Translations under genes and position numbers: made by a program
Assembly: GCF_041929145.1 (NCBI RefSeq)
Contig: NZ_JBHFNU010000005.1
Span: forward strand, 20,868 to 84,867
DNA from: Aerosakkonema sp. BLCC-F183
GTDB taxonomy: Bacteria > Cyanobacteriota > Cyanobacteriia > Cyanobacteriales > Aerosakkonemataceae
Length of the DNA: 64,000 bases
Direction of reading: 5' to 3'
Part shown: one piece after another, positions 1-64,000 of the stretch
How positions within the stretch are numbered: position 1 is the first letter of the stretch
Layout: every line of letters begins with the position of its first letter
Notes under the pieces: generated by a model
The model's database searches: none
Told to the model about the DNA's origin: nothing
The model's input: the letters and a program-made list of their open reading frames with translations, nothing else

Positions 1-2747
1 GAGAAGTTCCTCTGCAACCGGGTGCTATCCGCTACTGGCTGGCTTCTTATTTCCCCATTCCCAACCCAGAGAACAATGCTACTTGGGTGGGGACAGTCGT
101 GGTGGATATTACAGAGCGAAAACTAGCCGAACAAGCTTTGCAAAAAAGCGAAGCGACTAACAAAGCTTTGATCGCAGCTATACCCGATTTGCTCATTCGT
201 ATGAGTAGAAACGGCACTTATTTAGATTTTTATGCCGGTAGCAATTTCCAGATCATTAACCCTCACCAGAAACGAGAAGGAGTCAATCTTTTTGATATCC
301 TACCTGCCGATCGAGCCCAAGAACGCCTTAATTATATCCAGCAAGCCCTAGAAACCGATGAAATTCAGACCTACGAACAGCAAATCGTCGTCGAAGGTAA
401 ACTTCAGCATGAAGAAACCCGCATTGTACCAATTGAAGGGGATGAAGTTTTGGTGATAGTGCGGGACATCACCGCTCGCAAACAAGCAGAATCAGCATTG
501 CGCCAAAGTGAAAGCGCCCTAGCTGAAGCTCAGAAAATTTCTCATTTAGGCAATTGGTCTTTCGATATCATCACCCAAAAGATCGTCTGGTCAGAGGAAA
601 CTTTCCGCATCTACGGAGTTGACCCCAGCCAACTCGAACCTAGTTACCAAAAACTTTTAGAATTCACTCACCCCGATGATATAAAACTAATAGATGGTAA
701 TGTCAAATATGCGATCGCCGAAGGCAAAAACTACGAACATGAAATTCGCATTTTTCGACCGGATGGCTCAATGCGTTACACTTTGGGCAAGGGACAAGCT
801 GTTTTTGATGAAGCGGGACAGGTAGTCAAACTGTTTGGCACCGTACAGGATATTACAGAGCGAAAATTAGCCGAACAAGCCCTACAAAAGAGCGAAGCTA
901 CTAACAGAGCTTTGATCGCAGCTATTCCCGACTTGCTCGTTCATATGCACCGAGACGGCACTTATCTAGATGATTTCTATGCGGAAGAAGATTTTAATAT
1001 CCTCTACTCTCAGCAGGAGCGAAAGAAAATCACTATTTTTGATGTCCTACCTGCCGAGCGAGCCCAAAAACGCTTTAATTATATCCAGCGAGCTATTAAA
1101 ACGGGAGAAGTTCAAACCTACGAACAGGAACTTCAGATCGAGGATAAATTGCATTACGAAGAGACACGCATCGTGCCAATTCAGACGGATGAAGTTTTGC
1201 TGATAGTGCGTGACATCACCGCTCGCAAACAAGCAGAAGCCGAACTGCAAAAAGCTAAAGAAGCCGCCGAAGCCGCCAACCGCGCCAAAAGCGAATTCCT
1301 CGCGAATATGAGCCATGAAATTCGCACTCCTATGAATGCCATTTTGGGTTTTTGTGACTTACTGCAAAACTGCATCACTGAATCCCAGCCGCGTTTTTAC
1401 CTACAATCTATTGCTGCTAGCGGTAAAACACTCTTAGCTTTAATCAACGATATCCTCGACTTATCTAAAATTGAAGCCGGAAAGCTGCAACTTCACTACG
1501 ATCCGCTCAATTTACGGGTATTAATTCAGGAGATTTGCCTAATTTTTTCCCAAAAAGCTCAAGAAAAACAACTTTATTTGCTGAGTGAAATAGATGAAAA
1601 TTTACCCACAGCTATTCTGTTCGACGAAGTACGTCTGCGCCAAATTCTTTTCAATGTAGTTGGCAACGCTCTCAAATTTACCGAATCCGGTAGTATCAAA
1701 ATATCCGCTCGCTCTCAGACGAGAATTTCAGAAAATACTGTGTGTCTGGAAATTGCCGTAGCAGATACGGGAATTGGTATTCCTACCGATCAGCAAAACA
1801 GTATTTTTGATGCTTTTTTGCAAGTGGAAGGGCAAAGCACTCGCAAATATGGTGGGACTGGCTTAGGATTGGCAATTGTTAAAAGACTAACTCAACTTTT
1901 AGGTGGCAAAGTAACGCTCCAAACTCAACTGGGTCATGGTAGTACTTTTACCTTCACTTTCCCAGAAGTTTCTGTGACAAACTCTGCCACAGAAAGCACA
2001 GTTAAATCAGATTTGGATAATAACTTAGATATCTTTAAAGCTGCTACCATTCTCGCTGTTGATGACGTACCATCTAACCTCCATTTGCTCCAAGGTTATT
2101 TCGCGGGGACAAAACACAACCTGCTGTTGGCTAAAGATGGATTGGAGGCAATTAATGTTGCCCTAACTCACGATATTGACTTGATTTTGTTAGATTGGCG
2201 AATGCCCAATATGGATGGTGGCGAAACCAGTAAAGTTTTGCAAAAAGACGATCGCACTAAACACATTCCTATTATCATGGTTACTGCTTCTGTCTTAAAA
2301 GAAGAGCAAGAAGTATTGCGATCGCTCTGTCATGGCTTTATCCTCAAACCTGTCAGTCTCCAGCAGTTAATCTCCGAGTTAAGAAGATTCCTAAGTTTAG
2401 ATGAAACTTATTTAGAATCGAACTCAGAAAAAGCTGCTATTGTTCCGGTTAGCGATATATCAACAATGTCTCCAGACGCTCTGGAAAAATTGCCAGAACT
2501 CTTAGAAAAGCTGCAAATAGAAGCAGAAACTGTTTTGCCAAATCTCTGTAACTCTATGATTCGGCGCGACTTGAAAAAATTTGCCCAACGCCTGAAAGAA
2601 TGGGGAACACAATACAATTGTTCTCTGCTACTCAATTATGCGGAAACTTTAGTTAAGCAAATAGATGAATTTGATTTCGATCGCATCCCAGATACACTCA
2701 AAAAATTTCCGGATACAATCGCAGCTTTGGCAAAATTTTTATCCTAG
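1..2747 (+). CDS. Multi-PAS hybrid sensor histidine kinase (PAS-PAS-PAS-HisKA-HATPase_c-REC plus C-terminal Hpt-like region); 5' partial, reading frame open to window start
   Basis: ORF 87..2747 begins with a GTG start chosen by the ORF caller, but the same frame has no stop codon back to position 3 (…EVPLQPGAIRYWLASYFPIPNPENNATWVGTVVVDITERK…). H-box ANMSHEIRTPMNAI; G-boxes DTGIGI and GGTGLGLAIV; receiver LAVDDVPSNL…LLDWRMPNMDG. The PAS module DITERKLAEQALQKSEATN(K/R)ALIAAIPDLL… occurs twice, near-identical. Confidence 0.85.
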   Translation, partial: EVPLQPGAIRYWLASYFPIPNPENNATWVGTVVVDITERKLAEQALQKSEATNKALIAAIPDLLIRMSRNGTYLDFYAGSNFQIINPHQKREGVNLFDILPADRAQERLNYIQQALETDEIQTYEQQIVVEGKLQHEETRIVPIEGDEVLVIVRDITARKQAESALRQSESALAEAQKISHLGNWSFDIITQKIVWSEETFRIYGVDPSQLEPSYQKLLEFTHPDDIKLIDGNVKYAIAEGKNYEHEIRIFRPDGSMRYTLGKGQAVFDEAGQVVKLFGTVQDITERKLAEQALQKSEATNRALIAAIPDLLVHMHRDGTYLDDFYAEEDFNILYSQQERKKITIFDVLPAERAQKRFNYIQRAIKTGEVQTYEQELQIEDKLHYEETRIVPIQTDEVLLIVRDITARKQAEAELQKAKEAAEAANRAKSEFLANMSHEIRTPMNAILGFCDLLQNCITESQPRFYLQSIAASGKTLLALINDILDLSKIEAGKLQLHYDPLNLRVLIQEICLIFSQKAQEKQLYLLSEIDENLPTAILFDEVRLRQILFNVVGNALKFTESGSIKISARSQTRISENTVCLEIAVADTGIGIPTDQQNSIFDAFLQVEGQSTRKYGGTGLGLAIVKRLTQLLGGKVTLQTQLGHGSTFTFTFPEVSVTNSATESTVKSDLDNNLDIFKAATILAVDDVPSNLHLLQGYFAGTKHNLLLAKDGLEAINVALTHDIDLILLDWRMPNMDGGETSKVLQKDDRTKHIPIIMVTASVLKEEQEVLRSLCHGFILKPVSLQQLISELRRFLSLDETYLESNSEKAAIVPVSDISTMSPDALEKLPELLEKLQIEAETVLPNLCNSMIRRDLKKFAQRLKEWGTQYNCSLLLNYAETLVKQIDEFDFDRIPDTLKKFPDTIAALAKFLS

Positions 2748-3505
2748 CCCGACGCACTAGCTATTGTTAAAGCATCTAAACTGCCATCGCTGATGAGACG
2801 CCCATCTTCCATATAGACAATGCGATCGGCAATATCCAAAATGCGGTTATCGTGAGTAACTAATAAAATTGTACAACCTTGCTCTTTCGCTAATTTTTGC
2901 ATCAATTCTACCACATCTCGTCCCGATTTTTTATCGAGAGCGGCAGTAGGTTCATCTGCTAGTACAATTTTCGGTTTACCTACCAAAGCGCGAGCAATTG
3001 CTACCCGTTGTTTTTGTCCTCCCGATAAGTCATCTGGATAGTAATTGATGCGATTTCCCAATCCGACTGCTGACAGCATTTCTTTAGCGCGATCGTTCAT
3101 TTCTGCTGGTGGAATTCCCCGCTGCACTTCCAATCCCATTCGCACATTTTGTAGCGCCGTTAAACTCCCGTGCAAATTGTGAGCTTGGAAAATATAACCG
3201 TTATGGCGTCGCGCTTCTGTTAATTGTTTTTCTTTAGCACCGCAAAGTTCTTTTCCTAACACCTTCAAACTGCCCTCTTGTGCAGAACGCAATCCACCGA
3301 CTAAAGTTAGGAGGGTAGTTTTTCCGGAACCGGATGGCCCAGTCATAATGATGATTTCACCTATATTTATCTGCAAGTTAATATCAAATAATGCTTGCTT
3401 CCGGAGTTGACCTTTACCGAAGTAATGATTGAGGTTGACGACAGAAATAACGGCGTCCGAACTCGAATTACTTTGCATAGCCCCTATTAACTCTGTAGCT
3501 TTCAT
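2744..3505 (-). CDS. devA: DevA-like ABC transporter ATP-binding subunit
   Basis: Walker A GPSGSGKTTLL; ABC signature LSGGQKQRVAIARAL; Walker B IVLADEPTAALD. Last gene of a devB-devC-devA order on the minus strand. Confidence 0.85.
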   Translation of the reverse strand: MKATELIGAMQSNSSSDAVISVVNLNHYFGKGQLRKQALFDINLQINIGEIIIMTGPSGSGKTTLLTLVGGLRSAQEGSLKVLGKELCGAKEKQLTEARRHNGYIFQAHNLHGSLTALQNVRMGLEVQRGIPPAEMNDRAKEMLSAVGLGNRINYYPDDLSGGQKQRVAIARALVGKPKIVLADEPTAALDKKSGRDVVELMQKLAKEQGCTILLVTHDNRILDIADRIVYMEDGRLISDGSLDALTIASASG

Positions 3506-3506
3506 A

Positions 3507-3548
3507 CTTATCTGTGTTTATCTGTGTTTATCTGCGGTCATCTGTGGT
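3507..3548. repeat. Decamer tandem repeat (TTATCTGTGT x2 plus two degenerate units) immediately upstream of the devA start codon
   Basis: Read directly in the devC-devA intergenic spacer; a 9-bp inverted repeat CTGCCGATA…TATCGGCAG lies just beyond at ~3566-3603. Confidence 0.7.
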
Positions 3549-3585
3549 TAAAAATATTCCAGACACAGCTGCCGATAATTTCTCT

Positions 3586-4761
3586 CTAGAACATATCGGC
3601 AGGATCGGCTGATTGTAATTTGCTTGTAGCGATCGCACCGGAAATCGCACACATAATAATAGTTAAAGACAAAACCATAATTGCGCGAAACAAAGTCATG
3701 TAAATCGGTAAATTTGTGGCATTGCGAGCTAAATTATAAAGTCCCAAAGGTACGATCAGTCCCGGTATGAAACCCAGAACTGCCAAAATGATAGCTTCTT
3801 CAAAAATCACGCCTAGCAAGTAGGAATTGTGGTAACCCATTGCCTTGAAAGTAGCGTATTCCTTGATATGGGCATTTACATCAGTGGAAAGAACTTGATA
3901 AACGATAATTACACCGACGATAAAACCCATCGCTACACCCATACCGAAAATAAAGCCGATCGGACTTCCGGTTTTCCAATAATTTTCTTCAAATTTGATG
4001 AATTCTTCGATGGTTAGCACTTTCACATCTTCGGGTAGGTAAGCTTTTAATGCCGCCACCACCTGAGTTGAATCTGCACCAGGTTCGAGATAAATTAAAC
4101 CCAGACTGATACTACCAGCTTGTCTTTTCGGGAATAATCTTAAAAAATTCTCATCGCTAGAAACCAGAGTGCCATCAGCACCAAAAGAAGCCCCCAATTT
4201 GAATAAGCCACCGATCGTAATAGTTCTCCTATCTACTTCCGTGGTAACTTCCCTACCCGCTTCCAGTTGGGCAAAAACCTCTTTGTAATCGCCTCTTGCA
4301 CCTCTGTCAAACAGGAAAGTATCCGGTAGCCGAATTTTATCGAGTTGGGCGTTAATTTCGGGAATGTTTAAAGCAGGCTGTTCGGGATTAAAACCAATCA
4401 CTTGTACAGTCGTCTTTTTGCGCGTCTGAGGATTCTTCCAAGACACGGTGTTGATATACATGGCTTCGGCAGATTTCACTCCCGGAACATCGGAAGCTTG
4501 GTAGAGTCGCCGCCGCGACAAGGTAGATAAACTCTGAGAGTTCCGCGCTTGGGGACTCATCAGAATAATATCTGCCTGTATAGCGCGGTTGAGGCGCGTG
4601 TTACTGTCGTACAGCGCATTTTGAAATCCCAATTGCATAAACATCAGGACATCGGCAAAGGCAATTCCCGATAAAGCCACCAAGAGGCGGCTTCTGTGAC
4701 GGCTGAGTTGCAACCATCCCAGAGGTGTACGTCGCCGCAGTTCTTGAATAAGTGCAATCAT
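3586..4761 (-). CDS. devC: DevC-like ABC transporter permease (FtsX/MacB-type)
   Basis: 391 aa with an N-terminal TM, a large periplasmic domain and C-terminal FtsX-like TM helices; start overlaps the devB stop by 4 nt. Confidence 0.8.
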   Translation of the reverse strand: MIALIQELRRRTPLGWLQLSRHRSRLLVALSGIAFADVLMFMQLGFQNALYDSNTRLNRAIQADIILMSPQARNSQSLSTLSRRRLYQASDVPGVKSAEAMYINTVSWKNPQTRKKTTVQVIGFNPEQPALNIPEINAQLDKIRLPDTFLFDRGARGDYKEVFAQLEAGREVTTEVDRRTITIGGLFKLGASFGADGTLVSSDENFLRLFPKRQAGSISLGLIYLEPGADSTQVVAALKAYLPEDVKVLTIEEFIKFEENYWKTGSPIGFIFGMGVAMGFIVGVIIVYQVLSTDVNAHIKEYATFKAMGYHNSYLLGVIFEEAIILAVLGFIPGLIVPLGLYNLARNATNLPIYMTLFRAIMVLSLTIIMCAISGAIATSKLQSADPADMF

Positions 4762-6176
4762 AATTCGATCGTCGCTTTGACTTGTAAATTGGTGAATTTG
4801 GCAGCTTTCTGACTCGATTCTTCATTTAGGCGGACGTGAACTTCCACAACTCTGGAGTCAATGTTTTCGCTGGGGTCGCTGTTGATGACGTTTTGGCGTT
4901 CGATTTGCCAACCGATGCGATCGACTTTTCCGTATAATTCTCCTGGCAAAGAACTGCTTTCTATCCGCACCTTTTGCCCCAGTTCGATTTTCCTGACATC
5001 GCTTTGATAAACTTCCGCAACTACCATCATTTGGCTAACTTGTCCGATTTCCGCAATGCCTTCATTGGAGACAGTTTCGCCATCACGAGTATGAATTTTG
5101 AATATGACGCCATCTTGAGGAGATTTCACGTAAGCTTGGTCTAAATTCGCCTTCGCTTCTTTCTCCGCAGCAATAGCTTGTCTGATTTCCGCTTGTGCTG
5201 CTGCTACATCCACTGGACGGACTTCGGCAATTTTATTTAAAGTTGCTTGTGCGGAACTGACTTGTTGGCTACCAGTAGCTTGAATGCGTGCCAAAACCGC
5301 TTTAGCTTCGTTAATTTGCTTGCTTCCCGTGGCAGTAATTCGTTCTAAGTTGGCTTTAGCTTCGTTAATTTGTTTGCTTCCCGTAGCGTCAGTTCGCGCC
5401 AGAATTGCTTTGGCTTCAACGATTTGTTCTGTGAGGGTGTCTACGGCAAGACGTTTGCTGTCAAATACAGATTGCGCGATCGCACCTTCTTTATATAATT
5501 GCTCGTAGCGGTGAAATTCCGATTTAGCATTATTCAGTTCCGCTTCCAATCGCTTAATAGTTGCCTGTTGCGCCCGCTTATCTCCTTCCCACTGCGCCTC
5601 TAACCTCGCCAACGCCGCCTGTTGCGCTGTCTTATCGCCTTGCCACTGCGCCTCTAACCTTGCCAGCGTTTCCCGTTGCGCCCTTTCTTCACCCAGCGAC
5701 TGCGCTTGTATCCGCGCAATCTCGGCTTTTTGCGCTTCTATCTCGCCTTCTTTCGCACCGGCTTGCACTTTCGCCAGATTAGCTTGGGCGACTTCCACGG
5801 CTTCTTTGCTTTTCTCGTAAGCTGCTTGCAAGCGATCGCGATTATCCAAAATCGCAATTACCTGCCCTACTTTTACTTTATCTCCCTCATTCACCAGCAA
5901 CCGTTCCACCCGACTCCCTTGGCTGGATGCAGGTGCGGAAAGTTTTATCACTTCTCCCGCCGGTTCGAGTCTACCTAACGCCGTCACTGTCTTCACCTGC
6001 GGTATCTCCACCTCCGATACTTGGCTTGCAGGTTCGGATTGAGGTAGCTGTAAGTTCAACACTCGCGAAGTTGTTATCCCCAAGATGCCAAGACTTGCTA
6101 CCATTCCAAGTATTACAACCGGACGAGGGATAGGCTTGAGAAATGGGGAATCTTTAACGATTGTGTGGTGGAGCAT
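4758..6176 (-). CDS. devB: DevB-like HlyD-family membrane fusion protein with internally repeated coiled-coil
   Basis: N-terminal TM, long coiled-coil with tandem repeats (ARLEAQWQGDKTAQQA / ARLEAQWEGDKRAQQA; ATGSKQINEAKA x3) and a C-terminal beta-barrel/lipoyl-like region typical of membrane fusion proteins. Confidence 0.8.
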   Translation of the reverse strand: MLHHTIVKDSPFLKPIPRPVVILGMVASLGILGITTSRVLNLQLPQSEPASQVSEVEIPQVKTVTALGRLEPAGEVIKLSAPASSQGSRVERLLVNEGDKVKVGQVIAILDNRDRLQAAYEKSKEAVEVAQANLAKVQAGAKEGEIEAQKAEIARIQAQSLGEERAQRETLARLEAQWQGDKTAQQAALARLEAQWEGDKRAQQATIKRLEAELNNAKSEFHRYEQLYKEGAIAQSVFDSKRLAVDTLTEQIVEAKAILARTDATGSKQINEAKANLERITATGSKQINEAKAVLARIQATGSQQVSSAQATLNKIAEVRPVDVAAAQAEIRQAIAAEKEAKANLDQAYVKSPQDGVIFKIHTRDGETVSNEGIAEIGQVSQMMVVAEVYQSDVRKIELGQKVRIESSSLPGELYGKVDRIGWQIERQNVINSDPSENIDSRVVEVHVRLNEESSQKAAKFTNLQVKATIEL

Positions 6177-6199
6177 AACCTTCTTCCTCTATGAGGTAG

Positions 6200-6253
6200 G
6201 TAAACTAAACGATTTAGTTTACTATACTTAAACTAAACCGTGTAGTTTAGTTT
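6200..6253. promoter_or_regulatory. Two adjacent palindromic operator candidates (GTAAACTAAACG-ATTTAGTTTAC and AAACTAAAC-N6-GTTTAGTTT) in the devB/tetR divergent intergenic region
   Basis: Perfect inverted repeats read directly at 6200-6222 and 6230-6253; their position between a TetR gene and a divergent efflux operon is the classic TetR operator arrangement. Confidence 0.55.
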
Positions 6254-6287
6254 GTCAAGGGGTATGCTTGAGAAACCAACCCATCGG

Positions 6288-6436
6288 GGAAGTCAAAAGT
6301 CAAAAGTCAAAATATTAATTCCCCCGCGACCCCGCGACCCCACGACCCCGCTTCCCCACTCTCCCTCTTCTTTTTGACTTTTGAATGCATGACTTTTGAC
6401 TTTTTCTAACCCCTAACCCCTAACCCCTAACCCCTA
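6288..6436. repeat. Composite STRR-like repeat element, copy A: (AGTCAAA)n – AATATTAATTC – C-rich heptamers – inverted GTCAAAAG arm – (TAACCCC)4
   Basis: Read directly; it shares the GTCAAAAGTCAAAAG, AATATTAATTC and CCCCCACT-type modules with the copies at 14090, 24284 and 27671. Confidence 0.8.
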
Positions 6437-6437
6437 T

Positions 6438-7304
6438 ATGAAAGCCAGAAAGATAAAGAAATCAGATGCTGACAACTCAGAACGTCCGCAGTCAGCAGAT
6501 AAAGTCGAAGCCATTCTTAAAGGTGCAATACAAGAGTTTCTCACTCATGGCTATGCTGCTACCACTATGGACAGGGTGACAGCAGCAGCAGGTGTATCGA
6601 AAGCGACGGTTTACAGCTACTTTCAGGATAAGGAAAGCTTATTCGCTGCTTTAGTCGAGCAATTGACGCAAAAGAATTATCAGGACTTTAATCCCCAAGA
6701 TCCGAGATTCTGGGAAGGAGAACCCGCCGAAGTTCTCCGCAAGTTAGCCGTAAATCTGCTCAAAAAAGTCGAGTGCAAACACGAATTTCGCGATTTAGTG
6801 CGGCTGATTATTGGCGAATCAGGACGTTTTCCGGTATTGGCGCAAATTTTTGTTCGTAATGTCGATCAAAAGCTTTTTCATCATCTCGTTGAATATCTGA
6901 AATCTTGTCAGGAATTGCAATTGCCCGATCCAGAAGCGGCAGCGCGGGTGTTTATCGGCACTTTAGTGCATTACGTAATTGTTCAGCATATGCTGCAAGC
7001 GCATAATATCATGCCGATGGAGAGCGATCGCCTGATCGACACTTTGATTTACCTGTTAACTGTTAACCAAAAGGATAAGCTGGCGGATAAGTATGCCGGT
7101 ACGCGCCACAAATCATGGCGTCGCAAGCGTTCTGCTGACGGGAAGTTTGAACCCGACTACCAAAGCGAACCAAAACGTTTGCGATCGATTCGCCTCACCG
7201 ATACAGCGTGGGAACAACTCGCGGCGATTGCCGAAAAAAATCAGATCACTCGCAGCGAAGCGATCGAAATCTTCGCTCGCAACGGCGAAATAGAACTCGA
7301 TTAA
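6438..7304 (+). CDS. TetR-family transcriptional regulator with an unusual ~80-aa basic/RHH-like C-terminal extension
   Basis: N-terminal HTH TTMDRVTAAAGVSKATVYSYFQDKESLF; divergent from the devBCA-like operon. C-terminal tail KSWRRKRSADGKFEPDYQ…LTDTAWEQLAAIAEKNQITRSEAIEIFARNGEIELD. Confidence 0.8.
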   Translation: MKARKIKKSDADNSERPQSADKVEAILKGAIQEFLTHGYAATTMDRVTAAAGVSKATVYSYFQDKESLFAALVEQLTQKNYQDFNPQDPRFWEGEPAEVLRKLAVNLLKKVECKHEFRDLVRLIIGESGRFPVLAQIFVRNVDQKLFHHLVEYLKSCQELQLPDPEAAARVFIGTLVHYVIVQHMLQAHNIMPMESDRLIDTLIYLLTVNQKDKLADKYAGTRHKSWRRKRSADGKFEPDYQSEPKRLRSIRLTDTAWEQLAAIAEKNQITRSEAIEIFARNGEIELD

Positions 7305-7334
7305 CTTATGATATACATGGTAAAGTAAACGTCC

Positions 7335-7352
7335 GGTGGGCATTGCCCACCC
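7335..7352. repeat. GGTGGGCATTGCCCACCC hairpin repeat, copy 1 of 3, just after the tetR stop
   Basis: 7-bp GC-rich stem with loop ATT; near-identical copies at 14288-14306 and 21731-21750, each 3' of a plus-strand gene; no T-tract follows. Confidence 0.6.
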
Positions 7353-7538
7353 TACAAATTACTTGCAGCAATTCTGCGGTTTTGTCACGTTATCCCACGA
7401 GAGAGTATAAATACGCAAATCATAGTTGCTCGATCGACAAGTTTACTCAAAGAATTATTGCCATTGTTATTAAAAAACATTCAATTCGGGCAATCTATAA
7501 ATAGACTGGCTTAAATCAGCAGACCGAGGGCGAATCCT

Positions 7539-8528
7539 ATGGATGGTCAAGAACTACTCAGACGCTATGCAGCAGGAGAAAGAGATTTTAGCGGAGCCAA
7601 TTTAATCGCAGCAAACCTGGAAAGAGCCTACTTAGTAGGAGCCAACTTTTCCGGAGCATATCTAGCAACCGCTAACCTCAGTCGCGCACAGCTAACAGGA
7701 GCAAATCTCAGTGGCGCATTTCTGCATCGCGTCGATTTAAGTTTTGCGAAGATCAACGAAGCAATATTAACAAACGCTGACTTAACAAAAGCCAACCTTA
7801 AAGGAGCGAACCTTGTCAAGTCCGTACTCACCGGTACAAAGCTCAGCGGAGCCATCCTCACATCAGTAAACCTGCATTTAGCGAACTTGCAGGGCGTTAA
7901 CTTGTGCGGTGCAGATTTGCGGGGAATTAATTTGCGTTCTGCCAATCTCGTCAATGCCAACCTAAATTGGGCCAATCTCAGTGGAGCCAGATTGAGCGGT
8001 GCTTTAGTGCGGGGAGCATTGCTCAACGGCGTTAATCTGAGCGGCGCTTTGTTGAATGGCGTAGACCTCAATAACATCGACTTGGATGGCGTCAACCTCA
8101 GCAATTCAAAACTGAGTGGAGCCAATCTCGCCGGAGCCAACCTTTCCGCCGCCAATCTGAGCAACGCTCAACTGCGCGTGTCGCTGCTGGCGAGGTCAAA
8201 CCTTCACGCCGCCAACCTGAATGGGGCAACCCTGAGCAAAGCCGACTTATGCGAAGCAAATCTTAATAAAGCAAACCTGTCATACGCCGATTTGAGCGAA
8301 GCTGACTTGACCGGAGCCACACTGAATATCTCAAGATTATCTTACGCCAATCTAACTAACGCTTGTCTGCGGAACGCCTACTTGTGGGGAGCTAACCTCA
8401 ATATCGCAGCGCTGTGCGGGGCAGACTTAAGCGGAGCCAGCTTACGCGGTGCATACATTGATGGTGCAAACTGGCAAGAAGCAATCCTCTCTGGTGCAAC
8501 AATGCCGGATGGAACGCTACACGATTGA
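7539..8528 (+). CDS. Pentapeptide-repeat protein, paralog 1
   Basis: Continuous A(N/D)LSxA(N/D)LSGA pentapeptide repeats across 329 aa; ~80% identical to ORF 13079..14074. Confidence 0.9.
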   Translation: MDGQELLRRYAAGERDFSGANLIAANLERAYLVGANFSGAYLATANLSRAQLTGANLSGAFLHRVDLSFAKINEAILTNADLTKANLKGANLVKSVLTGTKLSGAILTSVNLHLANLQGVNLCGADLRGINLRSANLVNANLNWANLSGARLSGALVRGALLNGVNLSGALLNGVDLNNIDLDGVNLSNSKLSGANLAGANLSAANLSNAQLRVSLLARSNLHAANLNGATLSKADLCEANLNKANLSYADLSEADLTGATLNISRLSYANLTNACLRNAYLWGANLNIAALCGADLSGASLRGAYIDGANWQEAILSGATMPDGTLHD

Positions 8529-8637
8529 TTTTGGGTTTAGGATTTTGGATTTTAGATGGCAGATGGAAAGATGAATTTGAATTTGCTTGCAAAATCAAAT
8601 TCGCCAAAAAACTGACCGATGACCAATGACCGATCGA

Positions 8638-10884
8638 TTAATAAAATACCAAGATAGTTACAATCAGCAATGTAGTGAGAAGACCCGGCCAATAAAGCAG
8701 CTTTGGTATCAGGTTATCTTTATATTCAATGAGACGAATTTTTGAGTTCAAAGTTAACACGATCGCATCAAGCGCCACTAGCAAAATGAAAAAATAGATC
8801 GCGAAGTAGAAGTACTCCAAGTAAATAATTCCTGTCGCAGTCACTTGTTGTCTTACCGTGATTTGATCCAGAATCACAATGAAGATAAAACCCGCACAAG
8901 CTCCCACTACTTCCATGCCGCGATCGTTCGACATCAGCATGATCGAAAATAGCAAGATAGCTACTACACTTAGGGGTACAATTCTGGCAATGAAAATCCC
9001 GATAAAAGCTCTTTTGAAGATCACAGTAAAATAAAGCTCTGGATAGTTTTTCTTGCCAAAACCGCTGCCCCCAAAATTGGAATTGTATTTCTTTAATTTG
9101 TACTCGAAAAAACTACTCTCAATATTCCAATTTTCCGTGACAAAATCTTCCTCCAAACCCGGTCTGGAAACAGGGTTTATCAAATCGTATGAAGTTAAAT
9201 CCGGCACTAGAATTACAGTTCTGTTTAAATCGAGTCGATTGATATCTTTCGGCCACAACCTGAGCCAGACATCATTATAGTCGAAGGGATATTTGGAAAA
9301 ATTAAAATTTTGCCTGATTGTGCCTTCAAAGTACCAACGGAGCAGATCGGTATTGTTAGTTGTGAACTTCTCAGGATCGCCAATTTGGATATCAGACGCT
9401 TCTGGCAGGATAAAACCTCGATTCACGCTTTCCGGGATATTTTTGTTATACTTCTGCCACACGTAACCGGTGACGAATACATCATTAGTTCCGGTAAATT
9501 TGAGAGACTGAATATAAACTCCGGTGGGAATGTACAGGGGTGGATCTTGCTTCAATTCCTCTGCTATGGCATTTTGGGGAGCCAATAAATTATCTACAGT
9601 TGCCTTGTTGAGCAGAATATTCCTGCTGTTTTTATAAGCTCGCTCCGATAAAGCAATATTCCAGATAATACCAATCGCTGCCACACATAAAATACTATAG
9701 GTACACGCCACTGCCCAAAGACTTTTGACGCTGCCCCTATGAGCGCGAAAGATTAGAATTGACAGAAAAAAGACAAATAATATCAACTCTAACCAAAGTA
9801 CGATCGTTTTTCGCCGTAACGTCGTGTTGTCGCTAGAACTTTCATCCTTGATGACAACTACTCCCAGCGACCATCCATTCAGAGGTAGCGGTTCGACAAT
9901 CATCCAGGAAGATTGACCCGTTATCTCATTTTGATACTCTACAACGGTGCTTTCCCCTTTGAGGGCTTTTTCACCTAATTCTCTAATTTCTTTCTTGTCA
10001 GTTTCCGTCGCTAAGTCAAAAATCGTTTTTTGATTTTTGACGTACTCGTCAATCGGATGAGCGATAAACACACCTTTCTTGGACAGCAAAAACCCGTAGC
10101 CAGACTTACCCAGATTGAGTGTCGCCATTAGCCTTTTGAGCTTATCTATTGAATAGTTGGCATAGATGACGCCCGCAGGCTCTTCCTTTTTAGTTTTTGG
10201 GTTAGTCCGAGAAAACCTGACGTTATAATCTACTATGAGAGCCTCAGAATATTTGTCAATATAAGGTTCAGCCCAAACAAAATCATTCCGTAAAGCATTG
10301 AAATACCACTCATTTTCTGGCGCTGGTTTAGCATAGTCGTTGTTATCCTCAATTTGGTTCAGTTTAATTGTGCCATCTTTTCTACCATAGAAAGGCGCAT
10401 ACAGACGCCGCCGAGAATACACGAAAGGTTGATAAGCAGCACCAATTGCCACAAAATCTGGATTTCTTTCAATTTCCTCTCGCAGCCTGTTTGTCAGCTG
10501 CTCATCCTTTAACTTCCCCGCAGTCAAATCGTAGGCAATCCCATTAGCTGCGCCTTGGAGTTTGCGAAGTTCTTGCTCTATCTTACGACTGGCATAAACA
10601 GTTTCCTGTCTGGCATTTATTTCAGCTTTTTGGATTACCTGATTTCTCTCTTCCGAGTAAGAATAAAAGCCGTAAGATGCCAAAAATAAACTGATACCGC
10701 AAAGTATTGTCGAGCAGTCAAATATTAATTTTTGGACTTTGCGTAGCTGAGGATTCACTTGTACAGTATCATCCTCTGTTGCGATCTCCGTTGTACCTTC
10801 TGCTGCTGGCTCCTCTTCTATCTGAGCATTCAAATCTATGAGCTTTTGACTAATTATCTGAGTTTTCACTCTCTTCATCTTCAT
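8638..10884 (-). CDS. Membrane protein with a periplasmic Cache-like sensor domain and a C-terminal multi-TM (CHASE2/7TMR-like) region; no recognizable output domain
   Basis: TM, then a Cache-like block (GYGFLLSKKGVFIAHP), TM helices, a second extracytoplasmic region and 4-5 C-terminal TM helices. No HisKA, GGDEF or other transmitter seen; start overlaps the upstream heme/HAMP gene by ~35 nt. Confidence 0.5.
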   Translation of the reverse strand: MKMKRVKTQIISQKLIDLNAQIEEEPAAEGTTEIATEDDTVQVNPQLRKVQKLIFDCSTILCGISLFLASYGFYSYSEERNQVIQKAEINARQETVYASRKIEQELRKLQGAANGIAYDLTAGKLKDEQLTNRLREEIERNPDFVAIGAAYQPFVYSRRRLYAPFYGRKDGTIKLNQIEDNNDYAKPAPENEWYFNALRNDFVWAEPYIDKYSEALIVDYNVRFSRTNPKTKKEEPAGVIYANYSIDKLKRLMATLNLGKSGYGFLLSKKGVFIAHPIDEYVKNQKTIFDLATETDKKEIRELGEKALKGESTVVEYQNEITGQSSWMIVEPLPLNGWSLGVVVIKDESSSDNTTLRRKTIVLWLELILFVFFLSILIFRAHRGSVKSLWAVACTYSILCVAAIGIIWNIALSERAYKNSRNILLNKATVDNLLAPQNAIAEELKQDPPLYIPTGVYIQSLKFTGTNDVFVTGYVWQKYNKNIPESVNRGFILPEASDIQIGDPEKFTTNNTDLLRWYFEGTIRQNFNFSKYPFDYNDVWLRLWPKDINRLDLNRTVILVPDLTSYDLINPVSRPGLEEDFVTENWNIESSFFEYKLKKYNSNFGGSGFGKKNYPELYFTVIFKRAFIGIFIARIVPLSVVAILLFSIMLMSNDRGMEVVGACAGFIFIVILDQITVRQQVTATGIIYLEYFYFAIYFFILLVALDAIVLTLNSKIRLIEYKDNLIPKLLYWPGLLTTLLIVTILVFY

Positions 10885-11803
10885 TTTCGATTTCCTCTTC
10901 CGTATCTGATATTAACGATTCTTTATATTTTTCTATTTCTATTTCGTAATCCCGCTTCATGCGGTTCAAATGTGTTTTTAAATTTCCTATTTCATTTTTA
11001 GAATCAACCTCAAATTCAAGTTCTCTTTCCCCGCTAACAATCGCCTTCGTCACTCTTGTCATCTCGTCAATAGGTTCGACAATAAAGCGATTTAACAATA
11101 ATTTTATTCCTGCTATTAAGAGCGCTAACGCCAACAATATAGTACCCAAAAACTTAAAAACTAACAGCTGGGCACTACCGAAAACTGTACCGACTGGTAC
11201 AGCAATCATTTGAGCGCCGACTATTTCATTCAGCTTCCAGCCAAACCCATTTTCTTTGCCGTACTGTGCAACCATACTTGGGGGAGCTTTTTCTGGCGTA
11301 TCGTGACATTCCAAACAACTAGCTTGAGTAACTTTTGCAGGTCGCGCTACATAAAATAATTTTTTGCCCCGATCGTCTCTATAACCTTCTACTTGTTCGA
11401 GCGCTTTTTCTTTGCGAAACCGCTCGATCAGCTGCGTTTCAAAATCATCCGCCTTATCCTTAATATTTGTCGGGTTAAGTGTCGCCTCTTTGTAGAAAAA
11501 ATCTTGATATTCTGGATTTTGGCGCAATCTTTCAAATACTTCTCTGGCTGCGAAAAAAGAAACGGATTCAGGGATAAATTCTTGAGCTAATCTAGTACCA
11601 AACTTGGGCTTCACCTGTTCGTTGGTGTACCTGTGAACGGCTATCATGGTCTTCATCATTATGCCAGCTTTGGTAGTTATTTCATTTCTGGCTCTATCTC
11701 GTATGCCGTTATTGATAACTACTCCGCTCAGCACTAATGCTCCTATGACAACTACGAGTGTTAACAAAGTGAAGAGTGTTTCTAGTTTAAGATTTTTTAA
11801 CAT
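10850..11803 (-). CDS. Tll0287-like (DUF3365) c-type heme sensor domain protein with HAMP domain and acidic tail; no output domain
   Basis: N-terminal TM; CXXCH heme-binding motif (ASCLECHDTPEKAP) inside a DUF3365-like domain; second TM followed by a HAMP-like segment (IVEPIDEMTRVTKAIVSGERELEFEVDSKNEIGNLKTHLNRM); poly-Glu/Asp C-terminus. Confidence 0.55.
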   Translation of the reverse strand: MLKNLKLETLFTLLTLVVVIGALVLSGVVINNGIRDRARNEITTKAGIMMKTMIAVHRYTNEQVKPKFGTRLAQEFIPESVSFFAAREVFERLRQNPEYQDFFYKEATLNPTNIKDKADDFETQLIERFRKEKALEQVEGYRDDRGKKLFYVARPAKVTQASCLECHDTPEKAPPSMVAQYGKENGFGWKLNEIVGAQMIAVPVGTVFGSAQLLVFKFLGTILLALALLIAGIKLLLNRFIVEPIDEMTRVTKAIVSGERELEFEVDSKNEIGNLKTHLNRMKRDYEIEIEKYKESLISDTEEEIENEDEESENSDN

Positions 11804-12045
11804 TTTTTAAGATGATTTTCAATTTTTATGGATAGGTAAAAATACTACTAAATTTGAGATTAAATCGTACCAAGTAGCATAGTAATTCCAAAATATCCAA
11901 AAGTCAACCTTTGGGTAGATGAAATACTATTTTTGTTTCTGACGGGATCGAAACACAATCAGAGAATACAGGCGCTATTTGTGGCGGGGCGACGAGCGGG
12001 CGGCGAAGCCCTCCGCTACCCCGACCCAGAGCCGCCGAAAAAATA

Positions 12046-12789
12046 TCAACGGGTATCTTCCGAAGGTGGTACTGCTTGCGGACAAGTTTTGTGATTGACA
12101 TCGCAACTGAAAATATAGGTTTTCTGCCAGTTTAAAGGTATCTCCAGCAAATCCCGCGTACCTGTTAGTCCCTGTCCGATAAAAAGTAAGAGAGCAAAAC
12201 TGTTCAAAATTATATGAAAAGTTCGCCAGCGATTCGATTTATCTTTATAGATATCTTGCACAATGGCTAAAGAAAAAATCATCAGTAATGTGGCAGTAAT
12301 GCCGATGTAGTAATGAGACCAGTACCATTCATTCGTGCGACGAAAAACTCCGTCCTGACAACCGAGAAGGACTATACCCATCCCGGTTAAAGTCGCAAAA
12401 ACTCCGCGCCAGATTTTCTGCTTTGCGAGGTAGAGCAATACGAGGGCGGCGATCGTATCCAAAAACATCAGCAGGATAAAGGCAACTTGCAAAGGAGCTT
12501 TAGTCCAGGTGCGATCGCTCAAAATATGTTCGACAATATGGTAAGCTAACCCCACCAAAGTCAACCCCACAACCCAACCAGTCAGCCAGCGACCCATTTT
12601 GATGTGTTCTGGGCCAACATAGGAGGGAATTTTACTTTTGTCTTTGGCAGCAGTTTGCAAGCGACGCACGCGGGTCTGCCATGCAAAGTTTACCACTGTG
12701 CCAATCAGGGGAAAGACTAGCACGACTGCGATCGCCGGATGAATAAGAGCCAGAAAATCTTGGAATTCCATAACACACCCAGGAGTCAA
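12046..12789 (-). CDS. Integral membrane protein of unknown function (~6 TM)
   Basis: Hydrophobic segments throughout, with His-containing helices; no motif recognized. Confidence 0.5.
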   Translation of the reverse strand: MTPGCVMEFQDFLALIHPAIAVVLVFPLIGTVVNFAWQTRVRRLQTAAKDKSKIPSYVGPEHIKMGRWLTGWVVGLTLVGLAYHIVEHILSDRTWTKAPLQVAFILLMFLDTIAALVLLYLAKQKIWRGVFATLTGMGIVLLGCQDGVFRRTNEWYWSHYYIGITATLLMIFSLAIVQDIYKDKSNRWRTFHIILNSFALLLFIGQGLTGTRDLLEIPLNWQKTYIFSCDVNHKTCPQAVPPSEDTR

Positions 12790-13078
12790 AAGTCAAAAGT
12801 CATACATTCAAAAATCCTATAAGCGTCAGGCATTCAACTACTTCCGATCTGGTCGGTTACTTCTGCTGTACTGCGCTAGCCACCCAAAGTAGCATAGTTG
12901 AAAGTGGTTAACAAATAACTAATTACCAATGATTAATGGCTAACGACTAATGTAAAAATTCTTCATCTAATTATTAAGTCTCTGCATCAAACAACAACAA
13001 AATTAATGTTTTTTTTGGCATTTATGTGGGCAATCTAGAAATAGACGGGTAATTCAGCCCTAGCCGGAGCAAAATAAT

Positions 13079-14074
13079 ATGGACGCTAACGAACTACTCA
13101 GACGTTATGCAGCAGGAGAAAGAGATTTTAGTGGAGCTAATTTAATTGGAGCTAACCTAGAAAGCGCCCAACTCGTGGGAGCTAACTTTTCCGGTGCATA
13201 TCTAGCAGCAACCAACCTCAGCCGCGCACATCTAACGGGGGCAAATCTTTCCGGAGCATTTTTGCACCGCGCCGATCTAAGATTTGCGAAGCTAAACGAA
13301 GCAATATTAACAAACGCAGACTTAACAAAAGCTAATCTTCAAGGAGCCTTCATAGTTAAATCCGTGCTGACGGGAGCCAAACTGAGTGGCGCGATAATGA
13401 CAGCAGTAAACTTGCGTTTGGCAAATTTACAGGGCGTTAATCTGTGTGGCGCAGATTTGCGGGGCATTAATTTTCGTTCTGCCAATCTAGTAGATGCTAA
13501 CTTAAATTGGGCTAACCTCACGGGAGCCAGATTGAGCGGAGCCCAGTTGCGGGGAGCATTACTCAACGGCATCAAACTCAGTAAAGCTTTCCTCAATGGT
13601 GTAGACCTCAATAGCGTAGACTTGGATGGAGTCAATCTCAGCGAATCGAAACTGAGCGGAGCTAACCTCAGCGGAGCCAACCTTTCTGCAACTAACTTCA
13701 GCAATGCCCAGCTGCGCGTATCGATATTGGCCAGGACAAACCTTCACGCATCCAACCTCAGCGGTGCAAACCTTACCAAAGCCGACTTATGCGAAGCAAA
13801 TTTAAGTAAGGCAGACCTCTCATCCGCCGATATGAGCAAGGCAGATTTAACAGGCGCTAATCTAAATATGGCCGATCTCAGCGATGCCGACTTGAGCAAT
13901 GCCTGTTTGCGACAAGCTTACCTCTGGGGAGCTAACTTTAATGTGGCAGCAATGCGCGGCGCGGATTTGACTGGAGCTAGCTTGCGCGGAGCGTACATCG
14001 AAGGCACAGAAGCACACTGGCCGCAGGCAATTCTGACAGGAGCGACTATGCCTGATGGCAGTCGCCACAACTAA
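13079..14074 (+). CDS. Pentapeptide-repeat protein, paralog 2
   Basis: 331 aa, ~80% identical to 7539..8528, including a similar 5' leader (CAATCTA(T/G)AAATAGAC). Confidence 0.9.
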   Translation: MDANELLRRYAAGERDFSGANLIGANLESAQLVGANFSGAYLAATNLSRAHLTGANLSGAFLHRADLRFAKLNEAILTNADLTKANLQGAFIVKSVLTGAKLSGAIMTAVNLRLANLQGVNLCGADLRGINFRSANLVDANLNWANLTGARLSGAQLRGALLNGIKLSKAFLNGVDLNSVDLDGVNLSESKLSGANLSGANLSATNFSNAQLRVSILARTNLHASNLSGANLTKADLCEANLSKADLSSADMSKADLTGANLNMADLSDADLSNACLRQAYLWGANFNVAAMRGADLTGASLRGAYIEGTEAHWPQAILTGATMPDGSRHN

Positions 14075-14089
14075 GTTAGGGGCTAGAAA

Positions 14090-14195
14090 AACTTAAAAGT
14101 TAAAAGTCAAAAAAAGGGACTAGGGGCTAGAGGTTAGGGATTAGGGAAGAGGGAGAGGGAAGAGGGAAAAATATTAATTCTGTCCTCTGCCCCAT
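14090..14195. repeat. Composite STRR-like repeat element, copy B
   Basis: AAAAGTTAAAAGTCAAAAAAAGGG…GGGAAGAGGGAGAGGGAAGAGGGAAAAATATTAATTCTGTCCTCTGCCCC. Confidence 0.8.
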
Positions 14196-14287
14196 ATCCA
14201 ATTGGCAAAAAATTGGCTTTTCCACCACAAGTACCGGAGAAGCCACTTATTTGTGTTGGATTCATTTGAGAATTGCTGTAGGAGCTA

Positions 14288-14306
14288 GGGTGGGTATTGC
14301 CCACCC
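14288..14306. repeat. GGGTGGGTATTGCCCACCC hairpin repeat, copy 2 of 3
   Basis: Same hairpin as at 7335 and 21731. Confidence 0.6.
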
Positions 14307-14383
14307 TACTTGCTTATGGACAATCTCGCTGCAAAATGGTAATGGCAGCCTTACTAATCATTTTTGCAGCGAAATAAATTGCT

Positions 14384-16981
14384 ATGACAAGAGCGTACAA
14401 AAAAATTATTGCTGGTGGGTTTGGCTTGGCTTTACTCCTCTTAAGCGGCGTGGGTGCAGTTTCGTATCTGAGCGTACAAAAGTTGATTGCAAATAAGCAA
14501 TTGCTCGAACATACTCGTCAAGTATTGGAAGAAATCGATAAAACTCTTGACGGTATCAAAGAGGCTGAAACATCAAGACGTGCCTACATCATCACAGGAA
14601 ACGATATTTATCTAAAAAGTTATAACGCCGATCTTGAAACAGCTAAGCGCTCTCTCAAAGTTGTCCGGGAGTTAACTGATGATAATCCTCACCAACAGCG
14701 CCGACTCGATGAATTAGAACCGATGCTCGCACAAAGACTGGCTGTGCTTCAGGTATCGATCGATTTAGTTAAGCAGAAAAAATCGAACCAGAAAAATCAA
14801 ATTATCCTCACCGATCGCGGCAACGCTATCCAACAAAAAGTTCGAGAAAAACTGTCTGAAATGGAACAAGAAGAACGACTTTTATTGCAGCAGCGATCGG
14901 CAGCGATAAATGACAGCGTTCGCTATACTAGCATCCTTGTGGCTATTGGCTATTTTTTGAGTTTCAGCCTGCTATTTCTCGTTTATTTTCAGCTTAAAAA
15001 GCAAATTCGAGTTAGCCAATTGGCAGAAGCAGAACTGCTAAAACGCACGCAAATGCTAGACTTTGCTAATGATACGATTATTATTTTCGATCTAGAAGAT
15101 CGCATTCAGTATTGGAATCAAGGGGCAGCACGCTTATATGGGTGGTCAAAAGAAGAAGCTGTTGGAAAAGAAATCCATGAACTTTTACAAACAGTATTTC
15201 CCAAACCTTTAGAGTCAATCAAAAATGAGTGCTTGCGCGATGTTTATTGGCAGGGAGAACTCAGACACACGCAACGAGATGGCACGCAAATTATAGTAGA
15301 GAGTCGCTGGACATCAGAGCGAGACAAACAGGGTAAGGCGGTAGCATTTCTGGAAATTAACTACGATATTACCGATCGCAAACGGGTAGAAGACGTTCTT
15401 CGGATCGGCCAAGAAAGATATGCCCTCGCCGTTAGTTCCGGACAAGTAGGAGTTTGGGACTGGAATATTCAGACTAACCAATTTTATATCGATTCCAATA
15501 TCAAAGAAGCTCTAGGATATACGGATTTAGATATTCCGAACACTTTGGAAACTTGGTATGGTTTGCTACATCCCGACGACAGAGAAAAGGCGATCGCAGC
15601 CATTAGAGAACACCTGCAAGGATTGACGCCGCAGTATGAAATGGAACATCGCCGACTCCACAAAGACGGCAGCATTCGGTGGTTTCTTTCCCGTGGTATA
15701 GCTTTTCAGGATGCCAACGATCGCGCTTTTCGCATGACGGGGACAGATACGGACATCACGGATCGCAAAACAGCAGAAATAGCTTTATCCCAACGCGAAC
15801 AAGAACTGAAAACGGTGCTAGAAAATACCCCGGATGTAATTTCTCGATTGGATCGACAAATACGATACCTTTATATTAATCCTGCCATTACAAAGGAAAC
15901 AGGAATTCCAGCTGAAGCATTCATCGGTAAAACTCTTTGGGAATTGGGTTTTCCACAAGCACTCGTAGAGCAATTGGAAGCACCCTGTCAGAAAGTTTTT
16001 GCTACAGGTGAAATGAATGTAGTAGAATTCAATTCTGCCAGCCCCAATGGATTAAAATTCTACCAAGCTCGTCTTGTGCCAGAATTCGCCCTTGATACTT
16101 CCGTAGAATCTGTGCTTATTATTACCCGCGACATCACCCAGAGGAAGCAAGCAGAGGATGCACTGCGGGAACTGAATAATGAACTGACGGAGATTAATGG
16201 TGCTTTAGAAGCTGAAATTGCCGAGCGAAAAGAAGCAGAACGAAAACTAGAACAACTAACTGCGGAATTGCAACGTTCCAATCAGGAATTAGAGCAATTT
16301 GCTTATGTAGCTTCCCACGATTTGCAAGAACCGTTGAGAGCGGTGACCGGTTACACCGAACTGCTATTGCATGACTACCAGCACCTTTTTGATGAGTCCG
16401 CACGCGAATACATGGGCTACATCATTGATGGTTCGACAAGGATGCGGCAGTTAATTCAAGACTTGCTAGCATATTCCCGTGTGGGTACTCGCGGTAAAGA
16501 GTTTGTTCCCGCTGACTGCAATGCGCTCTTGCGTGAAGCGCTCGATCGTTTGCAAGTAGCGATCGCCGAAAATAACGCTACCATTACCTATGACTCCCTG
16601 CCAACCGTTATGGCAGACAAAACTCAATTGGTGCAGTTATTTCAAAATTTGATCGGTAACGCGATCAAATTCCACCGGGAAATGCCACCCCAAGTTCGGA
16701 TTTCGGCAGAATTAACAGATAACAAATGGCTCTTCTCTGTGCGGGATAATGGAATTGGCATCAAAGACCAGTATCTCGATCGCATTTTCGAGATCTTCAA
16801 ACGTCTCCATACTCGCAGAGAATTTCCCGGTACCGGTATTGGTTTGGCTATCTGCAAAAAGATTGTCGAACGCCACGGCGGTAACATCTGGGCTGAATCT
16901 CAGCTAGGAGTAGGAACGACATTTTACTTTACCATCCCTTCTGAGTCATCCCTCCCAACAGAGATTAATTTACATGATTAG
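14384..16981 (+). CDS. CHASE3-PAS/PAC sensor histidine kinase
   Basis: N-terminal TM plus a CHASE3-like periplasmic domain, second TM, 3-4 PAS/PAC blocks (DITDRK / ITRDITQRK boundaries), H-box [16 protein letters not shown], and HATPase_c ([24 protein letters not shown]). Confidence 0.85.
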
Positions 16982-17420
16982 CAGCGAACTGCTGAGACCG
17001 ATTGAAATTTTGCTGATTGAAGACTCTCCCAGCGACGCCAACCTAACTATAAAAAGGTTAAAGACAGCCAAGGTAATCAATAACTTACGTTGGGTTGAAG
17101 ATGGGGAAACAGCAATGAAATTTCTCCGACATCAAGATGAATATGCTGATGTTCCCCGTCCTGACCTGATTCTACTCGACCTTAACCTGCCAGCTATGGA
17201 TGGACGGGAAGTACTCGGCGAGATCAAATCAGACCCGCAGTTAAAACGTATACCTGTGGTAATTCTCACCACTTCAGCAGATGAACGCGATGTGTTGATA
17301 GCTTACAATTTAAACGCTAACTGCTACATTACTAAGCCGGTTGACATCCAACAGTTTTTTGATGTGATCGGCGCGATCGAAGATTTCTGGCTAGCCGCAG
17401 TGAAACTACCTCCAGAGTAA
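16974..17420 (+). CDS. Single-domain CheY-like response regulator
   Basis: [12 protein letters not shown]…[13 protein letters not shown]…KPV; 148 aa; overlaps the upstream kinase stop. Confidence 0.85.
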
Positions 17421-17502
17421 TTCTAAACTAGATCGAAATTTAAGGTTAGGCAGAACTTCCGATCCGATCGTAAAAATAACCTTACACTCCTGGCGATGCT
17501 GT

Positions 17503-19041
17503 ATGAATAACAAACCCATTCATATACTTTTGGTCGAAGATAGCCCTAGCGATGCAATCTTGCTGCGCCAACTCTTTTCGCGTCTAAACAGCGGGGAGTG
17601 GGAACTGATATGGGTTGAACGACTGAGTGATGCGATCGAGTCTTGCAGCGATTTCCTGTTTGATGTAGCTTTGTTAGACCTTTCTCTACCAGATTCTGAT
17701 GGATTGGAGACGGTAGCAGAATTTAACGCATCTGCACCAGATATCCCCATTGTAGTGCTGACGGGAGCTGACGATGAGGAGATGGGCTTGCAAGCGGTGG
17801 CAAAAGGAGCGCAAGATTATATTGTCAAAGACCAAATCACAGTTCAATTGCTAGTTAGGGCGATCCGCTATGCGATCGAACGCGGACAAATCCTCAAGCA
17901 ACTCCATGATAGCGAACGGCGTTTTCGGGGAATTTTTGACCAAACATTCCAACTGATGCTATTGTTAAGCCCAGAAGGAATTATTCTAGAAATTAACAAA
18001 ACATCTCTTGCTTTTTGTGGCGGCAAACAAAATGATTTTGTCGGTTCGCCGCTATGGGAGATCGACTGTTTGTATGATTCTCAGGTAACTCAGGAGTGGT
18101 TGAAAAGTGCGCTCGCCAACGCCGCTGAAGGTAATTTCGTCCGTAACGAACTCCAGATGTGCGGCGCAGAAAGTGCGATCGTCTGGATTGACTTATCGCT
18201 CAAGCCATTAAAAGATGAAAGGGGCAAAACTGTACTGCTGATTGCGGAAGGCAGGGATATTAGCGATCGCAAACGCGCTGAAGCAGAAGTACTCAAATCA
18301 TTGGAAAAAGAACGAGAACTCAATCAGCTTAAATCCAGTTTTATCTCAATGGTTTCCCACGAATTCCGCAACCCCATGACCGCAATTCGCACAGCTGCTC
18401 AAATTCTCCAAAGCTATGGCGATCGCTTGACTGAAGAACAAAAAATCAAATATTTTGACCAGATTAAGAATGCTGTCAACAATACCACTCAACTACTAGA
18501 AGAAGTCTTGCTTCTCGGTAAAACTGACGCCAACAGGCTGCAATATCAACCCGCCACTTTAGATTTAAAAGATTTTTGTCGCGAACTCATGGAAAATTTG
18601 CAATTCACCGCCACAGAACAGCACAACATTACCTTTACCTGTGCAGGAGAATGCAGCCAAGTTGAAATGGACGAATTTTTAATGGGACACATTTTTAACA
18701 ATTTAATCTCCAACGCTATTAAGTATTCTCCCCAAGGCGGCAACGTTCGGTTTAATTTAATTTGTCAAAACGGTACGGCGATTTTTCAGATTCAAGATGA
18801 AGGCATCGGCATTCCTTTAAAAGATCGACAACATTTGTTTGAAACTTTCTATCGCGGCAGCAATGTGAATCGAATTCAAGGCACGGGATTGGGACTGGCA
18901 ATTGTCAAAAAATGTGTAGATTTACACCGGGGACAAATTCAACTGCAAAGCGATGTAGGCGCTGGCACAACTTTTATTGTAACGCTGCCTTTAACTAGAT
19001 TTGCGGAAGTTCCGCGTCACATCATAGAGTGTGGCGTGTAG
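17503..19041 (+). CDS. Response-regulator receiver / PAS / histidine kinase hybrid
   Basis: N-terminal REC (LLVEDSPSDAILL…LLDLSLPDSDG), PAS, H-box ISMVSHEFRNPM, HATPase_c (DEGIGIP, GTGLGLAIVKK). Confidence 0.85.
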   Translation: MNNKPIHILLVEDSPSDAILLRQLFSRLNSGEWELIWVERLSDAIESCSDFLFDVALLDLSLPDSDGLETVAEFNASAPDIPIVVLTGADDEEMGLQAVAKGAQDYIVKDQITVQLLVRAIRYAIERGQILKQLHDSERRFRGIFDQTFQLMLLLSPEGIILEINKTSLAFCGGKQNDFVGSPLWEIDCLYDSQVTQEWLKSALANAAEGNFVRNELQMCGAESAIVWIDLSLKPLKDERGKTVLLIAEGRDISDRKRAEAEVLKSLEKERELNQLKSSFISMVSHEFRNPMTAIRTAAQILQSYGDRLTEEQKIKYFDQIKNAVNNTTQLLEEVLLLGKTDANRLQYQPATLDLKDFCRELMENLQFTATEQHNITFTCAGECSQVEMDEFLMGHIFNNLISNAIKYSPQGGNVRFNLICQNGTAIFQIQDEGIGIPLKDRQHLFETFYRGSNVNRIQGTGLGLAIVKKCVDLHRGQIQLQSDVGAGTTFIVTLPLTRFAEVPRHIIECGV

Positions 19042-19103
19042 AGAAAGCCGGTTTCTTGAAGAAACGCAGAGAAACCCGGTTTCTTGAAGAAACCGGGTTT
19101 CTG
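19042..19103. repeat. Palindromic hairpin repeat GAAACCCGGTTTC-TTGAA-GAAACCGGGTTTC with an adjacent degenerate copy
   Basis: Perfect 13-bp stem with a 5-nt loop at 19071-19101, preceded by a degenerate copy at 19042-19070; the same element occurs at 35960-35991 and as half-copies at 34906-34925. Confidence 0.75.
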
Positions 19104-19139
19104 GTCTACGCTTCATACAAAAGTACTGCGCGAAGGGCG

Positions 19140-19217
19140 ATAAAATTTGGCGATCTAGTCAGTACGCAAGTTTTTTTGACGGGTTTTAGTGTAGCAATAG
19201 ATGAATTTTTAGCTTGA
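19140..19217 (+). pseudogene. Remnant of the C-terminus of a Uma2-family endonuclease gene
   Basis: The translated tail …GDLVSTQVFLTGFSVAIDEFLA closely matches the C-terminus of Uma2 ORF 33581..34132 (…GEVVSTQIVLPGFSVAVNELLA); no upstream Uma2 body is present. Confidence 0.5.
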
Positions 19218-19491
19218 GTTTGGTAGTTTGTGCAACTGAGGGAAGTTGAAGTTGGATTGCAGCAAAGTAAATCGTATGTTCATTATTGATAGGTCGCGTT
19301 TCATGGCAATAAACTATCAACAATGAACAACAAACAGCCCTCAAAAAAGTTACTCTTTCTCTGAGACAGTTATTTGTTACATAAATTGTGAACTTTTATT
19401 ACGATATCTTAAAAAAAATATTGCAAACGTAGCCAAAACCGAATCTAAACTTTAACGTAGAAACTTATAGCAATGTTACGAGGAAAATGTC

Positions 19492-19803
19492 ATGGATAAA
19501 TTACAAAGATATCGCATGGTCTGCACTCTTACCTTTGGCGACATATACGGTCAAATCGTTATTTGGTTAATCGTCATTTTCTTGAGTTTAGCCTCCGCGC
19601 TTGCCCTATGGAGTAGCAGCCGCCACATTTATGCCCTAGCCACAGTTGGACTTATTCTCGTATTGTCTCTGCCCTTCTTGCTATTTGCCTTCGTGAGCAC
19701 ACTGCTGAACCATATTGAATTTGTCCCTTTAGGGCAAGAGGAAACAACTCGAACAAGCCCAGTAGCGGCACCTAATCAGGAAACCTTACGAGTAACCACA
19801 TAA
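19492..19803 (+). CDS. Small hypothetical membrane protein (2-3 TM)
   Basis: ORF with hydrophobic helices, upstream of sdhA; no motif recognized. Confidence 0.35.
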   Translation: MDKLQRYRMVCTLTFGDIYGQIVIWLIVIFLSLASALALWSSSRHIYALATVGLILVLSLPFLLFAFVSTLLNHIEFVPLGQEETTRTSPVAAPNQETLRVTT

Positions 19804-19956
19804 GCGGTCATGAGTAAACGATCGACAGTCAACAGTCAGCGGTCAGTAGAAAATATCACTTACAACTAACAACTGGCATCTGACATTGGCCAGATTTGTA
19901 AAGAACTTTCCCGCTTTTTGTTGGGGAAGTTTTTATTTGAGTGACCATAGATTAGG

Positions 19957-21705
19957 ATGACAGATATCAAACAAAATATGTTAGAACACGATGTAATTAT
20001 AGTTGGCGGTGGATTGGCTGGGTGTCGCGCTGCTGTAGAGATTGCTCGCATCGATCCCAAACTCAGTGTAGCTGTAGTCGCTAAAACTCACCCGATTCGA
20101 TCGCACTCTGTCGCCGCCCAAGGTGGTATGGCTGCTACCCTAAATAATGTCGATCCAGACGATACCTGGGAAGCCCACGCTTTCGATACGGTCAAAGGTT
20201 CCGACTATCTCGCAGACCAAGATGCGGTGGCAATTCTTACCCGCGAAGCACCAGATGTCATCATCGACTTGGAACATATGGGTGTGCTGTTCTCCCGTTT
20301 GCCAGACGGACGCATCGCCCAACGCGCTTTCGGCGGACATTCCCATCGCCGCACTTGCTACGCCGCCGATAAGACCGGTCACGCGATTCTGCACGAGTTG
20401 GTTAACAATCTCAGGCGTTACGGTGTTCATATTTACGATGAGTGGTACGTAATGCAACTGATTTTAGAAGATGCCCAGGCAAAAGGTGTGCTGATGTATC
20501 GCATCCGCGACGGGCATCTGGAGGTAGTTCGCGCTAAGGCGGTGATGTTTGCTACTGGGGGTTACGGTCGCGTTTTCAATACTACTTCCAATGACTATGC
20601 CTCTACGGGTGACGGTTTGGCAATGTCTGCCCTCGCGGGTGTGCCGTTGGAAGATATGGAATTTGTGCAGTTTCATCCCACAGGACTGTATCCGGTGGGG
20701 GTGCTGATTTCGGAAGCGGTGCGCGGTGAGGGTGCTTATCTTATTAATAGTGAGGGCGATCGCTTTATGGCTAATTACGCCCCCAGCCGGATGGAACTGG
20801 CACCCCGCGATATTACATCAAGAGCGATCGCACGGGAAATCCAAGCGGGACGAGGCATTCATCCTGATGGTTCTGCGGGTGGCCCCTTTGTCTACCTCGA
20901 CTTGCGCCACATGGGTCGCGAAAAAATTATGAGTCGCGTTCCCTTCGCTTGGGAAGAATGTCATCGCCTCCTGGGTATCGACGCCGTGGAAGCACCAATG
21001 CGAGTCAGACCGACAGTTCACTATTCGATGGGCGGTATCCCAGTCAATACAGACGGACAAGTTCGCAGTGGCGCAGATGGTTTAGTGGAAGGATTTTTCG
21101 CGGCGGGAGAAGCTGCTTGCGTTTCCGTTCACGGCGCAAATCGACTGGGTAGCAACTCGCTGCTGGAATGTGTGGTCTATGGCAGAAGGACTGGTGCAGC
21201 TTTAGCACAATACGTGCAAAAACGCAAGCTACCGGACATCAATGAGCAACGCTACATTACAGAAGCACAGAAACAAATTCGATCGCTCCTCGACCAAAAG
21301 GGAGAAATACGAATTGACAAGCTGCGTCAATCTTTGCAAGATTGTATGACTCAATACTGCGGCGTCTTTCGCACGGAGTCAGTTATGCGCGAAGGATTGG
21401 CAGAGTTAGAGAAGTTACAGCAGCAATATCAGAATATCTACTTGGATGACAAAGGTAAACTTTGGAACACTGAGATTGTGGAAGCTTGGGAACTGCGTAG
21501 TTTGACGATCGTCGCTCAATTAATTCTCACATCTGCCCTCAATCGACAAGAAAGTCGCGGCGCTCATTACCGGGAAGATTATGCCGAGCGCGATGACGAG
21601 AATTTCCTCAAGCACACACTAGCATACTATTCCCCTGCTGGCATCGACCTTCAATATAAACCTGTCACAATTACCATGTTTGAGCCAAAAGAACGGAAAT
21701 ATTGA
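19957..21705 (+). CDS. sdhA: Succinate dehydrogenase/fumarate reductase flavoprotein subunit
   Basis: FAD-binding [10 protein letters not shown], covalent-FAD His region [40 protein letters not shown]. Confidence 0.9.
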
Positions 21706-21730
21706 AGTTTGTCAGTTTTCAGTATTATTT

Positions 21731-21750
21731 GGGGTGGGCATTGCTCACCC
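21731..21750. repeat. GGGGTGGGCATTGCTCACCC hairpin repeat, copy 3 of 3, just after the sdhA stop
   Basis: Same family as 7335 and 14288. Confidence 0.55.
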
Positions 21751-21789
21751 TATAATTAAACATCAAGAAAACTGAGAAGGCAAATCTTG

Positions 21790-21981
21790 TCACTGAAAGT
21801 TATGATTATTTTCTTTTTCTAAATCTAAGATAACTTTGGCGACATCCTCAGCAATTTCTATAGCTTCCTGTACTGTTTTTCCTTCCGCAACCAAACCCTG
21901 TAAATCATCGCTGGTAGCGACAAAATATGCTTGCCCATCTTCAATGAACTTTTCAACCTTGAGTCTAATTAGTGTTTGCAT
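21790..21981 (-). CDS. HicB-like (UPF0150) antitoxin-family protein; no hicA partner seen
   Basis: 63 aa; YFVATSDDLQGLVAEGKTVQEAIEIAEDVAKVIL matches the HicB/UPF0150 pattern. Confidence 0.55.
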   Translation of the reverse strand: MQTLIRLKVEKFIEDGQAYFVATSDDLQGLVAEGKTVQEAIEIAEDVAKVILDLEKENNHNFQ

Positions 21982-22110
21982 TTACTTAACGTTTCTCTTG
22001 AGGTAAATACGGAATCAGTAAATCCGATCGGTCCGATCGCATTCACTACTGATGAGTAATTATCCTAATAACTTGGGATATTTAACATTATAGCAACTGC
22101 GATATCTGCC

Positions 22111-23157
22111 TCATAACTCATCCTCAATTTCCATATCCGCCGCTTCTAACTCAGCTTCCAACTGTTCCACAGTCGGCAAACTCCCTTGTAACCGCTCCGG
22201 TAAAGCCTCTCTTAATTGATAAGTAGAAACCCCGATCGGCTTATTCATATCCCGCAAAGCATATTCGACTATTTTTTGCTTTTTATTCTTACATAAGATT
22301 ATCCCGATAGTCGGCATATCATCCCGATGTTTCAGTAAATCATCCACTGCCGAAACGTAAAAACTCATCTTCCCTGAAAACTCTGGTTTAAACGCTTCTA
22401 TCTTCAAATCTATTACCACGAAACAACGCAAACGTAAGTGATAAAACAATAAATCGATATAAAAATCCTCCCCTTCAACCTCCAGATGATACTGACTGCC
22501 CACAAAAGCAAACCCCACGCCCAATTCCAGCAAAAAATCGCGGATGCGTTCGATTAAAGCCTTCTCTAATTCTCGTTCTTGCGCTGCTTTCCCTAAACTG
22601 ATAAAATCAAAGTTATAAGGGTCTTTCAATAACTGTTGAGCCAGTTCGGATTGGGGATTCGGGAGAGTACGAGAAAAGTTAGTATCAGCTTTTCCTTGTC
22701 GCCGATATAGCCCACTTTCTATTTGATGGACTAATACATTTCGACTCCATCCTTGTTCGATCGTTTGACGAATATACCACTCTCTCTCAACGGAATCTTT
22801 CACAGTATCCAAAATGCGGACATTATGCCCCCAAGGAATTTGTGCAACAACCTGTTGCACAAATTCAAAATCTCGGTAAGTTTCGGCAAAACTCCTCATA
22901 TACTTGAGATTGCGAGATGAGAAACCTTTCATTTCAGGAAAAGCTTTTTGCAAGTCATTCGCCAAACGATCGATAACTTTAGCGCCCCATCCTTGTTGCT
23001 GCTGTCGATTTAAAATATCTTGTCCAATTTGCCAATAAAGTAACACTAATTCACGGTTAATAGAAAGTGCTGCCCGTACTTGTGCATTGCGGATGCGCTC
23101 TTTCAGTTCCCGCAGAAAATCATTATAATCTTCTGGAATTGATAAACTATTCGCCAT
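22111..23157 (-). CDS. YhcG/DUF1016-family PD-(D/E)XK nuclease-like protein
   Basis: N-terminal region (LKERIRNAQVRAALSINRELVLLYWQIGQDIL…) and a C-terminal nuclease-like core typical of DUF1016 proteins. Confidence 0.6.
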   Translation of the reverse strand: MANSLSIPEDYNDFLRELKERIRNAQVRAALSINRELVLLYWQIGQDILNRQQQQGWGAKVIDRLANDLQKAFPEMKGFSSRNLKYMRSFAETYRDFEFVQQVVAQIPWGHNVRILDTVKDSVEREWYIRQTIEQGWSRNVLVHQIESGLYRRQGKADTNFSRTLPNPQSELAQQLLKDPYNFDFISLGKAAQERELEKALIERIRDFLLELGVGFAFVGSQYHLEVEGEDFYIDLLFYHLRLRCFVVIDLKIEAFKPEFSGKMSFYVSAVDDLLKHRDDMPTIGIILCKNKKQKIVEYALRDMNKPIGVSTYQLREALPERLQGSLPTVEQLEAELEAADMEIEDEL

Positions 23158-23389
23158 AGCCAGATCGATCGCATTGATTACCGCTCGCCCATTATCCCCC
23201 GATCCGCTCCATCACTGCATAGCTTCTTGGCATTTTTTCACAACCGCGTCAGGCGATCGCACTCATTCCGCAGCAGTCAGAGAAAAGGGTAGGGAGTGCG
23301 ATCGCTTCCCAAATTTCTCTAAAAATGAATAGATAATGATAAAATACCCCCTTGTCCTCTCCCAGAAGATAGATGTACAATTATTTATG

Positions 23390-23560
23390 TAAAGAAGGGG
23401 AGTAGCTGCTAGCCAACCATTAAGCTAGCCCATCTGAATCAACATACTGGCGATGAGCCTGGTTCAGATGACAAGTTTGTGAAGCTCTGACCGCTGTAGA
23501 GGTTGGGCTAAAGCATTTCAACACTTGCAAGCGAGACCTTCACTAAGTTCACATTTGAAG
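23390..23560 (+). ncRNA. Candidate yybP-ykoY (Mn2+) riboswitch in the 5' leader of the GDT1/UPF0016 transporter gene
   Basis: AAGGGGAGUAGC motif at 23393-23406 and CAUACUGGCGAUGA at 23443-23456 resemble conserved yybP-ykoY loop sequences as I recall them; internal stem GCTAGC…GCTAGC; two downstream hairpins (TTGAAGAG…CTCTTCAA at ~23565-23590 and GTGAGCTTGGTGAA…TTCATCAAGCTCAC at ~23601-23640) could be the expression platform. UPF0016 genes are a known yybP-ykoY-regulated family. Not verified against a covariance model. Confidence 0.35.
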
Positions 23561-23667
23561 AGTTTTTACGATCTCTTCAATCAAAAAGATGTGAGCTTGG
23601 TGAAGTGTTTTGGCATTCATCAAGCTCACTCAGGAAGAAGAGAAACACACCAGAGGAGTTTGAGAAA

Positions 23668-24285
23668 ATGCTGACAGCTTTTACCGCCGGTTTATTGCTG
23701 ATTACAGTTTCGGAATTAGGGGATAAAACGTTTTTTATCGCTGCAATATTGGCAATGCGTCATTCGCGACGGCTGGTATTTGCGGGCGCGATCGCAGCTT
23801 TAGCAGCAATGACGATATTGTCTGTTTTAGTCGGACAAACTGTGTCTCTTTTACCGAAACAGTACGTTCAATTCGCGGAAATAGCTTTGTTTGTCGGTTT
23901 TGGGCTAAAGTTATTGTACGAAGCCAGTAAAATGTCAGGCAAAGCCGAATGCGACGAAGCAGAAGAAGCATTAGCGGCAGTTAAAGAAGCAGAAGCGAAA
24001 ATGCCTCGCCGCCAAAGCAAATTAGCGGTTTTAGTCAAAGCTTTTACAATGACTTTTGTGGCGGAATGGGGCGATCGCACTCAATTTGCCACCATCACCC
24101 TAGCCGCCTCCTACAATGCGGTCGGAGTAACCACAGGTGCTATTTTAGGTCATGCCATTTGTGCGGCGATCGCAGTCATGGGCGGACGCTTCATCGCCCA
24201 GCGAATTTCCGAACGCACTATGACTGCTGTGGGAGGTTTGTTATTTTTGATCTTCGCCGCCGTAGCTTGGATAGAAGCTGTTTAG
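23668..24285 (+). CDS. GDT1/UPF0016-family (Mnx/TMEM165-like) putative Mn2+/Ca2+ cation transporter
   Basis: Two signature motifs, ELGDKTFFIAAILA and EWGDRTQFATITLAA, each within a 3-TM repeat. The ORF caller starts at 23605, but the MLTAF start at 23668 is more plausible. Confidence 0.8.
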   Translation: MLTAFTAGLLLITVSELGDKTFFIAAILAMRHSRRLVFAGAIAALAAMTILSVLVGQTVSLLPKQYVQFAEIALFVGFGLKLLYEASKMSGKAECDEAEEALAAVKEAEAKMPRRQSKLAVLVKAFTMTFVAEWGDRTQFATITLAASYNAVGVTTGAILGHAICAAIAVMGGRFIAQRISERTMTAVGGLLFLIFAAVAWIEAV

Positions 24286-24430
24286 GGGCTAGGGCTAGGG
24301 CGTCGGGGCTAGGGCGTCGGGGCTAGGGGAAGAGGGAAGAGGGGAAATATTAATTCTTCCGCTCCCCCACTCCCCCGCTCCCCCACTCCCCCACTCCCCC
24401 ACTCCCCCACTCCCCCACTCCCCACTTTCT
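24284..24430. repeat. Composite STRR-like repeat element, copy C
   Basis: (GGGCTAGGGCGTCGG)2 GGGAAGAGGGAAGAGGGG AAATATTAATTCTTCC (GCTCCCCCACT/CCCCCACT)x8. Confidence 0.8.
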
Positions 24431-25432
24431 TCAATTACCTTGTTCGGTGTTATCTGTATTCGAGTTACCATCTGGTGACTCTTCCGTTTCAGGGCTATCG
24501 GTGTCGGAGTTGCTATCGGGTGACTCTTGGACTTCCGGCGGTGGAGATGCAGATGCGAGCTGATTGATTTGGTCTTTATATTGAGCTGGAGCTAAAGACG
24601 CCGCAGAGGAAAACAGAGGTTGAGCTTCCTCATTTTTGCCTTGTTTTTGGAGTACGATCGCCTTAGCTAACACCGGACGAAAATCTTCCTTATCAGCTTT
24701 GATAGCTCGATCGAAAGCTGCGATCGCTTCTGGGTAGCTTTCCTGTTCCGCGTAAACTCTTCCCAGCATCAACCGCACCGAAACTTCATCCACAGTTTCC
24801 GGCTTAATTTGATTCAGCTTGGGTGCATTATCCAGCGTATCTTGCAACAATCCGATCGCCGCTTGCGGACGTTGTTGATCGAGCAACAAGTTTACCAGTC
24901 CATCCAAAGCCTTGAGATCTCCTGGTTTAGACTCCAAAATCGTGCGATAAATCGTCGCTGCTCCTTCAATATCGCCAACTTGCTGCTTAGTTTGAGCTAG
25001 CAGCACCGTGTATTCAGTTTGCTCCGGACTGAGTTTAGCGAGTTTTTCCAGGGGTTCGATCGTATCCTTTATACTACCCACTCCTAAGCGAACCAGTTCC
25101 AGCTTCGTGTCGATCAGTCCTTTGAGTGCAGTTCGATCGTCTGGTTTGCGCTGCAAAACCTGTTCGTAACCCCTAACCTGGATTTCCAGTTCTGCTTGCT
25201 TTGCTTGGGTTGACTCCACCGCAGGTGTCGCCGCCGTTGGGTCAGACGATTGCTCTTGCACAAAAGCTTGACTCAAAAAGGAAGACCTGCCAAGCAAAAA
25301 TCCACCTACGGTAATCAATATCAGAAGTAACCCCGCACCTATTAACCAGCGATTGTTATTTTTGCTTTGGGCTACGCGATCGCGCTTTTGGGACACATGA
25401 GTGCTTTGAACTCTAACTAAAGACATTATCAA
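24431..25432 (-). CDS. Membrane-anchored TPR-repeat protein, tandem paralog 1
   Basis: N-terminal TM, TPR-like helical repeats, Ser/Pro/Asp-rich tail; paralogous to 25458..26192 (shared …KEDFRPVLAKAIVLQKQGKNEEAQPLFSSAASLAP…). Confidence 0.6.
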   Translation of the reverse strand: MIMSLVRVQSTHVSQKRDRVAQSKNNNRWLIGAGLLLILITVGGFLLGRSSFLSQAFVQEQSSDPTAATPAVESTQAKQAELEIQVRGYEQVLQRKPDDRTALKGLIDTKLELVRLGVGSIKDTIEPLEKLAKLSPEQTEYTVLLAQTKQQVGDIEGAATIYRTILESKPGDLKALDGLVNLLLDQQRPQAAIGLLQDTLDNAPKLNQIKPETVDEVSVRLMLGRVYAEQESYPEAIAAFDRAIKADKEDFRPVLAKAIVLQKQGKNEEAQPLFSSAASLAPAQYKDQINQLASASPPPEVQESPDSNSDTDSPETEESPDGNSNTDNTEQGN

Positions 25433-25457
25433 GGCTGGGAAAGGATTGCCAGCAAAG

Positions 25458-26192
25458 CTAATTTTTTGCAGGAGTTGATTCTGGAGATGGGGTTGCTGCT
25501 GGTTTAACAGAGCTATCTGTAGATGGAGAAGTAGATGGAGAAGTAGTCGAGTCAGGCTTGGGGGCTGAGGTTTGAGTTTGGATCTGTGCGATTTGGGCCT
25601 TAACTCGCTCTTTTAACTCAGGTGGTGCCAAATCCGCAGCACTAGCAAACAGAGGCTGTGCTTGTTCCGTTTTGCCTTGTTGTTGCAGCACAATCGCCTT
25701 AGCAAACACCGGTCGAAAATCTTTTTTGTTGCTGTCGATCGCCTTATCCAGGAGCGCGATCGCCTCGTCGTAACGTTTCTGCTGAGTGTAAAAGCTTGCC
25801 AAGTCTATCTGCACCCCAACGTCTTTAGGATTGAGCGAAGCCAGTTTTTCCATCGGTGCGATCGCATCTTTGATATCGCCCAATCCCAATCCAGCCATTT
25901 GTTGACGAGTAGCGATCAATTGTCTCAGCGCCACTTGATTATCTGGTTCTCGCTGCAAAACCAGCTCGAAACCGTTCGCTCTAGCTTGCAGTTCCTCCTT
26001 TATCGCCGTCGCTTGCACCTGAGCGGATGTCGCCGATACCCCAGGCGAGCCCTGCTGAAAAGCCTGTATAAGGGGAACGATCGACGCCCCTACAAAAGGG
26101 ATGATTCCAAAGATCATCATTCCCAAAATCAACCAGCGACGGAGTTTATCTGACACACAACTCTTTTGAACTCTAATCACATTATCAACCAT
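25458..26192 (-). CDS. Membrane-anchored TPR-repeat protein, tandem paralog 2
   Basis: As above; …KKDFRPVFAKAIVLQQQGKTEQAQPLFASAADLAP…. Confidence 0.6.
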   Translation of the reverse strand: MVDNVIRVQKSCVSDKLRRWLILGMMIFGIIPFVGASIVPLIQAFQQGSPGVSATSAQVQATAIKEELQARANGFELVLQREPDNQVALRQLIATRQQMAGLGLGDIKDAIAPMEKLASLNPKDVGVQIDLASFYTQQKRYDEAIALLDKAIDSNKKDFRPVFAKAIVLQQQGKTEQAQPLFASAADLAPPELKERVKAQIAQIQTQTSAPKPDSTTSPSTSPSTDSSVKPAATPSPESTPAKN

Positions 26193-26525
26193 AGAGAAAA
26201 AGGTATAGTTAGCGCGGTCTGAGATTGAGATATTTCGCTCTGGTCATGGTTGGCAGTTTATTGTTAACTGCAATCAACCGCACCATAAACTACCACAAAG
26301 CCAAAATGCCGTAGTCTCAAAGAAACTTTGCGGATTGCAGCGAAAATTAATTGCATTCAGTAGAATAGGCACGCCGATCTCATCATCGGTCCGCGAGCGC
26401 CAACGGCAGTACACCTGCGGCGACAGTCCTTGTCGGCGAAGTTCCCGCCCTGTGAACTCCGGAGGAACGCGAGAGCGAATAGAGTAGTAGATACTAGGTT
26501 TTGACTTCTGGCTAGTACAAGGGAT

Positions 26526-27671
26526 TTGCAAAGGTTCTCGGTTATCGACCGGATTTCCTACCCAAGTCCAGTTTGTGCTTATCTCTCACTAGGAGCCAGA
26601 GGAAGTGTGTCTCCGCTGCAAGGAGTTCTTATGAGTCCCTCTCCGAATCAGTTCCCCCAGTCTTCTAGCGGTTCCGAACAAGCTAAGGCCGAATTACCGG
26701 TCGTTCGTAAGCCCAATCCACCCAAGCCCCCTGTCACCCAAGCGGCTACCCCTCCTACTCCCCCGGCTACAGCACCTACACCACCGGCGGCTGCCTCCAC
26801 GACCCAGGCTCCTACCCCTGCGATCGAGAAAAGCGATGCCAACATTTCTGGTGAGGTCATGGCGACTGAAACCGATAAGGATGGTGGGCGGCGGCAAGAG
26901 CCCATTCCGGCTCCCAGCGAACCGATGCAATATCGGGCCATTGGCTTAGTACGGGGCAAATATAGCCCCAGTGCAGAGCAATTTACGCGCGGTCTGTTAC
27001 TAGCCTCTGATGGGCAGGAGATCGATTCTGTGCTGTTAGGTCGCGTAATGAGTCTGGTGAAGAATCACCTAGATTTAGAAACCGAACACCTGTGGGTAGT
27101 TTATCCGCGAACGCGACAAAATGATGATGCTTTACACCTTCAAATTGTGGGAGTTTGGGAACCAGAAAACCTTGACAAAAGTTTGTCTTCCACTGACGAG
27201 ACATCGGCAAGCGATGTAACCGAAGCATCGAGATCGAGCAATTTAGAAGCTGAGAGTTCCCCCGTTGAAGATGGTTATTTTTCGATTCGCGGTGAGGTAG
27301 TTTATCAATCTCACGACGAACAAAAAATCATCGTCAAGATTAAGCAAGCACCGCGCAAGGAAGATGAAAAGCCCAAATTTTTTAAGCTCACACTCAAAGG
27401 TGTTTTGGAAAGAAAGGCTGTGGGATACTTCTGGGAATTCCATATCCAGCGACTGGCTAACGACCTCCTAATTCAGGAGGCCAAAGATATCGCATCCTTG
27501 CGTCCGAGTAAGCCCAGGAAACCTTTTAAAGGTAAAAAACCGGGTGGTAAAAAGTTTGGTAAATATCCAGGGCCAGGGGCTGGCAGCAATCGTCCAGTAC
27601 CCGCAGGCGCTAAACCTCCCACCGAAAAGCCAATTCCTCGACCGACGAAACGTCAGCAACCGAGTACCTAA
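26526..27671 (+). CDS. Hypothetical protein with a Pro/Thr-rich N-terminal region and a basic Lys/Pro-rich C-terminal tail
   Basis: Long ORF; the true start is probably internal (MSPSPNQF at ~26631); no domain recognized. Confidence 0.45.
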   Translation: MQRFSVIDRISYPSPVCAYLSLGARGSVSPLQGVLMSPSPNQFPQSSSGSEQAKAELPVVRKPNPPKPPVTQAATPPTPPATAPTPPAAASTTQAPTPAIEKSDANISGEVMATETDKDGGRRQEPIPAPSEPMQYRAIGLVRGKYSPSAEQFTRGLLLASDGQEIDSVLLGRVMSLVKNHLDLETEHLWVVYPRTRQNDDALHLQIVGVWEPENLDKSLSSTDETSASDVTEASRSSNLEAESSPVEDGYFSIRGEVVYQSHDEQKIIVKIKQAPRKEDEKPKFFKLTLKGVLERKAVGYFWEFHIQRLANDLLIQEAKDIASLRPSKPRKPFKGKKPGGKKFGKYPGPGAGSNRPVPAGAKPPTEKPIPRPTKRQQPST

Positions 27672-27847
27672 AAAAGTCAAAAGTCAAAAAAGGGAATAGG
27701 GGTTAGGGCGTCGGGGCTAGGGGAAGAGGGAAGAGGGAAGAGGGAAGAGGGAAGAGGGAAGAGGGAAATATTAATTCTTCTGCTCCCCTGCCCCCCTGCT
27801 CCCCTGCCCCCCTGCTCTCCTGCTCCCCCACTCCCCCACTCCCCCAC
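27671..27847. repeat. Composite STRR-like repeat element, copy D
   Basis: AAAAGTCAAAAGTCAAAAAAGGG…(GGGAAGA)x6 AATATTAATTCTTCTG (CTCCCCTGCCCCCCTG)x2 …CCCCCACTCCCCCACTCCCCCAC. Confidence 0.8.
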
Positions 27848-27854
27848 GGGTAGT

Positions 27855-38044: not shown

Positions 38045-38812
38045 ATGGAAAACATTGCTATCTCTGACTTATCGAACCAAAAATCATTAGAAACCACATT
38101 TTCAGAACTAACTGAAAGATGGCGCAAGGAAACGCAGATGATGTCCTCAATTACCAAAAAATCAAAACATCCTGCTTACCAAGAAATTATCAGCATGGGA
38201 ACACCAGTTTTACCCCTAATTCTACGCGAACTGAAGCGCCAGCCAGATCATTGGTTTTGGGCGCTAGTTGCTATCAGCGGAGAAAACCCTGTAAGTTCAG
38301 AATCCAACTTCGATCGCGCTGTTGAAACTTGGTTGGAATGGGGAAAAAATCGCGGATTAATTTAGATGGAGTCAATTCAATTAGAACTTTATTTTCCGAA
38401 TTTAAGAAACACCGGATATAGGATAGAAAGCCAAAAAACACCCCGATATAATTGTATTGCTTGGGCTGCTGGTGTAGACGATCGCCCTTGGTGGCCGATC
38501 GATTTACCGCCTTATTATTGGCCAGAAGAACCAAGAGTTGAATCCTTAGCCGCTTTCATTAGTGTTTTTCAAAGTTTAGGATATCAAGTTTGCGACAGTA
38601 GCGATCGCGAAATCGGTTTTGAGAAAGTAGCAATTTATATAGATGAAGATGAAATCCCAACACATATTGCAAGGCAACTTCCTTCTGGTGAATGGACAAG
38701 TAAATGTGGTGATTTGGAAGACATCATTCACACCTTAGAAGGGCTAGAGGGATCTTATCCAGCTTATGGAAGAGTAGCTTGTGTGATGAAAAGACCAATA
38801 TCGGGAAGCTAG
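38045..38812 (+). CDS. Hypothetical protein encoded as two same-frame ORFs (38045..38365 and 38366..38812) separated only by a TAG codon
   Basis: The TAG at 38363-38365 is immediately followed by an in-frame ATG; the second part has a Cys/His-containing core (YNCIAWAAG … IIHTLEG). Either one gene with an in-frame amber stop or a tightly coupled pair. Confidence 0.35.
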
Positions 38813-39064
38813 CATTTATCCGAATATATGGAAATTAATTAAGCTAGGGGGAAAACGCGATCGCACTTTCTCCACTCCCTCTCTATTCTGCACCAAAACT
38901 TTTAGCCATTCAGTCATCGATGGTTCAGTCATCATAAATTCTCCAAATCAGTTTTTAGCCTACTTGCATTTATTTTAACTTCGCCGCGCTACTATACAAC
39001 TATAGTTATCCGTCGTTTCTAAAGTCGCGTTGCGGTGTAAGTAATTCAAGCTGTTATTCTAGTT

Positions 39065-42000
39065 TTAAAATTGCATAAAGGAGGTAGATTCAATTACACC
39101 TTCAGCTTGATGAACGATCGATCGCAATTTATCTACCATCTCTGACTCAACATCTTGCCACAACCCGCGCTGATGCGCTTCTAACAATCTTTCTGCCATA
39201 TCTCGCAACACCCAAGGATTTTTTTCTTGGATAAATGCCTGCACGGATGGCTCAAATAAATACGCCTCTGCCACTCCTCTATACATAAAATCTTCCACAC
39301 AGTTAGCTGTAGCATCGTAGGCAAATAAATAATCCACCGTCGCCGACATTTCAAACGCACCTTTGTAACCGTGGCGCATCACTCCCGCTATCCACTTGGG
39401 ATTGACTACGCGAGAACGATATACTCGCGCAATTTCCGATCGCAACTGTCTGACTTTGGGATTTTCAGGCAGAGAATTATCGCCAAAATAAGTTTGGGGA
39501 TTTTTTCCAGTTAAGGCGCGAACTGCTGCTGTTAACCCACCCTGAAATTGATAGTAATCATCCGAATCTAGCAAATCGTGTTCGCGGTTGTCTTGATTGT
39601 GCAGAACTATTTGCATCTGCCGCAGACGCTGTTCAAATGCTTCTGGTGCTGCAATACCGAATTTGGGATTTTGGATTTGGGTTTTGGGATTTTCCTGTGC
39701 CTTTGTTTCCCTATGACTGGATGTGTAAGCATAGCTACTCCAATTAATATAAGCACGCGCTAAATCTTGCTCATCTTTCCAGTTTTGCGCTTCAATTAAA
39801 CCTTGCAGACCGGCACCGTAGGCACCGGGTTTAGAACCAAAAATGCGATAGTGCGATCGCATTTCTGCCTGTTCTTCATTTAACCCCGCAGCCAGCCAGA
39901 ATTGCCTTTCTTGCTTCACTTGCGCCGCCAAAGGATTGTCTTCCGGCGGTTCGTTCAACGCGGCTACCGCCGCTATTGCGCGATCGAATAAATCGATTAA
40001 ATTCGGAAAAGCATCGCGGAAAAAACCCGAAATTCGCAGCGTTACATCCACACGCGGACGCCCCAAAACCGCAACTGGCAATATCTCAAAATCTACTACC
40101 CGCCGCGATGGGCCATCCCACACAGGTCGCACCCCCAGCAATGCCAACGCCTGCGCCACATCATCGCCGCCAGTCCGCATCGTTGCAGTTCCCCATACGG
40201 ATAATCCCAGTGTTTTAGGATACTCGCCATTTGACTGAGTATATTGCTCAATCAAAGTTTCAGCCGCTTTTCTGCCAATATTCCAGGCTGTTTCCGTCGG
40301 CAGGCTGCGAATATCAACCGAGTAAAAATTGCGACCAGTAGGCAGTACTTCCGGGCGTCCCCGCGTAGGTGCACCAGATGGGCCGCTGGGTACAAATCGA
40401 CCGTCCAAACCGCGCAACAATTGGGTGATTTCTTGTTGAGTTTGTTGCAGTGCGGGTAGGAGGTAAGTGCTTATCCAATCTAACTCGCGCTTGATTAATT
40501 TTCCGCTTTCAATTATCAGTTGTTCTTTATCGGTTGCTATTAGCTGTTCTACTAAATTAGCTGCGTATTCTTCCAATAACTCGATCGCATCCCCAGCAGT
40601 TTGATATTTTGTGGTGTCTTGATATTTTGTGGTGTCTTGATATTTTGTGGGCTCTTGATATTTTGTGGGCTCTTGATATTTTGTGGGCTCTTGATATTTT
40701 GTAGGGTCTTGATATTTTGTAGGGTCTTGATATTTTGTAGGGTCTTGATATTTTGTGGGCTCTTGATATTTTGTGGGCTCTTGATATCTTGTGGGCTCTT
40801 GATATTTTGTAGGCTCTTGATATTTTGTAGGCTCTTGATATCTTGTAGGCTCTTGATATCTTGTGGGGTGGGCATCTTGCCCGCCTTCAATTAATGATGG
40901 GGAATTTAATGACAGGCGAGACGCCTGTCCCACAAGAGGTAGGGATGGATCTGCTGTTAAAGGGTCAAAATCCCAACCCCAATCTTTAGCGATCGCACGA
41001 GTTAAACCAAGGCGATTAGTACCGGGATGACGGGCTATAGCTACAATCAAATCCCTTAGCTGTCGCCCCTGCGGACATTGCCCGAAAATATGTAGTCCGT
41101 CCCGAATTTGTGCTTCTTTCAATTCGCAAAGATAACCATCAATTAAAGACAGAAGCGAACTGTCGAAATTTTCAGGAAAAAATTCTTTGTTTTGATTTTT
41201 TACTTTTAAATTTTGACTTACTTCTAAATCTTGCTGTAAATTTTCTTGCGATACCAACTGTGCGATGCGATCGGCTATCATCGGTAAACGCTTTGGGTCT
41301 AAACTTTGCGCCTCATAATATTCATCGATCGAACTTTCTAATTGTTGCAAAGGGCCATAAAGTTCCGCCCGCGTCATCGGTGGCGTCAAGTGGTCGATAA
41401 TCACAGCTTGAGCGCGACGTTTAGCTTGAGAACCTTCACCCGGATCGTTGACAATAAACGGATAAAAATGTGGCATCGCACCTAATGCCACTTCCGGGTA
41501 ACAATTACTCGATAAAGCGACACTTTTACCGGGTAGCCATTCCAAATTGCCGTGCTTCCCTACATGAACGATCGCATCTGCTTGAAAATGTTGTCGCACC
41601 CAATAATAAAAAGCTAAATAAGCATGAGTGGGTTCTAAATCCGGGGCATGATAATTCAAACTGGGATCGATATCGTAACCTCGACTCGGTTGAATCCCCA
41701 CAAAAACATTACCTAACTGAATTCCCGAAATTGGAAATAGGAAATTACCCCTTTCGTCCCCCCCGTTGACGGGGGGGATTGAGGGGGGGTTCCGAATTCC
41801 CCAGCGATCGCATATCCCTTGCTGTACATCTTTTGGTAAACTTACAAAATACTCGTTATATTCTTCTAGCGATAATTGCTGCCAAATCTGTCGTAATTCG
41901 CGCCCTTCCGGATCGTTAGTCACCCCAGCAGTCAAGCGTGCAATCAACTCATCGCCCGTTTCAGGTAAATTTTCCAAATAATAACCAGCCGATTGCAACG

Positions 42001-43231
42001 CCTTCAGAATCTCTACACAACTAGCTGGAGTATCCAATCCCACCCCATTAGCGAGACGCCCATCGCGATTGGGATAATTAGCTAAAATTAGAGCAATTTT
42101 GCGCTCGGAAACGGGAGTTTTACGCAGACGCACCCAGTTTAAAGCTAAATCCGCTACAAAACCAATCCGATCTAATTGCGGTTCGTATCCCACCACATCA
42201 GTTTCCAATTGAGGATGGCGAGATTGCACTGCTTTAAATGAAACTGCTCGACTGATAATTCGCCCATCTACTTCCGGTAGCGCCACATTCATCGCCATGT
42301 CTCGCGGCGAAAGTCCTTTGTATCCAGATTCCCACTGTTCGACAGTACCGCTGCTAAAAATTACTTGCAATACAGGCACATCTAAATTTTCAATAGGGGA
42401 TGGCATTGTCAATCCCAAATCTGAAATGGAAAAGCTAGTTGTATTTAGTAAAATATCTATTTGTTCTGCATCTTTGGGCTGGCAATATTGCAACAGTTCT
42501 GCTTGCACATCAGGTTCTCGCAAAGAAGAGACAAATATTGGCACTGGTTGTAATTTCCGAGCGGATAAAGCTTGACAAAGCGCATCGATTACAGTTGTAT
42601 TTCCAGCTAAATAATGAGCGCGGTAAAATAATATTCCAACTTTAGCTATTGACAATTCTGCTTGTTTCCCATTTCCCATTTCCCAGCGATAAAGTCCCAC
42701 ACGGGGAACTTCTGCTGGTGGCGGCGGATTGTAGGTTTGAGCTAAGCACACATCGGCAACAAATTTAAGCGCGTTCACAAAATTTTGCACGCCGCCTTCG
42801 GTGAAATAGCGCCACAGCTGGTTAACTACTGTGAGGGAGACGGTGGAGCGATCGAATAAATGGGGATCTGGGCGATCGTCTCCCGGCATCACAATCAGCG
42901 TTTTCTGGGATTTTTCCACCGTTTCCCGCACTACTTCCAATCCATAAGACCAGTAGGAACGTCCTCCTAGCAGCCTGACGATAATTACCTCTGCTTGTGC
43001 AAGCACTTGTTCTGCATAAGTATCAATACTTAACTGTTGTTGCAACTGCAACAGATTCACCACCCGCAGCGCTGGGAATCCCTCCGGTAGGAAGCCGACT
43101 GCGGCGGCAAAGGTTTGGATATCCGTATCCGCAGCAGTTAGAAAAACGATGGGAGCAGGCGTTTGCTCCACAAAAATGACTCCTTCTTCCTGAAAATTCC
43201 ACCCTCCGGGGGTAGCAGCTAAACGATGCAA
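39065..43231 (-). CDS. cobN: Cobaltochelatase CobN subunit with an in-frame (PTKYQE)n hexapeptide-repeat insertion
   Basis: N-terminus MHRLAATPGGWNF…VFLTAADTDIQTFAAAV parallels CobN (…ILFLSAADTEL…); overall 1388 aa with a CobN/Mg-chelatase architecture; starts with TTG. ~16 copies of the 18-nt unit at 40601-40872 encode PT(K/R)YQ(E/D). Confidence 0.8.
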   Translation of the reverse strand: MHRLAATPGGWNFQEEGVIFVEQTPAPIVFLTAADTDIQTFAAAVGFLPEGFPALRVVNLLQLQQQLSIDTYAEQVLAQAEVIIVRLLGGRSYWSYGLEVVRETVEKSQKTLIVMPGDDRPDPHLFDRSTVSLTVVNQLWRYFTEGGVQNFVNALKFVADVCLAQTYNPPPPAEVPRVGLYRWEMGNGKQAELSIAKVGILFYRAHYLAGNTTVIDALCQALSARKLQPVPIFVSSLREPDVQAELLQYCQPKDAEQIDILLNTTSFSISDLGLTMPSPIENLDVPVLQVIFSSGTVEQWESGYKGLSPRDMAMNVALPEVDGRIISRAVSFKAVQSRHPQLETDVVGYEPQLDRIGFVADLALNWVRLRKTPVSERKIALILANYPNRDGRLANGVGLDTPASCVEILKALQSAGYYLENLPETGDELIARLTAGVTNDPEGRELRQIWQQLSLEEYNEYFVSLPKDVQQGICDRWGIRNPPSIPPVNGGDERGNFLFPISGIQLGNVFVGIQPSRGYDIDPSLNYHAPDLEPTHAYLAFYYWVRQHFQADAIVHVGKHGNLEWLPGKSVALSSNCYPEVALGAMPHFYPFIVNDPGEGSQAKRRAQAVIIDHLTPPMTRAELYGPLQQLESSIDEYYEAQSLDPKRLPMIADRIAQLVSQENLQQDLEVSQNLKVKNQNKEFFPENFDSSLLSLIDGYLCELKEAQIRDGLHIFGQCPQGRQLRDLIVAIARHPGTNRLGLTRAIAKDWGWDFDPLTADPSLPLVGQASRLSLNSPSLIEGGQDAHPTRYQEPTRYQEPTKYQEPTKYQEPTRYQEPTKYQEPTKYQDPTKYQDPTKYQDPTKYQEPTKYQEPTKYQEPTKYQDTTKYQDTTKYQTAGDAIELLEEYAANLVEQLIATDKEQLIIESGKLIKRELDWISTYLLPALQQTQQEITQLLRGLDGRFVPSGPSGAPTRGRPEVLPTGRNFYSVDIRSLPTETAWNIGRKAAETLIEQYTQSNGEYPKTLGLSVWGTATMRTGGDDVAQALALLGVRPVWDGPSRRVVDFEILPVAVLGRPRVDVTLRISGFFRDAFPNLIDLFDRAIAAVAALNEPPEDNPLAAQVKQERQFWLAAGLNEEQAEMRSHYRIFGSKPGAYGAGLQGLIEAQNWKDEQDLARAYINWSSYAYTSSHRETKAQENPKTQIQNPKFGIAAPEAFEQRLRQMQIVLHNQDNREHDLLDSDDYYQFQGGLTAAVRALTGKNPQTYFGDNSLPENPKVRQLRSEIARVYRSRVVNPKWIAGVMRHGYKGAFEMSATVDYLFAYDATANCVEDFMYRGVAEAYLFEPSVQAFIQEKNPWVLRDMAERLLEAHQRGLWQDVESEMVDKLRSIVHQAEGVIESTSFMQF
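40601..40872. repeat. 18-nt tandem repeat (TTGATATTTTGTGGGCTC and variants, ~15 copies) within cobN
   Basis: Read directly; the copy number is a multiple of 3 and preserves the frame; variant units are clustered (GTGTCT, GGCTCT, GGGTCT types). Confidence 0.9.
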
Positions 43232-43967
43232 GATGGTATCCCTTTTTCTGTCTGCTTACTCGACGTTGCGCTCTCTTCAGCGCTTTTTCATCTTGCCTCA
43301 AAATGCGAGGGTTTTCAATTTTTTTCCCATCTGCATCAGTAGAGAAATGGTTCTAACCCATATCTAAGCCTAATATCTTACCAGTTAAATCATGATTTGC
43401 CTTACTTTCGCCATCAATGCAAAACTGTGCTTAATATCCATCAGAACGGCTAACTATTCTAACTCGCTGGATTTGACGGATCTCAGAGAAGTGCAAATCT
43501 CTATTTCCCTAAAGCTTGAAAATGCCTCCACCAAACTGGTCGGTAAATGTGATATTTCTTCTTGCTTGCGATCGCACCCATCCGCAGGTTTTATATTTAA
43601 CAGATGTCCTTCTTTGCAGCCGCTTGAATTTTGGATACCTTTTGGCCTGGGACTTGATTTTTCCAATTATCAAAGAATTTGTATATGCCTACCAGTTTTC
43701 TTTCAGCCATTGGTTAACGTGACATTGAGTTAAGTTTTTTACCCAAGCGAACTCAGGGTTTTCAGCTAAACCCGGTCGTATTTTATTGATATCCATACCG
43801 TTTATTCCTGGATCGTCCATCCTGTAACGCAAAGATTTATTACGAAAAAAAGGCCAGTCGGCAACATATCATCAATGATGCGATACTGGCTGAGAGTTTC
43901 TTGTAACTTAGCTTCATAAACTAGCATTTATGTAAAACAATTATTCAGGTATTGTAGCAATGTTTGT

Positions 43968-43998
43968 AAAAATATGGTACTCGATGTACCATATTTTT
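43968..43998. promoter_or_regulatory. Perfect 13-bp-arm palindrome AAAAATATGGTAC-TCGAT-GTACCATATTTTT upstream of the CikA-like kinase gene (LexA-box-like GTAC…GTAC core)
   Basis: Read directly, ~75 nt upstream of the 44071 start; the core TGGTAC-N5-GTACCA resembles the cyanobacterial LexA box (GTAC-N4-GTWC) but with 5-nt spacing. Confidence 0.4.
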
Positions 43999-44070
43999 AA
44001 CACCTTCGCTCCCAACCAAACTAACGGTATAATCGCGGTAAAAGGCAAATCTGATAAATAAATATCTAAA

Positions 44071-46545
44071 ATGGTCAGTTATCAAAATTCAATTTTAAAT
44101 CGATGTTTGCCCCTGACTACTTTTGAGCGGGTGCGAGAGTTATTGGGGCAGATGGCTCAAAGGTTTCAGGCAGATACCGGCGTCAATTTTTCCGCTTTGC
44201 GGAAAAGACAAGAACAAGATTTTACCTTATTTCTGACGGAAGATGTAGTATCCTCTGTAGAAGTACCCCAAGGAACGCTGCCAGAAAGGTTCGCGCTGTT
44301 AATTTCAAAGCGCTTTAGCGCCTGGTTGTTCGGAGACAGGGCATGGGAGAAAAGCGAGACGGAAAGCCCGAACGGAAAGGATAATCTGCCGACGACCAAT
44401 TGCCAAGTGTCAATCCCCAATGCCCAATTCCTTAGCGTGGGGTTAACTTTCGAGCCAACAGCGATCGTCGCCTTTCTCACCCAACTCAGTAATTTAGTAG
44501 AAAACAATCTCTTTGCCCGTCAAACTCTGCAAGCAGCAAGCAAAATCCCCCAGTCTAACGACCCGACGCTTCAAAGTGAATTTACTCTCTCGTTGCTAGA
44601 AATCTTTTCCCAGGATCGAGAGGAAAACAATGCAGCAGAAAAGGTCTATCCTTATGTTTCTGTGTGTCAACCCGTTCATAATACGCTCAGCCAACAGATC
44701 GAACAAGAGCGACTCCTGAATCAGGTGACAACGCAAATCCGCCAAAGTCTCGAATTACCGGTCATTCTCAATACTGCTGTTGAGCAGGTAAGAAATTTTT
44801 TGCAAGCCGATCGCCTGATCGTATATGAATTTCACTGCGACACAGTAGAGGAGCGGCATAACTCTAAAATAGCTTCTTCTTCAGGCGACTACCACGGCTT
44901 TGCAGTCAACCAGAATGCCGACTCAAACTTTCCAGACCCCCTCTATCCTCTGGCATCTTTGGATTCTTCCTCCTGTTACGGTCGCATTACCTACGAAGCT
45001 AAGGCAAACGATAGCATACCCTCAGTACTCTATTTGGCAGAGGAGGGATACTGCTTCATCAAAGTGCCTAAATGTCGCGAGAAATATCGCAAAGGTTTTG
45101 CCTTAGCCGTCGAAGATATCGAAACTGCCTACATTTTTTCTCCCTGCTTGTTGGACTTAATGCGAAATGTGCGGGTGCGAGCCAAGTTAGCTGTACCGAT
45201 CGTCATCCAAGAACAACTCTGGGGACTGCTCATTGTCCATCAATGCTTCCAACCCCGCCAATGGCAGGAAAATGAAAAAAACTTTCTCCGGCAAATTGCA
45301 GAACACTTAGCGATCGCCATTTACCAAGCTCAACTTTATGCCCAACTCCAACAGCAAAAACAAACTTTAGAACAACGGGTGATCGAGCGCACCCAAGAAC
45401 TCCACGATGCCATGCTAGCCGCACAATCAGCCAGTCGCACCAAAGGTGAGTTTCTCGCCACCATGAGCCACGAATTGCGAACACCTCTCACCTGCGTCAT
45501 CGGGCTCTCTGCGACTCTCTTGCGCTGGTCATTCGGTCAACTCAGTCAGAAACAGCGGCAATACCTGCAAACTATCCACGATAACGGAGAACACTTATTA
45601 GAGTTAATCAACGATATCCTCGAACTTTCTCAAATGGAAGCGGGTAAAACCGTTTTAAATATCAGCGATATTTCCTTATCTCTAGTCGCACAATATAGCT
45701 TACAAATTGTCAGAGAAAAAGCCCTCCAACGCGGCGTTGAACTGGCAATCAATTTACGTATATCTCCCAGTCAAGACCGATTTTTAGCTGACGGTAAACG
45801 AGTTAAACAAATTCTTTTTAATCTCCTAACTAATGGCATTAAATTTACTCCCTCTGGCGGACGAGTGACTCTGCGAGTTTGGTTGGAGGGCACTCAGGCT
45901 GTGTTTCAGGTAGAAGATACCGGGATCGGCATTTCTCAAGAGCAGCTACCTCTAATTTTTCAGAAATTTCAACAGTTGGATACCTCTTATCACCGCCAAT
46001 ACGAAGGCACTGGTTTGGGTTTGGCTTTAACAAAACAACTGGTAGAATTGCATAGGGGTCGGATCGAAGTCGATTCTAGGGTGGGAGAGGGATCGATTTT
46101 TACAGTTTGGTTGCCTCTACCGCCATCACCTCCTTCTCCCAACGATCCGCGCATACCGATAATGACCGACCTCCCCCAAGGGCGCATTGTGTTGATTGAA
46201 AATGATGAAGAAACAGCTAACCTCATCTGCGATATTCTCACTGCCGCCGGCTATCAAATTGTCTGGATTATTGAAGGCACAACCGCTATAAAACAAATTG
46301 AAATTTTGCAACCTTTCGCCGCACTCGTGGAAATTAATCTTTCCGGTCTAAATGGTTATGAAGTGATCCGTCAATTGCGTAATTCATCTGCAATATCAAA
46401 CCTAAAAATTTTGGCTATAACTGCTACGGAAATACCCGCAAATCAATTATACGGTTTGGGGGCAGAGCCAGATGATTATCTGAATAAACCCGTGCAGCCA
46501 CAAGAGTTATTGCACAAAGTTCAATTGCTAATGACTAATAATTAA
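44071..46545 (+). CDS. CikA-like GAF sensor histidine kinase with a C-terminal pseudo-receiver domain
   Basis: N-terminal ~200-aa domain of unknown type, GAF, H-box FLATMSHELRTPL, HATPase_c (DTGIGIS, GTGLGLALTKQLVELHRG). The C-terminal REC-like fold has Glu at the phospho-acceptor position (ALVEINLSGLNG) and ENDEE in place of the acidic-pocket DD. Confidence 0.55.
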   Translation: MVSYQNSILNRCLPLTTFERVRELLGQMAQRFQADTGVNFSALRKRQEQDFTLFLTEDVVSSVEVPQGTLPERFALLISKRFSAWLFGDRAWEKSETESPNGKDNLPTTNCQVSIPNAQFLSVGLTFEPTAIVAFLTQLSNLVENNLFARQTLQAASKIPQSNDPTLQSEFTLSLLEIFSQDREENNAAEKVYPYVSVCQPVHNTLSQQIEQERLLNQVTTQIRQSLELPVILNTAVEQVRNFLQADRLIVYEFHCDTVEERHNSKIASSSGDYHGFAVNQNADSNFPDPLYPLASLDSSSCYGRITYEAKANDSIPSVLYLAEEGYCFIKVPKCREKYRKGFALAVEDIETAYIFSPCLLDLMRNVRVRAKLAVPIVIQEQLWGLLIVHQCFQPRQWQENEKNFLRQIAEHLAIAIYQAQLYAQLQQQKQTLEQRVIERTQELHDAMLAAQSASRTKGEFLATMSHELRTPLTCVIGLSATLLRWSFGQLSQKQRQYLQTIHDNGEHLLELINDILELSQMEAGKTVLNISDISLSLVAQYSLQIVREKALQRGVELAINLRISPSQDRFLADGKRVKQILFNLLTNGIKFTPSGGRVTLRVWLEGTQAVFQVEDTGIGISQEQLPLIFQKFQQLDTSYHRQYEGTGLGLALTKQLVELHRGRIEVDSRVGEGSIFTVWLPLPPSPPSPNDPRIPIMTDLPQGRIVLIENDEETANLICDILTAAGYQIVWIIEGTTAIKQIEILQPFAALVEINLSGLNGYEVIRQLRNSSAISNLKILAITATEIPANQLYGLGAEPDDYLNKPVQPQELLHKVQLLMTNN

Positions 46546-46557
46546 TTGTTGGTTGTT

Positions 46558-47706
46558 CATTAGACATCTCCAACATATAAACTAAACTGCGAGCGAGTAG
46601 GATAAAATGGAGTTTTACCTTACCGAAATGAGCCAACTGAGAGAATATATAGAAAAGCACCCATCCGAAACCCAAAGGTTAGTGGGTGTCGATTATGAGC
46701 AGTTAATAGAGTTGAGCGGTCTTGCAGAAAGATTACACAAGCAGAAACAACTTGCAGCAGAACAGAGAAAAACGAGAATAATCAAGGCTGGAGGGGGAAG
46801 ACAGCCAAAGTTAAACTTGAGTGACCAAGTTCTACTAACCTTAGTATATCTGCATCACCTACCAACATTCCAGATGCTAGGAGTTCAGTTCGGAGTAAGT
46901 GAATCAGCAGCTAATTATATATTTCACTACTGGCTAGGAATATTAAGGGAACTGCTACCAGCCTCTTTAGTAGAACAAGTAAAAAAAAAGCCTCAGAATG
47001 GTCATGGATTGAAGAAATATTAAGCGACTTTGAGTTAATAGTGGATAGCTACGAGCAACCGCGTGAAAGGCCAGCAGAGTACCAAGAGCAAAAAAAGTAT
47101 TACTCAGGAAAGAAGAAAAAGCATACATTTAAAAACCAATTAATAGTAATGCCTTCTGGTCAAGAGATAGTGGATGTAGTAGTAGGGAAACCAGGCGCAA
47201 CCAGTGATATAAAAATATGGCGAGAACAACGGAGAGAATTCAGTAGTGGCCAGAAATTTCAAGGAGACAAAGCTTACGTAGGAGAACCAGCGATTGACAC
47301 CCCTCATAAGAAAACTAGAAGTAAAGGTATAACGCTTGAACAAAAACAAGATAATCAAAAAAAAGCCCGCACTAGAGTGGTGGTAGAGCACTTAATTAGA
47401 CTGGTGAAGACTTTTCGGATAGCGGCAGAAAGATTCCGGTTAAAATCCACAACTTATGAACCAGTAATTCTGACTGTATGTGGATTAATCAGATGGCGGA
47501 TAGGTGCAATAGTTCGCGCATAGCTAAAAAGCCTAAAATTTCTGACTAAATATGAAACAATCTTACCTCAAAAATCCCTTCTATTTTGACCGCAACACTG
47601 CCAAAGCCTTATGTAACCGTTGGTTTTTGACTGCCTGCCCTTTGGGGGGCAGGCAGTCAAAAACCAATATTATAAAGGCTTTGGCAGTTTTTGGAGATGT
47701 CTATTG
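46558..47706 (+). mobile_element. IS5-family (IS427-group-like) insertion sequence, ~1.15 kb, two-ORF transposase with an A9 frameshift site; imperfect 16-bp terminal IRs CA(T/A)TAGACATCTCCAA
   Basis: IRL at 46558-46573 and IRR at 47691-47706 (reverse complement, one mismatch). ORFA 46607..47023 ends just after a run of nine A at 46982-46990; the next frame continues …EWSWIEEILSDFELIVDSYEQP… into ORFB 47041..47523 (DDE_Tnp_4-like: KKHTFKNQLIV…GDKAY). A nested perfect hairpin lies at 47590-47690. Confidence 0.7.
46607..47523 (+). CDS. IS5/IS427-group transposase (orfA 46607..47023 plus orfB 47041..47523, joined by a frameshift at the A9 tract)
   Basis: OrfA has an HTH-like N-terminus; orfB has DDE_Tnp_4-like motifs; the protein sequence is continuous in the alternative frame across the A9 run. 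Confidence 0.65.
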
Positions 47707-47753
47707 TTGATGCTTCATGCTTTATCATTTATCACGCGCCATAAACTTTTCCA

Positions 47754-47876
47754 ACAACTGACAACTAACAACTGACAACTGACAACTGACAACTAACAAC
47801 TGACAACTGACAACTGACAACTGACAACTGACAACTGACAACTGACAACTGACAACTGACAACTAACAACTGACAA
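47754..47876. repeat. STRR-like heptamer array (CAACTGA/CAACTAA)x17 abutting the nanE start codon
   Basis: Read directly; the array ends at …CAACTGACAA immediately before the ATG at 47877; it resembles cyanobacterial STRR3 (CAACAGT). Confidence 0.9.
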
Positions 47877-48563
47877 ATGACTGTTAATCAACAAAAAATA
47901 ACACAACTGCGCCATAGCTTGATTGTTTCCTGTCAGGCTCCCGCTGACTCGCCCCTACACGATCCTCTCGCGATCGCTGCAATGGCGCAAGCTGCTGTAC
48001 TCGGAGGCGCAGCCGCAGTAAGGATTGATACACCAAGTCATGTCAGCGCCGTGCGCCAGAAAGTAGAAGCACCGATTATCGGGCTTTGGAAACAGCAGAT
48101 ACGTGGATACGATGTATACATTACTCCTGAGTACCAACACGCGGAGGCGATCGCATCTGCCGGTGCAGATATCATCGCCATTGACGCTACCCCCAGAAAT
48201 CGACCGGGTAATGAAAGCTTGCATACCCTAATTGCACGCATTCACAAGGAATTGGGCAAGCCGGTGATGGCAGATGTAGATACCATTGAGGCAGCGATCG
48301 CCGCCGAAAAAGCCGGTGCCGATATTGTGGGTACAACGCTCTACGGCTACACCAACGACACAAAGCACCTCTCTCCCCCCGGCTTGGAACTCCTGGCCCA
48401 AATGGTAAAAAATTTGAACGTACCAGCCATTTGCGAAGGCGGCATTTCCTCACCCCAGATGGCTCAACAAGCCCTACAACTGGGAGCCTATGCAGTTGTG
48501 GTCGGCACTGATATCACCGGTATCGATTACAAGGTTTTAGCTTATCGCGCCGTTTTCCCTTGA
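47877..48563 (+). CDS. nanE: Putative N-acetylmannosamine-6-phosphate 2-epimerase
   Basis: LIVSCQA near the N-terminus, mid-protein IAIDAT, GTTLYGYT, and ICEGGI…VVVG match NanE conserved blocks; 228 aa. Confidence 0.7.
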   Translation: MTVNQQKITQLRHSLIVSCQAPADSPLHDPLAIAAMAQAAVLGGAAAVRIDTPSHVSAVRQKVEAPIIGLWKQQIRGYDVYITPEYQHAEAIASAGADIIAIDATPRNRPGNESLHTLIARIHKELGKPVMADVDTIEAAIAAEKAGADIVGTTLYGYTNDTKHLSPPGLELLAQMVKNLNVPAICEGGISSPQMAQQALQLGAYAVVVGTDITGIDYKVLAYRAVFP

Positions 48564-48639
48564 CAACTCATACTCATAATGAGTACGCTTAAATAGAAAT
48601 CGATCGAAAAAGCCATTTGACCGCACAGGAGCCAAATTC

Positions 48640-49374
48640 ATGTTTTCCAACAAAGAAGGACAAAAAGTTCCCCACGTCACCTTTCGTACCCGTCAGAAAG
48701 GCCAGTGGATAGATGTAACCACAGATGAACTGTTTGTCGGTAAGACAGTAGCTGTATTCTCCTTACCGGGTGCCTTCACCCCCACCTGTTCCTCCACCCA
48801 CGTTCCAGGTTACAACGAATTGGCGAAAGTCTTCAAAGAAAACGGCGTAGATGACATCATCTGTATTTCCGTCAACGATGCCTTTGTGATGGAAGAATGG
48901 GCAAAAGATCAAAAGGCAGACAATATCAGGTTCATTCCTGATGGTAACGGACAGTTTACCGAACAGATGGGAATGCTCGTAGATAAGTCAGACCTGGGAT
49001 TTGGGAAGCGATCGTGGCGCTATTCTATGCTAGTCAAAGATGGCGTAGTCCAAAAAATGTTTATCGAACCAGAAGAACCGGGCGATCCCTTCAAAGTGTC
49101 TGACGCCAACACAATGCTCAACTATATCAACCCCAACGCAGTCAAACCGAAACTGATTTCCCTATTTACAAAAGTGGGTTGTCCCTTCTGTGCCCGTGCC
49201 AAAGCATTGCTGAGCCAACGCGGGTTAGAATACGAAGAAATTGTCTTGGGTAAAGAAATCACCACCAAGTCTTTAAGAGCCGTCACGGGCGCATTAACGG
49301 TACCCCAAGTATTTATAGATGGCAAATTAATCGGCGGTTCGGATGCGTTAGCTGCTTACTTGGGTGAGAACTAA
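48640..49374 (+). CDS. Hybrid peroxiredoxin (Prx5-type) – glutaredoxin fusion (PGdx)
   Basis: N-terminal Prx5-type peroxidatic motif [13 protein letters not shown]; C-terminal glutaredoxin [13 protein letters not shown]…[12 protein letters not shown]. Confidence 0.85.
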
Positions 49375-49543
49375 GCCGATCCGGTATTTAGGGCGATCGA
49401 TTTAATTGATGAATTTGGAGGTTGGGTTGAGCAGAACGAAACCCAACCTCCAAGTATTTTCTGACAAATTCCGATACCAAATTTTGTTTTGTTACCCCTT
49501 TTAAATTCTTGCCCCTTTGGTTGTACACAAGTTTCATGAAAAT

Positions 49544-50602
49544 TTAAGATTGATTTGCGATCGGCAAACCTCTCTTTAAAATCACCATATGAGAACCGAC
49601 CACCGGACTGCGAGCTAGGAGTACACCTTCAAAATCAGCGATTTCTAGCTTGCTAAAGTCTAATTGCTTCGCTCGATTCCACATATCAGCAGCTAAGCTA
49701 TCTTGTTTGGCTGAATCGAAACTGTACCAATCATTGCTGACTTTAACAGTTAATATGCTGGCTATGAAGTTAGCTTGAATCGACTCAATCAATCCATCAG
49801 CATATTGGCTGGTGATCTCCACAACTTGATTTTGAATAGCTGCGATCAAATTCTGCTCTGGTGTTAAAACTGGGGGTGGTGGTGGAATAATCGCCACCGG
49901 TTGCGCCTCCGAAGGTGCTGACAGTTCTGCTGGCGCTTCTATAGGTGGTGGTGCGGTCACTTCCGTTGGCGCTATTGCACTTGGGGATGGAACTTCCGCA
50001 ATTTGGGGCGGGTTTGGCGGTGAAAGCACAGAAGTTGCCCAAAATAGCAAAATGAAGAGAGCGGCGATCGCACCACTTAAAATCGTATCGTTAGGCAGTT
50101 TCTCATTCACAGACGCCGGCAGTCGGCTGCGAATTTTCCCCAAAGTAGCTTTCCACCACACCGGAAGATTGGTTAAAAATACTGCCAATTTCGCCGTGAA
50201 ACTCTGAGTTGGCGGTGCTGATTGGAAACCAGCAGTTTTTGTTCCCTTCGTCGGCGTAGCCGTCCCTTCCGGCGTGGGTGGTGTTTGGGGTGAAGTAGGA
50301 GGTTTTATCTCCTGTTTCTTCCCCGTTCCTCCCACTAAGTTTGTTATGCCGCGCAAAGCATTGGCGCTTTGGGTTTTGAGAACGGGTTGGACTCTACTCC
50401 AGGTTTGCTGAAGCGTTTGCGTCACCTTCTGCAACGCCTCTCCAGACTGACCTTTCGGCGTCGGTGTTGGAGGTGTCTGTTTTTTTGGCTCTGGTTGCTG
50501 TGGCTGTTCCTGTGACATCGAATTTTCTCTAATGGCAGGGCTTTCCAGGCTCGATTGGGTCGATCGAATCTCCCGCAGGCTATATTGTAATCCTGTTATC
50601 AC
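49544..50602 (-). CDS. Hypothetical Pro-rich membrane-associated protein with a conserved C-terminal domain
   Basis: Low-complexity Pro/Thr-rich N-terminal half, one TM, and a C-terminal ~120-aa globular region; likely start MSQEQPQQ (~50518). Confidence 0.4.
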   Translation of the reverse strand: MITGLQYSLREIRSTQSSLESPAIRENSMSQEQPQQPEPKKQTPPTPTPKGQSGEALQKVTQTLQQTWSRVQPVLKTQSANALRGITNLVGGTGKKQEIKPPTSPQTPPTPEGTATPTKGTKTAGFQSAPPTQSFTAKLAVFLTNLPVWWKATLGKIRSRLPASVNEKLPNDTILSGAIAALFILLFWATSVLSPPNPPQIAEVPSPSAIAPTEVTAPPPIEAPAELSAPSEAQPVAIIPPPPPVLTPEQNLIAAIQNQVVEITSQYADGLIESIQANFIASILTVKVSNDWYSFDSAKQDSLAADMWNRAKQLDFSKLEIADFEGVLLARSPVVGSHMVILKRGLPIANQS

Positions 50603-50619
50603 AGCCTAATCTACCACTT

Positions 50620-51582
50620 TTGCTATTCTGCTTTTCAAGCACCGTTGAGCCAGTCATATCAGTTATGAATTTGAAACGTCGTCATTTTCTCATTTTCGGC
50701 AGCCTGAGCGGATTTGGATTGAGTTTTTTGTGGAACGCACTCGAACGTCATGGGGATGATGGCGCTGGTATTACTCCCGCACTAGCTTCCGAATCGGTAA
50801 TTATACCCGCACAACAGCCGCTACTGCGTTTTGTCTCCGTAGCAGATACCGGCACCGGCACTAGAAGTCAGTATGCCGTGGCTGAGGCAATGAGTAACTA
50901 TCTCCGCGAAAATCCCTATGATTTGGTGCTTTTGGCTGGCGATAATATTTACAACTTTGGTGAAATTGCCAAAATTGGCGCTGTTTTTGAACAACCGTAT
51001 CAGTCTTTGTTGCAACGAGGCGTAAAATTTCACGCTTGTTTGGGTAATCACGATATTGTTACTGATAATGGTGACGCTCAAGTTAAGTATCCCGGTTTTA
51101 ATATGCAAGGACGCTACTATACTTTTCGTCGCGATGCCGTGCAATTTTTTGCTTTAGATACGAATGGCAATGCTGACTGGTCAAAGCAATTACTTTGGTT
51201 AGAAAAAGAATTGAGTGGCAGCGATGCGCCTTGGAAGGTTGTGTTCGGTCATCATCAAATTTATTCTTCCGGTCATTATGGGGTAAATCAACCTTTTATT
51301 AAGATGCTGACGCCTCTGTTTCAAAAGTACCGGGTTCAACTTTATATTAACGGACACGACCACCATTACGAGCGCACCCGATCGATCGACGGTACGACTT
51401 ATTTAATTTGTGGCGGAGGTGCGGGAACTCGACCTGTCGGGCGATCTGAATGGACTGAGTATTCTGCCAGCTTCCTCAGCTTTGCGGCTTTTGATGTGTA
51501 TGCCGATCGCATAGCCGTAAGTGCGATCGACACCGATAATCAAGTTTTCGATCGGGGAGTAATTCAATTGCTTTCGAGCTAA
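50620..51582 (+). CDS. Tat-secreted calcineurin-like metallophosphoesterase (purple acid phosphatase-like)
   Basis: Twin-arginine signal MNLKRRHFLIFGSLSGFGLSF; motifs GDNIY, GNHD, GHHQ, GHDHHYER. Confidence 0.8.
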   Translation: MLFCFSSTVEPVISVMNLKRRHFLIFGSLSGFGLSFLWNALERHGDDGAGITPALASESVIIPAQQPLLRFVSVADTGTGTRSQYAVAEAMSNYLRENPYDLVLLAGDNIYNFGEIAKIGAVFEQPYQSLLQRGVKFHACLGNHDIVTDNGDAQVKYPGFNMQGRYYTFRRDAVQFFALDTNGNADWSKQLLWLEKELSGSDAPWKVVFGHHQIYSSGHYGVNQPFIKMLTPLFQKYRVQLYINGHDHHYERTRSIDGTTYLICGGGAGTRPVGRSEWTEYSASFLSFAAFDVYADRIAVSAIDTDNQVFDRGVIQLLSS

Positions 51583-52209
51583 CTTATTTATTAATAATTT
51601 TAAATCTCCATTTGAAATTATATTTTTTTACTCAATTTTTTATCTAACATTATACCACAGAATCGAAAATCTAAAGTTTTCGATTTCTCCTTTTTTTTGC
51701 GCCTGCTTATGCTTGGCTAAGTACCATTTTTATTTGTTCATTGATACTTAATTAATCGCAGAAATTTTATATACTAATAATTCAAAAATTAGATTTGTCG
51801 AGCTGGCTTGCTTACAAGAGCGACCCCAAATCCGAAACTCTACACCCCAAATCGATTTACAGTAGCTGTATTATACCTGCGCCCGATATTTTATTTCGAT
51901 TAAGGCTAGATTTCCATAAAATTCCTACCTTTCCTACCTTTTTGGCGGCATAGTTTCGTGTAAATATTTATCCTGTCAGCAAACTTTACAGCTTACATTC
52001 CCTACCTAAATAAATTCTCTTAAGGGTGGACATTTAAACTTTTTTGCCCTAAAATATATCCCAGTATTGATTGACAATAAATTTTTTTTCTGGTAAGGAT
52101 GGGCTTATGACTGGAAAATTTTATTTATACGTACAACGGAAATTAAACAAATTTCCGCTTACGTCAATACCTAGTAAGTGCAGGTTAAGCAAACTTAAAT
52201 TAATACAAG

Positions 52210-52710
52210 TTGATTTTTAGGAATAAACTAATGTTAATGCTACTTTTTTACGCCGGGAATAACCTTTATGCAGTAGAAAGTTCTCAGGTAGTAGAGGTGA
52301 TTCCCAGAGTGTCACTCAGAAAGATAAATCACGTACCTGACTATGTGGCAGGATTATTTAATTATCGAGGTGCGATCGTACCCGTCATCGATCTGTGCCA
52401 TTTAATTCAAGGTACTCCCAGTCGTTCCTACTTGAGTACTCGGATTGTCATGGTGAATTACCCGGTAAAGAATAATACAATCCGTTACTTAGGTTTGATG
52501 GCAGAAAGAGTGACCGAAACTTTGGATAAACCAGATACAGACCTAGTAGACGCAGGAATTCAAGTCAACGAAGCTCCTTATTTAGGAGAAATGATCATGG
52601 ATGACAAGGGAATGATCCAGTGTATCCGATTAGAAAAGTTGTTTTCTGATTCCCAACATAAATACCTATTAACGGCAGGGAATAATTCCACCAATGATAC
52701 AAGAAATTGA
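52210..52710 (+). CDS. CheW-like coupling protein (first gene of the chemosensory cluster)
   Basis: LLFYAGNNLYAVESSQVVEVIP…VAGLFNYRGAIVPVIDL; the start may be MLMLLF (52231). Confidence 0.8.
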   Translation: MIFRNKLMLMLLFYAGNNLYAVESSQVVEVIPRVSLRKINHVPDYVAGLFNYRGAIVPVIDLCHLIQGTPSRSYLSTRIVMVNYPVKNNTIRYLGLMAERVTETLDKPDTDLVDAGIQVNEAPYLGEMIMDDKGMIQCIRLEKLFSDSQHKYLLTAGNNSTNDTRN

Positions 52711-54076
52711 GGCTTTACTGGCCAAAAAAATCGGTCTTGAGCCTAGCGTAATTGGCTCGCAAAAAATTGCCAAAGCTGTAGAAACGCGCAGGCTTTATTG
52801 CGGTTTAACAGACTCGCAATCCTATCTGAGAAAATTGCAAACTACACCTCAAGAACTGGAAGAACTAATAGAAAATATAGTTGTTCCAGAAACTTGGTTT
52901 TTTCGGGATCGCAAACCCTTTGAGTTGTTAGTAAATTATGTAATTTCAGAATGGTTACCAAAGAACAAAAACAGCACCCTGCGGCTGTTAAGCGCTCCCT
53001 GTTCTACTGGGGAAGAGCCTTACTCAATAGCGATAGCATTAATGAATGCAGGACTGTTACCTCACAAATTTCGCATTGATGCCGTTGACATCAGTAAAAA
53101 AGCCTTACACAAAGCAGCAGAAGGTATTTATGGCAAAAACTCTTTTCGCGGCGGAGATCTTCCCCAAAAAGAACGATATTTTCAGCAAATCGGAGAAGGA
53201 TTTCAAATCTGTGCGACGGTTCGCCAAAGCGTTAATTTTATGCACGGAAATTTATTAGAACCTGTTTTTTTGAATGGTAACAAATATGATGTAATATTTT
53301 GTCGCAATTTGTTGATTTATTTATCCGAGTTGGCATCTACTCAGTTAATGCAAGCGTTAGATTGCCTGTTAATACCGAACGGTTTAATATTTGTGGGTGC
53401 TGCCGAAACTGGAAAAGTACCGGGCGATCGTTTCGTCTCTGTTCGTCAACCGTTTACATTTGCCTACCGAAAAACCGAACAGTCCGGTAACAATCTGACT
53501 TTGCCATCAGTCGCTCCCAAACAGAACCTATCTTTCCTGACAAAACCTACCTTTACTACCAAAGTTGTACAACGAGACGGTAAGCTCGAACAGCCTCAGC
53601 TAGACTCGCTCAAACAAGCTTTCTCCCGAACGCAAAGGGTGGGAGAAACAAGGGAAGGATTGCTATCGCCAGCCAATTCCAAGACAAACCCTTTGTCAAC
53701 GGAACTAATTAAATCCAAAAGCGGTAGCCTCCAGTCACCTATCTCCCCAGCGCCATCCCCGATACCCGATCTGCAAACCGCCCGAAAGTTAGCAGATGCG
53801 GGAAAATTAGAAGAAGCAGCTAAGGCTGGTAAAACCTTTCTAGGTAAAAATCCTACCAGTGCCGAAGGTTACCTATTATTAGGGGAAGTTTATCAGGCAA
53901 CAGGAGACGATCGACAAGCAGAGCAACACTTCCAAAAAGCGCTTTACTTGCAACCAGATTGCTACGAAGCGCTTACCCATCTGGCTTTGCTCAAACAAAA
54001 TCGCGGCGATTTCAGCGGTGCAGCCCTGATAAAACAACGCATTAAAAGATTAGAAAATTCTCAAAATTTGGGCTAA
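52694..54076 (+). CDS. CheR-type MCP methyltransferase with C-terminal TPR domain (WspC-like)
   Basis: [36 protein letters not shown]; C-terminal TPR helices (…[44 protein letters not shown]…). Confidence 0.85.
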
Positions 54077-54167
54077 ATGCCAACGCTGTAATATACTATC
54101 AATCGTCCCTAATGGGGTAATTTTACTTTTTCCAAACCAATCGATCTCAAATTACAAGGGGATTACC

Positions 54168-55931
54168 ATGTTTGTTCAAGATGCGATTTTGTCGAAAAAC
54201 AAAGGCATAGAAGGAAAACTCATTTCTGGATTTCTCGTTATTGGCGGTATTGTATTGATTGTGGGGCTGATCGGTCTGTTGGGTACCAACAGGCTCAGCG
54301 GACACATCAACACCATCGGCGAAAATGCTTTTCCTTCTGTCTTTAGCCTGTGGAAAGTGAATGAGGCACAGAGCGCGGCTGATGCAGCGCTTTTAGCGCA
54401 ATTTGTTCCTACCATCTCTCCGCAGAAAAGACAAGAAGAATTAAAAAATCTGGAAGATGCGTTCAGTCGCTACAAGGAAGGGCTGGAAGACTATGACAAA
54501 CTTAAGCGCGACCCAGAAGAAGATAATTTATACAGATCTGCAAAGCCCTCTTTAGATAAGTGGAAGAGCACAATCGACCAAGCGATCGAACTCAACAACG
54601 AATTTAGACAGTATGATATCGAATTTCCCGGACAAGAGCGGGTTGACTTGCTCCTGGCGGGTAAAAGAGACACGCCAGAATATGCGCGAGCCCAAGCAGC
54701 AGCTGACGCACAAAAAAAAGTTTACCAGTATATAACCGATGTCGAACGACCAGCCTTCAACGAAGGAACAGCCCAACTGCTCAAGCTTTTAAATTACAAT
54801 GAAAACTTGGCAGATCGGGCAAGAAGCACAGCACAAAAAGATGTTGGCAGTACAACATTTTGGTCGATAACGACAATGCTCGTCGGTACCGGGATCGCAG
54901 TTCTATTCGGCTTTTACTTCAGCAATACGATCGCCAAACCAATGGGAGCCAAGATAGCCGGTGTGGTAACTGTTGCCGAACGAATTGCCGCCGGGGATCT
55001 CAGCACTTCCGTACCAAGCGCCGAAAGCAACGATGAAATCGGCAGGCTGCAAAATGCCTTCCGAAATATGATCAAAAATCTCAGTTCCTTCATCAGCCAA
55101 GTGCAAAGATCGGGCATTCAAGTCACAACATCAACCACACAAATAGCCGCCTCTGGCAAAGAATTAGAAGCAACTGTAGCAGAGCAAGCCGCCTCGACCA
55201 AAGAAGTAGCAGCCACAGCGCAAGAAATTTCCGCCACCAGCCGGAAACTGTCTCGCACAATGGAACAAGTAGCCACTTTAGCTCAATCCACCGCCGTTTC
55301 CGCAGGTAGCAGCCAAAAAGACCTTTCCTCAATGGAAAACGTCATGCGTCAGTTGGCAGAAGCCACCACTTCCATCTCCAGCAAACTGGGGATCATGAAT
55401 GAAAAAGCTAACAACATTAACAACGTAGTCACAACGATTACCAAAGTAGCAGACCAAACCAACTTGCTATCCCTCAACGCCGCTATCGAAGCGGAAAAAG
55501 CAGGGGAATACGGAGCCGGTTTTGCCGTAGTAGCCAGAGAAATTCGCCGACTGGCAGACCAAACAGCCGTAGCCACTTTGGAAATCGAACAAATGGTTAA
55601 AGAAATGCAATCTGCCGTTTCCACAGGCGTGATGGAAATGGATAAATTCAACAAAGCCGTTAACGATAGCGTCGAAAAAGTAGTGAATATTGGCGAGCAA
55701 CTGGCTCTGGTGATTCAGCAAGTGCAGGGACTGACACCGCGATTTGAAGAAGTCAGCCAAAGTATGGAAGAACAATCCCAAGGAGCCCAACAAATCAGCG
55801 AGGCAATGGAACAATTAACGCAAGCCTCCCAGCAAACGTCCGATGCTTTGCGCGAGACTAACAGTGCCGTCTCCCAGCTAGACGATGCCGCGCAAGGATT
55901 GCAAGCCGAAATACGTCGCTTTAAAGTGTAA
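54168..55931 (+). CDS. Methyl-accepting chemotaxis protein (TM-sensor-TM-HAMP-MA)
   Basis: Two TM flanking a ~200-aa periplasmic region, HAMP, signaling domain [37 protein letters not shown]. Confidence 0.85.
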
Positions 55932-55978
55932 AGTGGCTTAAAGATTAGGATTTATCAGCCAAAATTGAGAGGAAGAAA

Positions 55979-56686
55979 GTGAAAATATCTGTCACGCTCG
56001 AGCAGGCAATTTTAAATGATTGCTGGAATAAAATCGGTGTAGGCGGCGATCGATCGTGCAAACAACTCAAAACCTATATTCACTGCCGCAACTGCCCCGT
56101 TTATTCCGCTGCGGGGCGCGGCTTGCTGGAACGAGATGCACCAGAAGGCTACATTGATGAATGGACAGATTTATTTGCCCAAACTCAGCTTCCAGAAAGG
56201 TCATCTCAAAGCGAAAATACTAAAACTCAAGCGGTTATCATCTTTCGCTTGGGCGTAGAATGGCTAGCCCTGCCAGCTAACTTATTTAAAGAAGTTACGC
56301 CTCCCAGCGTCATCCACACCATACCGCACCGCACCAACAAAATATTACTGGGTATTGTGAACATTCGAGGCGAAATTCTTATGTGCATTTCCCTCAGCAA
56401 CCTCTTGGGTTTAGAAATCCCAGAAAAAAGCAAAAATTCTAAATCAAATACCGTTGTCCAAGAACGGATGGTAGTAGTTGAAAAAAATGAAGAACGTTGG
56501 GTTTTTAGCGTCGATGAAGTTTCCAGCATTCAACGCTTCCATCCCCATCAATTTCGCCCCGCACCAGCCGTCATCACCCAATCCAATGAATCTTATACCA
56601 AAGCGGTGATAAATTGGCAAAACAAAAAAGTTAGTTATTTGGATGATGAATTGCTGTTTTACAACATAAACAGGAGGATAACGTGA
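55979..56686 (+). CDS. CheW-like protein with an N-terminal Cys-rich (C-x12-C-x9-C-x2-C) extension
   Basis: CWNKIGVGGDRSCKQLKTYIHCRNCP followed by a CheW fold (…IFRLGVEWLALPANLFKEV…ILLGIVNIRGEIL…). Confidence 0.7.
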   Translation: MKISVTLEQAILNDCWNKIGVGGDRSCKQLKTYIHCRNCPVYSAAGRGLLERDAPEGYIDEWTDLFAQTQLPERSSQSENTKTQAVIIFRLGVEWLALPANLFKEVTPPSVIHTIPHRTNKILLGIVNIRGEILMCISLSNLLGLEIPEKSKNSKSNTVVQERMVVVEKNEERWVFSVDEVSSIQRFHPHQFRPAPAVITQSNESYTKAVINWQNKKVSYLDDELLFYNINRRIT

Positions 56687-59600
56687 CAGATATAAGCGGT
56701 TACTCCATGCTGGATTTGTTCCGGATGGAAGTGGAAGCCCAGGCAGCAATATTAAACGAAAATTTGTTGGCGCTAGAAAACCAACCTTCCTCTGCAAAAG
56801 AACTGGAAGCCTTAATGCGGGCTGCTCATTCGATTAAAGGAGCAGCTCGCATTGTCGAAATTGATGCCGCCGTTAACCTGGCTCACATCATGGAAGACTG
56901 CTTCGTCGCCGCACAAAGCCAACGCATTACGTTGACTCCGGATGACATCGACGTACTGCTGCGCGGCGTCGATATGCTCGCAAATATTAGCCGCGTAGAA
57001 AACGGAGGTTTAGAGGGTTTCTTAGAGGAAAATGAATCGGAAATAGCAGCGACAAGGGCAGAAATTGCTGCCATTTTGACGCCGGGAGCCGAAAACAAGG
57101 GGAGAACGGGAGAACGGGAAAGTCAAAAGTCAAAAGTCAAAAGTCAAAATTCTTCCTCTTCCCTCTCCCCTCCCCCTTCTCCCTCTCCTTCTTCCTCTAC
57201 TCCTTCTCCGTCTTCCCCCACTCCCCCGCCCCCTGTCTCCCCCACACTCCCTGAGCCTCCCGAAGCACCAGCTGCTCCCGAAATGGAAGAAGTTCCCAGT
57301 ATTGGCAATAGCTCGATGCTGGAATTATTTCGTTTGGAAGTAGACGCACAGACAAAGATATTAAATGATGGTTTGCTAGCCCTAGAAAGCCAACCGGATT
57401 CTTTGAGAGAATTGGAAGCGCTGATGCGAGCTGCCCATTCGATTAAAGGAGCTGCTCGCATTGTGGCGATCGATGCGGCGGTTAACCTGGCTCACGTCAT
57501 GGAAGACTGCTTTGTGGAGGCGCAGAAACAAACGATTACCCTGGCAGCAGATAGTATTGATATTCTGTTGCGAGGCGTCGATCTGATCCAAAATATTAGC
57601 CAACTGGAGCCAGCAGAATTGGGCGTTTGGCTAAAAGAAAATCGCCAAGAAATTGAAACCACAAGACAAGAAATTAGCGCTATCCTGACACCTGGATCTG
57701 CACCAGTTCCGCGCAAAAAAGCAGAGCCGGCAAATGGACAATCGGATGCGGTCAAACCAAAAGCACAAGAGCAAACCGCCTCCATCGATGCTAAAACTGA
57801 AACCCAGATAGACAGTTCCGCACAGCCAGAGCAACAAACGCAATCAGCTGCCTTAGTTCCTCAAAGTGCCTCTGCAAAGGAAACTAGCGTCACCAAACAA
57901 ATAGTTAAGAACCCCCCTACACCTATTGGGCCTGCCAAAGAGTCAAAAGCAGCGCCAATACCCACCAAAGATACAAACAAAGATCGGGTGGTGATGGTAA
58001 GCGCAGAAAACCTCAATCGTATCATGGGGTTAGCGGGTGAAACTCTGATCGAGGCGAGTTGGTTACAGCCTTATGCCGATTCTTTGATGATGCTTAAGAA
58101 ACGGCAACAGGAATTATCTAAAGTTCTCGAAAATTTACAGGAAGCTTGCGGAAAAAGCCACGTCGATGGACAAACCGAAAATATTCTGAAAGTGGCTCGC
58201 GATAAAGAGCGGGAATGTCGGGAAATTCTGCTGGAGCGCATCCACACCCTAGAATTATATGCCGGTCGCACGGCTAACTTGAGCGATCGCCTCTACAGGG
58301 AAGTAATTGCCTCCCATATGCGTCCCTTCGCGGACGGCGTGCAAAGCTTTCCTCGGATGATGCGGGATCTCGCCAGAAAACTGGGCAAACAAGTTAACTT
58401 TGAGATCGTGGGCAAAGCTACACCAGTCGATCGAGATATTCTCAAAAAATTGGAAGCTCCCCTCACCCACATTTTACGGAATGCCCTCGATCACGGTCTG
58501 GAAATGCCTGACGATCGCATCGCAGTTGGCAAACCAACAGAAGGAACCATCAAACTGGAAGCCACCCACCGCAGCGGGATGTTAGCCGTCACCATTTCTG
58601 ATGATGGCAAGGGAATGAACCTAGAGCAATTACGCGAAAAAATCGTCAGAAAGAAGCTGGCTAGCCCAGAGATGGCAGCTAAGTTTACCGAAAGCGAGTT
58701 ATTAGAATTTATCTTTTTGCCAGGGTTTTCCACCGCCGCTCAAGTCACGGAAATTTCCGGACGCGGTGTTGGTTTGGATATCGCCAAGAGCATGGCCCAC
58801 GAAGTCGGCGGCACCGTGCGGGCAAGTTCGGTACCCGGAAAAGGGATGAGTTTTCACTTCCAATTGCCCCTCACTCTGTCCGTTATTCGCACTTTATTAG
58901 TAGAAATATCCGGCGAACCTTACGCTTTTCCCCTAGCGCGGATCGAACAGTTGGTCATGCTGGATAAATCAGAAATAGCCGTGGCGGAAAATCGCCAATA
59001 TTTCACCCTCAATGGTGAAAATATCGGACTGATAGCTGCCTATCAAGTTTTGGAATTGCCGCCATCTTCATTCAAGTCAGATGCGCTACCAGTTGTGGTA
59101 ATTGGCGATCAATCAAACCGCTTTGGTATGGTGGTAGATAAATTCTTGGGCGAACGCGACTTAGTAGTCCGACCTTTAGATCCCCGCCTGGGCAAAGTCC
59201 AAGATATCGGTGCTGCTGCCCTGATGGGAGATGGTTCTCCGATTTTAATTGTGGATGTGATAGATTTAGTACGCTCCATTGATAACCTGCTCAACACTAA
59301 AGACAAAGAATTGCAGCAGGTAAGCGATGATGATGGGGATGGCAAATTACTAGAAACCAAGAAGCGTATCCTAGTAGTTGATGACTCGATTACCGTGCGG
59401 GAAATGGAACGAAAGCTCTTGGAAAACAAAGGTTATATGGTTGAAGTTGCAGTCGATGGTATGGATGGTTGGAATGCAGTTCGCACCAATCACTATGACT
59501 TGGTTGTGAGCGACATTGATATGCCGCGTATGAATGGAATTGAATTTGTCAGCCAGATCAAAAATCATCCGAAGCTGAATTCAATTCCCGTAATTATTGT

Positions 59601-59730
59601 TTCTTACAGAGACAAAGAAGAACATCGAATTCAAGGACTGGAAGCTGGGGCAGATTATTATTTAACCAAGAGTAGTTTCCAGGATGATAGCTTCTTCAAA
59701 GCCGTCATAGATTTGATTGGCGAACCTTAA
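56683..59730 (+). CDS. CheA-like hybrid histidine kinase: Hpt – low-complexity linker – Hpt – dimerization/HATPase_c – CheW – REC (WspE/PixL-like)
   Basis: Two ~75%-identical Hpt domains (MLDLFRMEVEAQAAILNENLLALENQP…HSIKGAARIV / MLELFRLEVDAQTKILNDGLLALESQP…HSIKGAARIV); HATPase (LTHILRNALDHGLE…DDGKGMN); CheW-like domain; C-terminal receiver (ILVVDDSITVREM…VVSDIDMPRMNG). Confidence 0.85.
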   Translation: MTDISGYSMLDLFRMEVEAQAAILNENLLALENQPSSAKELEALMRAAHSIKGAARIVEIDAAVNLAHIMEDCFVAAQSQRITLTPDDIDVLLRGVDMLANISRVENGGLEGFLEENESEIAATRAEIAAILTPGAENKGRTGERESQKSKVKSQNSSSSLSPPPSPSPSSSTPSPSSPTPPPPVSPTLPEPPEAPAAPEMEEVPSIGNSSMLELFRLEVDAQTKILNDGLLALESQPDSLRELEALMRAAHSIKGAARIVAIDAAVNLAHVMEDCFVEAQKQTITLAADSIDILLRGVDLIQNISQLEPAELGVWLKENRQEIETTRQEISAILTPGSAPVPRKKAEPANGQSDAVKPKAQEQTASIDAKTETQIDSSAQPEQQTQSAALVPQSASAKETSVTKQIVKNPPTPIGPAKESKAAPIPTKDTNKDRVVMVSAENLNRIMGLAGETLIEASWLQPYADSLMMLKKRQQELSKVLENLQEACGKSHVDGQTENILKVARDKERECREILLERIHTLELYAGRTANLSDRLYREVIASHMRPFADGVQSFPRMMRDLARKLGKQVNFEIVGKATPVDRDILKKLEAPLTHILRNALDHGLEMPDDRIAVGKPTEGTIKLEATHRSGMLAVTISDDGKGMNLEQLREKIVRKKLASPEMAAKFTESELLEFIFLPGFSTAAQVTEISGRGVGLDIAKSMAHEVGGTVRASSVPGKGMSFHFQLPLTLSVIRTLLVEISGEPYAFPLARIEQLVMLDKSEIAVAENRQYFTLNGENIGLIAAYQVLELPPSSFKSDALPVVVIGDQSNRFGMVVDKFLGERDLVVRPLDPRLGKVQDIGAAALMGDGSPILIVDVIDLVRSIDNLLNTKDKELQQVSDDDGDGKLLETKKRILVVDDSITVREMERKLLENKGYMVEVAVDGMDGWNAVRTNHYDLVVSDIDMPRMNGIEFVSQIKNHPKLNSIPVIIVSYRDKEEHRIQGLEAGADYYLTKSSFQDDSFFKAVIDLIGEP
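57121..57260. repeat. Partial composite STRR-like element ((AGTCAAA)x4 + CT-rich tract) embedded in-frame in cheA, encoding the Ser/Pro linker between the two Hpt domains
   Basis: AGTCAAAAGTCAAAAGTCAAAAGTCAAAATTCTTCCTCTTCCC…CCCCCACTCCCCCGCCCCC matches the arms of the intergenic composite elements (shares AATTCTTCC and CCCCCACT); translated as ESQKSKVKSQNSSSSLSPPPSPSPSSSTPSPSSPTPPPP. Confidence 0.7.
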
Positions 59731-59849
59731 TTTGGATTTTGTTAGTTGGTGCGATCGACAACAAATTTAGTCCAATTTTTTGAAGAAGAGGCTATTTATT
59801 TAGCCTGCAAAAATCAAGATTAAAATAAATTCAACAGTGGGTAATTCAG

Positions 59850-61331
59850 ATGTTTGCTAAGTGGAAATTGAGAGATCGCATATTTTTAGGCTATTCAGTT
59901 CCTGGAATAGTATTTGCTATATTTAGCGCCACAATTTTTGTGAATTCATATAAAACAACGGGCATATTCAAAGATGTGAACTATGCCCAAAATGTCTTGA
60001 TAGAAAGCTATGAGTCTGTTGTGAGTATTTCGATGATGGGTAGGCAAGTTCGCGGCTATCTCCTTGTTAAAAATAGTGATGGTGCTTTGGATAAGTATGA
60101 AAAAGAAAGACAGCGTTTTATCAACAGCACTGCACGTCTAGAACAGCTAATAAAAGACCAGGGACAGAAAGCAAAAATTAAACAAATATCTCAACTGGGA
60201 GAACAATTTCAAGATTTGTCAACGCGAACTTTTCGCATGGTAGATGATGGCAAACAGCAAGAAGCTGTAGTTATATTCCTCAGAGAGTCTAAACAAATTG
60301 TTGATGAGATCGATCGATTGAATCAACAATTTAAGCAAACACAGGAAGAATTTATCACCAGCCAGGTCGAACGTACTACCAAGACCCTTGAGTTACTGGA
60401 AATTGCATCTATAGTGATACCCATTTTTGGATTGGCTGTAATTATTTGGTTCGCTTTACTAATTACAAAGCAAATATCTGGTGCGGGTGGATTGGTTGAC
60501 CAAGTGCAGGACTCCGGTATTAAAGTAACGACTTCAGCTACAGAAATTACCGCCTCTAGCAAACAATTGGAAGCGATGCTTACAGAACAGCTTGCCTCTA
60601 CAAATGAGGTTGTAGCCGCTGCTAAAGAGATTGCCGCCACTTCTAGAGAACTGGTCAAAACGATCGAGGATGTTGCGGCTAAGTCCGTAGCTACTACTTA
60701 TGCAGCAACCGACAGTCAAAAATCTCTGACTCACATGGAAGCAACCATGAGTCAGTTAGCTTCGGCGACGAGTTCTATTTCCGGTAGATTGGAGACAATT
60801 ACAGAAAAAGCGAATAAAATCAATGGTATTGTTGTCACTATTACCAAAGTAGCCGATCAAACCAATTTGCTTTCCCTGAACGCTTCTATTGAAGCCGAGA
60901 AAGCTGGAGAATATGGAGCGGGTTTTTCTGTGGTAGCCAGAGAAATTCGGCGGCTGGCGGATCAATCTGCTGTCGCTACTCTGGATATCGAGCAGATGAT
61001 TAAAGAAATGCAATCGGCGGTTGCAAGTGGTGTAATGGAAATGGATAAGTTCACCAAAGAAATGGTTAGCGGCGTCCAAGATGTCCGCAATATCAGCACC
61101 CAAATCGTAGATATTATCGAGAAAGTGCAGAGCTTGACACCCCGTTTTCAAATGGTGAGCGAAGGTATGGAAGCTCAGTCAGAAGCGGCTGGACAAATTA
61201 GTGAGTCGATGAGCCAGTTAAGCCAAGCATCTGGGGAAACCACTTCTTCTGTGCGCGAACTCAAGGGAGTAATTGAGCGCTTGAACGGTGCTGCAATATC
61301 CTTACAAAAAGCAACCCACGGTCTCAAATAA
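59850..61331 (+). CDS. Methyl-accepting chemotaxis protein (second MCP, four-helix-bundle sensor type)
   Basis: N-terminal TM, ~150-aa sensor, second TM, signaling domain [37 protein letters not shown]. Confidence 0.85.
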
Positions 61332-61465
61332 ACGGTTGCCATTGTGGGATAGCGGGAAAAAATCGCGTAGCGTTATCGATCGATTTCCCGCTATCGCAAA
61401 ATATTTTCTGCTTTACTATCACTAATGGCTTTAACATAAGCTTAATAAATAATCACCGCTCGCTG

Positions 61466-62482
61466 ATGAAAATAGCAATTGTTAATGATATGGTAATGGC
61501 CGTAGAGGCAATTCGACGAGTTTTGCTCGCAGTTCCCGAATATGAGGTAGTGTGGGTAGCTCGCGATGGTGCGGAAGCAGTGGCTAAGTGCGCCAAGGAT
61601 ACCCCAGACTTGGTTTTGATGGATTTAATTATGCCAGTCATGGATGGGGTAGAAGCAACTCGCCAGATTATGAAAAATTCTCCCTGCGCGATTTTAGTAG
61701 TAACTGCTAGTGTGGGGAAAAATTCTGGGAAAGTTTTTGAAGCGATGGGACATGGAGCCTTAGATGCAGTCAAAACACCTGTGTTGGGAATGAGCGGAAC
61801 TGCCGAAGGGTCTCAGCCTTTGCTCAGCAAGATTGCTACAATCAAAAAATTGATCGGCAAGTCCACTCCCATTTCCAGAAATAAAACTAATTCTCTGAAT
61901 ATCAAAACAAATTTTCCTCCCTTGGTAGCGATCGGTTCTTCTACCGGAGGCCCAAAGGTGCTGGCAACCATCCTTTCTCGCTTACCTGCTTCTCTCAACG
62001 CAGCTGTGGCAATAGTCCAGCACGTAGACGTTCAGTTTTCTTCCGGTTTAGTCGAATGGCTAAATCAGCAAAGTCAATTACCGGTTATGCTGGCATCGAG
62101 AGGCGATCGCCTGGAAGCAGCCAAAGTCATCGTTGCCGGCACAAACGATCATATGATTTTAACATCAAATTTAACTCTCTCTTATACTAAGGAGCCGCAG
62201 GATTATCCTTACCGTCCATCGGTAGATGTCTTTTTTGAGAGCTTGGCGGAACATTGGCAGCGTAAAGCAATTGCTGTGTTACTGACGGGGATGGGAAGGG
62301 ATGGCGCAGAAGGTTTATGTTTGTTGCGATCGAAAGGATGGCATACGATCGCTCAAAATAAAGATAGCTGCGTTGTTTACGGAATGCCGAAAGCAGCCGC
62401 CGAATTAAACGCGGCCATAGAAATATTACCTCCGGAGGCGATCGCTTCCAGCCTAATTGACCGATTAACTTATTGCCGTTAG
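61466..62482 (+). CDS. cheB: CheB protein-glutamate methylesterase (REC + CheB_methylest)
   Basis: N-terminal receiver ([14 protein letters not shown]…[12 protein letters not shown]); methylesterase motifs [29 protein letters not shown]. Confidence 0.85.
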
Positions 62483-62561
62483 TTATCCCTCCTGTTTTTG
62501 TAGTTACCGCTCCCTATTTTCAGGCTAGACTTCAGAACTAATAATTATTTATGGACGATAA

Positions 62562-64000
62562 AATTACAATTCTACTTATCGACGACCAGGCAATCATCGG
62601 TGAAGCTATTCGCCGAATGTTAGCGCCAGAAAAAGATATTGTCTTTCATTACTGCGGCGACCCAACTCAAGCTTTTAGAGCAGCTAAGGAGTGCAACCCA
62701 ACTGTCATTCTACAAGACTTGGTGATGCCCGATATGGACGGGTTAACAGTGGTACGCTTCCTGCGTTCTAGGGATGCCATAACTGTGAATACTCCCCTGA
62801 TCGTACTCTCCAGTAAAGAGGACCCGGTGATTAAAGCTAAGGCATTTGAATTGGGGGCAAATGACTACTTGGTGAAATTGCCCGATCGAGTGGAGCTAAT
62901 CGCTCGCGTCCGATATCACTCCAAAGCTTATATGAACTTATTAAAACGGCAAGAAGCTGAAGAAATGCTCAAAGCCGAAAACTTGCGTCAGGCTTTGTAT
63001 ATTCAGCAAGTCGATAAAGTCAGCGCAGCCGCAGTATCGGTCGAACAAGATAAGTTTCAACCTGAGAGTTTAAGTGAAGTAGCCGAACGTAAAGATGAAT
63101 TAGGCAAACTGGCAACAGTTTTCACCAATATGGTGCAAACTGTCAAAGCCCGCGAGAAAGAATTGGCTCAAGCAAGGGATCAGTTGGAAGCCATTTTGAA
63201 TGCTGTACCAGGGTCAATTTCTTGGCTTGATTCCGCTGGTGTCTACCTGGGCGTCAATCGCTACATGGCTCAAGATTTGAACCTTCCTCAAGATGCAATT
63301 ATCGGTAAAGAAGTAGGCTTTCTCAAAGGCAGTACACAGTTAGCCGAATTTATGCGTAACTTTATCACTTCAGACGAAACATCGGCCTCCTCTATAATTA
63401 ACGTCGAAGTCAATGGAGTTAAGCGCTATTATTTAGTTGCCGCGCAGAAATATCGGCAAGGTGGAGCAACTGTATCGGTAGGCATTGATGTTACCGATCG
63501 CATGGAAGCCGAAGAAGCTTTACGAATTGCCGAAGAAAATTATCGCAGTATCTTTGAAAACGCACTAGAAGGGATCTTCCAAGCTACAGCTCAAGGCTCC
63601 TTCATCAGCTTAAATCCCGCAATGGCACGCATCTATGGCTATGACTCTGGCGAAGAAATGATGGCTGCCATTACCGACATTGGCACTCAACTTTATGTTG
63701 ACCCAGAGAGGATAAATGAATTCTTTCAAGAGATGGAAGAGAATGGCAAAGTTACAGACTTTGAATATCGAGCTTATCGCAAAGATGGCAGTATCGTTTG
63801 GGTGGAGCAGGATACCCGCGCTGTCCGCGATAGCAGCGGTAATGTACTTTATTATGAAGGTTTAATCCAGGACATCACCCAGCGCAAGCGCCAAGAAGAA
63901 GAACTCAAACGCCAGTTGCAAGAACTCCGCATTGAAATCGACCAACAAAAACGTCAGCAGGAAGTTGCTGCTATTACCCAAAGCGATTATTTCCAAGAAA
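62562..64000 (+). CDS. Response-regulator receiver + tandem PAS protein, 3' partial; output domain lies beyond the window
   Basis: REC (ILLIDDQAIIGEAIRRM…ILQDLVMPDMDGL…LSSKED), coiled-coil, then PAS/PAC blocks (…ENYRSIFENALEGIFQ…GLIQDITQRKRQEE…); the frame is open to the window end. Confidence 0.8.

Follow-up and report, generated by a model that had tools for sequence, protein, structure and literature searches.

The window analysed here, a 64-kb stretch of DNA from the filamentous cyanobacterium Aerosakkonema (order Aerosakkonematales, subclass Oscillatoriophycideae; a genus not known to form heterocysts), contains four composite repeat elements built around one short AT-rich core. The question they raise is whether this core is a conserved protein-binding site, as the original prediction suggested, or whether the elements are arrays of another kind. 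The four elements are a local instance of a known cyanobacterial repeat class, that of fast-changing G-rich arrays of 7-8-base units. We put the probability of the whole reading, hypervariable arrays of the STRR/G4-heptamer class that form hairpins at gene ends and have a putative 3'-end role, at about 60 %.

Repeat elements and their shared core

The 12-nt core AAATATTAATTC occurs exactly four times in the window, each time on the plus strand (starting at 6310, 14169, 24345 and 27766), with purine-rich heptamers on one side of every copy and C-rich octamers on the other. Exact matches to AATATTAATTC also numbered four, all on the plus strand (6311, 14170, 24346 and 27767), against a chance expectation of 0.11 in the window, and this count was reached in 0 of 100 shuffles. 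The shared strand of the four core copies is not significant alone (p about 0.125), and the G-rich-then-C-rich polarity reads identically from both strands, orientation being set only by the core and the unit types. Sequence inspection and TRF bore out the positions of the four elements and the order of their modules. Tandem 7-8-mers were detected by TRF at six window loci, and at least 10 heptamer arrays across the 64 kb; one of the window's arrays, (ACAACTG)18, runs up to the start codon at 47877, an ATG. A shared composite architecture beyond simple repeats had been proposed, and it holds: besides the core, copies C and D have a common block of 20-32 nt, and a second motif, TTTTGAATGNATGACTTTTGAC, is common to copy A, the partial copy at 12784 and copy D of FACHB-1355. 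The gene contexts were likewise as described, with A in a divergent spacer, B amid two plus-strand genes, and C and D in convergent spacers.

Copy A (6288..6436, plus strand) separates an HlyD-FtsX-ABC efflux operon (minus) from tetR (plus). It comprises (AGTCAAA)3 at 6290-6312 (TRF, (AAGTCAA)3.3), the core at 6310-6321, C-rich octamers CCCCGCGA/CCCCACGA with a TC-rich stretch at 6322-6371 ((CCCCGCGA)3.8), an inverted (TTTTGAC)n arm with TTTTGAATGCATGAC at 6372-6404 ((TTTTGAC)4.6) and (CTAACCC)4 at 6406-6436 ((CTAACCC)4.4), which ends 1 nt short of the tetR ATG (6438). The fold prediction pairs the AGTCAAA and TTTTGACT arms with each other (-33.7 kcal/mol, z -5.3). Two G4 motifs (6321-6365 and 6410-6434) are located on the minus strand. 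TRF and a motif check showed that the partial copy proposed at 12784-12802 is real: the module (12784..12820, minus strand) consists of (AGTCAAA)2.7 followed by CATACATTCAAAAA, reads on the minus strand as TTTTTGAATGTATGACTTTTGACTTTTGACT, the motif of the right arm of copy A, and overlaps the start region of a DUF4079 gene (minus).

Copy B (14076..14195, plus strand) starts 2 nt past the stop codon (14072-14074) of a pentapeptide-repeat gene (plus). Its first modules are GTTAGGGGCTAG and (AAAAGTY)3.6 at 14088-14112, and they are followed by a G-arm at 14115-14168 (GGGACTA, GGGGCTA, GAGGTTA, GGGATTA, GGGAAGA, GGGAGA and GGGAAGA), the core at 14169-14180 and a short C-rich tail at 14181-14195; TRF gave (AAAAGTT)3.6 and (AGGGAAG)3.9. 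It contains one G4 motif (14137-14166, plus strand), and a clean hairpin separate from it lies downstream at 14286-14308.

Copy C (24283..24430, plus strand) fills the whole convergent spacer between the stop codons of a GDT1 gene (plus) and a TPR gene (minus, stop at 24431-24433), and the GDT1 stop TAG (24283-24285) is part of its first repeat unit. A G-arm of GGGGCTA/GGGCGTC/GGGAAGA (24283-24344; TRF, (GGGCTAGGGCGTCG)2.6), the core (24345-24356) and a C-arm of (CTCCCCCA)7.8 (24357-24423) are predicted to form a hairpin that spans the copy and has its loop at the core (-63.1 kcal/mol on the plus strand and -84.2 on the minus strand), and G4 motifs are present at 24285-24344 (plus) and 24364-24423 (minus). 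Copy D (27669..27847, plus strand) occupies the convergent spacer between a hypothetical gene (plus), at whose TAA (27669-27671) it begins, and an HcyBio gene (minus), whose stop (27855-27857) it approaches to within 8 nt. It is composed of (AAAAGTC)2.6 (27672-27689), a G-arm including (GGGAAGA)6.7 (27692-27765), the core (27766-27777) and a C-arm (27778-27847) of CTGCTCCC/CTGCCCCC and then CTCCCCCA (TRF, (CTGCTCCC)8.1). The predicted hairpin reaches -74.3 kcal/mol (plus) and -88.8 (minus), with UUUUUUGACUUUUGACUUUUUU directly after it on the minus strand, and the G4 motifs are at 27692-27765 (plus) and 27785-27812 (minus).

The copy said to lie within cheA also exists. Copy E (57100..57261, plus strand) is a core-less, coding copy, in frame in an ORF (56683-59730) with Hpt, HATPase_c, CheW and REC domains, which specifies a CheA-like hybrid kinase; the copy lies within the linker that joins two of its Hpt domains, and its translation includes ...GRTGERESQKSKVKSQNSSSSLSPPPSPSPSSSTPSPSSPTPPPPVSP... 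The order is (GGGAGAAC)2, (AAAGTCA)4 and AAATTC, then a TC/C-rich stretch; its junction AAAATTCTTCC equals that of copy C minus TATTA, and its G4 motifs (57161-57183 and 57215-57261) are on the minus strand.

Strand rule and predicted structures

The arrays follow a strand rule. They start at or inside the stop codon, and the coding strand of stop-adjacent arrays is G-rich in all six independent cases (B, C-left, C-right, D-left, D-right and L234 14356), while at start codons it is the non-coding strand that is G-rich (A twice, L228 479, L232 267 and the L178 insertion). In the convergent spacers C and D, the opposed arrays meet head-on and occupy the gap from stop to stop, giving a predicted hairpin of 150-190 nt with the core as loop and a long, imperfect, bulged stem in either transcript. 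The opposing arms are not unit-for-unit complements, GGGAAGA standing opposite CTGCTCCC/CTCCCCCA. The element proposed for each of these spacers is better seen as two independent G-rich arrays, one behind each converging gene on that gene's sense strand.

The elements were expected to be structured, and strong hairpins of -63 to -89 kcal/mol (z -4 to -7) were indeed predicted; since G-rich and C-rich arms pair whatever their history, these z-scores are not evidence for a selected structure. The suggested G-quadruplex capability agrees with the 11 G4 motifs in the window (0.36 expected window-wide), nine of which fall inside copies A-E. The motifs of the elements carry 4-11 G-runs, on the plus strand in B, C and D and on the minus strand in A, C, D and E, and single arms are predicted to fold as G4 at -19 to -77 kcal/mol (ViennaRNA, G4 allowed). 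When the stop-to-stop spacers at loci C and D were folded for five lineages, all gave a spanning hairpin, even without G/C arrays. A consensus scan for intrinsic (Rho-independent) terminators, which are characterised by a compact GC-rich stem with a short loop and an immediately following U-tract, called none of the elements, and a U-rich run after the stem is clear only for copy D on the minus strand. Rfam gave zero matches in the window at the gathering threshold, and at E up to 1 only sub-threshold eukaryotic miRNA-precursor hairpins, which are generic long hairpins.

Comparison with related strains

Loci C and D are occupied in all three Aerosakkonema strains. Copy C is remodelled in the sister strain, which is 99% identical (66% identity vs 99% in the flanks), and copy D in a more distant strain shows 65% identity vs about 94.5% in the flanks. 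When the 3048-nt gene with copy E was compared with that of the sister strain, 11 of 21 substitutions fell within about 155 nt at the copy, an elevation of about 20-fold, though the copy is coding. Copies A, B and D, together with the partial copy at 12784, are identical in the sister strain; with A, B and D the same in the two closest strains, the term hypervariable rests on C, E and the more distant strain. At locus D, Floridanema and BLCC-F154 keep the order G-arm, centre and C-arm in other sequence, with the core unrecognisable. The locus D architecture is inverted once in more distant relatives: the right arm and AATTC junction of copy D match BLCC-F154 only if inverted (local score 64 vs 22).

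One alternative is that the arrays are functionless, slippage-prone and self-perpetuating like microsatellites, and kept where they are least harmful, in gene 3' flanks and in the spacers of convergent gene pairs. Their capacity to form hairpins and G4 would then be a by-product of composition, and the shared core an accident of local duplication. We regard this as rather unlikely, though it is the most probable of the alternatives: sequence and core are unconserved among close relatives, the substitution excess affects even a coding copy, the elements lack canonical terminator features, and Rehm et al. (2015) assigned no function to similar arrays, which are under-represented between divergent genes (PMC4692102). 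However, the architecture of locus D persists across genera while its sequence is wholly turned over, the arrays start at or within the stop codon, and the fact that the sense strand is consistently G-rich behind stop codons calls for selection or for a directional mutational process linked to transcription.

A discrete mobile family (MITE-like, or a small dispersed repeat), in which a core-bearing hairpin integrates into TA-rich sites before slippage expands its arms, is improbable. It would account for an 82-nt insertion, flanked by direct repeats of TATA, that is seen in FACHB-1355-type strains only and missing from the window and the sister strain; this has TATAGC...GCTATA ends and the order G-units, GGAATTAAG and ACGCCC, a miniature G-arm/loop/C-arm. 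Modules common to unrelated loci in both orientations, and the breaks of the strain's short-read contigs at elements, also fit. Yet copies A-D have neither terminal inverted repeats nor target-site duplications, their arrays abut stop or start codons, and every strain compared carries them at these loci, with the one 82-nt insertion polymorphism elsewhere; the locations of C and D are shared by three strains, that of D also by other genera, and an empty site was found for none of the four. The unique half of the insertion had no second occurrence in the sequence examined, and searches of 185,579 genomes, of metagenomes and of plasmids yielded nothing similar.

A still more doubtful alternative is that the AT-rich core is the binding site of a nucleoid protein or regulator between G4- and i-motif-forming arms. 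The exact 12-mer at four loci whose neighbouring arrays differ is in its favour, as are the small palindromes AATATT and AATT in the core and its location at the hairpin apex, and for Nostoc 7120 the authors of a preprint speculate that some protein, not yet identified, binds heptamer repeats. Conservation of the core as a functional site nevertheless failed in close relatives, where orthologues have substitutions or another centre while the architecture is kept. In the strain with 95% identity, the C core differs by two substitutions and D has another centre; the variants at the orthologous C locus are AAAATATGAATTC and AAAACATTTATTC, the centre of copy D is replaced in FACHB-1355, and in E the core is down to AAATTC. 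Beyond this lineage the G-arm/core junction was absent as a composite element and unenriched, with chance matches only in 185,579 species genomes and JGI metagenomes. We partly observe and partly infer that the 12-nt core is a lineage-specific junction motif and not a conserved binding site.

Proposed origin and role of the arrays

According to the preferred reading, that of hypervariable arrays with a putative 3'-end role, the core is a junction that on the minus strand reads as G-array, (A)GAATT and then A/T-rich sequence, and it would travel with the arrays. It would be shared at nearby loci because the arrays have common ancestry or exchange sequence, without selection as a binding site. 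Exchange or portability of blocks is suggested by the 20-nt block GCTAGGGCGTCGGGGCTAGG found in C, D and a different FACHB-1355 locus, by the motif TTTTGAATGNATGACTTTTGAC common to A, the 12784 module and D of FACHB-1355, and by the inverted match of D to BLCC-F154; exchange would explain the exact 12-mer at four loci only partly. The array behind each converging gene would meet the opposite one head-on to produce the G-arm, AT-rich centre and C-arm, which could fold as a cruciform or, in the transcripts from both sides, as a hairpin. Unit numbers vary, presumably by slippage; recombination, or template switching between like arrays, may copy or flip blocks from one locus to another, and new array-bearing segments may be inserted, for which the 82-nt insertion of FACHB-1355-type strains is an example.

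At the transcript 3' ends of converging genes, the hairpin or G4 may act as a terminator-like block, insulator or stabiliser, and may replace the ordinary hairpins of relatives in equivalent spacers. A transcript-end hairpin is our best guess for the role of the elements. Against it, the simple terminator scan misses them and copy B has its own downstream hairpin, and a terminator makes no sense for copy A, which is in a promoter or leader region.

It is very improbable that an orientation-sensing process writes and moves the arrays, with blocks copied, flipped (window vs BLCC-F154 at D) and inserted (82 nt); if true, a G-rich strand that is always sense after stops and antisense before starts, despite flips, would point to a transcription-coupled mechanism, such as template switching primed by R-loops or G4 at the ends of genes, or to a dedicated enzyme that recognises the GAATT junction, and would explain the small heptamer set at many gene ends in cyanobacterial genomes.

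Comparison with known repeat systems

STRR are tandem heptanucleotide arrays that Mazel and colleagues reportedly described in 1990 at many intergenic loci of heterocystous filamentous cyanobacteria, with consensuses said to be CCCCA(A/G)T (STRR1), TT(G/T)GTCA (STRR2) and CAACAGT (STRR3). They vary enough among strains to serve for fingerprinting. The arrays of the window are likewise heptanucleotide and dispersed over many loci (at least 10 in 64 kb), but their units GGGGYTA/TAACCCC, AGTCAAA/TTTTGAC, GGGAAGA, CTCCCCCA and ACAACTG are no rotation or reverse complement of these consensuses, Aerosakkonema is not known to form heterocysts, and the composite quasi-palindromic layout is outside the STRR definition. 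Vioque is said to have reported in 1997 (NAR) that STRR arrays occur in helix P12 of the RNase P RNA of heterocystous cyanobacteria. There, reportedly, heptamer arrays also pair mutually and lengthen an RNA hairpin with function kept, although the host is a structured RNA gene, whereas here it is mRNA 3' flanks, spacers and one protein linker.

The REP/BIME sequences of enterobacteria are imperfect palindromes that, like the window elements, occupy gene 3' flanks and the gaps between convergent genes, and as transcribed hairpins they stabilise or terminate the upstream mRNA. REPs are units of about 35 nt with a fixed sequence, spread by the RAYT transposase; in contrast, the window elements have neither a fixed unit nor an associated transposase, and their arms are tandem repeats. 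TAACTGA direct repeats are found in Beggiatoaceae and cyanobacteria a few nt from start codons, and a role in translation, not at 3' ends, was proposed for them (MacGregor 2015; PMC4679880). The (ACAACTG)18 array at its ATG and the (CTAACCC)4 before tetR are similarly placed, but the TAACTGA units are A/T-rich without G4 potential.

The closest likeness is to the G4-forming heptamers (GGGAATC in Xanthomonas and GGGGA(C/T)T in Nostoc PCC 7120) described by Rehm et al. (2015, PLoS One; PMC4692102). These are mostly intergenic and lie at a distance of 0-50 nt, either past the stop codon, which they often overlap, on the coding strand or ahead of the start codon on the non-coding strand; convergent opposite-strand pairs form inverted repeats or stem-loops (70-75 cases in Xanthomonas, called rare in Nostoc), close relatives show large length and sequence differences at the same loci, and the C-strand is i-motif capable (PMC4692102). 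The window arrays are also tandem GGG(G)NNNN heptamers of at least two units, often with at least four uninterrupted G-tracts, follow the same position and strand rule at stops (6/6) and before the tetR ATG, and vary between strains at the same loci (C and D); their quadruplexes are predicted (ViennaRNA, single arms). They differ in the fixed succession of unit types along the arms (AAAAGTC, GGGGYTA/GGGCGTC and GGGAAGA), in the octamers CTCCCCCA and CTGCTCCC of the opposing arm, in their non-heterocystous host and in the exact 12-nt centre common to four loci.

Architecture and genomic context of the elements

Four intergenic stretches had been described as sharing one order of modules, and reading of the sequence together with the units placed by Tandem Repeats Finder confirmed that order. 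Copy A (6288-6436) contains (AAGTCAA)3.3, (CCCCGCGA)3.8, (TTTTGAC)4.6 and (CTAACCC)4.4, copy B (14076-14195) contains (AAAAGTT)3.6 and (AGGGAAG)3.9, copy C (24283-24430) contains (GGGCTAGGGCGTCG)2.6 and (CTCCCCCA)7.8, and copy D (27669-27847) contains (GGGAAGA)6.7 and (CTGCTCCC)8.1. The stretch common to all four, referred to here as the core, is 12 nt long (AAATATTAATTC). The 11-mer AATATTAATTC occurs four times in the window against 0.11 expected, and none of 100 shuffles reached four. All four cores are on the + strand. The G-rich-then-C-rich polarity is strand-symmetric and reads identically from either strand. About 77 kb of the genome region was covered and 21.5 kb of it contains all four cores, a clustering that is not significant by our own estimate (p ~0.07).

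The gene context claimed for the copies was borne out. Copy A occupies the divergent spacer that separates an HlyD-FtsX-ABC operon from tetR, copy B lies 2 nt 3' of the stop of a pentapeptide-repeat gene, copy C between the convergent GDT1 and TPR genes, and copy D between a hypothetical gene and a homocysteine-biosynthesis (HcyBio) gene, also convergent. The HcyBio protein matches an NCBI 'MULTISPECIES [Aerosakkonema]' entry at 100% identity. Two further copies are likewise real, the partial one at 12784 (12784-12820) and one without the core inside a CheA-like gene (copy E, 57100-57261). In the CheA-like hybrid kinase encoded by ORF 56683-59730, the stretch of copy E (57100-57255) supplies a linker rich in Ser and Pro that joins two Hpt domains. 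Short-read contigs of the strain (Logan SRR30638120) end exactly at the elements. Another ends at a 28-nt unit (AGAGAAACCCGGTTTCTTGAAGAAACGC) repeated 1.9 times at 19040-19122, which contains the palindrome GAAACCCGGTTTC and lies directly 3' of the stop of a hybrid kinase gene (17503-19041).

Several other features were observed near the copies. Two near-perfect palindromes, GTAAACTAAACGATTTAGTTTAC and AAACTAAACCGTGTAGTTTAGTTT, which look like TetR operators, are found at 6200-6256 between the HlyD-FtsX-ABC operon and tetR, and copy A sits between them and the tetR start codon. The segment 8638-11803 carries a dCache MCP and DUF3365/HAMP gene pair; it may be accessory within the genus, because the DUF3365 protein, 100% identical to a BLCC-F183 protein, has a next-best database match of only 47%. 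Upstream of the GDT1/UPF0016-family gene (23605-24285), the stretch 23391-23478 on the + strand gives a weak score for the yybP-ykoY Mn2+ riboswitch (RF00080; 22.6 bits against a gathering threshold of 45; E-value 0.012 in 23 kb and 0.0003 in 543 nt), with a hairpin (23539-23604) in between. This candidate riboswitch would plausibly suit a Mn exporter gene. The gene at 30671-33427 (- strand) codes for a protein of 886 aa that is homologous to the major vault protein of eukaryotes (Pfam Vault, Vault_2/3/4 and MVP_shoulder), and it is conserved in all Aerosakkonema strains seen.

Predicted structures and strand rule

The elements had also been proposed to be structured and G4-capable, and the predictions support this for copies A to E. 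The window holds 11 G4 motifs where 0.36 would be expected, and nine of the 11 fall within copies A to E. Those of the + strand belong to the left arms of B, C and D, and those of the - strand to the right arms of A, C, D and E. Copies C and D are predicted to form long imperfect spanning hairpins, with a stem made of the G-rich arm on the left and the C-rich arm on the right, and with the core as apical loop (C, -63 kcal/mol on the + strand and -84 on the - strand; D, -74 and -89; z of -4 to -7). In the case of copy A, the AGTCAAA arm is predicted to pair with the inverted TTTTGACT arm. A single arm alone would form one or two quadruplexes, and in a full-length transcript the hairpin is predicted to compete with or beat them.

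Compared unit by unit, the two arms do not complement each other: GGGAAGA stands opposite CTGCTCCC/CTCCCCCA. Because of this and of the strand-symmetric polarity, the best reading of copies C and D is a pair of independent G-rich arrays each, one behind each converging gene on its sense strand, which begin at the stop codon, meet in the middle of the spacer and occupy it from stop to stop. The GDT1 stop TAG of copy C forms part of the first GGGGCTA unit.

Array composition and position follow a strand rule. In six of six independent cases, the coding strand is the G-rich one where an array adjoins a stop codon (B, C-left, C-right, D-left, D-right and an array of the sister strain GCA_041929185.1 at L234 14356). 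Where an array abuts a start codon (the two in A, L228 479 and L232 267 of the compared genomes, and an 82-nt insertion described below), the G-rich strand is the non-coding one in every case.

Comparison of the loci between strains

The sister strain was compared over the parts of the window on either side of 39-52 kb. Its flanks are 99.1-99.6% identical to the window, and copies A, B and D and the 12784 partial copy are identical. Copy C has been remodelled, with 66% identity in the aligned columns and the centre AAAATATGAATTC. For FACHB-1355 (94-95% identical), the comparison covered copies C and D. The centre of C is AAAACATTTATTC in this strain and that of D differs as well (AATTTTGAATGATTGACTTTTAACTTTTGACT), resembling the right arm of copy A and the 12784 partial copy of the window. 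Floridanema and BLCC-F154, whose HcyBio is 85-86% identical to that of the window, keep the succession of G-rich arm, AT-rich centre and C-rich arm in the D spacer with different units and centres, and have ordinary hairpins in place of arrays in the C spacer. Conversion of copy C by D in the window lineage was considered and dropped, since its three orthologues can be aligned as a single locus; the core of the window is nearest to their consensus.

As far as the sequences of these strains go, the core is not conserved. The original prediction of a conserved protein-binding core is not upheld, as the core is substituted at C and replaced at D in the compared strains and reduced to AAATTC in E. 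A core that binds a protein is a less likely explanation for A to D. The junction of copy E consists of AAATTC only. Read on the - strand, all copies have in common a G-array, then (A)GAATT, then A/T-rich sequence, and for this reason we take the core to be a junction motif moving together with the array.

Sequence blocks are common to several loci. The block GCTAGGGCGTCGGGGCTAGG is common to C and D in the window; in FACHB-1355 it is missing from both and found at a third locus. In FACHB-1355, copies C and D lack the GGGCGTC unit and the 82-nt insertion contains it, and the idea of its complete absence from that strain was thus rejected. Inversion is needed for the right arm of window D, taken together with its AATTC junction, to match the D spacer of BLCC-F154 (local score 64 vs 22), and the Floridanema D left arm matches the window in direct orientation.

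The 82-nt insertion carries G-rich heptamers and lies directly 5' of the HcyBio start in FACHB-1355-type strains (L178 9916-9997 in FACHB-1355, also L179 and L180). It is absent from this site in the sister strain and in the window (empty site 29055-29127), and the equivalent spacer of a more distant related MAG is only 42 nt long. TATA direct repeats lie on both sides of it, its ends are TATAGC...GCTATA, and it runs from G-units through GGAATTAAG to ACGCCC. Copy E has changed by substitution: 11 of the 21 substitutions between the window and sister-strain cheA fall inside its 155 nt with its length unchanged, that is ~7% divergence vs 0.35% across the rest of the gene. Taken together, the architecture outlasts the turnover of the sequence.

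Searches for a wider family

One genome per species (185,579 species) was scanned with the pattern AGAGGGN{0,2}AAATATTAATTC, which is bound to the GGGAAGA-type left junction and does not reach copies like A. The 65 matches were single and scattered across unrelated phyla. None of the nine cyanobacterial matches inspected had arrays, and five of the nine represent a single orthologous Dolichospermum locus. No Aerosakkonema record matched, yet B and D of the sister strain fit the pattern, so the assemblies that bear this junction are outside the one-per-species collection. A pattern one base longer gave 43 chance matches in metagenomes, and GGGAN{0,2}AATATTAATTCT gave 108 single chance matches in viral contigs, which serve as background calibration only. 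When copy D and the 82-nt insertion were compared with PLSDB plasmids by BLAST, no match was found, although low-complexity filtering is likely to have hidden most of D. Rfam returned no family for the elements at gathering or at E-values up to 1. A discrete mobile family, to which the ends and flanking repeats of the 82-nt insertion could point, is less likely for A to D.

Origin and function

Slippage, together with recombination or template switching between like arrays, could have produced both the variation and the common core. Between converging genes the arrays may act as transcript-end structures. This role is suggested because the stop-to-stop spacers at the C and D loci of five lineages all fold into a spanning hairpin, with or without G/C arrays, because D on the - strand gives a hairpin followed by a U-rich run, and because cyanobacteria are without Rho. 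Against it, a consensus terminator scan of the window did not call the elements, B has a separate clean hairpin downstream (14286-14308), and the site of A is a leader or promoter region. Pairing of a G-rich with a C-rich arm is also to be expected regardless of any role, which counts against transcript-end function as well, and purely neutral arrays are a serious rival explanation.

Three decades after their description, heptamer arrays rank with the commonest and most poorly understood repeats of cyanobacteria. The window offers a compact and comparable set of five loci that can be traced across strains 99%, 95% and ~85% related. Across these, the G-rich sense strand after a stop and the opposed arrays as a spacer-filling hairpin outlive the sequence, and blocks are common to loci, inverted or inserted between loci. 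Two questions can be addressed in the culturable BLCC/FACHB Aerosakkonema: whether arrays end or insulate transcripts in a Rho-less organism, and whether they spread by a copying mechanism beyond in-place slippage. As for annotation, array spacers break short-read assemblies, overlap stop codons and can be co-opted as coding linkers. The elements are thus a tractable comparative system for the origin and action of such arrays.

Comparison with known repeat classes

Copies A to D show neither the terminal inverted repeats nor the target-site duplications of MITEs, and tests of the elements as intrinsic terminators and against every Rfam family were negative. The general definition of short tandemly repeated repetitive sequences (STRRs) covers them, but the canonical STRR unit sequences and host range do not. 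STRRs were reportedly first described in heterocystous genera by Mazel in 1990; Aerosakkonema, a genus of the Aerosakkonematales in the Oscillatoriophycideae, is therefore outside those genera.

Other repeats were also present in the window. The last unit of an (ACAACTG)18 array (47754-47881) reaches into the start codon (ATG, 47877) of a gene for a NanE-like epimerase. The CAACTGA unit of the array is a one-base variant of the TAACTGA repeats found just 5' of start codons by MacGregor 2015 (PMC4679880). Two short ORFs lie just 5' of this array (46607-47523), the first of them (138 aa) with an HTH_Tnp_4 transposase domain, for which an exact-protein look-up matched only a Logan contig of the same strain. 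Equivalent look-ups for the histidine kinase and the DUF3365 protein gave no match or short Logan contigs of this strain alone. The 18-nt unit (TTGATATTTTGTGGGCTC), repeated 14.8 times at 40601-40867, is a 6-residue coding repeat in a 1388-aa ORF (39065-43231, - strand), which also contains a C7/G7 palindrome (41760-41800).

In the features tested, the elements agree with the G4-forming heptamer-repeat class. They obey the strand distribution already reported for the G-rich heptamer repeats of Xanthomonas and Nostoc PCC 7120 by Rehm et al. 2015 (PMC4692102), who observed quadruplex and i-motif formation in vitro and identified no function. The same study found 70-75 convergent, stem-loop capable array pairs in Xanthomonas and 'only a few' in Nostoc, and very different repeat sequences at the same loci of close relatives. 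Particular to the Aerosakkonema elements are the ordered succession of unit types in each arm, the octamer counter-arm, the common 12-nt junction and the host lineage.

Follow-up and report, generated by a model that had tools for sequence, protein, structure and literature searches.

The yybP-ykoY riboswitch class is textbook knowledge. Its members share a four-way junction whose two legs are P1.1-L1-P1.2-P2 and P3.1-L3-P3.2-P4 (PMC12153347, PMC6754395), and are recognized by loop L1, which combines a GGGGAGUAGC 5′ strand carrying an A-minor adenosine with a GAGA-CC 3′ strand, and by loop L3, which includes an invariant Mn-coordinating adenosine. The family-wide L3 consensus, ACAUACU, was derived from 1,063 sequences (PMC12153347). 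That P1.1 acts as the switch helix and that folding must occur co-transcriptionally are both documented (PMC6754395, PMC12153347). The genomic context expected of a member is the 5′ leader of a gene for Mn export or tolerance (MntP, TerC, P-type ATPase or UPF0016). As the original prediction stated, UPF0016 is a documented target family, with 328 of 333 bacterial UPF0016 genes, a count also given as strains, reported under yybP-ykoY control (PMC7380456). For cyanobacteria, the yybP-ykoY column in Sun et al. (2013, Additional file 1) shows COG2119, which is UPF0016/GDT1, in two strains, Nostoc sp. PCC 7120 and Synechococcus JA-3-3Ab, and ykoY in Gloeobacter, while Synechocystis 6803 and ten further strains have no entry (PMC3766115).

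The window analyzed here, a 64-kb stretch (64,000 nucleotides) of the genome of Aerosakkonema sp. BLCC-F183, carries a leader of this kind (Table 1). We read the leader 23394-23667 as a yybP-ykoY Mn2+ riboswitch that turns a GDT1/Mnx-type exporter on at high cytoplasmic Mn2+, and we put the probability of this reading at roughly 85%; Mn2+ binding, the direction of regulation and the platform mechanism are what we infer for this leader. The start codon of the transporter gene lies at 23668, so the leader end at 23667 given by the original prediction is exact. The assignment of the downstream gene to GDT1/UPF0016 also stands, as its product matches PF01169 in two stretches (161.6 bits, Pfam cut-off 27, E = 5.6e-48) and has both E-x-G-D-[KR]-[ST] motifs of the family, ELGDKT at residue 16 and EWGDRT at residue 133. 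The product is the predicted Mn exporter of the GDT1/Mnx type; none of the NCBIfam models matched it. The aptamer is thus located directly 5′ of a PF01169 GDT1 gene.

Table 1. Features of the leader and its surroundings in the window (coordinates are window positions)
Feature	Position	Strand	Basis or remark
YhcG/DUF1016 nuclease gene	22111-23157	-	Upstream neighbour
Intergenic leader region	23158-23667		Flanked by YhcG/DUF1016 nuclease gene and GDT1 gene
Promoter-like site TTGTCC-18 nt-TACAAT	23352-23381	+	Consensus scan
Complete aptamer, yybP-ykoY-type four-way junction, ~148 nt	23394-23541	+	Model R1, MFE fold, sub-threshold RF00080
P1.1 switch helix, 5′ strand GAAGG, partner 23537-23541	23394-23398	+	Canonical pairs
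L1 5′ side GGAGUA, within GGGGAGUAGC motif	23399-23404	+	Conserved loop
P1.2 5′ strand GCU, partner AGC 23530-23532	23405-23407	+	100% canonical
P2 hairpin GCUAGC, 10-nt loop, GCUAGC	23408-23429	+	Strands 23408-23413 / 23424-23429
P3 arm: P3.1 23431-23441 / 23460-23470, P3.2 23449-23451 / 23457-23459	23431-23470	+	Pairing conservation
L3 loop ACAUACU, metal-sensing loop of the family	23442-23448	+	Consensus identity
P4 arm: basal stem CAAGU/ACUUG, 46-nt variable interior	23472-23527	+	Register conserved
3′ closing strand: AGC (P1.2), GAGA (L1 3′ side), CCUUC (P1.1)	23530-23541	+	Conserved motif
Hairpin A, 23538-23553 / 23590-23605, base = P1.1 3′ strand	23538-23605	+	Conserved pairing
Extra hairpin inside A loop, window-specific	23555-23580	+	Within hairpin A
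U-rich tract UGUUUUGG, possible intrinsic-terminator tail	23606-23613	+	Directly 3′ of hairpin A
Hairpin B, 23591-23603 / 23617-23629, excludes A and C	23591-23629	+	Conserved pairing
Hairpin C, 23620-23627 / 23656-23663, covers Shine-Dalgarno	23620-23663	+	Conserved pairing
Shine-Dalgarno GGAG, 9 nt 5′ of start codon	23655-23658	+	Direct reading
GDT1/UPF0016 (Mnx/PAM71-type) cation transporter gene, 205 aa	23668-24285	+	Pfam PF01169

Upstream of the aptamer, transcription from the promoter-like site would begin about 5-7 nt ahead of P1.1. Of the 80 relatives, 52 have a TATAAT-like hexamer, searched with a narrow pattern, that ends 9-16 nt (mode 12) 5′ of GAAGG, and a TTGAC-like -35 element accompanies it in 48 of them. 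Conservation of the promoter region is unusually high, and ATAGATG precedes the -10 element in 16 loci.

The relatives come from a protein-guided scan that yielded 80 cyanobacterial GDT1 loci, whose transporters are 64-84% identical to that of the window at the protein level; they span Nostocales, Oscillatoriales, Coleofasciculaceae, Leptolyngbyaceae and others, Nostoc-type leaders included. In nearly all 80 loci, GGGGAGTAG, AACATAC and GAGACC occur in this order 5′ of the gene, and the distance from GAGACC to the start codon is about 102 nt. The covariance model R1 (116 positions, 34 pairs) was built from 51 compact cyanobacterial relatives with the window sequence excluded. It gave a single match in the 64-kb window, at 23392-23543 (107.6 bits, E = 4.9e-30), and it matched 5′ of the gene in 79 of the 80 GDT1 loci, the sole exception being that of Lyngbya sp. 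CCY1209 (L064), where R1 found no element. With a single match in the window and 79 of 80 loci carrying it, the leader arrangement is far beyond chance. R1 also aligned to the E. coli mntP leader helix for helix over positions 1-116 of 116 (45.8 bits, E = 2.1e-11), which establishes homology to a validated member by a structure-aware model.

The check proposed with the original prediction was a scan with the Rfam model RF00080 (Manganese, yybP-ykoY). At Rfam gathering scores, nothing was reported in the whole 64-kb window and none of 20 relatives reached the gathering score of 45 bits, so that by this operational cut-off the leader is not a member. Permissive scans gave 22.6 bits on 23391-23478 (E = 2.9e-4 in a 551-nt search) and 26.4 bits in a scan of 181 nt (E = 7.2e-6). 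RF00080 was the sole riboswitch family matched in permissive scans of the leader, and it also matched at the corresponding place in six of six relatives tested (21-31 bits). L1, P2, P3.1, L3 and P3.2 were aligned at high posterior probability, the L1 5′ side at posterior probability * with the consensus GGGGAGUAGC, after which 84 model positions were skipped. The release-15 model as printed has 177 positions and lacks P1.1 and P1.2 pairs; its 3′ half consists of a 7-bp stem closing a long loop in which a G-rich stretch and a U-run occur. The validated E. coli K-12 mntP leader, used as a control, scored 41.6 bits and thus also stays below 45, so a sub-threshold score cannot refute membership with this Rfam release. 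Given this control and a model without P1.1 and P1.2 pairs, the RF00080 cut-off is not diagnostic here, and the lack of a match above the gathering score, although literally the case, is no valid ground for refutation.

Other RNA families were also considered. Matches to MIR7696, MIR172, MIR395, SNORD81 and other plant and animal miRNAs and snoRNAs were far below the gathering scores, and the MIR matches at 23521-23620 merely reflect the long hairpin A; all of these were rejected. The NiCo (czcD) riboswitch gave no match at E up to 10 on 23200-23750 or 23380-23560; that class has a tight junction without L1-L3 docking loops, whereas L1 and L3 of the leader are of the Mn type.

The motifs that define the family are in place. 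The leader contains GGGGAGUAGC at 23397-23406 and GAGACC at 23533-23538, i.e., both strands of L1. GGAGUA of L1 is invariant in 78 parsed leaders and the same in E. coli mntP, GAGAC of the 3′ closing strand is invariant among relatives, and AGCGAGACC at 23530-23538 in the window compares with GGCGAGACC after P4 in E. coli mntP. The L3 sequence ACAUACU of the window is identical to the family-wide consensus and to L3 of E. coli mntP, its positions 1-3 (ACA) and 6-7 (CU) being invariant in the 78 leaders. The minimum free energy fold of the isolated RNA 23392-23543 is the four-way junction with its two legs, with a fold energy that gains only modestly over shuffles (z = -1.96). CCUUC at 23537-23541 serves both as the P1.1 3′ strand and as the base of hairpin A, as expected of the switch helix. 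Every structural feature of the family that was tested is present.

Comparison of the relatives adds covariation to this picture. In the 80-sequence R1 alignment, the 34 pairs are 98.4% canonical and 19 of them show double-sided changes, against 21-44% pairing in slid controls. P1.1 is 100% canonical in 78-80 sequences; its fourth pair is G-C in 73-75 sequences and A-U in five, a compensatory swap from GAAGG/CCUUC to GAAAG/CUUUC in five loci. P1.2 varies between G-C (72 sequences) and G-U (eight), P2 is 98.1% paired with double-sided changes at all six pairs in the 80 sequences, P3.1 is 99.8% paired with both sides changed at seven of 11 pairs, and P3.2 is 100% paired (C-G in 66, U-A in nine and U-G in five). 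The basal stem of P4 is 93.4% paired, with four of six pairs changed on both sides, and this arm is the main source of variation in the total aptamer length, which ranges from 103 to 214 nt among relatives. None of 500 shuffles reached any of the five junction measures, a control that overstates significance, as the 80 sequences are fairly close relatives with many invariant pairs and one covarying pair in P1.1.

The 80-sequence alignment was fitted to R1 and hence leans toward the structure, but two independent counts agree with it. A rigid anchor parse (GAAGG GGAGUA GCU / P2 / 11 nt-ACAYRCU-GGN-loop-NCC-UGG+8 / P4 / AGY GAGA CYUUC) fits 78 of 81 leaders; in it P1.1, P1.2 and P3.2 are 100% canonical, no P3.1 pair is non-canonical in more than one of the 78 leaders, compensatory swaps occur, and P2 and P4 vary in their loops but not in the register of their stems. 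A MAFFT alignment of the 51 compact aptamers has 98.6% of the junction paired versus 24-43% in slid controls. The aptamer is thus well supported as a yybP-ykoY member, and it would be expected to bind Mn2+. The motifs named in the original prediction, AAGGGGAGUAGC at 23395-23406 and CAUACUGGCGAUGA at 23443-23456, and the internal GCUAGC stem, which is P2, were all found, and the conserved four-way junction can be folded, both as the minimum of the isolated aptamer and by covariation in 80 sequences. With all hallmarks of sequence and structure and with the GDT1 gene context, its reading as a yybP-ykoY Mn2+ riboswitch appears well founded.

A leader that senses no ligand, be it a protein or sRNA site or a stability element, could resemble yybP-ykoY by coincidence, with Mn control given by a transcription factor acting at the conserved promoter. 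The RF00080 score under the gathering cut-off and the unusual conservation of the promoter region would suit this explanation. Promoter control is, however, compatible with a riboswitch, and E. coli mntP has both together. ManSR, the only Mn regulator described in cyanobacteria (PMC11649195), is a further point in favour of such control. Against it, R1 matches E. coli mntP end to end (E = 2e-11), the L1, L3 and GAGACC motifs are the same as in validated members, and the downstream gene family is the expected one; we regard a non-sensing leader as highly improbable.

The same fold could also answer another or a broader signal, such as Ca2+, Cd2+, or Mn2+ coupled to alkaline pH. GDT1 proteins transport Ca2+ as well as Mn2+, and the family is described as divalent cation/proton antiporters. 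Some members of the riboswitch family answer Ca2+ or pH, since one from S. pneumoniae responds to Ca2+ too (PMC11672702) and alx links Mn sensing to pH (PMC12153347). L3 of the window is nevertheless the mntP-type ACAUACU and not the pH-linked alx-type UCAUUAC (PMC12153347), and the core L1 and L3 residues are the same as in Mn-validated members. We therefore consider a different or broader signal improbable and retain Mn2+ as the predicted ligand.

Between the aptamer and the gene, the original prediction had seen two mutually exclusive hairpins. Both are real (A and B in Table 1), and they belong to a larger set of three that ends at the Shine-Dalgarno sequence. In 71 distinct leaders aligned over the platform, hairpin A is 97.3% paired (34-52% in its slid controls), and in many species its base also takes in GAGA of L1. 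Hairpin B is 93.2% paired with 14 double-change cells, and hairpin C is 96.7% paired with double-sided changes at four of its eight pairs; none of 500 shuffles equalled either, and slid controls for the helices A, B and C were 15-52% paired. The 3′ strand of A is common to B, and the 3′ strand of B is common to C. Where the strand common to A and B has changed, both of its partners have changed to match, as seen in three-way covariation from A-U-A (48 sequences) to G-C-G (five) and from U-G-C (58) to U-A-U (four). All 71 leaders have an SD-like tetramer no more than 25 nt from the start codon. A, B and C thus form a conserved chain of mutually exclusive hairpins that runs from P1.1 to the Shine-Dalgarno sequence.

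The calculated stabilities fit a toggle operated by P1.1. Mean free energies are -26.9 kcal/mol for intact hairpin A, -20.1 kcal/mol for B and -14.3 kcal/mol for C, and A without GAGACCUUC falls to -15.7 kcal/mol, a loss of about 11 kcal/mol. The order A > B > A without GAGACCUUC is kept in 71 of 71 leaders and is exactly the ordering that a toggle locking P1.1 needs. We propose that without Mn2+ P1.1 would be weak, so that the full hairpin A would form; as B would then be blocked, C would form and translation would be off. In the window and about half of the relatives, A with the U-rich tract may also terminate transcription. With Mn2+, docking of L1 and L3 would lock P1.1 and L1 and deprive A of its base, B would outcompete the truncated A and capture the anti-SD strand, and the Shine-Dalgarno sequence would be left free and the exporter produced. 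The parity of the modelled chain would give a Mn-ON switch, as expected for an exporter.

The same aptamer could instead exert purely transcriptional control, with A and the U-tract forming a terminator that is prevented by Mn-stabilised P1.1, and B and C having no role. The P1.1 3′ strand does form the base of A, as in the classical L. lactis and X. oryzae model, UGUUUUGG directly follows A in the window, and at least five U occur within 8 nt after A in 42 of 71 leaders. However, a U-run of at least four follows A in 32 of 71 leaders only, 21 of 71 have no U-run longer than two, and a terminator scan of the + strand made no call, the UGUUUUGG tract included. The U-tract is not conserved among the relatives, so termination cannot be the general mechanism, and a pure intrinsic terminator in that role was rejected. 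B and C are also conserved with compensatory and three-way changes, and in all 71 leaders the stability of B falls between that of A and that of truncated A, an ordering for which a simple terminator has no need; transcription-only control is unlikely.

The relay of A, B and C, which would act on translation, has a constraint of its own. By nearest-neighbour energies, B is less stable than truncated A together with C in every one of the 71 leaders, and when P1 was forced in whole-leader folds, the Shine-Dalgarno sequence was still hidden in five of the six leaders examined. These two results rule out a purely thermodynamic switch; the ON state must be set during transcription and not at equilibrium, and the translational relay can only function kinetically. 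There is experimental precedent for this in the family, as E. coli mntP and alx require co-transcriptional folding for the Mn-coupled rearrangement, and equilibrium-refolded alx RNA is inactive with or without Mn (PMC12153347).

The window leader is a genuine but ordinary member of the yybP-ykoY family, and our results leave the knowledge of the riboswitch class itself unchanged. COG2119 under yybP-ykoY is already catalogued, so the element is one more, sub-threshold, member of a known regulon. Cyanobacteria need much manganese for photosystem II, its excess is poisonous, and the Mnx/GDT1 exporter is central to the balance. The window locus and its 79 relatives suggest that many cyanobacteria may place this exporter under a direct Mn-sensing RNA. 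We tentatively hypothesize, at somewhat less than even odds, that the A-B-C relay is a lineage-specific platform, both transcriptional and translational, and that Mn export is RNA-sensed in filamentous and many other cyanobacteria while the system is absent from unicellular models such as Synechocystis 6803. If true, the riboswitch would fill the place of the missing cytoplasmic Mn sensor of the Mnx-type exporter across much of the phylum, overlooked since the current Rfam cut-off misses the whole clade. The release-15 RF00080 gathering score misses both this clade and E. coli mntP, and pipelines relying on it would therefore leave such elements unmarked. In the literature searched, we found no experimental test of any cyanobacterial yybP-ykoY member, no analysis of the three-helix platform and no recognition of the riboswitch by the cyanobacterial Mn field; a 2024 paper on Mnx names only ManSR (PMC11649195). 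Candidate outcomes are a testable cytoplasmic Mn sensor and a Mn-inducible expression part for cyanobacterial engineering.

The Vibrio exporter MneA belongs to UPF0016, as does the transporter of the window. The mneA gene lies 3′ of a Mn-sensing riboswitch (PMC13274385), an arrangement like that of the window in a proteobacterial host. The yybP-ykoY site 5′ of COG2119 in Nostoc sp. PCC 7120 (RegPrecise; PMC3766115) comes from the same phylum and shares the gene family and the RNA family; compared by its database entry, it is very probably the orthologous element (PMC3766115). That entry predates the discovery of the ligand and is without structure, platform analysis or experiment. The L. lactis yoaB and X. 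oryzae yybP-ykoY riboswitches, transcriptional ON switches with solved structures, have the same aptamer architecture and a P1.1 3′ half that is invaded by a downstream hairpin (PMC6754395); in the crystallised X. oryzae aptamer, the 3′ L1/P1.1 strand begins with GAGACC, as in the window (PMC6754395). They differ from the window clade in using a canonical terminator only, whereas the clade has an inconsistent U-tract and a module that sequesters the Shine-Dalgarno sequence.

E. coli mntP shares with the window the four-way junction, GGGGAGUAGC in L1, ACAUACU in L3 flanked by the UCA/UGG pairs, and GCGAGACC in the 3′ strand after P4. It likewise controls a Mn exporter and acts on translation, and R1, the cyanobacterial model, recovered it along its whole length (45.8 bits, E = 2e-11). 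The regulated gene, MntP, belongs to another exporter family, the platform is described as a single helix (PMC12153347) as against the three-helix chain in the window, and P4 is short, compared with 56 nt in the window. E. coli alx is more distant in its aptamer, with a three-way junction, the L3 sequence UCAUUAC, a TerC-family protein as the product and a response to alkaline pH, and its platform helices share no sequence homology with A, B and C. Its multi-helix platform nevertheless has P5 and P6 in the inactive state, and in the active state an alternative P5/P6 helix, built from portions of the two, frees the ribosome-binding site (PMC12153347). One of the alx helices also serves as an intrinsic terminator, and the switch depends on co-transcriptional folding (PMC12153347). 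The choice between P5 with P6 and P5/P6 follows the same logic as that between A with C and B in the window.

The fourth arm of the four-way junction, P4, is the part of the manganese aptamer in which the cyanobacterial GDT1 leaders differ most in size, measuring between roughly 18 and 100 nt among relatives (loci L045, L046, L059, L078, and L080), while its basal stem keeps a constant register despite these length differences. The spread in aptamer length among relatives, 103 to 214 nt, thus results mostly from P4, and its long versions are one reason for the poor scores that generic models give to the cyanobacterial clade. With the Rfam version of RF00080 installed for the present analysis, even the validated Mn riboswitch of the E. 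coli K-12 mntP leader (L081, positions 2462-2573) scored 41.6 bits, against a gathering score of 45. Neither P1.1 nor P1.2 is paired in the printed consensus of this model (177 positions), whose 3' half resembles a loop with a terminator-like U-run. Real yybP-ykoY members would go unannotated where this gathering score decides.

Downstream of the aptamer, the loop of platform hairpin A contains an extra hairpin that is specific to the window and absent from most relatives; in L003 and L005 the alignment shows another insertion in its place. Hairpin A accommodates insertions in its loop and keeps a conserved stem. The GDT1 gene starts with GTG in 53 of the 71 relatives whose leaders were aligned, and with ATG in the window. 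Lyngbya sp. CCY1209 (L064) is the sole case among 80 GDT1 loci with no riboswitch match (upstream of position 1501), despite a GDT1 protein that is 66% identical. Its upstream region instead contains many GCGATCGC (HIP1) sites; the riboswitch may have been lost, or other regulation may have taken its place. The GDT1 gene and its downstream neighbour converge, and the space between them holds two tandem-repeat arrays that begin immediately 3' of the GDT1 stop codon; being adjacent, one G-rich and one C-rich, they could pair with each other as a large hairpin that might terminate transcription in both directions. On the other side of the locus, a small ORF had no NCBIfam match.

Features of the GDT1 locus and its surroundings
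Feature	Window positions	Strand	Sequence or location
63-aa ORF	21790-21981	-	between sdhA (19957-21705) and YhcG-like nuclease gene
Segment just upstream of/at -10 hexamer	23367-23381		AGATAGATGTACAAT
P4 arm	23472-23527		
Extra hairpin in hairpin A loop	23555-23580		UUGAAGAG...CUCUUCAA
Array 1, G-rich	24286-24346		GGGCTAGGGCGTCG x2.6, then AGGGGAAG x2.9
Array 2, C-rich	24362-24423		CTCCCCCA x7.8, 96% matches

The sequence immediately 5' of the -10 hexamer is kept across genera, in the window and at equivalent positions in relatives, with ATAGATG directly before the -10 in 16 loci and close variants in others. Such conservation exceeds the needs of a -10 box. This segment might be an operator for a protein regulator working alongside the riboswitch, a likeness to E. 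coli mntP, where a protein regulator and a riboswitch act together.

Follow-up and report, generated by a model that had tools for sequence, protein, structure and literature searches.

How does a conserved enzyme come to carry a long run of one hexapeptide in its interior, and does that run do anything for it? The question is raised by a cobN gene in the window (the whole 64-kb stretch of DNA analysed here), in which an 18-nt unit is repeated head to tail 15 times. The explanation favoured here, with a probability of about 0.75, is a coding minisatellite, or in-frame VNTR, that was seeded by a palindromic repeat and occupies a loop where a functional CobN permits insertions (Table 1).

Table 1. 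Features of the cobN repeat locus, in window coordinates
Feature	Position	Strand	Remarks
cobN CDS	39065..43231	(-)	1388 aa, TTG start, Pfam and NCBIfam matches
Array of 15 x 18-nt units, codon register	40598..40867	(-)	encodes PT[K/R]YQ[E/D], aa 789-878
Same 15-unit array, plus-strand register	40601..40870	(+)	
79-nt palindromic element, small-dispersed-repeat-like	40859..40937	(-)	in frame, aa 765-791, PLVGQASRLSLNSPSLIEGGQDAHPTR
Right-arm module GGGCAAGATGCCCACCCCACAAG	40860..40882	(-)	dispersed 23-mer
Left-arm module CTTGTGGGACAGGCGTCTCGCCTGTC	40911..40936	(-)	perfect inner hairpin GACAGGCG-TCT-CGCCTGTC

The host gene and the array

The host ORF encodes CobN, as the first-pass annotation of this DNA had claimed, and it matches that family over its full length. 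PF02514 (CobN-Mg_chel) spans aa 140-1363 of the 1388 residues with E = 0 in Pfam, and NCBIfam places the ORF at the equivalog level with CobN rather than BchH/ChlH: with 1661 bits, cobaltochelatase CobN (TIGR02257) lies above its cutoff of 822, and BchH (TIGR02025), with 685 bits, under its cutoff of 829. The top PDB match is likewise a CobN (9uk9_A, 1160 bits), and the start position equals that of the orthologue in Aerosakkonema funiforme. Together with AAA+ partners (CobS/CobT or ChlI/ChlD), CobN, a vitamin B12 enzyme, inserts cobalt into hydrogenobyrinic acid a,c-diamide. The 64-kb window has no cobalamin riboswitch, an Rfam scan being empty at gathering thresholds.

Tandem Repeats Finder places the array at 40601..40867, with a period of 18, 14.8 copies, 95% matches and no indels, and its score of 422 is the top tandem-repeat score of the whole 64-kb window. 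A search with the pattern TTGATATTTTGTGGGCTC, allowing up to 3 mismatches, returns 15 contiguous matches (40601..40870) and none elsewhere in the 64 kb; 0.11 matches are expected by chance, and 15 were reached in 0 of 100 shuffles. The offset of the array in the CDS, 2364, is a multiple of 3, and the cobN frame is thus kept. The codons of a unit are CC[C/T]/ACC ACA A[A/G]A TAT CAA GA[G/C], so that every unit encodes a single P, T, K/R, Y, Q and E/D residue. With head-to-tail units, a unit length that is a multiple of 3 and a preserved ORF, the array has the form of an in-frame coding VNTR, and the earlier description of an in-frame 18-nt repeat with about 15 copies stands.

Eight distinct unit variants occur in an ordered pattern, and the pattern search bears out the earlier remark that they are grouped in blocks. 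Identical neighbouring units form runs of 2-3, which fit stepwise slippage. Units differ by conservative or synonymous substitutions (exchanges of E/D and K/R, and CCC/CCT for Pro), apart from the last two, where P is replaced by T. The tract had also been described as about 95 aa long and rich in Tyr, Gln and Pro; it is indeed a long in-frame insert, but its size is 90 aa, and although Y, Q and P are present, Thr, Lys and Glu are equally abundant.

Other short tandem repeats are plentiful in this genome, judging from the 64-kb window, where several arrays have a 7-nt unit; heptamer patches within cobN encode NPK(T/S)QIQNPK-type peptides. Two further ORFs across the array, at 40601..40894 (+) and 40552..40890 (-), were rejected as by-products of a stop-free repeat. 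A match of the CobN ORF to the EntB/EntC family was likewise set aside as a coincidence of periodic low complexity.

Support for the assembly

Tandem arrays are prone to assembly errors, and the copy number of this array, or part of the array itself, might be an artefact of that kind. Two Logan short-read contigs of SRR30638120 match the window at 100% over 4668 and 6376 nt, corresponding to window 35963..40630 and 40758..47133, respectively. Both stop inside the array, and the 127 nt between them (about 7 units) are unbridged. Their ends cover 30 nt of the array on the distal side and 113 nt on the proximal side, with the variants in the same order. This match at the edges means that the tract is real, its edges being independently reproduced, and the lack of a contig across the middle means that the count of 15 depends on the assembly of the window itself. 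A contig break inside the array is what would be expected of a genuine repeat exceeding the k-mer, while the ordered pattern of eight unit variants, the kept frame and the presence of a tract at the same site in the A. funiforme orthologue all speak against a faulty assembly. An artefact of copy number or of part of the array is accordingly quite improbable.

A shorter array in Aerosakkonema funiforme

Among 7821 CobN relatives, the closest is the CobN of A. funiforme, at 88% identity over 100% of the query. It reads HPTRYQD-STKYQD-PTKYQT, which is the same tract in the same register with 3 units. The A. funiforme locus (GCA_014696265.1) is syntenic with the window and about 95% identical over 24 kb, and the cobN DNA of the two is 95.6% identical. 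The alignment gap at the array measures exactly 216 nt, or 12 units, and the two arrays agree in their first unit and in the partial unit at their end. The copy number at the orthologous site is 15 versus 3, as expected of a VNTR; both counts come from assemblies, and that of A. funiforme from a draft in which a collapsed array is possible. A tract length conserved among orthologues had been named at first pass as evidence against a dynamic repeat; the sole tract-bearing orthologue has 3 units instead of 15, an outcome in favour of the first-pass suggestion.

The Thr codon is ACA in all 15 units of the window and ACC in 2 of the 3 units of A. funiforme. Repeat units are more alike within a genome than between the two genomes, as lineage-specific amplification would give. 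The comparison covers two genomes, the only ones found with the tract, and the difference may reflect expansion here or contraction in A. funiforme.

Searches for the tract in other organisms

No other CobN among the matches listed from the 7821 relatives carries the tract. A search of a 5.8-billion-protein database, with the tract and its flanks as query, returned only two weak partial CobNs and found (PTKYQE)n nowhere else; its recall was poor, as even the A. funiforme CobN was missed. Exhaustive HMMER with the tract alone against 1.84 billion cluster representatives gave 223 proteins at E <= 0.001. The (PTKYQE)n array occurs in 0 of the best 150 of these 223, and the matches inspected are other hexapeptide or low-complexity repeats (EPTRD, PEKYQA, PTxY and others).

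DNA searches gave a similar picture. Two adjacent units (TTGATAYYTTGTNNNNNCTTGATAYYTTGT) have 0 matches in the genome collection, with a pattern that also misses A. funiforme through its ACC codons. The junction of element and array has 0 matches in the metagenome collection, and a looser two-unit pattern has 4 in metagenomes, all of them unrelated chance matches. That no second (PTKYQE)n or DNA array appeared in the protein, genome and metagenome searches points to a tract that is young and lineage-restricted.

A palindromic element at the edge of the array

Directly 5' of the array on the coding strand lies a 79-nt palindromic element. The first-pass annotation overlooked this element, which adjoins the array and gives the first half of the unit. 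Its arms form an inverted repeat of 32 nt with 72% complementarity, and their inner hairpins are GACAGGCG-TCT-CGCCTGTC and GGGCA-AGA-TGCCC. As single-stranded DNA, the element folds at -20 kcal/mol (z = -5.4). Unit 1, which reads CCCACAAGA-TATCAAGAG, shares 9 nt with the end of the element, and the first half of that unit, CCCACAAGA, is the terminal inverted repeat of the element.

The element is also present in A. funiforme, in frame at the same CobN loop. Between the two genomes the arms are identical at 63/63 positions and the 26-nt spacer differs at 5/26, a contrast with Fisher p = 0.0016 for a partition chosen post hoc. The element is absent from the Argonema CobN and from most other CobNs compared. 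Its presence in the window and A. funiforme, set against its absence at the orthologous sites of Argonema and most CobNs, is the distribution that an inserted repeat would be expected to show. In two other genera this CobN loop holds related palindromes of the GGGAGCAAGATGCTCCCACTA type, and in a third a minimal hairpin, TTGTAGGACAGGGGTGTCCTACAAGATATCAA, encodes a single PTRYQ at the loop.

Beyond cobN, the right-arm 23-mer GGGCA(A/G)GATGCCC(A/G)CCCCACAAG recurs, exactly or near-exactly, in at least 120 stretches of filamentous cyanobacteria, including Nostoc, Microcoleus, Tychonema, Egbenema, Microseira, Floridaenema and other genera. Several copies occur per genome, and Egbenema has at least 8 loci. 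Most copies lie between genes. They are frequently accompanied by a TTGTGGAACAGGCATCTTGCCTGT module that resembles the left arm of the cobN element, and tandem arrays of the 23-mer itself also occur. By a rough count, 12 of 140 copies lie inside stop-free stretches of at least 250 codons, which are candidate genes. The many dispersed copies in other genera and the hairpin architecture are features that SDR or REP-like repeats would have; within the sampled DNA of this lineage, however, the element is not multicopy: even when 5 mismatches are allowed, the 64-kb window and 24 kb of A. funiforme yield a single copy each. By its dispersed 23-mer arm and its hairpin form, the element would belong to a known group of small palindromic repeats that are dispersed in filamentous cyanobacteria.

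The loop that hosts the insertion

The insertion is flanked by the conserved DFDPLTAD on one side and by the helix (T/A)GDA(I/V)E(L/V)LE on the other. In most cyanobacterial CobNs this loop measures 5-11 residues, such as GEKYR or HSSFVNGKDCR, and the Argonema CobN has 11 aa at the site of the tract. Over 45 cyanobacterial CobNs, the loop varies from 0 to 99 aa, the window insert being the longest. Others carry unrelated inserts, including NPKSKIQN heptamer-type peptides and a duplicated NSFPGSAWERDPRGSASLTPPPF, which look repeat-derived, and about eight more indel hot spots occur along CobN in the same 45 sequences. By this alignment, the loop is an indel hot spot of cyanobacterial CobN and appears permissive.

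Structural comparison adds the position of the insert within the fold. The chain of 9uk9_A aligns on both flanks (query 1-770 with chain 1-762, and query 875-1360 with chain 773-1236), so the element and the array together stand in for about 10 residues. An AF2 model of aa 189-1388, built from the 45-sequence alignment, is poor overall (pLDDT 56.9, pTM 0.46) and was used for the local contrast of tract and flanks alone: aa 769-868 are all coil at pLDDT 27-39, and the flanks reach 75-87. The P/T/K/Y/Q/E-rich segment is probably disordered. Length variability and the weak model together suggest that the loop is exposed at the surface. The earlier suggestion of a hypervariable surface loop holds insofar as the loop is an indel hot spot.

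Selection on cobN and possible functions of the tract

Nei-Gojobori estimates for core cobN against A. funiforme are dN 0.012, dS 0.122 and dN/dS 0.098, and the amino-acid identity of the two CobNs is 97.4% with the indel regions left out. A core dN/dS of 0.098 at a dS of 0.12 means that purifying selection on cobN persisted while the tract was present, and the insertion is accordingly tolerated in a working enzyme. Most likely, the functional effect of the tract would be none or slight, which would make it a passenger insertion, with neutrality inferred from the sequences.

The tract could instead be a selected disordered linker whose length tunes CobN, through docking of the AAA+ partners, solubility or assembly. 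Consistent with this are an ORF that is open over 270 nt, unit substitutions that are conservative or synonymous save for the P to T change, the purifying selection on cobN and the retention of the tract in two lineages. Stop-free 18-mer repeats stay open automatically, however, and two other frames, 40601..40894 (+) and 40552..40890 (-), are open as well. Most orthologues manage with 5-11 aa at this position, a 5-fold difference in length between genomes about 95% identical speaks against a constrained length, and no homologous tract was found elsewhere in the 5.8-billion-protein database or among the best 150 of the 223 HMMER matches. A selected linker is, on balance, unlikely.

The first-pass annotation had also raised a contingency locus, and a coding tandem repeat whose copy number differs between two close relatives does recall one, whether it were to switch cobN on and off or to vary a surface antigen. 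The unit is six codons long, however, so slippage cannot shift the frame or switch cobN off, and the array is not a classical contingency locus on that ground. The host is a cytoplasmic chelatase subunit, a metabolic enzyme rather than a surface, host-interaction or restriction-modification protein, and its dN/dS is 0.10. The suggestion is dropped here, with next to no probability left to it.

Another reading takes the array to act as DNA or RNA. On the plus strand, each pair of units gives TTGATA-16 nt-TATTTT with an upstream TG, making 14 phased sigma-70-like sites from which RNA antisense to the 5' two-thirds of cobN could arise. Within 39000..43400, 14 of the 22 promoter-like matches fall in the array, compared with 7.1 +/- 2.0 in shuffles, and the identity of the palindrome arms beside a diverging spacer, at the post hoc p value given above, also counts in its favour. 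The sites are consensus matches at 9 of 12 positions, however, and result directly from reading TAT CAA in reverse; the ACC codons of A. funiforme turn the second hexamer into TATTTG, so that the required final T is lost. Antisense transcription driven by the array is thus highly improbable.

A wider and speculative version, still very unlikely, would make the element and the array together an intragenic regulator of cobN, by antisense RNA or by a hairpin for pausing or stability, or else the birth of a new disordered segment. Were the former true, the strength of the regulatory module would scale with copy number, giving a tunable dial rather than an on/off switch. Under the latter alternative, a disordered segment would have come from a mobile hairpin repeat within an enzyme under purifying selection.

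Comparison with known repeat systems

Bacterial coding VNTRs are usually described in surface or secreted proteins. The array shares with them a unit that is a multiple of 3, a head-to-tail order, copy numbers that differ between relatives and uniformity within the array. Unlike the usual cases, its host is a cytoplasmic tetrapyrrole chelatase and its seed can be traced to the end of a palindrome. STRR heptanucleotide repeats, reportedly described in heterocystous and filamentous cyanobacteria by Mazel and co-workers in 1990, share the genomic background, as shown by the 7-nt arrays of the window and the heptamer patches of cobN. The array itself is not an STRR, as its period is 18 rather than 7 and its sequence is unrelated.

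At the protein level, the periodic hexapeptide x-Q-[D/E]-P-[V/T]-K resembles Cementoin/trappin transglutaminase substrates. Cementoin proteins are secreted mammalian proteins with a WAP domain. In Pfam, Cementoin (PF10511) reaches 36.4 bits against the whole CobN, with a cutoff of 27, and 0 stretches pass alone. Many unrelated hexapeptide repeats score similarly, so the resemblance is coincidental; a Cementoin-like transglutaminase substrate was rejected, the host being CobN and the match a product of periodic low complexity.

The closest likenesses in kind are to small palindromic repeats of other bacteria. Rickettsia palindromic elements (RPE; Ogata et al. 2000, cited in PMC3184786) sit in frame in protein-coding genes. 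The 79-nt element resembles them as a small, selfish palindromic repeat lying in frame in a conserved gene, with the gene intact and the added peptide placed where it appears to be tolerated. It differs from RPE, which are single insertions of about 100-150 bp, in its phylum, its unrelated family and the amplification of its end to 15 units.

Cyanobacterial small dispersed repeats (SDR; Elhai et al. 2008 Genome Res 18:1484, cited in PMC3116915) and REP/REPIN-like palindromes offer a second likeness. These share with the element a short hairpin module (here GGGCAAGATGCCCACCCCACAAG) with many copies, often nested or arrayed and mostly intergenic. Unlike SDR, the whole element has a single copy in the 64-kb window and one in the 24 kb of A. 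funiforme, and it is likened to them by general form, with no named family. A literature search with a 13-mer of the element gave one match, which was irrelevant. A third likeness is a minisatellite inside a MITE of Porphyromonas gingivalis (PMC4596501), where a tandem minisatellite is likewise tied to a small inverted-repeat element. There the minisatellite lies within the MITE; the array in cobN appears to grow from the edge of its element and lies inside a CDS.

Proposed origin and implications

The favoured coding minisatellite could have arisen as follows. The palindromic element would have inserted into the cobN of an ancestor that the window organism shared with A. funiforme. The next step would have been a duplication of 18 nt, namely the terminal CCCACAAGA of the element together with the 9 bases that follow it (TATCAAGAN). 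Replication slippage or unequal recombination would have changed the copy number from there, leaving 15 units here and 3 in A. funiforme, and the adjacent hairpin may have favoured slippage or unequal exchange. Because the unit is six codons without a stop, a change in copy number alters only segment length: each such event would merely lengthen or shorten a P/T/K/Y/Q/E-rich segment that the enzyme seems to tolerate. Of the three readings first offered for the repeat, a recent slippage expansion tolerated in a loop is the best fit.

This is a new instance rather than a new kind: a palindrome terminus amplified to a 90-aa hexapeptide array inside a chelatase. The understanding of CobN and of contingency loci is unchanged by it. 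In practical terms, the array interrupts short-read assemblies, as both Logan contigs exemplify, and, as a VNTR, it could help to tell strains of the Aerosakkonema lineage apart. For the biology of these genomes, the case shows how a conserved enzyme can gain tens of residues through small palindromic repeats and slippage and withstand the change. With the seed at the end of the element, the permissive site and two copy-number states (3 and 15) all visible, it provides a datable example of the process.

Sequence features of the cobN array

The hexapeptide tract of cobN exceeds the cutoff of the Pfam model Cementoin at residues 792-818 (window about 40778..40858) and gives weak matches to the wall-binding models of Bacillus EntB and EntC. 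Cementoin describes the transglutaminase-substrate hexapeptide of trappins, GQDPVK, which is similar to YQEPTK in the cobN tract. Both sets of matches were judged to be coincidences of periodic, low-complexity sequence.

Read on the opposite strand, antisense to cobN, each pair of repeat units produces a sigma-70-like site, TTGATA-16 nt-TATTTT with a TG upstream. The 14 sites of the window array are not conserved in Aerosakkonema funiforme.

The A. funiforme cobN gene carries two additional in-frame insertions that are missing from the window gene, one of 21 nt (PNPQSPM) and one of 129 nt (…ANPKSQIPNPKSD). In another cyanobacterial CobN, P0038, a 23-aa segment, NSFPGSAWERDPRGSASLTPPPF, is tandemly duplicated in the loop equivalent to residues 768-878 of the window protein, and another dispersed repeat could be the source of this segment.

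Features in the window and in other cyanobacterial loci (L007, L114, L027)
Feature	Location	Strand	Remark
Major Vault Protein homologue	30671..33427	-	full-length, 918 aa
ORF downstream of cobN	36601..37593		no Pfam match
ORF downstream of cobN	38045..38365		no Pfam match
ORF downstream of cobN	38366..38812		DUF7689
ATTTGGG x 4.6	39661..39692		inside cobN; encodes NPKTQIQNPK
TTTCCCA x 3	42665..42685		inside cobN
Phased sigma-70-like sites	40601..40862	+	n=14; consensus matches only
ACAACTG x 18.3	47754..47881		heptanucleotide array; TRF score 228
Further 7- and 8-nt arrays	6406, 24362, 27721, 27780, 57119		
23-mer + partner tandem array	L007 2735-2925		
23-mer + partner tandem array	L114 4949-5204		
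23-mer + partner tandem array	L027 offsets 4545-4732	minus	

Genomic neighborhood of cobN

Downstream of cobN, a segment has been replaced between the two genomes: window 36511..39047, with three ORFs, corresponds to 14103..15392 in the syntenic A. funiforme locus (L001), which holds a DUF433/DUF5615 pair and an ORF of 118 aa. Because an Rfam search of the entire 64-kb window, including 43232..44070, found no family at gathering score, no cobalamin riboswitch adjoins cobN. The Major Vault Protein homologue contains four Vault domains together with Vault_2/3/4 and MVP_shoulder, and A. funiforme has a syntenic copy (L001 17779-20439). Among the other short tandem repeats, the ACAACTG array terminates where ORF 47877..48563 begins, and the array at 57119 falls within a CheA-like ORF (56683..59730).

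Palindromic element and its dispersed module

Elsewhere in cyanobacteria, the 23-mer module of the palindromic element forms tandem arrays with a partner sequence, TTGTGG(A/C)ACAGGCATCTTGCCTGT, at periods of about 56-109 nt. In L007 the opposite strand is open for 608 codons, and the arrays sit within this frame.

Comparison of the element between the two Aerosakkonema genomes (window 40859..40937 vs L001 12300..12390) shows that the arms are identical at 63 of 63 positions, whereas the 26-nt spacer has five differences, a contrast with a post hoc Fisher p of 0.0016. This pattern hints that the hairpin arms are under constraint or subject to gene conversion.

Follow-up and report, generated by a model that had tools for sequence, protein, structure and literature searches.

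A Wsp-type chemosensory gene cluster in Aerosakkonema with a HAMP-PAS-PAS-tail terminal regulator

Described Wsp-type and cyanobacterial systems

Strictly syntenic Wsp systems are confined to beta- and gamma-proteobacteria (Kessler 2021). One terminal regulator of this kind, WspH of Burkholderia cenocepacia, lacks the GGDEF domain of WspR (Kessler et al.). In cyanobacteria, a 'Wsp cassette' with gene order wspB-C-A-D-E-F was reported, in silico only, in Phormidesmis priestleyi BC1401 and also in Leptolyngbya boryana and Geitlerinema PCC 7407 (Chrismas et al. 2016). A CheR-TPR protein is a marker of pathways of the ACF class (Munoz-Martinez 2012); ACF clusters with CheR-TPR were catalogued in cyanobacteria in 2010 and 2012. 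Many cyanobacterial CheA proteins with the layout Hpt-dimerisation-HATPase-CheW-REC are labelled 'cheaACF' (Table S2 in Berry et al. 2023).

Cyanobacterial systems of the Tfp class (Tax1-3/Pix, Hmp and Ptx) use PATAN-REC and CheY regulators and have neither CheR nor CheB; a preliminary description of the locus studied here said the same of the characterized Tax, Pix and Hmp systems, in agreement with the literature. The Frz system of Myxococcus has a CheA-CheY hybrid, a CheR-TPR protein (FrzF) and two CheW-like proteins.

The preliminary description also implied that a cluster of this type is rare in cyanobacteria; the catalogues of 2010 and 2012 and the Phormidesmis cassette of 2016 do not bear this out. 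Cyanobacterial Wsp-like (ACF) clusters were known before; what is new here is a Wsp-type operon with a HAMP-PAS-PAS-tail regulator.

The Aerosakkonema cluster and its class

We analysed a 64,000-nt stretch of DNA (the window) from Aerosakkonema sp., a filamentous member of Oscillatoriales. Eight co-directional genes (Table 1) encode CheW, CheR-TPR, MCP, CheW, CheA-REC, MCP, CheB and REC-PAS proteins between positions 52210 and 64000 on the + strand; gene calls and Pfam domains, with E-values well past chance level, reproduced the coordinates, strand and order given in the preliminary description, including its CheR-TPR fusion and CheA-REC hybrid. Intergenic distances from −17 to +134 nt make the cluster operon-like, and its G+C content (0.41-0.47) is in line with the remainder of the window. 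The genes downstream encode a PDDEXK nuclease-like protein, a Dam-type methylase and others. A similar arrangement occurs in a second lineage (L174), with a regulator 71% identical to that of the window, and thus is not a one-off accident.

Table 1. Features of the chemosensory cluster, with positions counted from the first nucleotide of the window
Feature	Position	Strand	Size or residues	Basis
CheW, WspB-like	52210..52710	+	166 aa from TTG start	Pfam CheW 1.4e-23
CheR with C-terminal TPR, WspC-like	52694..54076	+	460 aa	Pfam CheR 6e-42, TPR residues 366-426
MCP1, WspA-like	54168..55931	+	587 aa	Pfam 4HB_MCP-HAMP-MCPsignal
CheW2, WspD-like, with N-terminal extension	55979..56686	+	235 aa	Pfam CheW 1.5e-20, residues 86-227
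CheA-REC hybrid kinase, WspE-like	56683..59730	+	1015 aa	Pfam Hpt(x2)-HATPase-CheW-REC
MCP2, CHASE3-type	59850..61331	+	493 aa	Pfam CHASE3 2.5e-10, MCPsignal 3e-31
CheB methylesterase, WspF-like	61466..62482	+	338 aa	Pfam REC-CheB methylesterase 1e-59
Regulator, receiver	62551..62925	+	aa 1-125	WspR-receiver ortholog by sequence identity
Regulator, HAMP-like helical module	62959..63195	+	aa 137-215	motif ...R.DELG.LA.VF..MV..., family-wide
Regulator, tandem PAS-A and PAS-B	63205..63885	+	aa 219-313 and aa 325-445	Pfam/TIGR and AF2
Regulator, C-terminal helical tail	63886..64000, last 15 aa and stop beyond window	+	aa 446-498	L001 sequence ...LKRQLQELRIEIDQQKRQQEVAAITQSDYFQEIQSEADSLNVDDFWN

All proteins were compared with the products of the wsp operon of Ralstonia wenshanensis p56D2 (L089) and with the E. 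coli Che proteins (L090); every cluster gene is far closer to its Ralstonia Wsp counterpart. The first CheW (called by NCBI as 159 aa with start at 52228) is 36% identical to WspB over 149 aa (E 4e-28) and matches E. coli CheW over 53 aa only. CheR-TPR aligns with WspC over the full length, TPR included (35% identity, E 3e-83, vs E 2e-29 for E. coli CheR). CheW2 aligns with WspD over 224 aa, N-terminal extension covered (36% identity, E 1e-52), and has no match to E. coli CheW. Identity of CheA-REC to WspE reaches 45% over 811 aa, compared with 27% to E. coli CheA; for CheB the values are 57% (WspF) and 30% (E. coli CheB). Among NCBIfam models CheB scored 469 bits with PRK12555, over the cut-off, and 306 bits with PRK00742.

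Catalytic and phospho-acceptor residues of the cluster's proteins are all intact. CheA-REC consists of two tandem Hpt domains (His49 and His252), P/S-rich linkers and the dimerisation, HATPase, CheW and REC domains; the Hpt histidines, the N, G1 and G2 boxes and the D/D/D/S/Y/K residues of REC are kept, as are D53, S159, H186 and D279 of CheB.

Both receptors have two predicted transmembrane segments and a periplasmic sensor domain. In MCP1, which is 44% identical to WspA over 487 aa, segments 18-36 and 231-249 flank a 4HB sensor and are followed by HAMP and the signalling domain. MCP2 has a CHASE3 sensor between segments 11-29 and 188-206; HAMP is not recognisable in it, and its signalling domain is 52% identical to that of WspA. 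MCP1, MCP2 and Ralstonia WspA all belong to the 40H class: when aligned with Tar and Tap of the 36H class, each carries two symmetric insertions of 14 residues. The proposed search for methylation sites in both MCPs succeeded in MCP1, with two strict consensus sites at 335 and 348; MCP2 has no strict site, only an EQ pair where Tar has a homologous methylation site. The NWETF pentapeptide is absent from MCP1, and the receptors, WspA included, carry no pentapeptide.

Several features point to the ACF class: the CheA layout Hpt-dimerisation-HATPase-CheW-REC with no P2 domain, the CheR-TPR fusion, a multidomain response regulator within the cluster and 40H receptors. Together with the one-to-one correspondence to WspA-F and the WspR receiver, this supports the Wsp-like, ACF-type reading of the preliminary description. 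The cluster shares with the Tfp class the MCP-CheW-CheA(REC) core and a cyanobacterial host, but it has CheR-TPR and CheB, and none of its eight proteins matched PATAN (DUF4388). The 'cheaACF' label of cyanobacterial CheA proteins with this layout lends indirect support. Its entries are comparable by length only, with no accession match: 748 aa in Planktothrix vs ~744 aa in locus L019 (split into two ORFs), 758 aa in Nostocaceae vs 759 aa in related Nostocales loci, and 829-832 aa in Microcoleus, in disagreement with 747-783 aa in related Microcoleus loci.

Homologs of all seven Wsp components are present, and the core order B-C-(A)-D-E-F-regulator is common to both systems. With respect to the definition of Kessler et al. 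2021, the WspA-F homologs are 35-57% identical to the Ralstonia proteins (the definition asks for at least 30%), but the wspA-B-C-D-E-F synteny is replaced by B-C-A-D-E-A'-F, with the receptor moved and duplicated, and the terminal gene is neither WspR (REC-GGDEF) nor WspH, since its WspR-like receiver is joined to no GGDEF or kinase domain. In Aerosakkonema the receptor gene, which is first in Wsp, follows the wspC-like gene; a second, CHASE3-type receptor lies between the wspE- and wspF-like genes; CheA has two Hpt domains; the regulator carries HAMP-PAS-PAS-tail instead of GGDEF, so that it cannot make c-di-GMP directly; and the host is a cyanobacterium.

The terminal regulator and its relatives

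According to the preliminary description, the last gene runs off the window; indeed, its stop codon is located 47 nt past position 64000. The gene end is supplied by contig JBHFNO010000043.1 (Aerosakkonema, locus L001), in which the final 601 nt of the window recur without any difference. The complete protein has 498 aa (WP_374792148.1, on record for Aerosakkonema BLCC-F183 and BLCC-F2) and the architecture REC-HAMP-PAS-PAS followed by a helical tail of ~50 aa.

Over 135 aa the receiver shares 59% identity with that of Ralstonia WspR (E 2e-50), as against 27% with CheY; residues D11, D12, D56, S87, Y106 and K109 are present. AF2 models the receiver poorly (pLDDT <50), since just 3 sequences in the alignment of 65 extend over it. 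The HAMP-like module is modelled as helices 113-165, 171-178 and 183-218 (pLDDT 82-91), and orthologous REC-HAMP-cyclase regulators give weak Pfam HAMP matches. PAS-B is matched by Pfam PAS_9 (5e-19) and TIGR00229 (5e-28), while PAS-A is visible in the AF2 model only, with pLDDT 84-91 and the alpha/beta PAS topology. Foldseek searches with the model returned tandem-PAS proteins (FixL, DosP, PpsR, NifL and HIF/ARNT; best E 1e-12). The tail, modelled as helices 443-476, 479-490 and 493-496, falls outside all Pfam and NCBIfam models.

No GGDEF, EAL, kinase or DNA-binding (HTH) domain was found in the complete 498-aa protein by Pfam, NCBIfam or AF2. Direct c-di-GMP output is therefore not supported, and the c-di-GMP control that the preliminary description had thought possible finds no backing in the regulator's architecture. 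Taken formally, a REC-PAS protein with no recognised output domain is also the outcome named in advance as speaking against that description.

Receivers encoded after cheB in at least 60 related loci are 50-77% identical to the receiver of the window. Across ~75 related loci this receiver is kept and the output differs: we counted 27 regulators with a class III cyclase (9 cyanobacterial and 18 from other phyla), 30 with PP2C, 11 with HK and 2 with GGDEF, a GGDEF-type sister being that of Pseudanabaena. Some sister Wsp-like clusters combine REC-PP2C with slr1658-family and slr1659-family genes. The closest regulators, the REC-HAMP-cyclase proteins of Microcoleus, Oscillatoria and Phormidium, share 71-77% identity with the regulator of the window in aa 1-205/218; homology ends at a breakpoint near aa 218. 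The nearest relatives found for the Aerosakkonema cluster share the regulator type of Phormidesmis, whose gene order also matches; the Aerosakkonema cluster differs by the additional CHASE3 receptor and by PAS-PAS-tail in place of the cyclase from ~aa 218.

The HAMP-PAS-PAS-tail part (aa 137-498) is 55-70% identical to members of a large, unnamed cyanobacterial family. The regulator has all the features of this family: the HAMP-like segment (..R.DELG.LARVF..MV..), two PAS domains, an IEID-type tail and an acidic-aromatic C-terminus. The IEID-type motif is present in 108 of the 120 best homologs; in 91 of these 108 the C-terminus lies 37-39 residues past the motif, and the last eight residues contain Trp in 88 and an aromatic residue in 103. 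N-terminal inputs across the family are REC, dCache, Amt, PBP, CHASE, glutaminase, DUF3365 or none.

Members of 407/408 aa are preceded, in all four loci examined, by genes for a sensor-PP2C, an slr1658-family protein (DUF6272, SiaB-related) and an slr1659-family (STAS) protein; at 7 of the 14 other family loci, parA-like and glutaminase genes precede. This resembles SiaABCD of Pseudomonas aeruginosa as far as the family of output modules is concerned: the 407/408-aa genes take the place of the SiaD effector, behind the PP2C phosphatase, SiaB-related and STAS (SiaC-like) genes. However, SiaD is a GGDEF enzyme, which the HAMP-PAS-PAS-tail module is not, and the window cluster, from which PP2C, slr1658 and slr1659 genes are absent, joins its receiver straight to the effector-position module within a single protein. 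The sole phenotype on record is that of Synechocystis slr1658, with impaired recovery after iron limitation and with pgr5 overexpressed constitutively (Zer 2018).

Probable output and competing explanations

We consider it likely that the cluster encodes an intact Wsp-type (ACF-class) phosphorelay whose non-GGDEF regulator acts, most probably, through protein-protein contacts. Homology to Wsp suggests that the receptor array would be activated by a stimulus linked to the envelope or a surface. CheA would then autophosphorylate and act as phosphate donor for its own receiver, for CheB (as feedback) and for the terminal regulator, with CheR-TPR and CheB providing methylation-based adaptation. 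Phosphotransfer from CheA to the regulator is suggested by gene adjacency and by the identity to the WspR receiver. The phosphorylation signal could then travel along the HAMP helices and make the PAS dimer and tail take up or let go of a partner protein; with no catalytic or DNA-binding domain in the regulator, an output of this kind is the most likely one. Domain order and gene neighbourhoods suggest PAS-PAS-tail as the putative output part, though the PAS domains may serve as additional sensors instead.

Fusion to many sensors, along with the effector position in SiaABC-like operons, suggests that HAMP-PAS-PAS-tail is a shared downstream module rather than a sensor. We propose, tentatively, that it is a previously unrecognised, widely shared cyanobacterial output device that docks one conserved target via its fixed-length tail (IEID...YFQELQ...LDEFW-COOH). 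Judging from fusions and neighbourhoods, the target may be the pair of parA-like ATPase and glutaminase, a stand-alone class III cyclase or a TPR protein such as CheR-TPR. If so, Aerosakkonema would wire a Wsp-type envelope- or surface-sensing array straight onto a target that other cyanobacteria reach by SiaABC-like PP2C/Slr1658/Slr1659 partner switching, by ammonium-transporter fusions or by dCache, CHASE and PBP sensors; surface sensing would then be tied to nitrogen or redox homeostasis and not to c-di-GMP.

Among competing explanations, we regard an indirect second-messenger output as unlikely. The phosphorylated regulator would be an adaptor that activates a separate diguanylate or adenylate cyclase, with c-di-GMP or cAMP steering aggregation, sheath/EPS or motility. 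WspH is a hybrid kinase/regulator and, like the Aerosakkonema protein, a terminal regulator with no GGDEF domain and no direct c-di-GMP synthesis; the Aerosakkonema protein differs by having no kinase domain. An adaptor role matches the proposal made for WspH, as well as the activation of SiaD by SiaC, but the Burkholderia WspH system left c-di-GMP levels unchanged (Kessler et al.). In sister clusters the receiver and HAMP of this type form one protein with a class III cyclase or, in the case of Pseudanabaena, with GGDEF; in Microseira a gene for a 229-aa stand-alone cyclase overlaps the start of a 407-aa HAMP-PAS-PAS-tail gene, and the slr1658/1659 pair of Synechocystis adjoins the GGDEF protein Slr1657. 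Still, no cyclase or GGDEF gene is present in the Aerosakkonema cluster or beside it, downstream genes included, and members of the tail family adjoin parA-like and glutaminase genes more often than cyclases.

It is improbable that the REC-PAS-PAS protein is a modulator or phosphate sink, with redox, light or metabolite input fed in by the PAS domains and with the CheA receiver or an orphan regulator as the true output. In its favour, PAS is a classic type of sensor domain, the O2/redox sensors FixL, DosP and NifL are among the fold matches, and in some cyanobacterial clusters cheB is not followed by any regulator (Microcoleus loci L005-L015, and Nostoc punctiforme in Table S2 of Munoz-Martinez 2012). 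Against this, the conserved WspR-type receiver bears an output domain in all other variants, the module follows genuine sensor domains (dCache, CHASE, Amt and PBP) in the protein chain, that is, in a transmitter or effector position, and the conservation of the tail exceeds what a sink needs.

Frz-like control of gliding or type IV pilus reversals, with the regulator contacting the motility machinery as FrzZ/FrzX do, would suit a filamentous oscillatorian and an output domain predicted to have no enzyme activity, and the CheA-CheY hybrid, CheR-TPR and two CheW-like proteins are common to Frz; it is nonetheless very improbable, given that each component, receptor and regulator receiver included, has a close one-to-one Wsp counterpart, that no dual-receiver (REC-REC) FrzZ-like gene exists in the cluster or the downstream genes examined and no pil or hmp gene was found in the window, and that both receptors are transmembrane, unlike FrzCD, which is cytoplasmic (Frz being compared by description).

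Composition and class of the chemosensory cluster

The chemosensory cluster at 52210–64000 consists of eight co-directional ORFs separated by gaps of −17 to +134 nt, with a G+C content similar to that of the remaining window. ORF and Pfam analysis confirmed the gene order and coordinates of the preliminary description in every detail (see the table). Promoter and terminator counts from a scan of 51000–64000 equaled the shuffled expectation; operon boundaries were not drawable. A metallophosphoesterase gene upstream (50620–51582) was considered as a cNMP phosphodiesterase partner and rejected: the gene is not a conserved upstream neighbour in other clusters.

Features of the window (domains by Pfam) and blastp matches of the cluster proteins to the Wsp set (Ralstonia wenshanensis) and to E. 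coli K-12 chemotaxis proteins
Feature	Position	Strand	Wsp set	E. coli
PAS-PAS-HK-REC kinase	87-2747			
CHASE3-PASx3-HK kinase	14384-16981			
REC-PAS-HK kinase	17503-19041			
Vault protein homolog, 918 aa	30671-33427	-		
NB-ARC ATPase	34973-36370	-		
ChlH/CobN	39065-43231	-		
GAF-HK-REC kinase	44071-46545			
CheW (CheW1)	52210-52710	+	WspB 36%	CheW, match of 53 aa only
CheR + TPR	52694-54076	+	WspC 35%, full length with TPR, E 3e-83	CheR, E 2e-29
4HB-HAMP-MCP (MCP1)	54168-55931	+	WspA 44% over 487 aa	Tar 26%, Tap 27%
CheW (CheW2)	55979-56686	+	WspD 36%, E 1e-52	CheW, no match
Hpt-HATPase-CheW-REC (CheA)	56683-59730	+	WspE 45% over 811 aa	CheA 27%
CHASE3-MCP (MCP2)	59850-61331	+	WspA 52%, signalling domain	Tar 31%, Tap 29%
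REC-CheB	61466-62482	+	WspF 57%	CheB 30%
REC + PAS (regulator)	62551 onward	+	WspR receiver 59% over 135 aa, E 2e-50 (receiver)	CheY 27% (receiver)

Queried with CheB by tblastn, annotated plasmids and chromids gave canonical Burkholderiales wsp operons as the best matches. The first blastp reference, the operon of R. wenshanensis, has the order MCP-CheW-methyltransferase-CheW-hybrid kinase-CheB-diguanylate cyclase; the che genes of E. coli K-12 served as the second blastp reference set. The window proteins paired with the Wsp set cleanly and one to one. NCBIfam assigned CheB to PRK12555 (469 bits), not to PRK00742 (306 bits). In the alignment, MCP1, MCP2 and Ralstonia WspA carry two symmetric 14-residue insertions relative to the 36H receptors Tar and Tap and therefore belong to the 40H class; none of the three has an NWETF pentapeptide. 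Inspection of both MCPs for methylation sites, as had been proposed, revealed two strict consensus sites in MCP1. The one-to-one homology of components in blastp, together with the 40H receptors, supports at the sequence level the earlier claim of a Wsp/ACF-like system, the ACF definitions of Wuichet & Zhulin (2010) being used here as relayed by later papers.

According to the literature, cyanobacterial Tfp-class systems lack CheR and CheB, unlike the window cluster; all characterised cyanobacterial chemosensory systems are of this class and have no adaptation enzymes. Since Pfam found no PATAN-type regulator among the eight cluster proteins, and CheR and CheB are present, the cluster is not of the cyanobacterial Tfp class. 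In a published CheA table, many cyanobacterial CheAs of the Hpt-HATPase-CheW-REC type are labelled ‘cheaACF’; compared by architecture and length only, entries of Planktothrix (748 aa) and Nostocaceae (758 aa) are near the compared loci, Microcoleus lengths differ and no accession matched.

Alignments showed that CheB keeps its catalytic and phosphorylation residues (D53, S159, H186, D279), that CheA has the histidine of each Hpt domain (H49 and H252) along with its N, G1 and G2 boxes, and that the D-D-D-S-Y-K sets of both receivers are intact; judged by these conserved residues, the system looks functional. Most likely it would operate as a Wsp-type phosphorelay with methylation-based adaptation.

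The CheA Hpt domains are in tandem (aa 3–109 and 207–310; window 56683–57700), each with a phospho-accepting His. They are about three-quarters identical, judged by eye from the alignment, and are separated by a Pro/Ser-rich low-complexity linker (...SSSSLSPPPSPSPSSSTPSPSSPTPPPP...); the pair looks like a recent internal duplication.

The regulator and the outputs of WspR-type receivers

The last 601 nt of the window are identical to the Aerosakkonema contig L001 (JBHFNO010000043.1), which carries the CheB protein. Exact-sequence matches lie in Aerosakkonema sp. BLCC-F183 and BLCC-F2, and A. funiforme FACHB-1375 has close copies. Extension beyond 64000, which had been suggested as a check on the output, placed the regulator stop 47 nt outside the window in L001 and gave a product of 498 aa. 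Genes further downstream in L001 are unrelated (PDDEXK nuclease-like, Dam-type methylase and others).

Pfam and NCBIfam detected the receiver and, confidently, one PAS domain in the 498-aa regulator, and no GGDEF, EAL, HisKA/HATPase, cyclase, PP2C or HTH domain. The first interpretation held for Wsp/ACF homology (blastp); direct control of c-di-GMP is not supported, the complete regulator having neither GGDEF nor EAL. Pfam found no pilus, EPS or gas-vesicle genes near the cluster within the 64-kb window.

We modelled the regulator with AlphaFold2 from an alignment of 65 family sequences; few of these reach the receiver, which was poorly modelled. A long helix exits the receiver, followed by a HAMP-like helical unit (aa 137–218, pLDDT 82–91), PAS-A (aa 219–313, missed by Pfam), PAS-B (aa 325–445) and a helical tail (helices 443–476, 479–490 and 493–496). 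A Foldseek search with the model matched the tandem PAS to FixL, DosP, PpsR, NifL and HIF/ARNT, and gave no match for the tail. The phosphorylated regulator probably has a protein–protein output, in which it would act on a target by contact through the HAMP-PAS-PAS-tail module.

A CheB scan with one genome per species yielded 80 loci, in cyanobacteria (Microcoleus, Kamptonema, Planktothrix, Oscillatoria, Crocosphaera, Pseudanabaena, Nostocales) and in Desulfobacteraceae, Ignavibacteriaceae, Acidobacteriota, Lentisphaerae and others. With few exceptions, these loci preserve a core order of CheW-CheR-(MCP)-CheW-CheA-(MCP)-CheB-regulator. The receiver encoded after cheB is 50–77% identical to the window receiver; the output domain is variable. 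By Pfam, the outputs on the WspR-type receivers of these loci, counted as regulators, are a class III cyclase (cyanobacteria 9, other phyla 18), PP2C (11 and 19), HisKA-HATPase (10 and 1) and GGDEF (2, both Pseudanabaena, and 0); HAMP-PAS-PAS-tail occurs in one of the cyanobacterial regulators (L001, carrying the window cluster) and in none of those from other phyla. This shows the WspR-type receiver to be a portable socket for at least these five outputs; Wsp-like gene content is therefore no proof of c-di-GMP control and should not be read as such.

The nearest REC-HAMP-cyclase regulators have 71–77% identity to the window regulator through aa 205–218 and none beyond. The break falls exactly at the HAMP/PAS-A junction and so indicates a domain swap. 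A second lineage, on a metagenomic contig, has the order CheW-CheA/REC-CheB-REC-HAMP-PAS-PAS-tail with a 71% identical regulator.

Listings of ACF pathways and CheR-TPR in cyanobacteria date from 2010 and 2012. In Phormidesmis priestleyi, Chrismas et al. (2016) reported a ‘nearly complete Wsp cassette’ ordered wspB-C-A-D-E-F, with a class III cyclase in the place of WspR, and likewise a cassette in Leptolyngbya boryana and Geitlerinema. Kessler et al. (2021) limited strict-synteny Wsp to beta- and gamma-proteobacteria and documented that in Burkholderia WspH, which lacks GGDEF, has replaced WspR. The cluster type is thus already known; the output variant and its family are undescribed. The literature searched contained no experimental work on a cyanobacterial Wsp-type (ACF) pathway.

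Microcoleus loci L005–L015 have no regulator after cheB; in L006 genes for DeoC, RecO, an MFS transporter and a glycosyltransferase follow. The REC-PP2C variants are followed by slr1658-like and slr1659-like genes, then by an MscS-like or small coiled-coil-HAMP gene. In five REC-PP2C loci (L010, L017, L018, L044 and L050; Kamptonema, Cuspidothrix, others) a gene of ∼600 aa follows the slr1658/slr1659-like pair; in L010 Pfam assigned its product to the MscS-type mechanosensitive channels, which suggests a channel under partner-switch control. In Crocosphaera loci L022, L023, L026, L028 and L039 a WspF-like CheB lies beside a WspR-type REC-PP2C, slr1658-like and slr1659-like genes and a 160–189-aa coiled-coil-HAMP protein, with no CheA, CheW, CheR or MCP nearby; these loci are either a reduced remnant or a module that has been rewired.

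The tail family and its gene neighbourhoods

Homologs of the regulator have aa 137–498 in common at 55–70% identity and differ in their N-termini. Only 3 of the 120 top homologs begin with REC; others begin with a coiled coil alone (407/408-aa forms), an extra PAS, HAMP/dCache, CHASE, DUF3365, a periplasmic binding protein, an ammonium transporter (six) or a glutaminase (one). The tail, present in 108 of the 120, has the consensus ..LKRQLEELKIEIDQKKREKEVAxITxSxYFQELQxE....LDEFWS-COOH. Most tail proteins (91/108) end 37–39 residues past the IEID motif, and their last eight residues include Trp in 88 and an aromatic residue in 103 of the 108; the C-terminal Trp is missing in the Halothece group. 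The tail lies outside all Pfam and NCBIfam models, and a tail-only profile search returned almost only gene fragments of ≤107 aa and no new architectures. Trp-dependent carboxysome docking of the McdB/CipG kind is a remote lead for the tail, drawn from the C-terminal Trp, which is not invariant.

Four tandem paralogs of 482–608 aa in locus L105 (2630–9034) have a variant tail, ..IQIDQQKRQKQVKEITESEFFQSLKxRAxxLR.., whose C-terminus is basic, not acidic-aromatic; by its sequence this is a putative second tail subtype.

All four 407/408-aa genes examined lie directly after genes for a sensor-linked PP2C, a DUF6272 protein (195–222 aa, 196 in most) and a STAS-like protein (117 aa). NCBIfam places the DUF6272 protein in the slr1658 family, distantly related to SiaB kinases, and the STAS-like protein in the slr1659 superfamily, related to anti-sigma antagonists. 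Pfam gave the DUF6272 protein only a faint HATPase_c_2 match (E 0.087, one of three proteins), and a comparison with PDB sequences gave no meaningful match. The 407/408-aa genes thus occupy the place that the effector SiaD has in the SiaABCD partner-switch system of P. aeruginosa. The Aerosakkonema regulator looks like a short-circuit, with a Wsp receiver fused straight to a module reached elsewhere via a PP2C partner switch. The sole phenotype recorded for the slr1658/slr1659 neighbourhood is that of slr1658 disruption in Synechocystis: impaired recovery from iron limitation and constitutive pgr5 overexpression.

A metagenome scan with the family alignment returned mostly generic PAS matches, with the tail in 11 of 80 loci; three loci from encoding-contig look-ups brought the neighbourhood sample to 14. 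A parA/minD-like ATPase and glutaminase A are encoded immediately upstream of the module in 7 of the 14, and tail fusions to glutaminase and ammonium transporter were found elsewhere, which suggests a tie of the family to nitrogen metabolism. The recurrent cyanobacterial trio of ATPase (∼252 aa), glutaminase A (343 aa) and PAS...tail protein was seen in L084/L085, L087, L091, L092, L093, L101 and L102, and also in L171 and L173. In two genera (L086, 7323–8135; L171, 3331–4146) an LCIB-type beta-carbonic-anhydrase-like gene adjoins a 408-aa HAMP-PAS-PAS-tail gene.

The locus thus points to a large, highly conserved family in the effector position of several cyanobacterial signalling operons. 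The partner of the tail, once found, would provide a handle on the whole family and reveal the use that filamentous cyanobacteria make of a surface/envelope-sensing array.

A vault protein homolog in the window

Over its full length, the ORF of 918 aa is homologous to the major vault protein (MVP) of eukaryotes, which is striking for a bacterium. Pfam identified Vault repeats, Vault_2/3/4 and MVP_shoulder, and aa 51–904 align end to end with rat and human MVP structures (∼1000 bits). Its surroundings are ordinary cyanobacterial; the ORF may have been acquired by horizontal transfer from a eukaryote.

Follow-up and report, generated by a model that had tools for sequence, protein, structure and literature searches.

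The window analysed here, a 64 000 nt stretch of genomic DNA from Aerosakkonema sp. BLCC-F183, contains a gene for a WspE-like hybrid CheA–CheY kinase (Table 1), the product of which is 100% identical to WP_374820764.1 (Aerosakkonema sp. BLCC-F183). Its domain order is Hpt–linker–Hpt–linker–kinase core–CheW–REC. Pfam assigned two Hpt domains, HATPase_c, CheW and Response_reg: PF01627 (Hpt) was matched twice (E = 2.5e-24), and PF02518, PF01584 and PF00072 were all matched, corresponding to the HATPase_c and CheW-like core and the C-terminal receiver. No Pfam match was obtained in the kinase for a P2 domain or for the dimerization-domain model PF02895, which does match the orthologues P0093 and P0096. 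The neighbourhood in the window is of the Wsp type (CheW, CheR-TPR, MCP, CheW, CheA-Y and CheB); Wsp-type neighbourhoods are also present at the L081 and L082 loci, and WspE is the name given by JGI to orthologues of the kinase. The Hpt domain with its His, the core and receiver without P2 and the Wsp-type neighbourhood place the kinase in the ACF/Wsp-like class of CheA. A survey of CheAs documents the combination of several Hpt domains and a C-terminal receiver for the ACF and Tfp classes (PMC10782961), and the likeness to these multi-Hpt CheAs extends to the N-terminal position of the Hpt domains, the lack of P2 and the loss of the His from certain Hpt copies (PMC10782961). The difference from Wsp lies in the regulator: the gene downstream of the cluster encodes a REC-PAS protein, not a WspR-type REC-GGDEF. 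This gene runs off the end of the window; the complete 498-aa REC-PAS product of A. funiforme has no GGDEF on record and is therefore not of the WspR type, and the system is thus not Wsp in the strict sense, which is defined by a WspR (REC-GGDEF) output regulator. A literature search on WspE and Hpt in cyanobacteria returned nothing relevant.

Table 1. Positions in the window of the kinase gene, its Hpt domains and linker, and matching repeats.
Feature	Position	Strand	Basis or remark
WspE-like hybrid CheA–CheY kinase gene	56683..59730	+	1015 aa; ORF and Pfam
Hpt1 (aa 1–136)	56683..57090	+	HMM boundaries; phospho-His codon 49 (56827–56829)
Interdomain linker (aa 137–203), 201 nt	57091..57291	+	TRF short tandem repeats; predicted disordered
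(GGGAGAAC)2.5, perfect 8-nt array, G-rich block	57100..57119	+	TRF
(AAAGTCA)4.4, perfect heptamer array	57119..57149	+	TRF; encodes SQKSKVKSQ
Homopyrimidine tract, 102 nt	57150..57252	+	93% C/T; TCTTCCC-like units; ends in TCCCCCACTCCCCCGC
Hpt2 (aa 204–339)	57292..57699	+	HMM boundaries; phospho-His codon 252 (57436–57438)
Composite: (AAGTCAA)3.3, AATATTAATTC, (CCCCGCGA)n, (TTTTGAC)n, (CTAACCC)4.4	6288..6436	+	Intergenic
Isolated (AGTCAAA)2.7 array	12784..12802	+	Fifth AGTCAAA array, added to the earlier list
Composite: (AAAAGTY)n, G-rich heptamers, AATATTAATTC, C-rich	14088..14200	+	Intergenic
Composite: (GGGCTAG/GGGCGTC)n, (GGGAAGA)n, AATATTAATTC, (CTCCCCCA)7.8	24283..24424	+	Intergenic
Composite: (AAAAGTC)2.6, G-rich, (GGGAAGA)6.7, AATATTAATTC, (CTGCTCCC)8, (CTCCCCCA)3	27669..27847	+	Intergenic

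An ancestral pair of Hpt domains

The presence of two tandem Hpt domains, as claimed in an earlier note on this DNA, was confirmed by the two PF01627 matches, the HMM boundaries and a BLASTP alignment of 136 aa in which 68% of residues are identical (E = 5e-65). The accompanying figure of ~75% nucleotide identity holds for the best-aligned core (75.9% over 294 nt by blastn) and drops to 69% over the full 408 nt. The motif AAHSIKGAAR with the phospho-accepting histidine is present in both domains (His49 and His252), each domain matches the solved CheA P1 structures 1tqg, 2ld6 and 1i5n, and both are modelled by AlphaFold as helical bundles with pLDDT values above 90. The Hpt2 histidine and the motif HS(I/V)KGxAR are unchanged in all 118 orthologues, whereas the Hpt1 histidine, present in the query, is absent in 32 of the 118.

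The best 120 homologues (55–75% identity; Oscillatoriales, Nostocales and Leptolyngbyales) comprise 118 proteins with two Hpt domains and two with four, with Hpt1–Hpt2 linkers of 23–151 aa that are unrelated to one another; relatives from Desulfobacterales have three Hpt domains and some paralogues have one. Fourfold synonymous sites are 43% identical between Hpt1 and Hpt2 and are thus saturated, compared with 40–45% between orthologues of 70–81% amino-acid identity and 88–90% between Aerosakkonema strains. Since Hpt1 and Hpt2 have diverged at these sites to the level of orthologues, their duplication is far older than the perfect repeats of the linker. The cyanobacterial family as a whole inherited the tandem Hpt1–Hpt2 arrangement from its ancestor, and the repeats played no part in it.

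A recent, repeat-mediated duplication of the Hpt domain, which was the main idea of the earlier note, can therefore be set aside with near certainty. That note had held that orthologues with the same two domains and an unrelated linker would speak against it, and this is what was found in a family in which every one of the best 120 homologues has at least two Hpt domains; the Hpt1 of the query, moreover, is nearer to Hpt1 of P0002 and P0003, whose linkers are unrelated, than to its own Hpt2. The identity between the two domains in the query (67%) is nevertheless well over the family mean (44%), and in a weak neighbour-joining tree of 236 Hpt domains, with very short internal branches, Hpt1 of this clade sits among Hpt2 sequences. 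The same placement is expected from an old conversion or from slow divergence; given this placement and the 67% identity, an old gene conversion between Hpt1 and Hpt2 is possible.

A linker composed of repeats

TRF resolves the linker into four adjacent arrays, all with non-triplet periods. Degenerate TCTTCCC/TCTCCC units occupy 57150–57213, and CCCCCACTCCCCC lies at 57215–57227. The pyrimidine tract is the only 100-nt stretch of the window with at least 93% pyrimidine or purine. All 14 of its Ser codons are TCY, compared with 37% in the genes of the window (P = 9e-7), and 12 of its 14 Pro codons are CCY (P = 0.007). This codon usage shows constraint at the level of the DNA and not of the protein. 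The in-frame translation given earlier (ESQKSKVKSQNSSSSLSPPPSPSPSSS) is correct; the peptide is Lys-rich, then Ser/Pro-rich, and includes ESQKSKVKSQNSSSSLSPPPSPSPSSSTPSPSSPTPPPPVSPTLPEPPEAPAAPEMEE. In the AlphaFold model, residues 132 to 209 have no secondary structure, with block-mean pLDDT values of 40–62 for residues 141–210 and of 71 for residues 131–140, and the linker is predicted to be a disordered spacer between two helical bundles. Nothing points to a role for it beyond that of a disordered spacer free of constraint.

The sequence AGTCAAAAGTCAAA (with at most one mismatch) occurs ten times in the window against 0.09 expected, and CCCCCACTCCCCC ten times against 0.01; all copies of either outside the linker are in intergenic clusters. 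Exact matches of 15–24 nt from the linker are likewise found, within the window, only in intergenic clusters of short tandemly repeated repetitive (STRR) type. The AGTCAAA arrays account for matches of 24 nt (6290–6313), 19 nt (12784) and 18 nt (27672), there are further plus-strand matches of 16 nt at 24363 and 14 nt at 27824, and the reverse complement matches the GGGAAGA arrays over 15 nt (14151), 12 nt (24331) and 12 nt (27725). The case for repeat sharing rests on the long exact matches, since the shared-11-mer score of the linker (42/191) is only in about the top 2% of windows. In orthologous loci (~15 kb each), shared 11-mers are clear for L037 (26/152) and less so for L042 (12/230).

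The intergenic repeats have the properties of STRRs, namely over-represented tandem units of 7–8 nt that are mostly intergenic and here form four or five intergenic clusters. The composites at 24283 and 27669 each begin at the stop codon that ends the preceding gene. The proposal that the linker has the same module structure as these copies is sustained in part. The modules are common to both, and the order GGGG–(AAGTCAA)n–AAT..TTC–C-rich recurs in the copy at 6288. No other copy follows the layout of the linker as closely as this one, for which the RNA fold z is -4.5. In the copies at 14090 and 27671, however, AGTCAAA lies 5' of the G-rich block, the copy at 24284 is without AGTCAAA, and the four intergenic composites all have a AATATTAATTC core, which the linker does not; there is no end-to-end sequence in common. 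No flanking direct or inverted repeats and no target-site duplication were found to bound the linker, and the terminal inverted repeats, target duplication and near-identical copies that characterize MITEs and small dispersed repeats are lacking. The terms 'exapted' and 'mobile' used in the earlier note thus say more than the evidence carries.

Among relatives, BLCC-F183, BLCC-F2 and A. funiforme FACHB-1375 (L081) share this linker, and their (AGTCAAA)4.4 arrays are identical. These three independent assemblies agree, so that an assembly artefact is as improbable as a recent Hpt duplication. The repeat linker is absent from the nearest relatives (72–75% identity); at L082 and L083, which show 83% and 78% identity over the conserved part, the linkers are P/A-rich, vary in the base used at third codon positions and are free of heptamers. 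It is confined to the Aerosakkonema lineage, and this restriction, the non-triplet arrays common to intergenic clusters and the pyrimidine-biased codons uphold the view that repeat DNA serves here as an interdomain linker. Between Aerosakkonema strains the linker is the most diverged part of the gene, and its C-rich end, which changes by in-frame indels, is the fastest-evolving.

Non-triplet arrays recur in the linkers of ten of 72 orthologous genes, one of which has arrays in both linkers. The 15 arrays in this set comprise nine in linker 1 (six genes) and six just after Hpt2 (five genes), with a density of 0.66 per kb versus 0.03 per kb and none within folded domains. In Stigonema ocellatum (L042) the linker consists of (GCAGGGGGG)n, CTTGTCTCCCTTGTC and (CCCCACT)17.6; its modules are also found in the intergenic composites of its own locus, which contain (GTCAAAA)4.3 as well.

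Origin of the linker and comparison with known repeats

The most probable reading, at roughly 0.7, is that the kinase had two Hpt domains ancestrally and that in Aerosakkonema the disordered spacer between them was rebuilt from the genome's own STRR-type repeats into a neutral flexible spacer. The sequence and length of such a spacer would be almost unconstrained, having only to be free of stops and a multiple of 3 nt. In the Aerosakkonema lineage it would have been remade from G-rich 8-mer, AGTCAAA heptamer and C/T-rich heptamer or octamer arrays, whose in-frame translation gives a peptide rich first in Lys and then in Ser/Pro. An intergenic STRR composite would most likely have served as the donor in ectopic recombination or gene conversion, or as the seed for slippage, and the putative recipient is a pre-existing linker, Lys-rich and then Pro-rich. 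We infer the neutrality of the spacer from its variability; copy number would have stayed stable across strains while the C-rich end drifted by in-frame indels. Orthologous kinases of other filamentous cyanobacteria have probably undergone the same change, more than once, in their two disordered linkers.

One point against this explanation is that AAA/AAG and CCN codons could have seeded slippage in place, since the linkers of P0002 and P0003 at the same site contain Lys and are then Pro-rich; some of the resemblance in C-rich sequence (CCCCCAC...) could likewise have converged through proline coding. The arrays would then have arisen by replication slippage in an ancestral Lys/Pro-rich linker, and their likeness to the intergenic clusters would reflect one and the same heptamer-favouring slippage bias at work on similar seeds, with no transfer of DNA. 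We regard this as possible, if somewhat unlikely. The L082 DNA, which has CCAAAAGCA repeats and CCCCCACCGCC, the missing AATATTAATTC core and the lack of insertion scars are consistent with it, but it does not readily account for four adjacent array types that are collinear with the copy at 6288, including the common junction AAGTCAAAAT..TTC, or for the uniform TCY choice at serine. The AGTCAAA unit is also present in intergenic arrays of the distant genus Stigonema, which is better explained by propagation of a specific unit than by random slippage.

More tentatively, transfer could be a general habit of these repeats: STRR composites may be actively propagated by ectopic conversion or templated insertion, with the Hpt1–Hpt2 and Hpt2–kinase linkers of WspE-like kinases as recurrent landing pads. 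The same linker would have been overwritten independently by the repeats of each genome, in Aerosakkonema, in Stigonema/Scytonema/Iningainema, in Stenomitos and in Leptolyngbyaceae. If this were true, the gene family would be a natural comparative system for dating the spread of STRRs and for studying its mechanism.

It is very improbable that the linker works as a functional nucleic-acid element, folding into a hairpin, G-quadruplex, i-motif or triplex so as to pause transcription or translation between the Hpt domains. The G-rich and C-rich arms of the linker are partly complementary, its intergenic relatives lie exactly at stop codons in the manner of 3'-end elements, and G-rich heptamers of Nostoc form G-quadruplexes in vitro (PMC4692102). 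However, shuffled sequence folds as well as the linker RNA does (z = -0.05), by which an mRNA hairpin between the two arms is ruled out, the G-rich block contains no more than three G-runs, all of them short, the nearest orthologues have no such element, and the C-rich end evolves faster than any other part of the gene. No internal promoter, terminator or known RNA family was found in the linker, for which Rfam returned only miRNA-precursor matches far below threshold.

Less probable still is a contingency locus, in which gain or loss of AGTCAAA units would shift the frame, so that the gene alternates between the kinase with both Hpt domains and a product that is truncated or has Hpt2 only. 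Altering the array by one or two units would indeed lead to stops at aa 186–225, and M201, encoded by an in-frame ATG, is located shortly before Hpt2, but the array has just four units, is perfect and is identical (4.4 copies) in three strains with ~5% gene difference, and neither a promoter-like site nor, by eye, a Shine–Dalgarno-like sequence precedes M201. A metagenome scan for copy-number variants of two to six units gave no matches, so that no copy-number polymorphism was seen in this small sample of three strains and the scan.

The kinase linker resembles the STRRs of filamentous cyanobacteria in its tandem 7–8-nt units and clusters of several different units; STRRs are mostly intergenic, with a minority in genes, and often begin at a stop codon or no more than 50 bp from one (PMC4692102). 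It differs in that four array types here compose a whole interdomain linker and that the arrangement recurs at the same linker in orthologues. In Nostoc PCC 7120, 32% of the GGGGA(T/C)T heptamers are inside genes (PMC4692102). Heptamer repeats within cyanobacterial genes have thus already been reported, and the kinase linker is a clear example of a known process, not a new mechanism. With low-complexity or disordered linkers formed by slippage of simple sequence repeats it shares a repeat-derived, composition-biased and fast-evolving spacer with in-frame indels; unlike these, its units are non-triplet, one array encoding a peptide with a 7-aa period, and non-coding arrays elsewhere in its own genome share its sequence. 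Small dispersed repeats or MITE-like elements embedded in heptamer arrays were reportedly described in Nostoc by Elhai et al. in 2008. The four intergenic composites, with a AATATTAATTC core between heptamer arrays, resemble these elements, whereas the kinase linker has no core and no terminal repeats or target duplication. AGTCAAA is presumably not among the canonical STRR1–3 units, and CCCCACT we take to be close to STRR1, CCCCA(A/G)T.

The understanding of CheA signalling is unchanged, tandem Hpt domains being a known class feature and the linker sequence itself giving no sign of function. The locus is a clean and datable instance of non-coding simple-repeat DNA translated as protein, present in three Aerosakkonema genomes and not in the next relatives, and the restriction of arrays to the two disordered linkers among the 72 orthologous genes shows where proteins tolerate such repeats. 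Contigs of the MAGs L022, L041 and L048 and of Planktothrix FACHB-1355 end in the linker, in C-rich sequence, and repeat arrays at this position explain the frequent assembly breaks of these genes.

Kinase architecture and genomic setting

The window derives from Aerosakkonema sp. BLCC-F183. The kinase, a CheA–CheY hybrid (1015 aa, 56683–59730, plus strand) that is 100% identical to WP_374820764.1, has Pfam matches to Hpt (in two stretches), HATPase_c, a CheW-like domain and a receiver. The tandem Hpt pair described in the earlier note is borne out: the two domains share 68% protein identity (E = 5e-65), with 75.9% identity at the DNA level over the best 294 nt and 69% over the full 408 nt. 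Both match solved CheA P1 domains, and the AAHSIKGAAR motif with the phospho-accepting His is identical in the two. In an AlphaFold model based on a 30-sequence alignment, Hpt1 and Hpt2 each fold into a helical bundle (pLDDT > 90), and residues 132–209 between them are without secondary structure (block-mean pLDDT of 40–62 over 141–210); the linker is predicted to be disordered.

The surrounding genes form an ACF/Wsp-like chemosensory cluster, and orthologues of the kinase carry the label WspE at JGI. The make-up of the cluster varies between Aerosakkonema strains (59850–61331 of the window versus 7543–9144 and 13055–13351 of the A. funiforme locus L081): the kinase is followed by a CHASE3 MCP in the window and by a 98-aa ORF in A. 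funiforme, which has an additional TarH/4HB MCP ahead of CheW. The CheW upstream of the kinase is extended at its N-terminus by ∼85 aa that include a Cys motif, CWNKIGVGGDRSC...HCRNCP; the motif, also kept in Stigonema (L042 4667–5392), has no Pfam match and may serve as a metal-binding or redox site.

Features of the kinase and of neighbouring genes in the window
Feature	Position	Strand	Remark
CheW	52210		Neighbour of kinase
CheR-TPR	52694		Neighbour of kinase
4HB-HAMP MCP	54168		Neighbour of kinase
CheW	55979–56686		Upstream of kinase
Hpt1	aa 1–136		Kinase domain
Linker	57091–57291	+	201 nt, between Hpt1 and Hpt2
Hpt2	aa 204–339		Kinase domain
CHASE3 MCP	59850–61331		After kinase
CheB	61466		Neighbour of kinase
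REC-PAS regulator	start ∼62553		Neighbour of kinase

Age of the Hpt duplication

Two Hpt domains are present in 118 of the 120 best homologues (55–75% identity; drawn from Oscillatoriales, Nostocales and Leptolyngbyales) and four in the other two, and their Hpt1–Hpt2 linkers, 23–151 aa in length, cannot be aligned with one another. Among the loci retrieved, three Hpt domains occur in Desulfobacterales relatives and a single one in a paralogous class. A survey found two or more Hpt domains in 18% of CheAs (PMC10782961); tandem Hpt domains as in the kinase are thus a known class feature. Four-fold degenerate sites are 43% identical between Hpt1 and Hpt2 of the kinase, 40–45% between orthologous Hpt domains of 70–81% amino-acid identity and 88–90% between Aerosakkonema strains. 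Furthermore, Hpt1 is closer to Hpt1 of P0002 and P0003 (72–75%), two relatives with unrelated linkers, than to its own Hpt2 (67%). The near-universal pair joined by unrelated linkers, together with the divergence at four-fold sites, speaks against the proposal that repeats mediated the duplication. The Hpt architecture is ancestral, and the duplication is old and without relation to the repeats.

Hpt1/Hpt2 identity within one protein ranges from 32% to 79% (mean 44%) with the query clade at the high end, and a poorly resolved NJ tree places the Hpt1 of this clade among Hpt2 sequences. An old gene conversion between the two domains is conceivable; any such event would have to precede the divergence from P0002 and P0003, which have unrelated linkers. 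In two other homologues (P0063 and P0078) the domains look recently homogenised. In keeping with the CheA survey, in which some Hpt copies lack the His, the phospho-accepting His is kept in Hpt2 of all 118 orthologues and in Hpt1 of 86, with His49 replaced in the other 32 (by N, Y, R, K and Q, among others).

A linker built of STRR-type arrays

The linker comprises (GGGAGAAC)2.5, a perfect (AAAGTCA)4.4 array, degenerate TCTTCCC/TCTCCC units and TCCCCCACTCCCCCGC. These units are strongly over-represented in the window (10 observed versus 0.09 expected; 10 versus 0.01), and their remaining copies all lie in intergenic clusters at 6288, 12784, 14090, 24284 and 27671, of which 12784 is a fifth AGTCAAA array beyond the earlier description. 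The longest exact matches to the linker elsewhere in the window (24, 19, 18, 16 and 15 nt) are all to these clusters, one being the reverse complement of GGGAAGA arrays. The linker is built of the genome's own STRR-type arrays. The earlier description thus holds, with corrections to the module structure: module order is collinear only with 6288, and the linker lacks the AATATTAATTC core common to the four composites. Positions 57150–57252 are 93% pyrimidine, the sole stretch of that kind in 64 kb. Since Ser is encoded by TCY at all 14 positions here (TCY share in genes of the window, 37%; P = 9e-7) and Pro by CCY at 12 of 14 (50%; P = 0.007), selection on a Ser/Pro peptide alone is insufficient; the tract is repeat DNA that is by chance open in the kinase frame and was shaped at the DNA level.

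We propose that an intergenic composite donated the arrays to a pre-existing Lys-rich, then Pro-rich linker through ectopic recombination or conversion, for which short stretches of homology (CAAAAG and CCCCCA, for example) may have been of help. They would have been retained because the plus-strand units are stop-free in all frames and their summed length is divisible by three, and the sole role of the peptide would be that of a flexible tether joining two phosphotransfer domains. The main rival, slippage in place from ancestral Lys/Pro codons, is consistent with the P0002 and P0003 linkers, already K-containing and then P-rich, and with the absence of the AT-rich core; we regard it as rather unlikely.

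As for entry of the arrays from elsewhere, the idea of a repeat insertion serving as interdomain linker stands insofar as the linker is repeat-built and lineage-specific, but neither terminal repeats nor a target duplication bound it. Three independent assemblies (BLCC-F183, BLCC-F2 and A. funiforme FACHB-1375) share the linker, which disposes of an assembly artefact. BLCC-F183 and A. funiforme do not differ in the DNA of the (AGTCAAA)4.4 array (whole genes 95.2% identical). No 100-nt stretch of the gene has diverged more than the C-rich end (57183–57283), where 23 of 103 alignment columns differ, in-frame indels included. A fourth record, a partial protein of Planktothrix sp. FACHB-1355, has its first residues inside the linker and therefore marks a contig end. 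In the nearest relatives outside Aerosakkonema (L082 and L083, sisters of the genus in the kinase tree, with 83% and 78% identity over the conserved part) the linkers are P/A-rich, with mixed third codon positions and without heptamers.

Nothing points to a function embedded in the linker: folding of its RNA is no stronger than that of shuffled sequence (z = -0.05), and the linker contains no promoter-like site and no Rfam family near threshold. Gain or loss of one or two heptamers would truncate the kinase at aa 186–225; copy number does not vary among the three Aerosakkonema strains, and a metagenome scan for 2–6-unit variants found nothing.

Recurrence in orthologues and intergenic composites

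In 72 orthologous genes, TRF detected 15 arrays of non-triplet period, nine in the Hpt1–Hpt2 linker (six genes) and six, 415–496 nt farther downstream, in the linker that follows Hpt2 (five genes); folded domains are free of them, and array density is 0.66 per kb versus 0.03 per kb. The clearest parallel is the linker of Stigonema ocellatum (L042), (GCAGGGGGG)n + CTTGTCTCCCTTGTC + (CCCCACT)17.6, translated as GAGGAGG...SPLPTPHSPLPTP; intergenic composites of this locus contain (CTTGTCCCC)3.6, (AGGGGGATG)7.8 and also (GTCAAAA)4.3. Stigonema sp., Iningainema and Scytonema MAG contigs begin in C-rich sequence directly 5' of Hpt2. Because several assemblies break inside the linker, complete-gene counts are biased low and repeat-built linkers are probably under-counted. 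Short-read breaks in its C-rich part are seen at L022 1–20, L041 1–15 and L048 1–30 and in protein P0123. In the kinase tree L082 and L083 lie between Aerosakkonema and the Stigonema/Iningainema/Scytonema group; given this separation and the young age of perfect arrays, the more economical reading is one of independent gains. That the same orthologous linkers took up repeats repeatedly is a modest new point.

Nostoc heptamer repeats are over-represented, occur at or near stop codons and lie inside genes in 32% of cases (PMC4692102). With heptamers known inside genes and tandem Hpt domains already a class feature, the repeat-built linker adds a new, well-documented case to phenomena already known. 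The composites here fit the published placement of cyanobacterial heptamers at gene 3' ends: those at 24283–24285, 27669–27671 and 14072–14112 start exactly on the stop codon of the upstream plus-strand gene, with (TAGGGGC)n opening on the TAG itself and (AAAAGTC)n adjoining the TAA. The exact 11-mer AATATTAATTC (6311, 14170, 24346 and 27767), always on the plus strand between the G-rich and C-rich arms of all four composites, could represent a small dispersed element lodged within heptamer arrays. Other repeats in the window include a long intergenic array, (ACAACTG)18.3 (47754–47881), just upstream of an ORF at 47877, and an 18-nt repeat (14.8 copies, 95% matches, 40601–40867) in frame within a 1388-aa ORF (39065–43231, minus strand). 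In S. ocellatum, the MCP gene of the same chemosensory cluster (L042 2806–4416) is flanked by inverted composite copies (2670–2790 and 4419–4660), CACCCCCGCCCCTTTGGGTTC(GTCAAAA)4... and its reverse complement, which give the gene the appearance of a repeat-bounded cassette.
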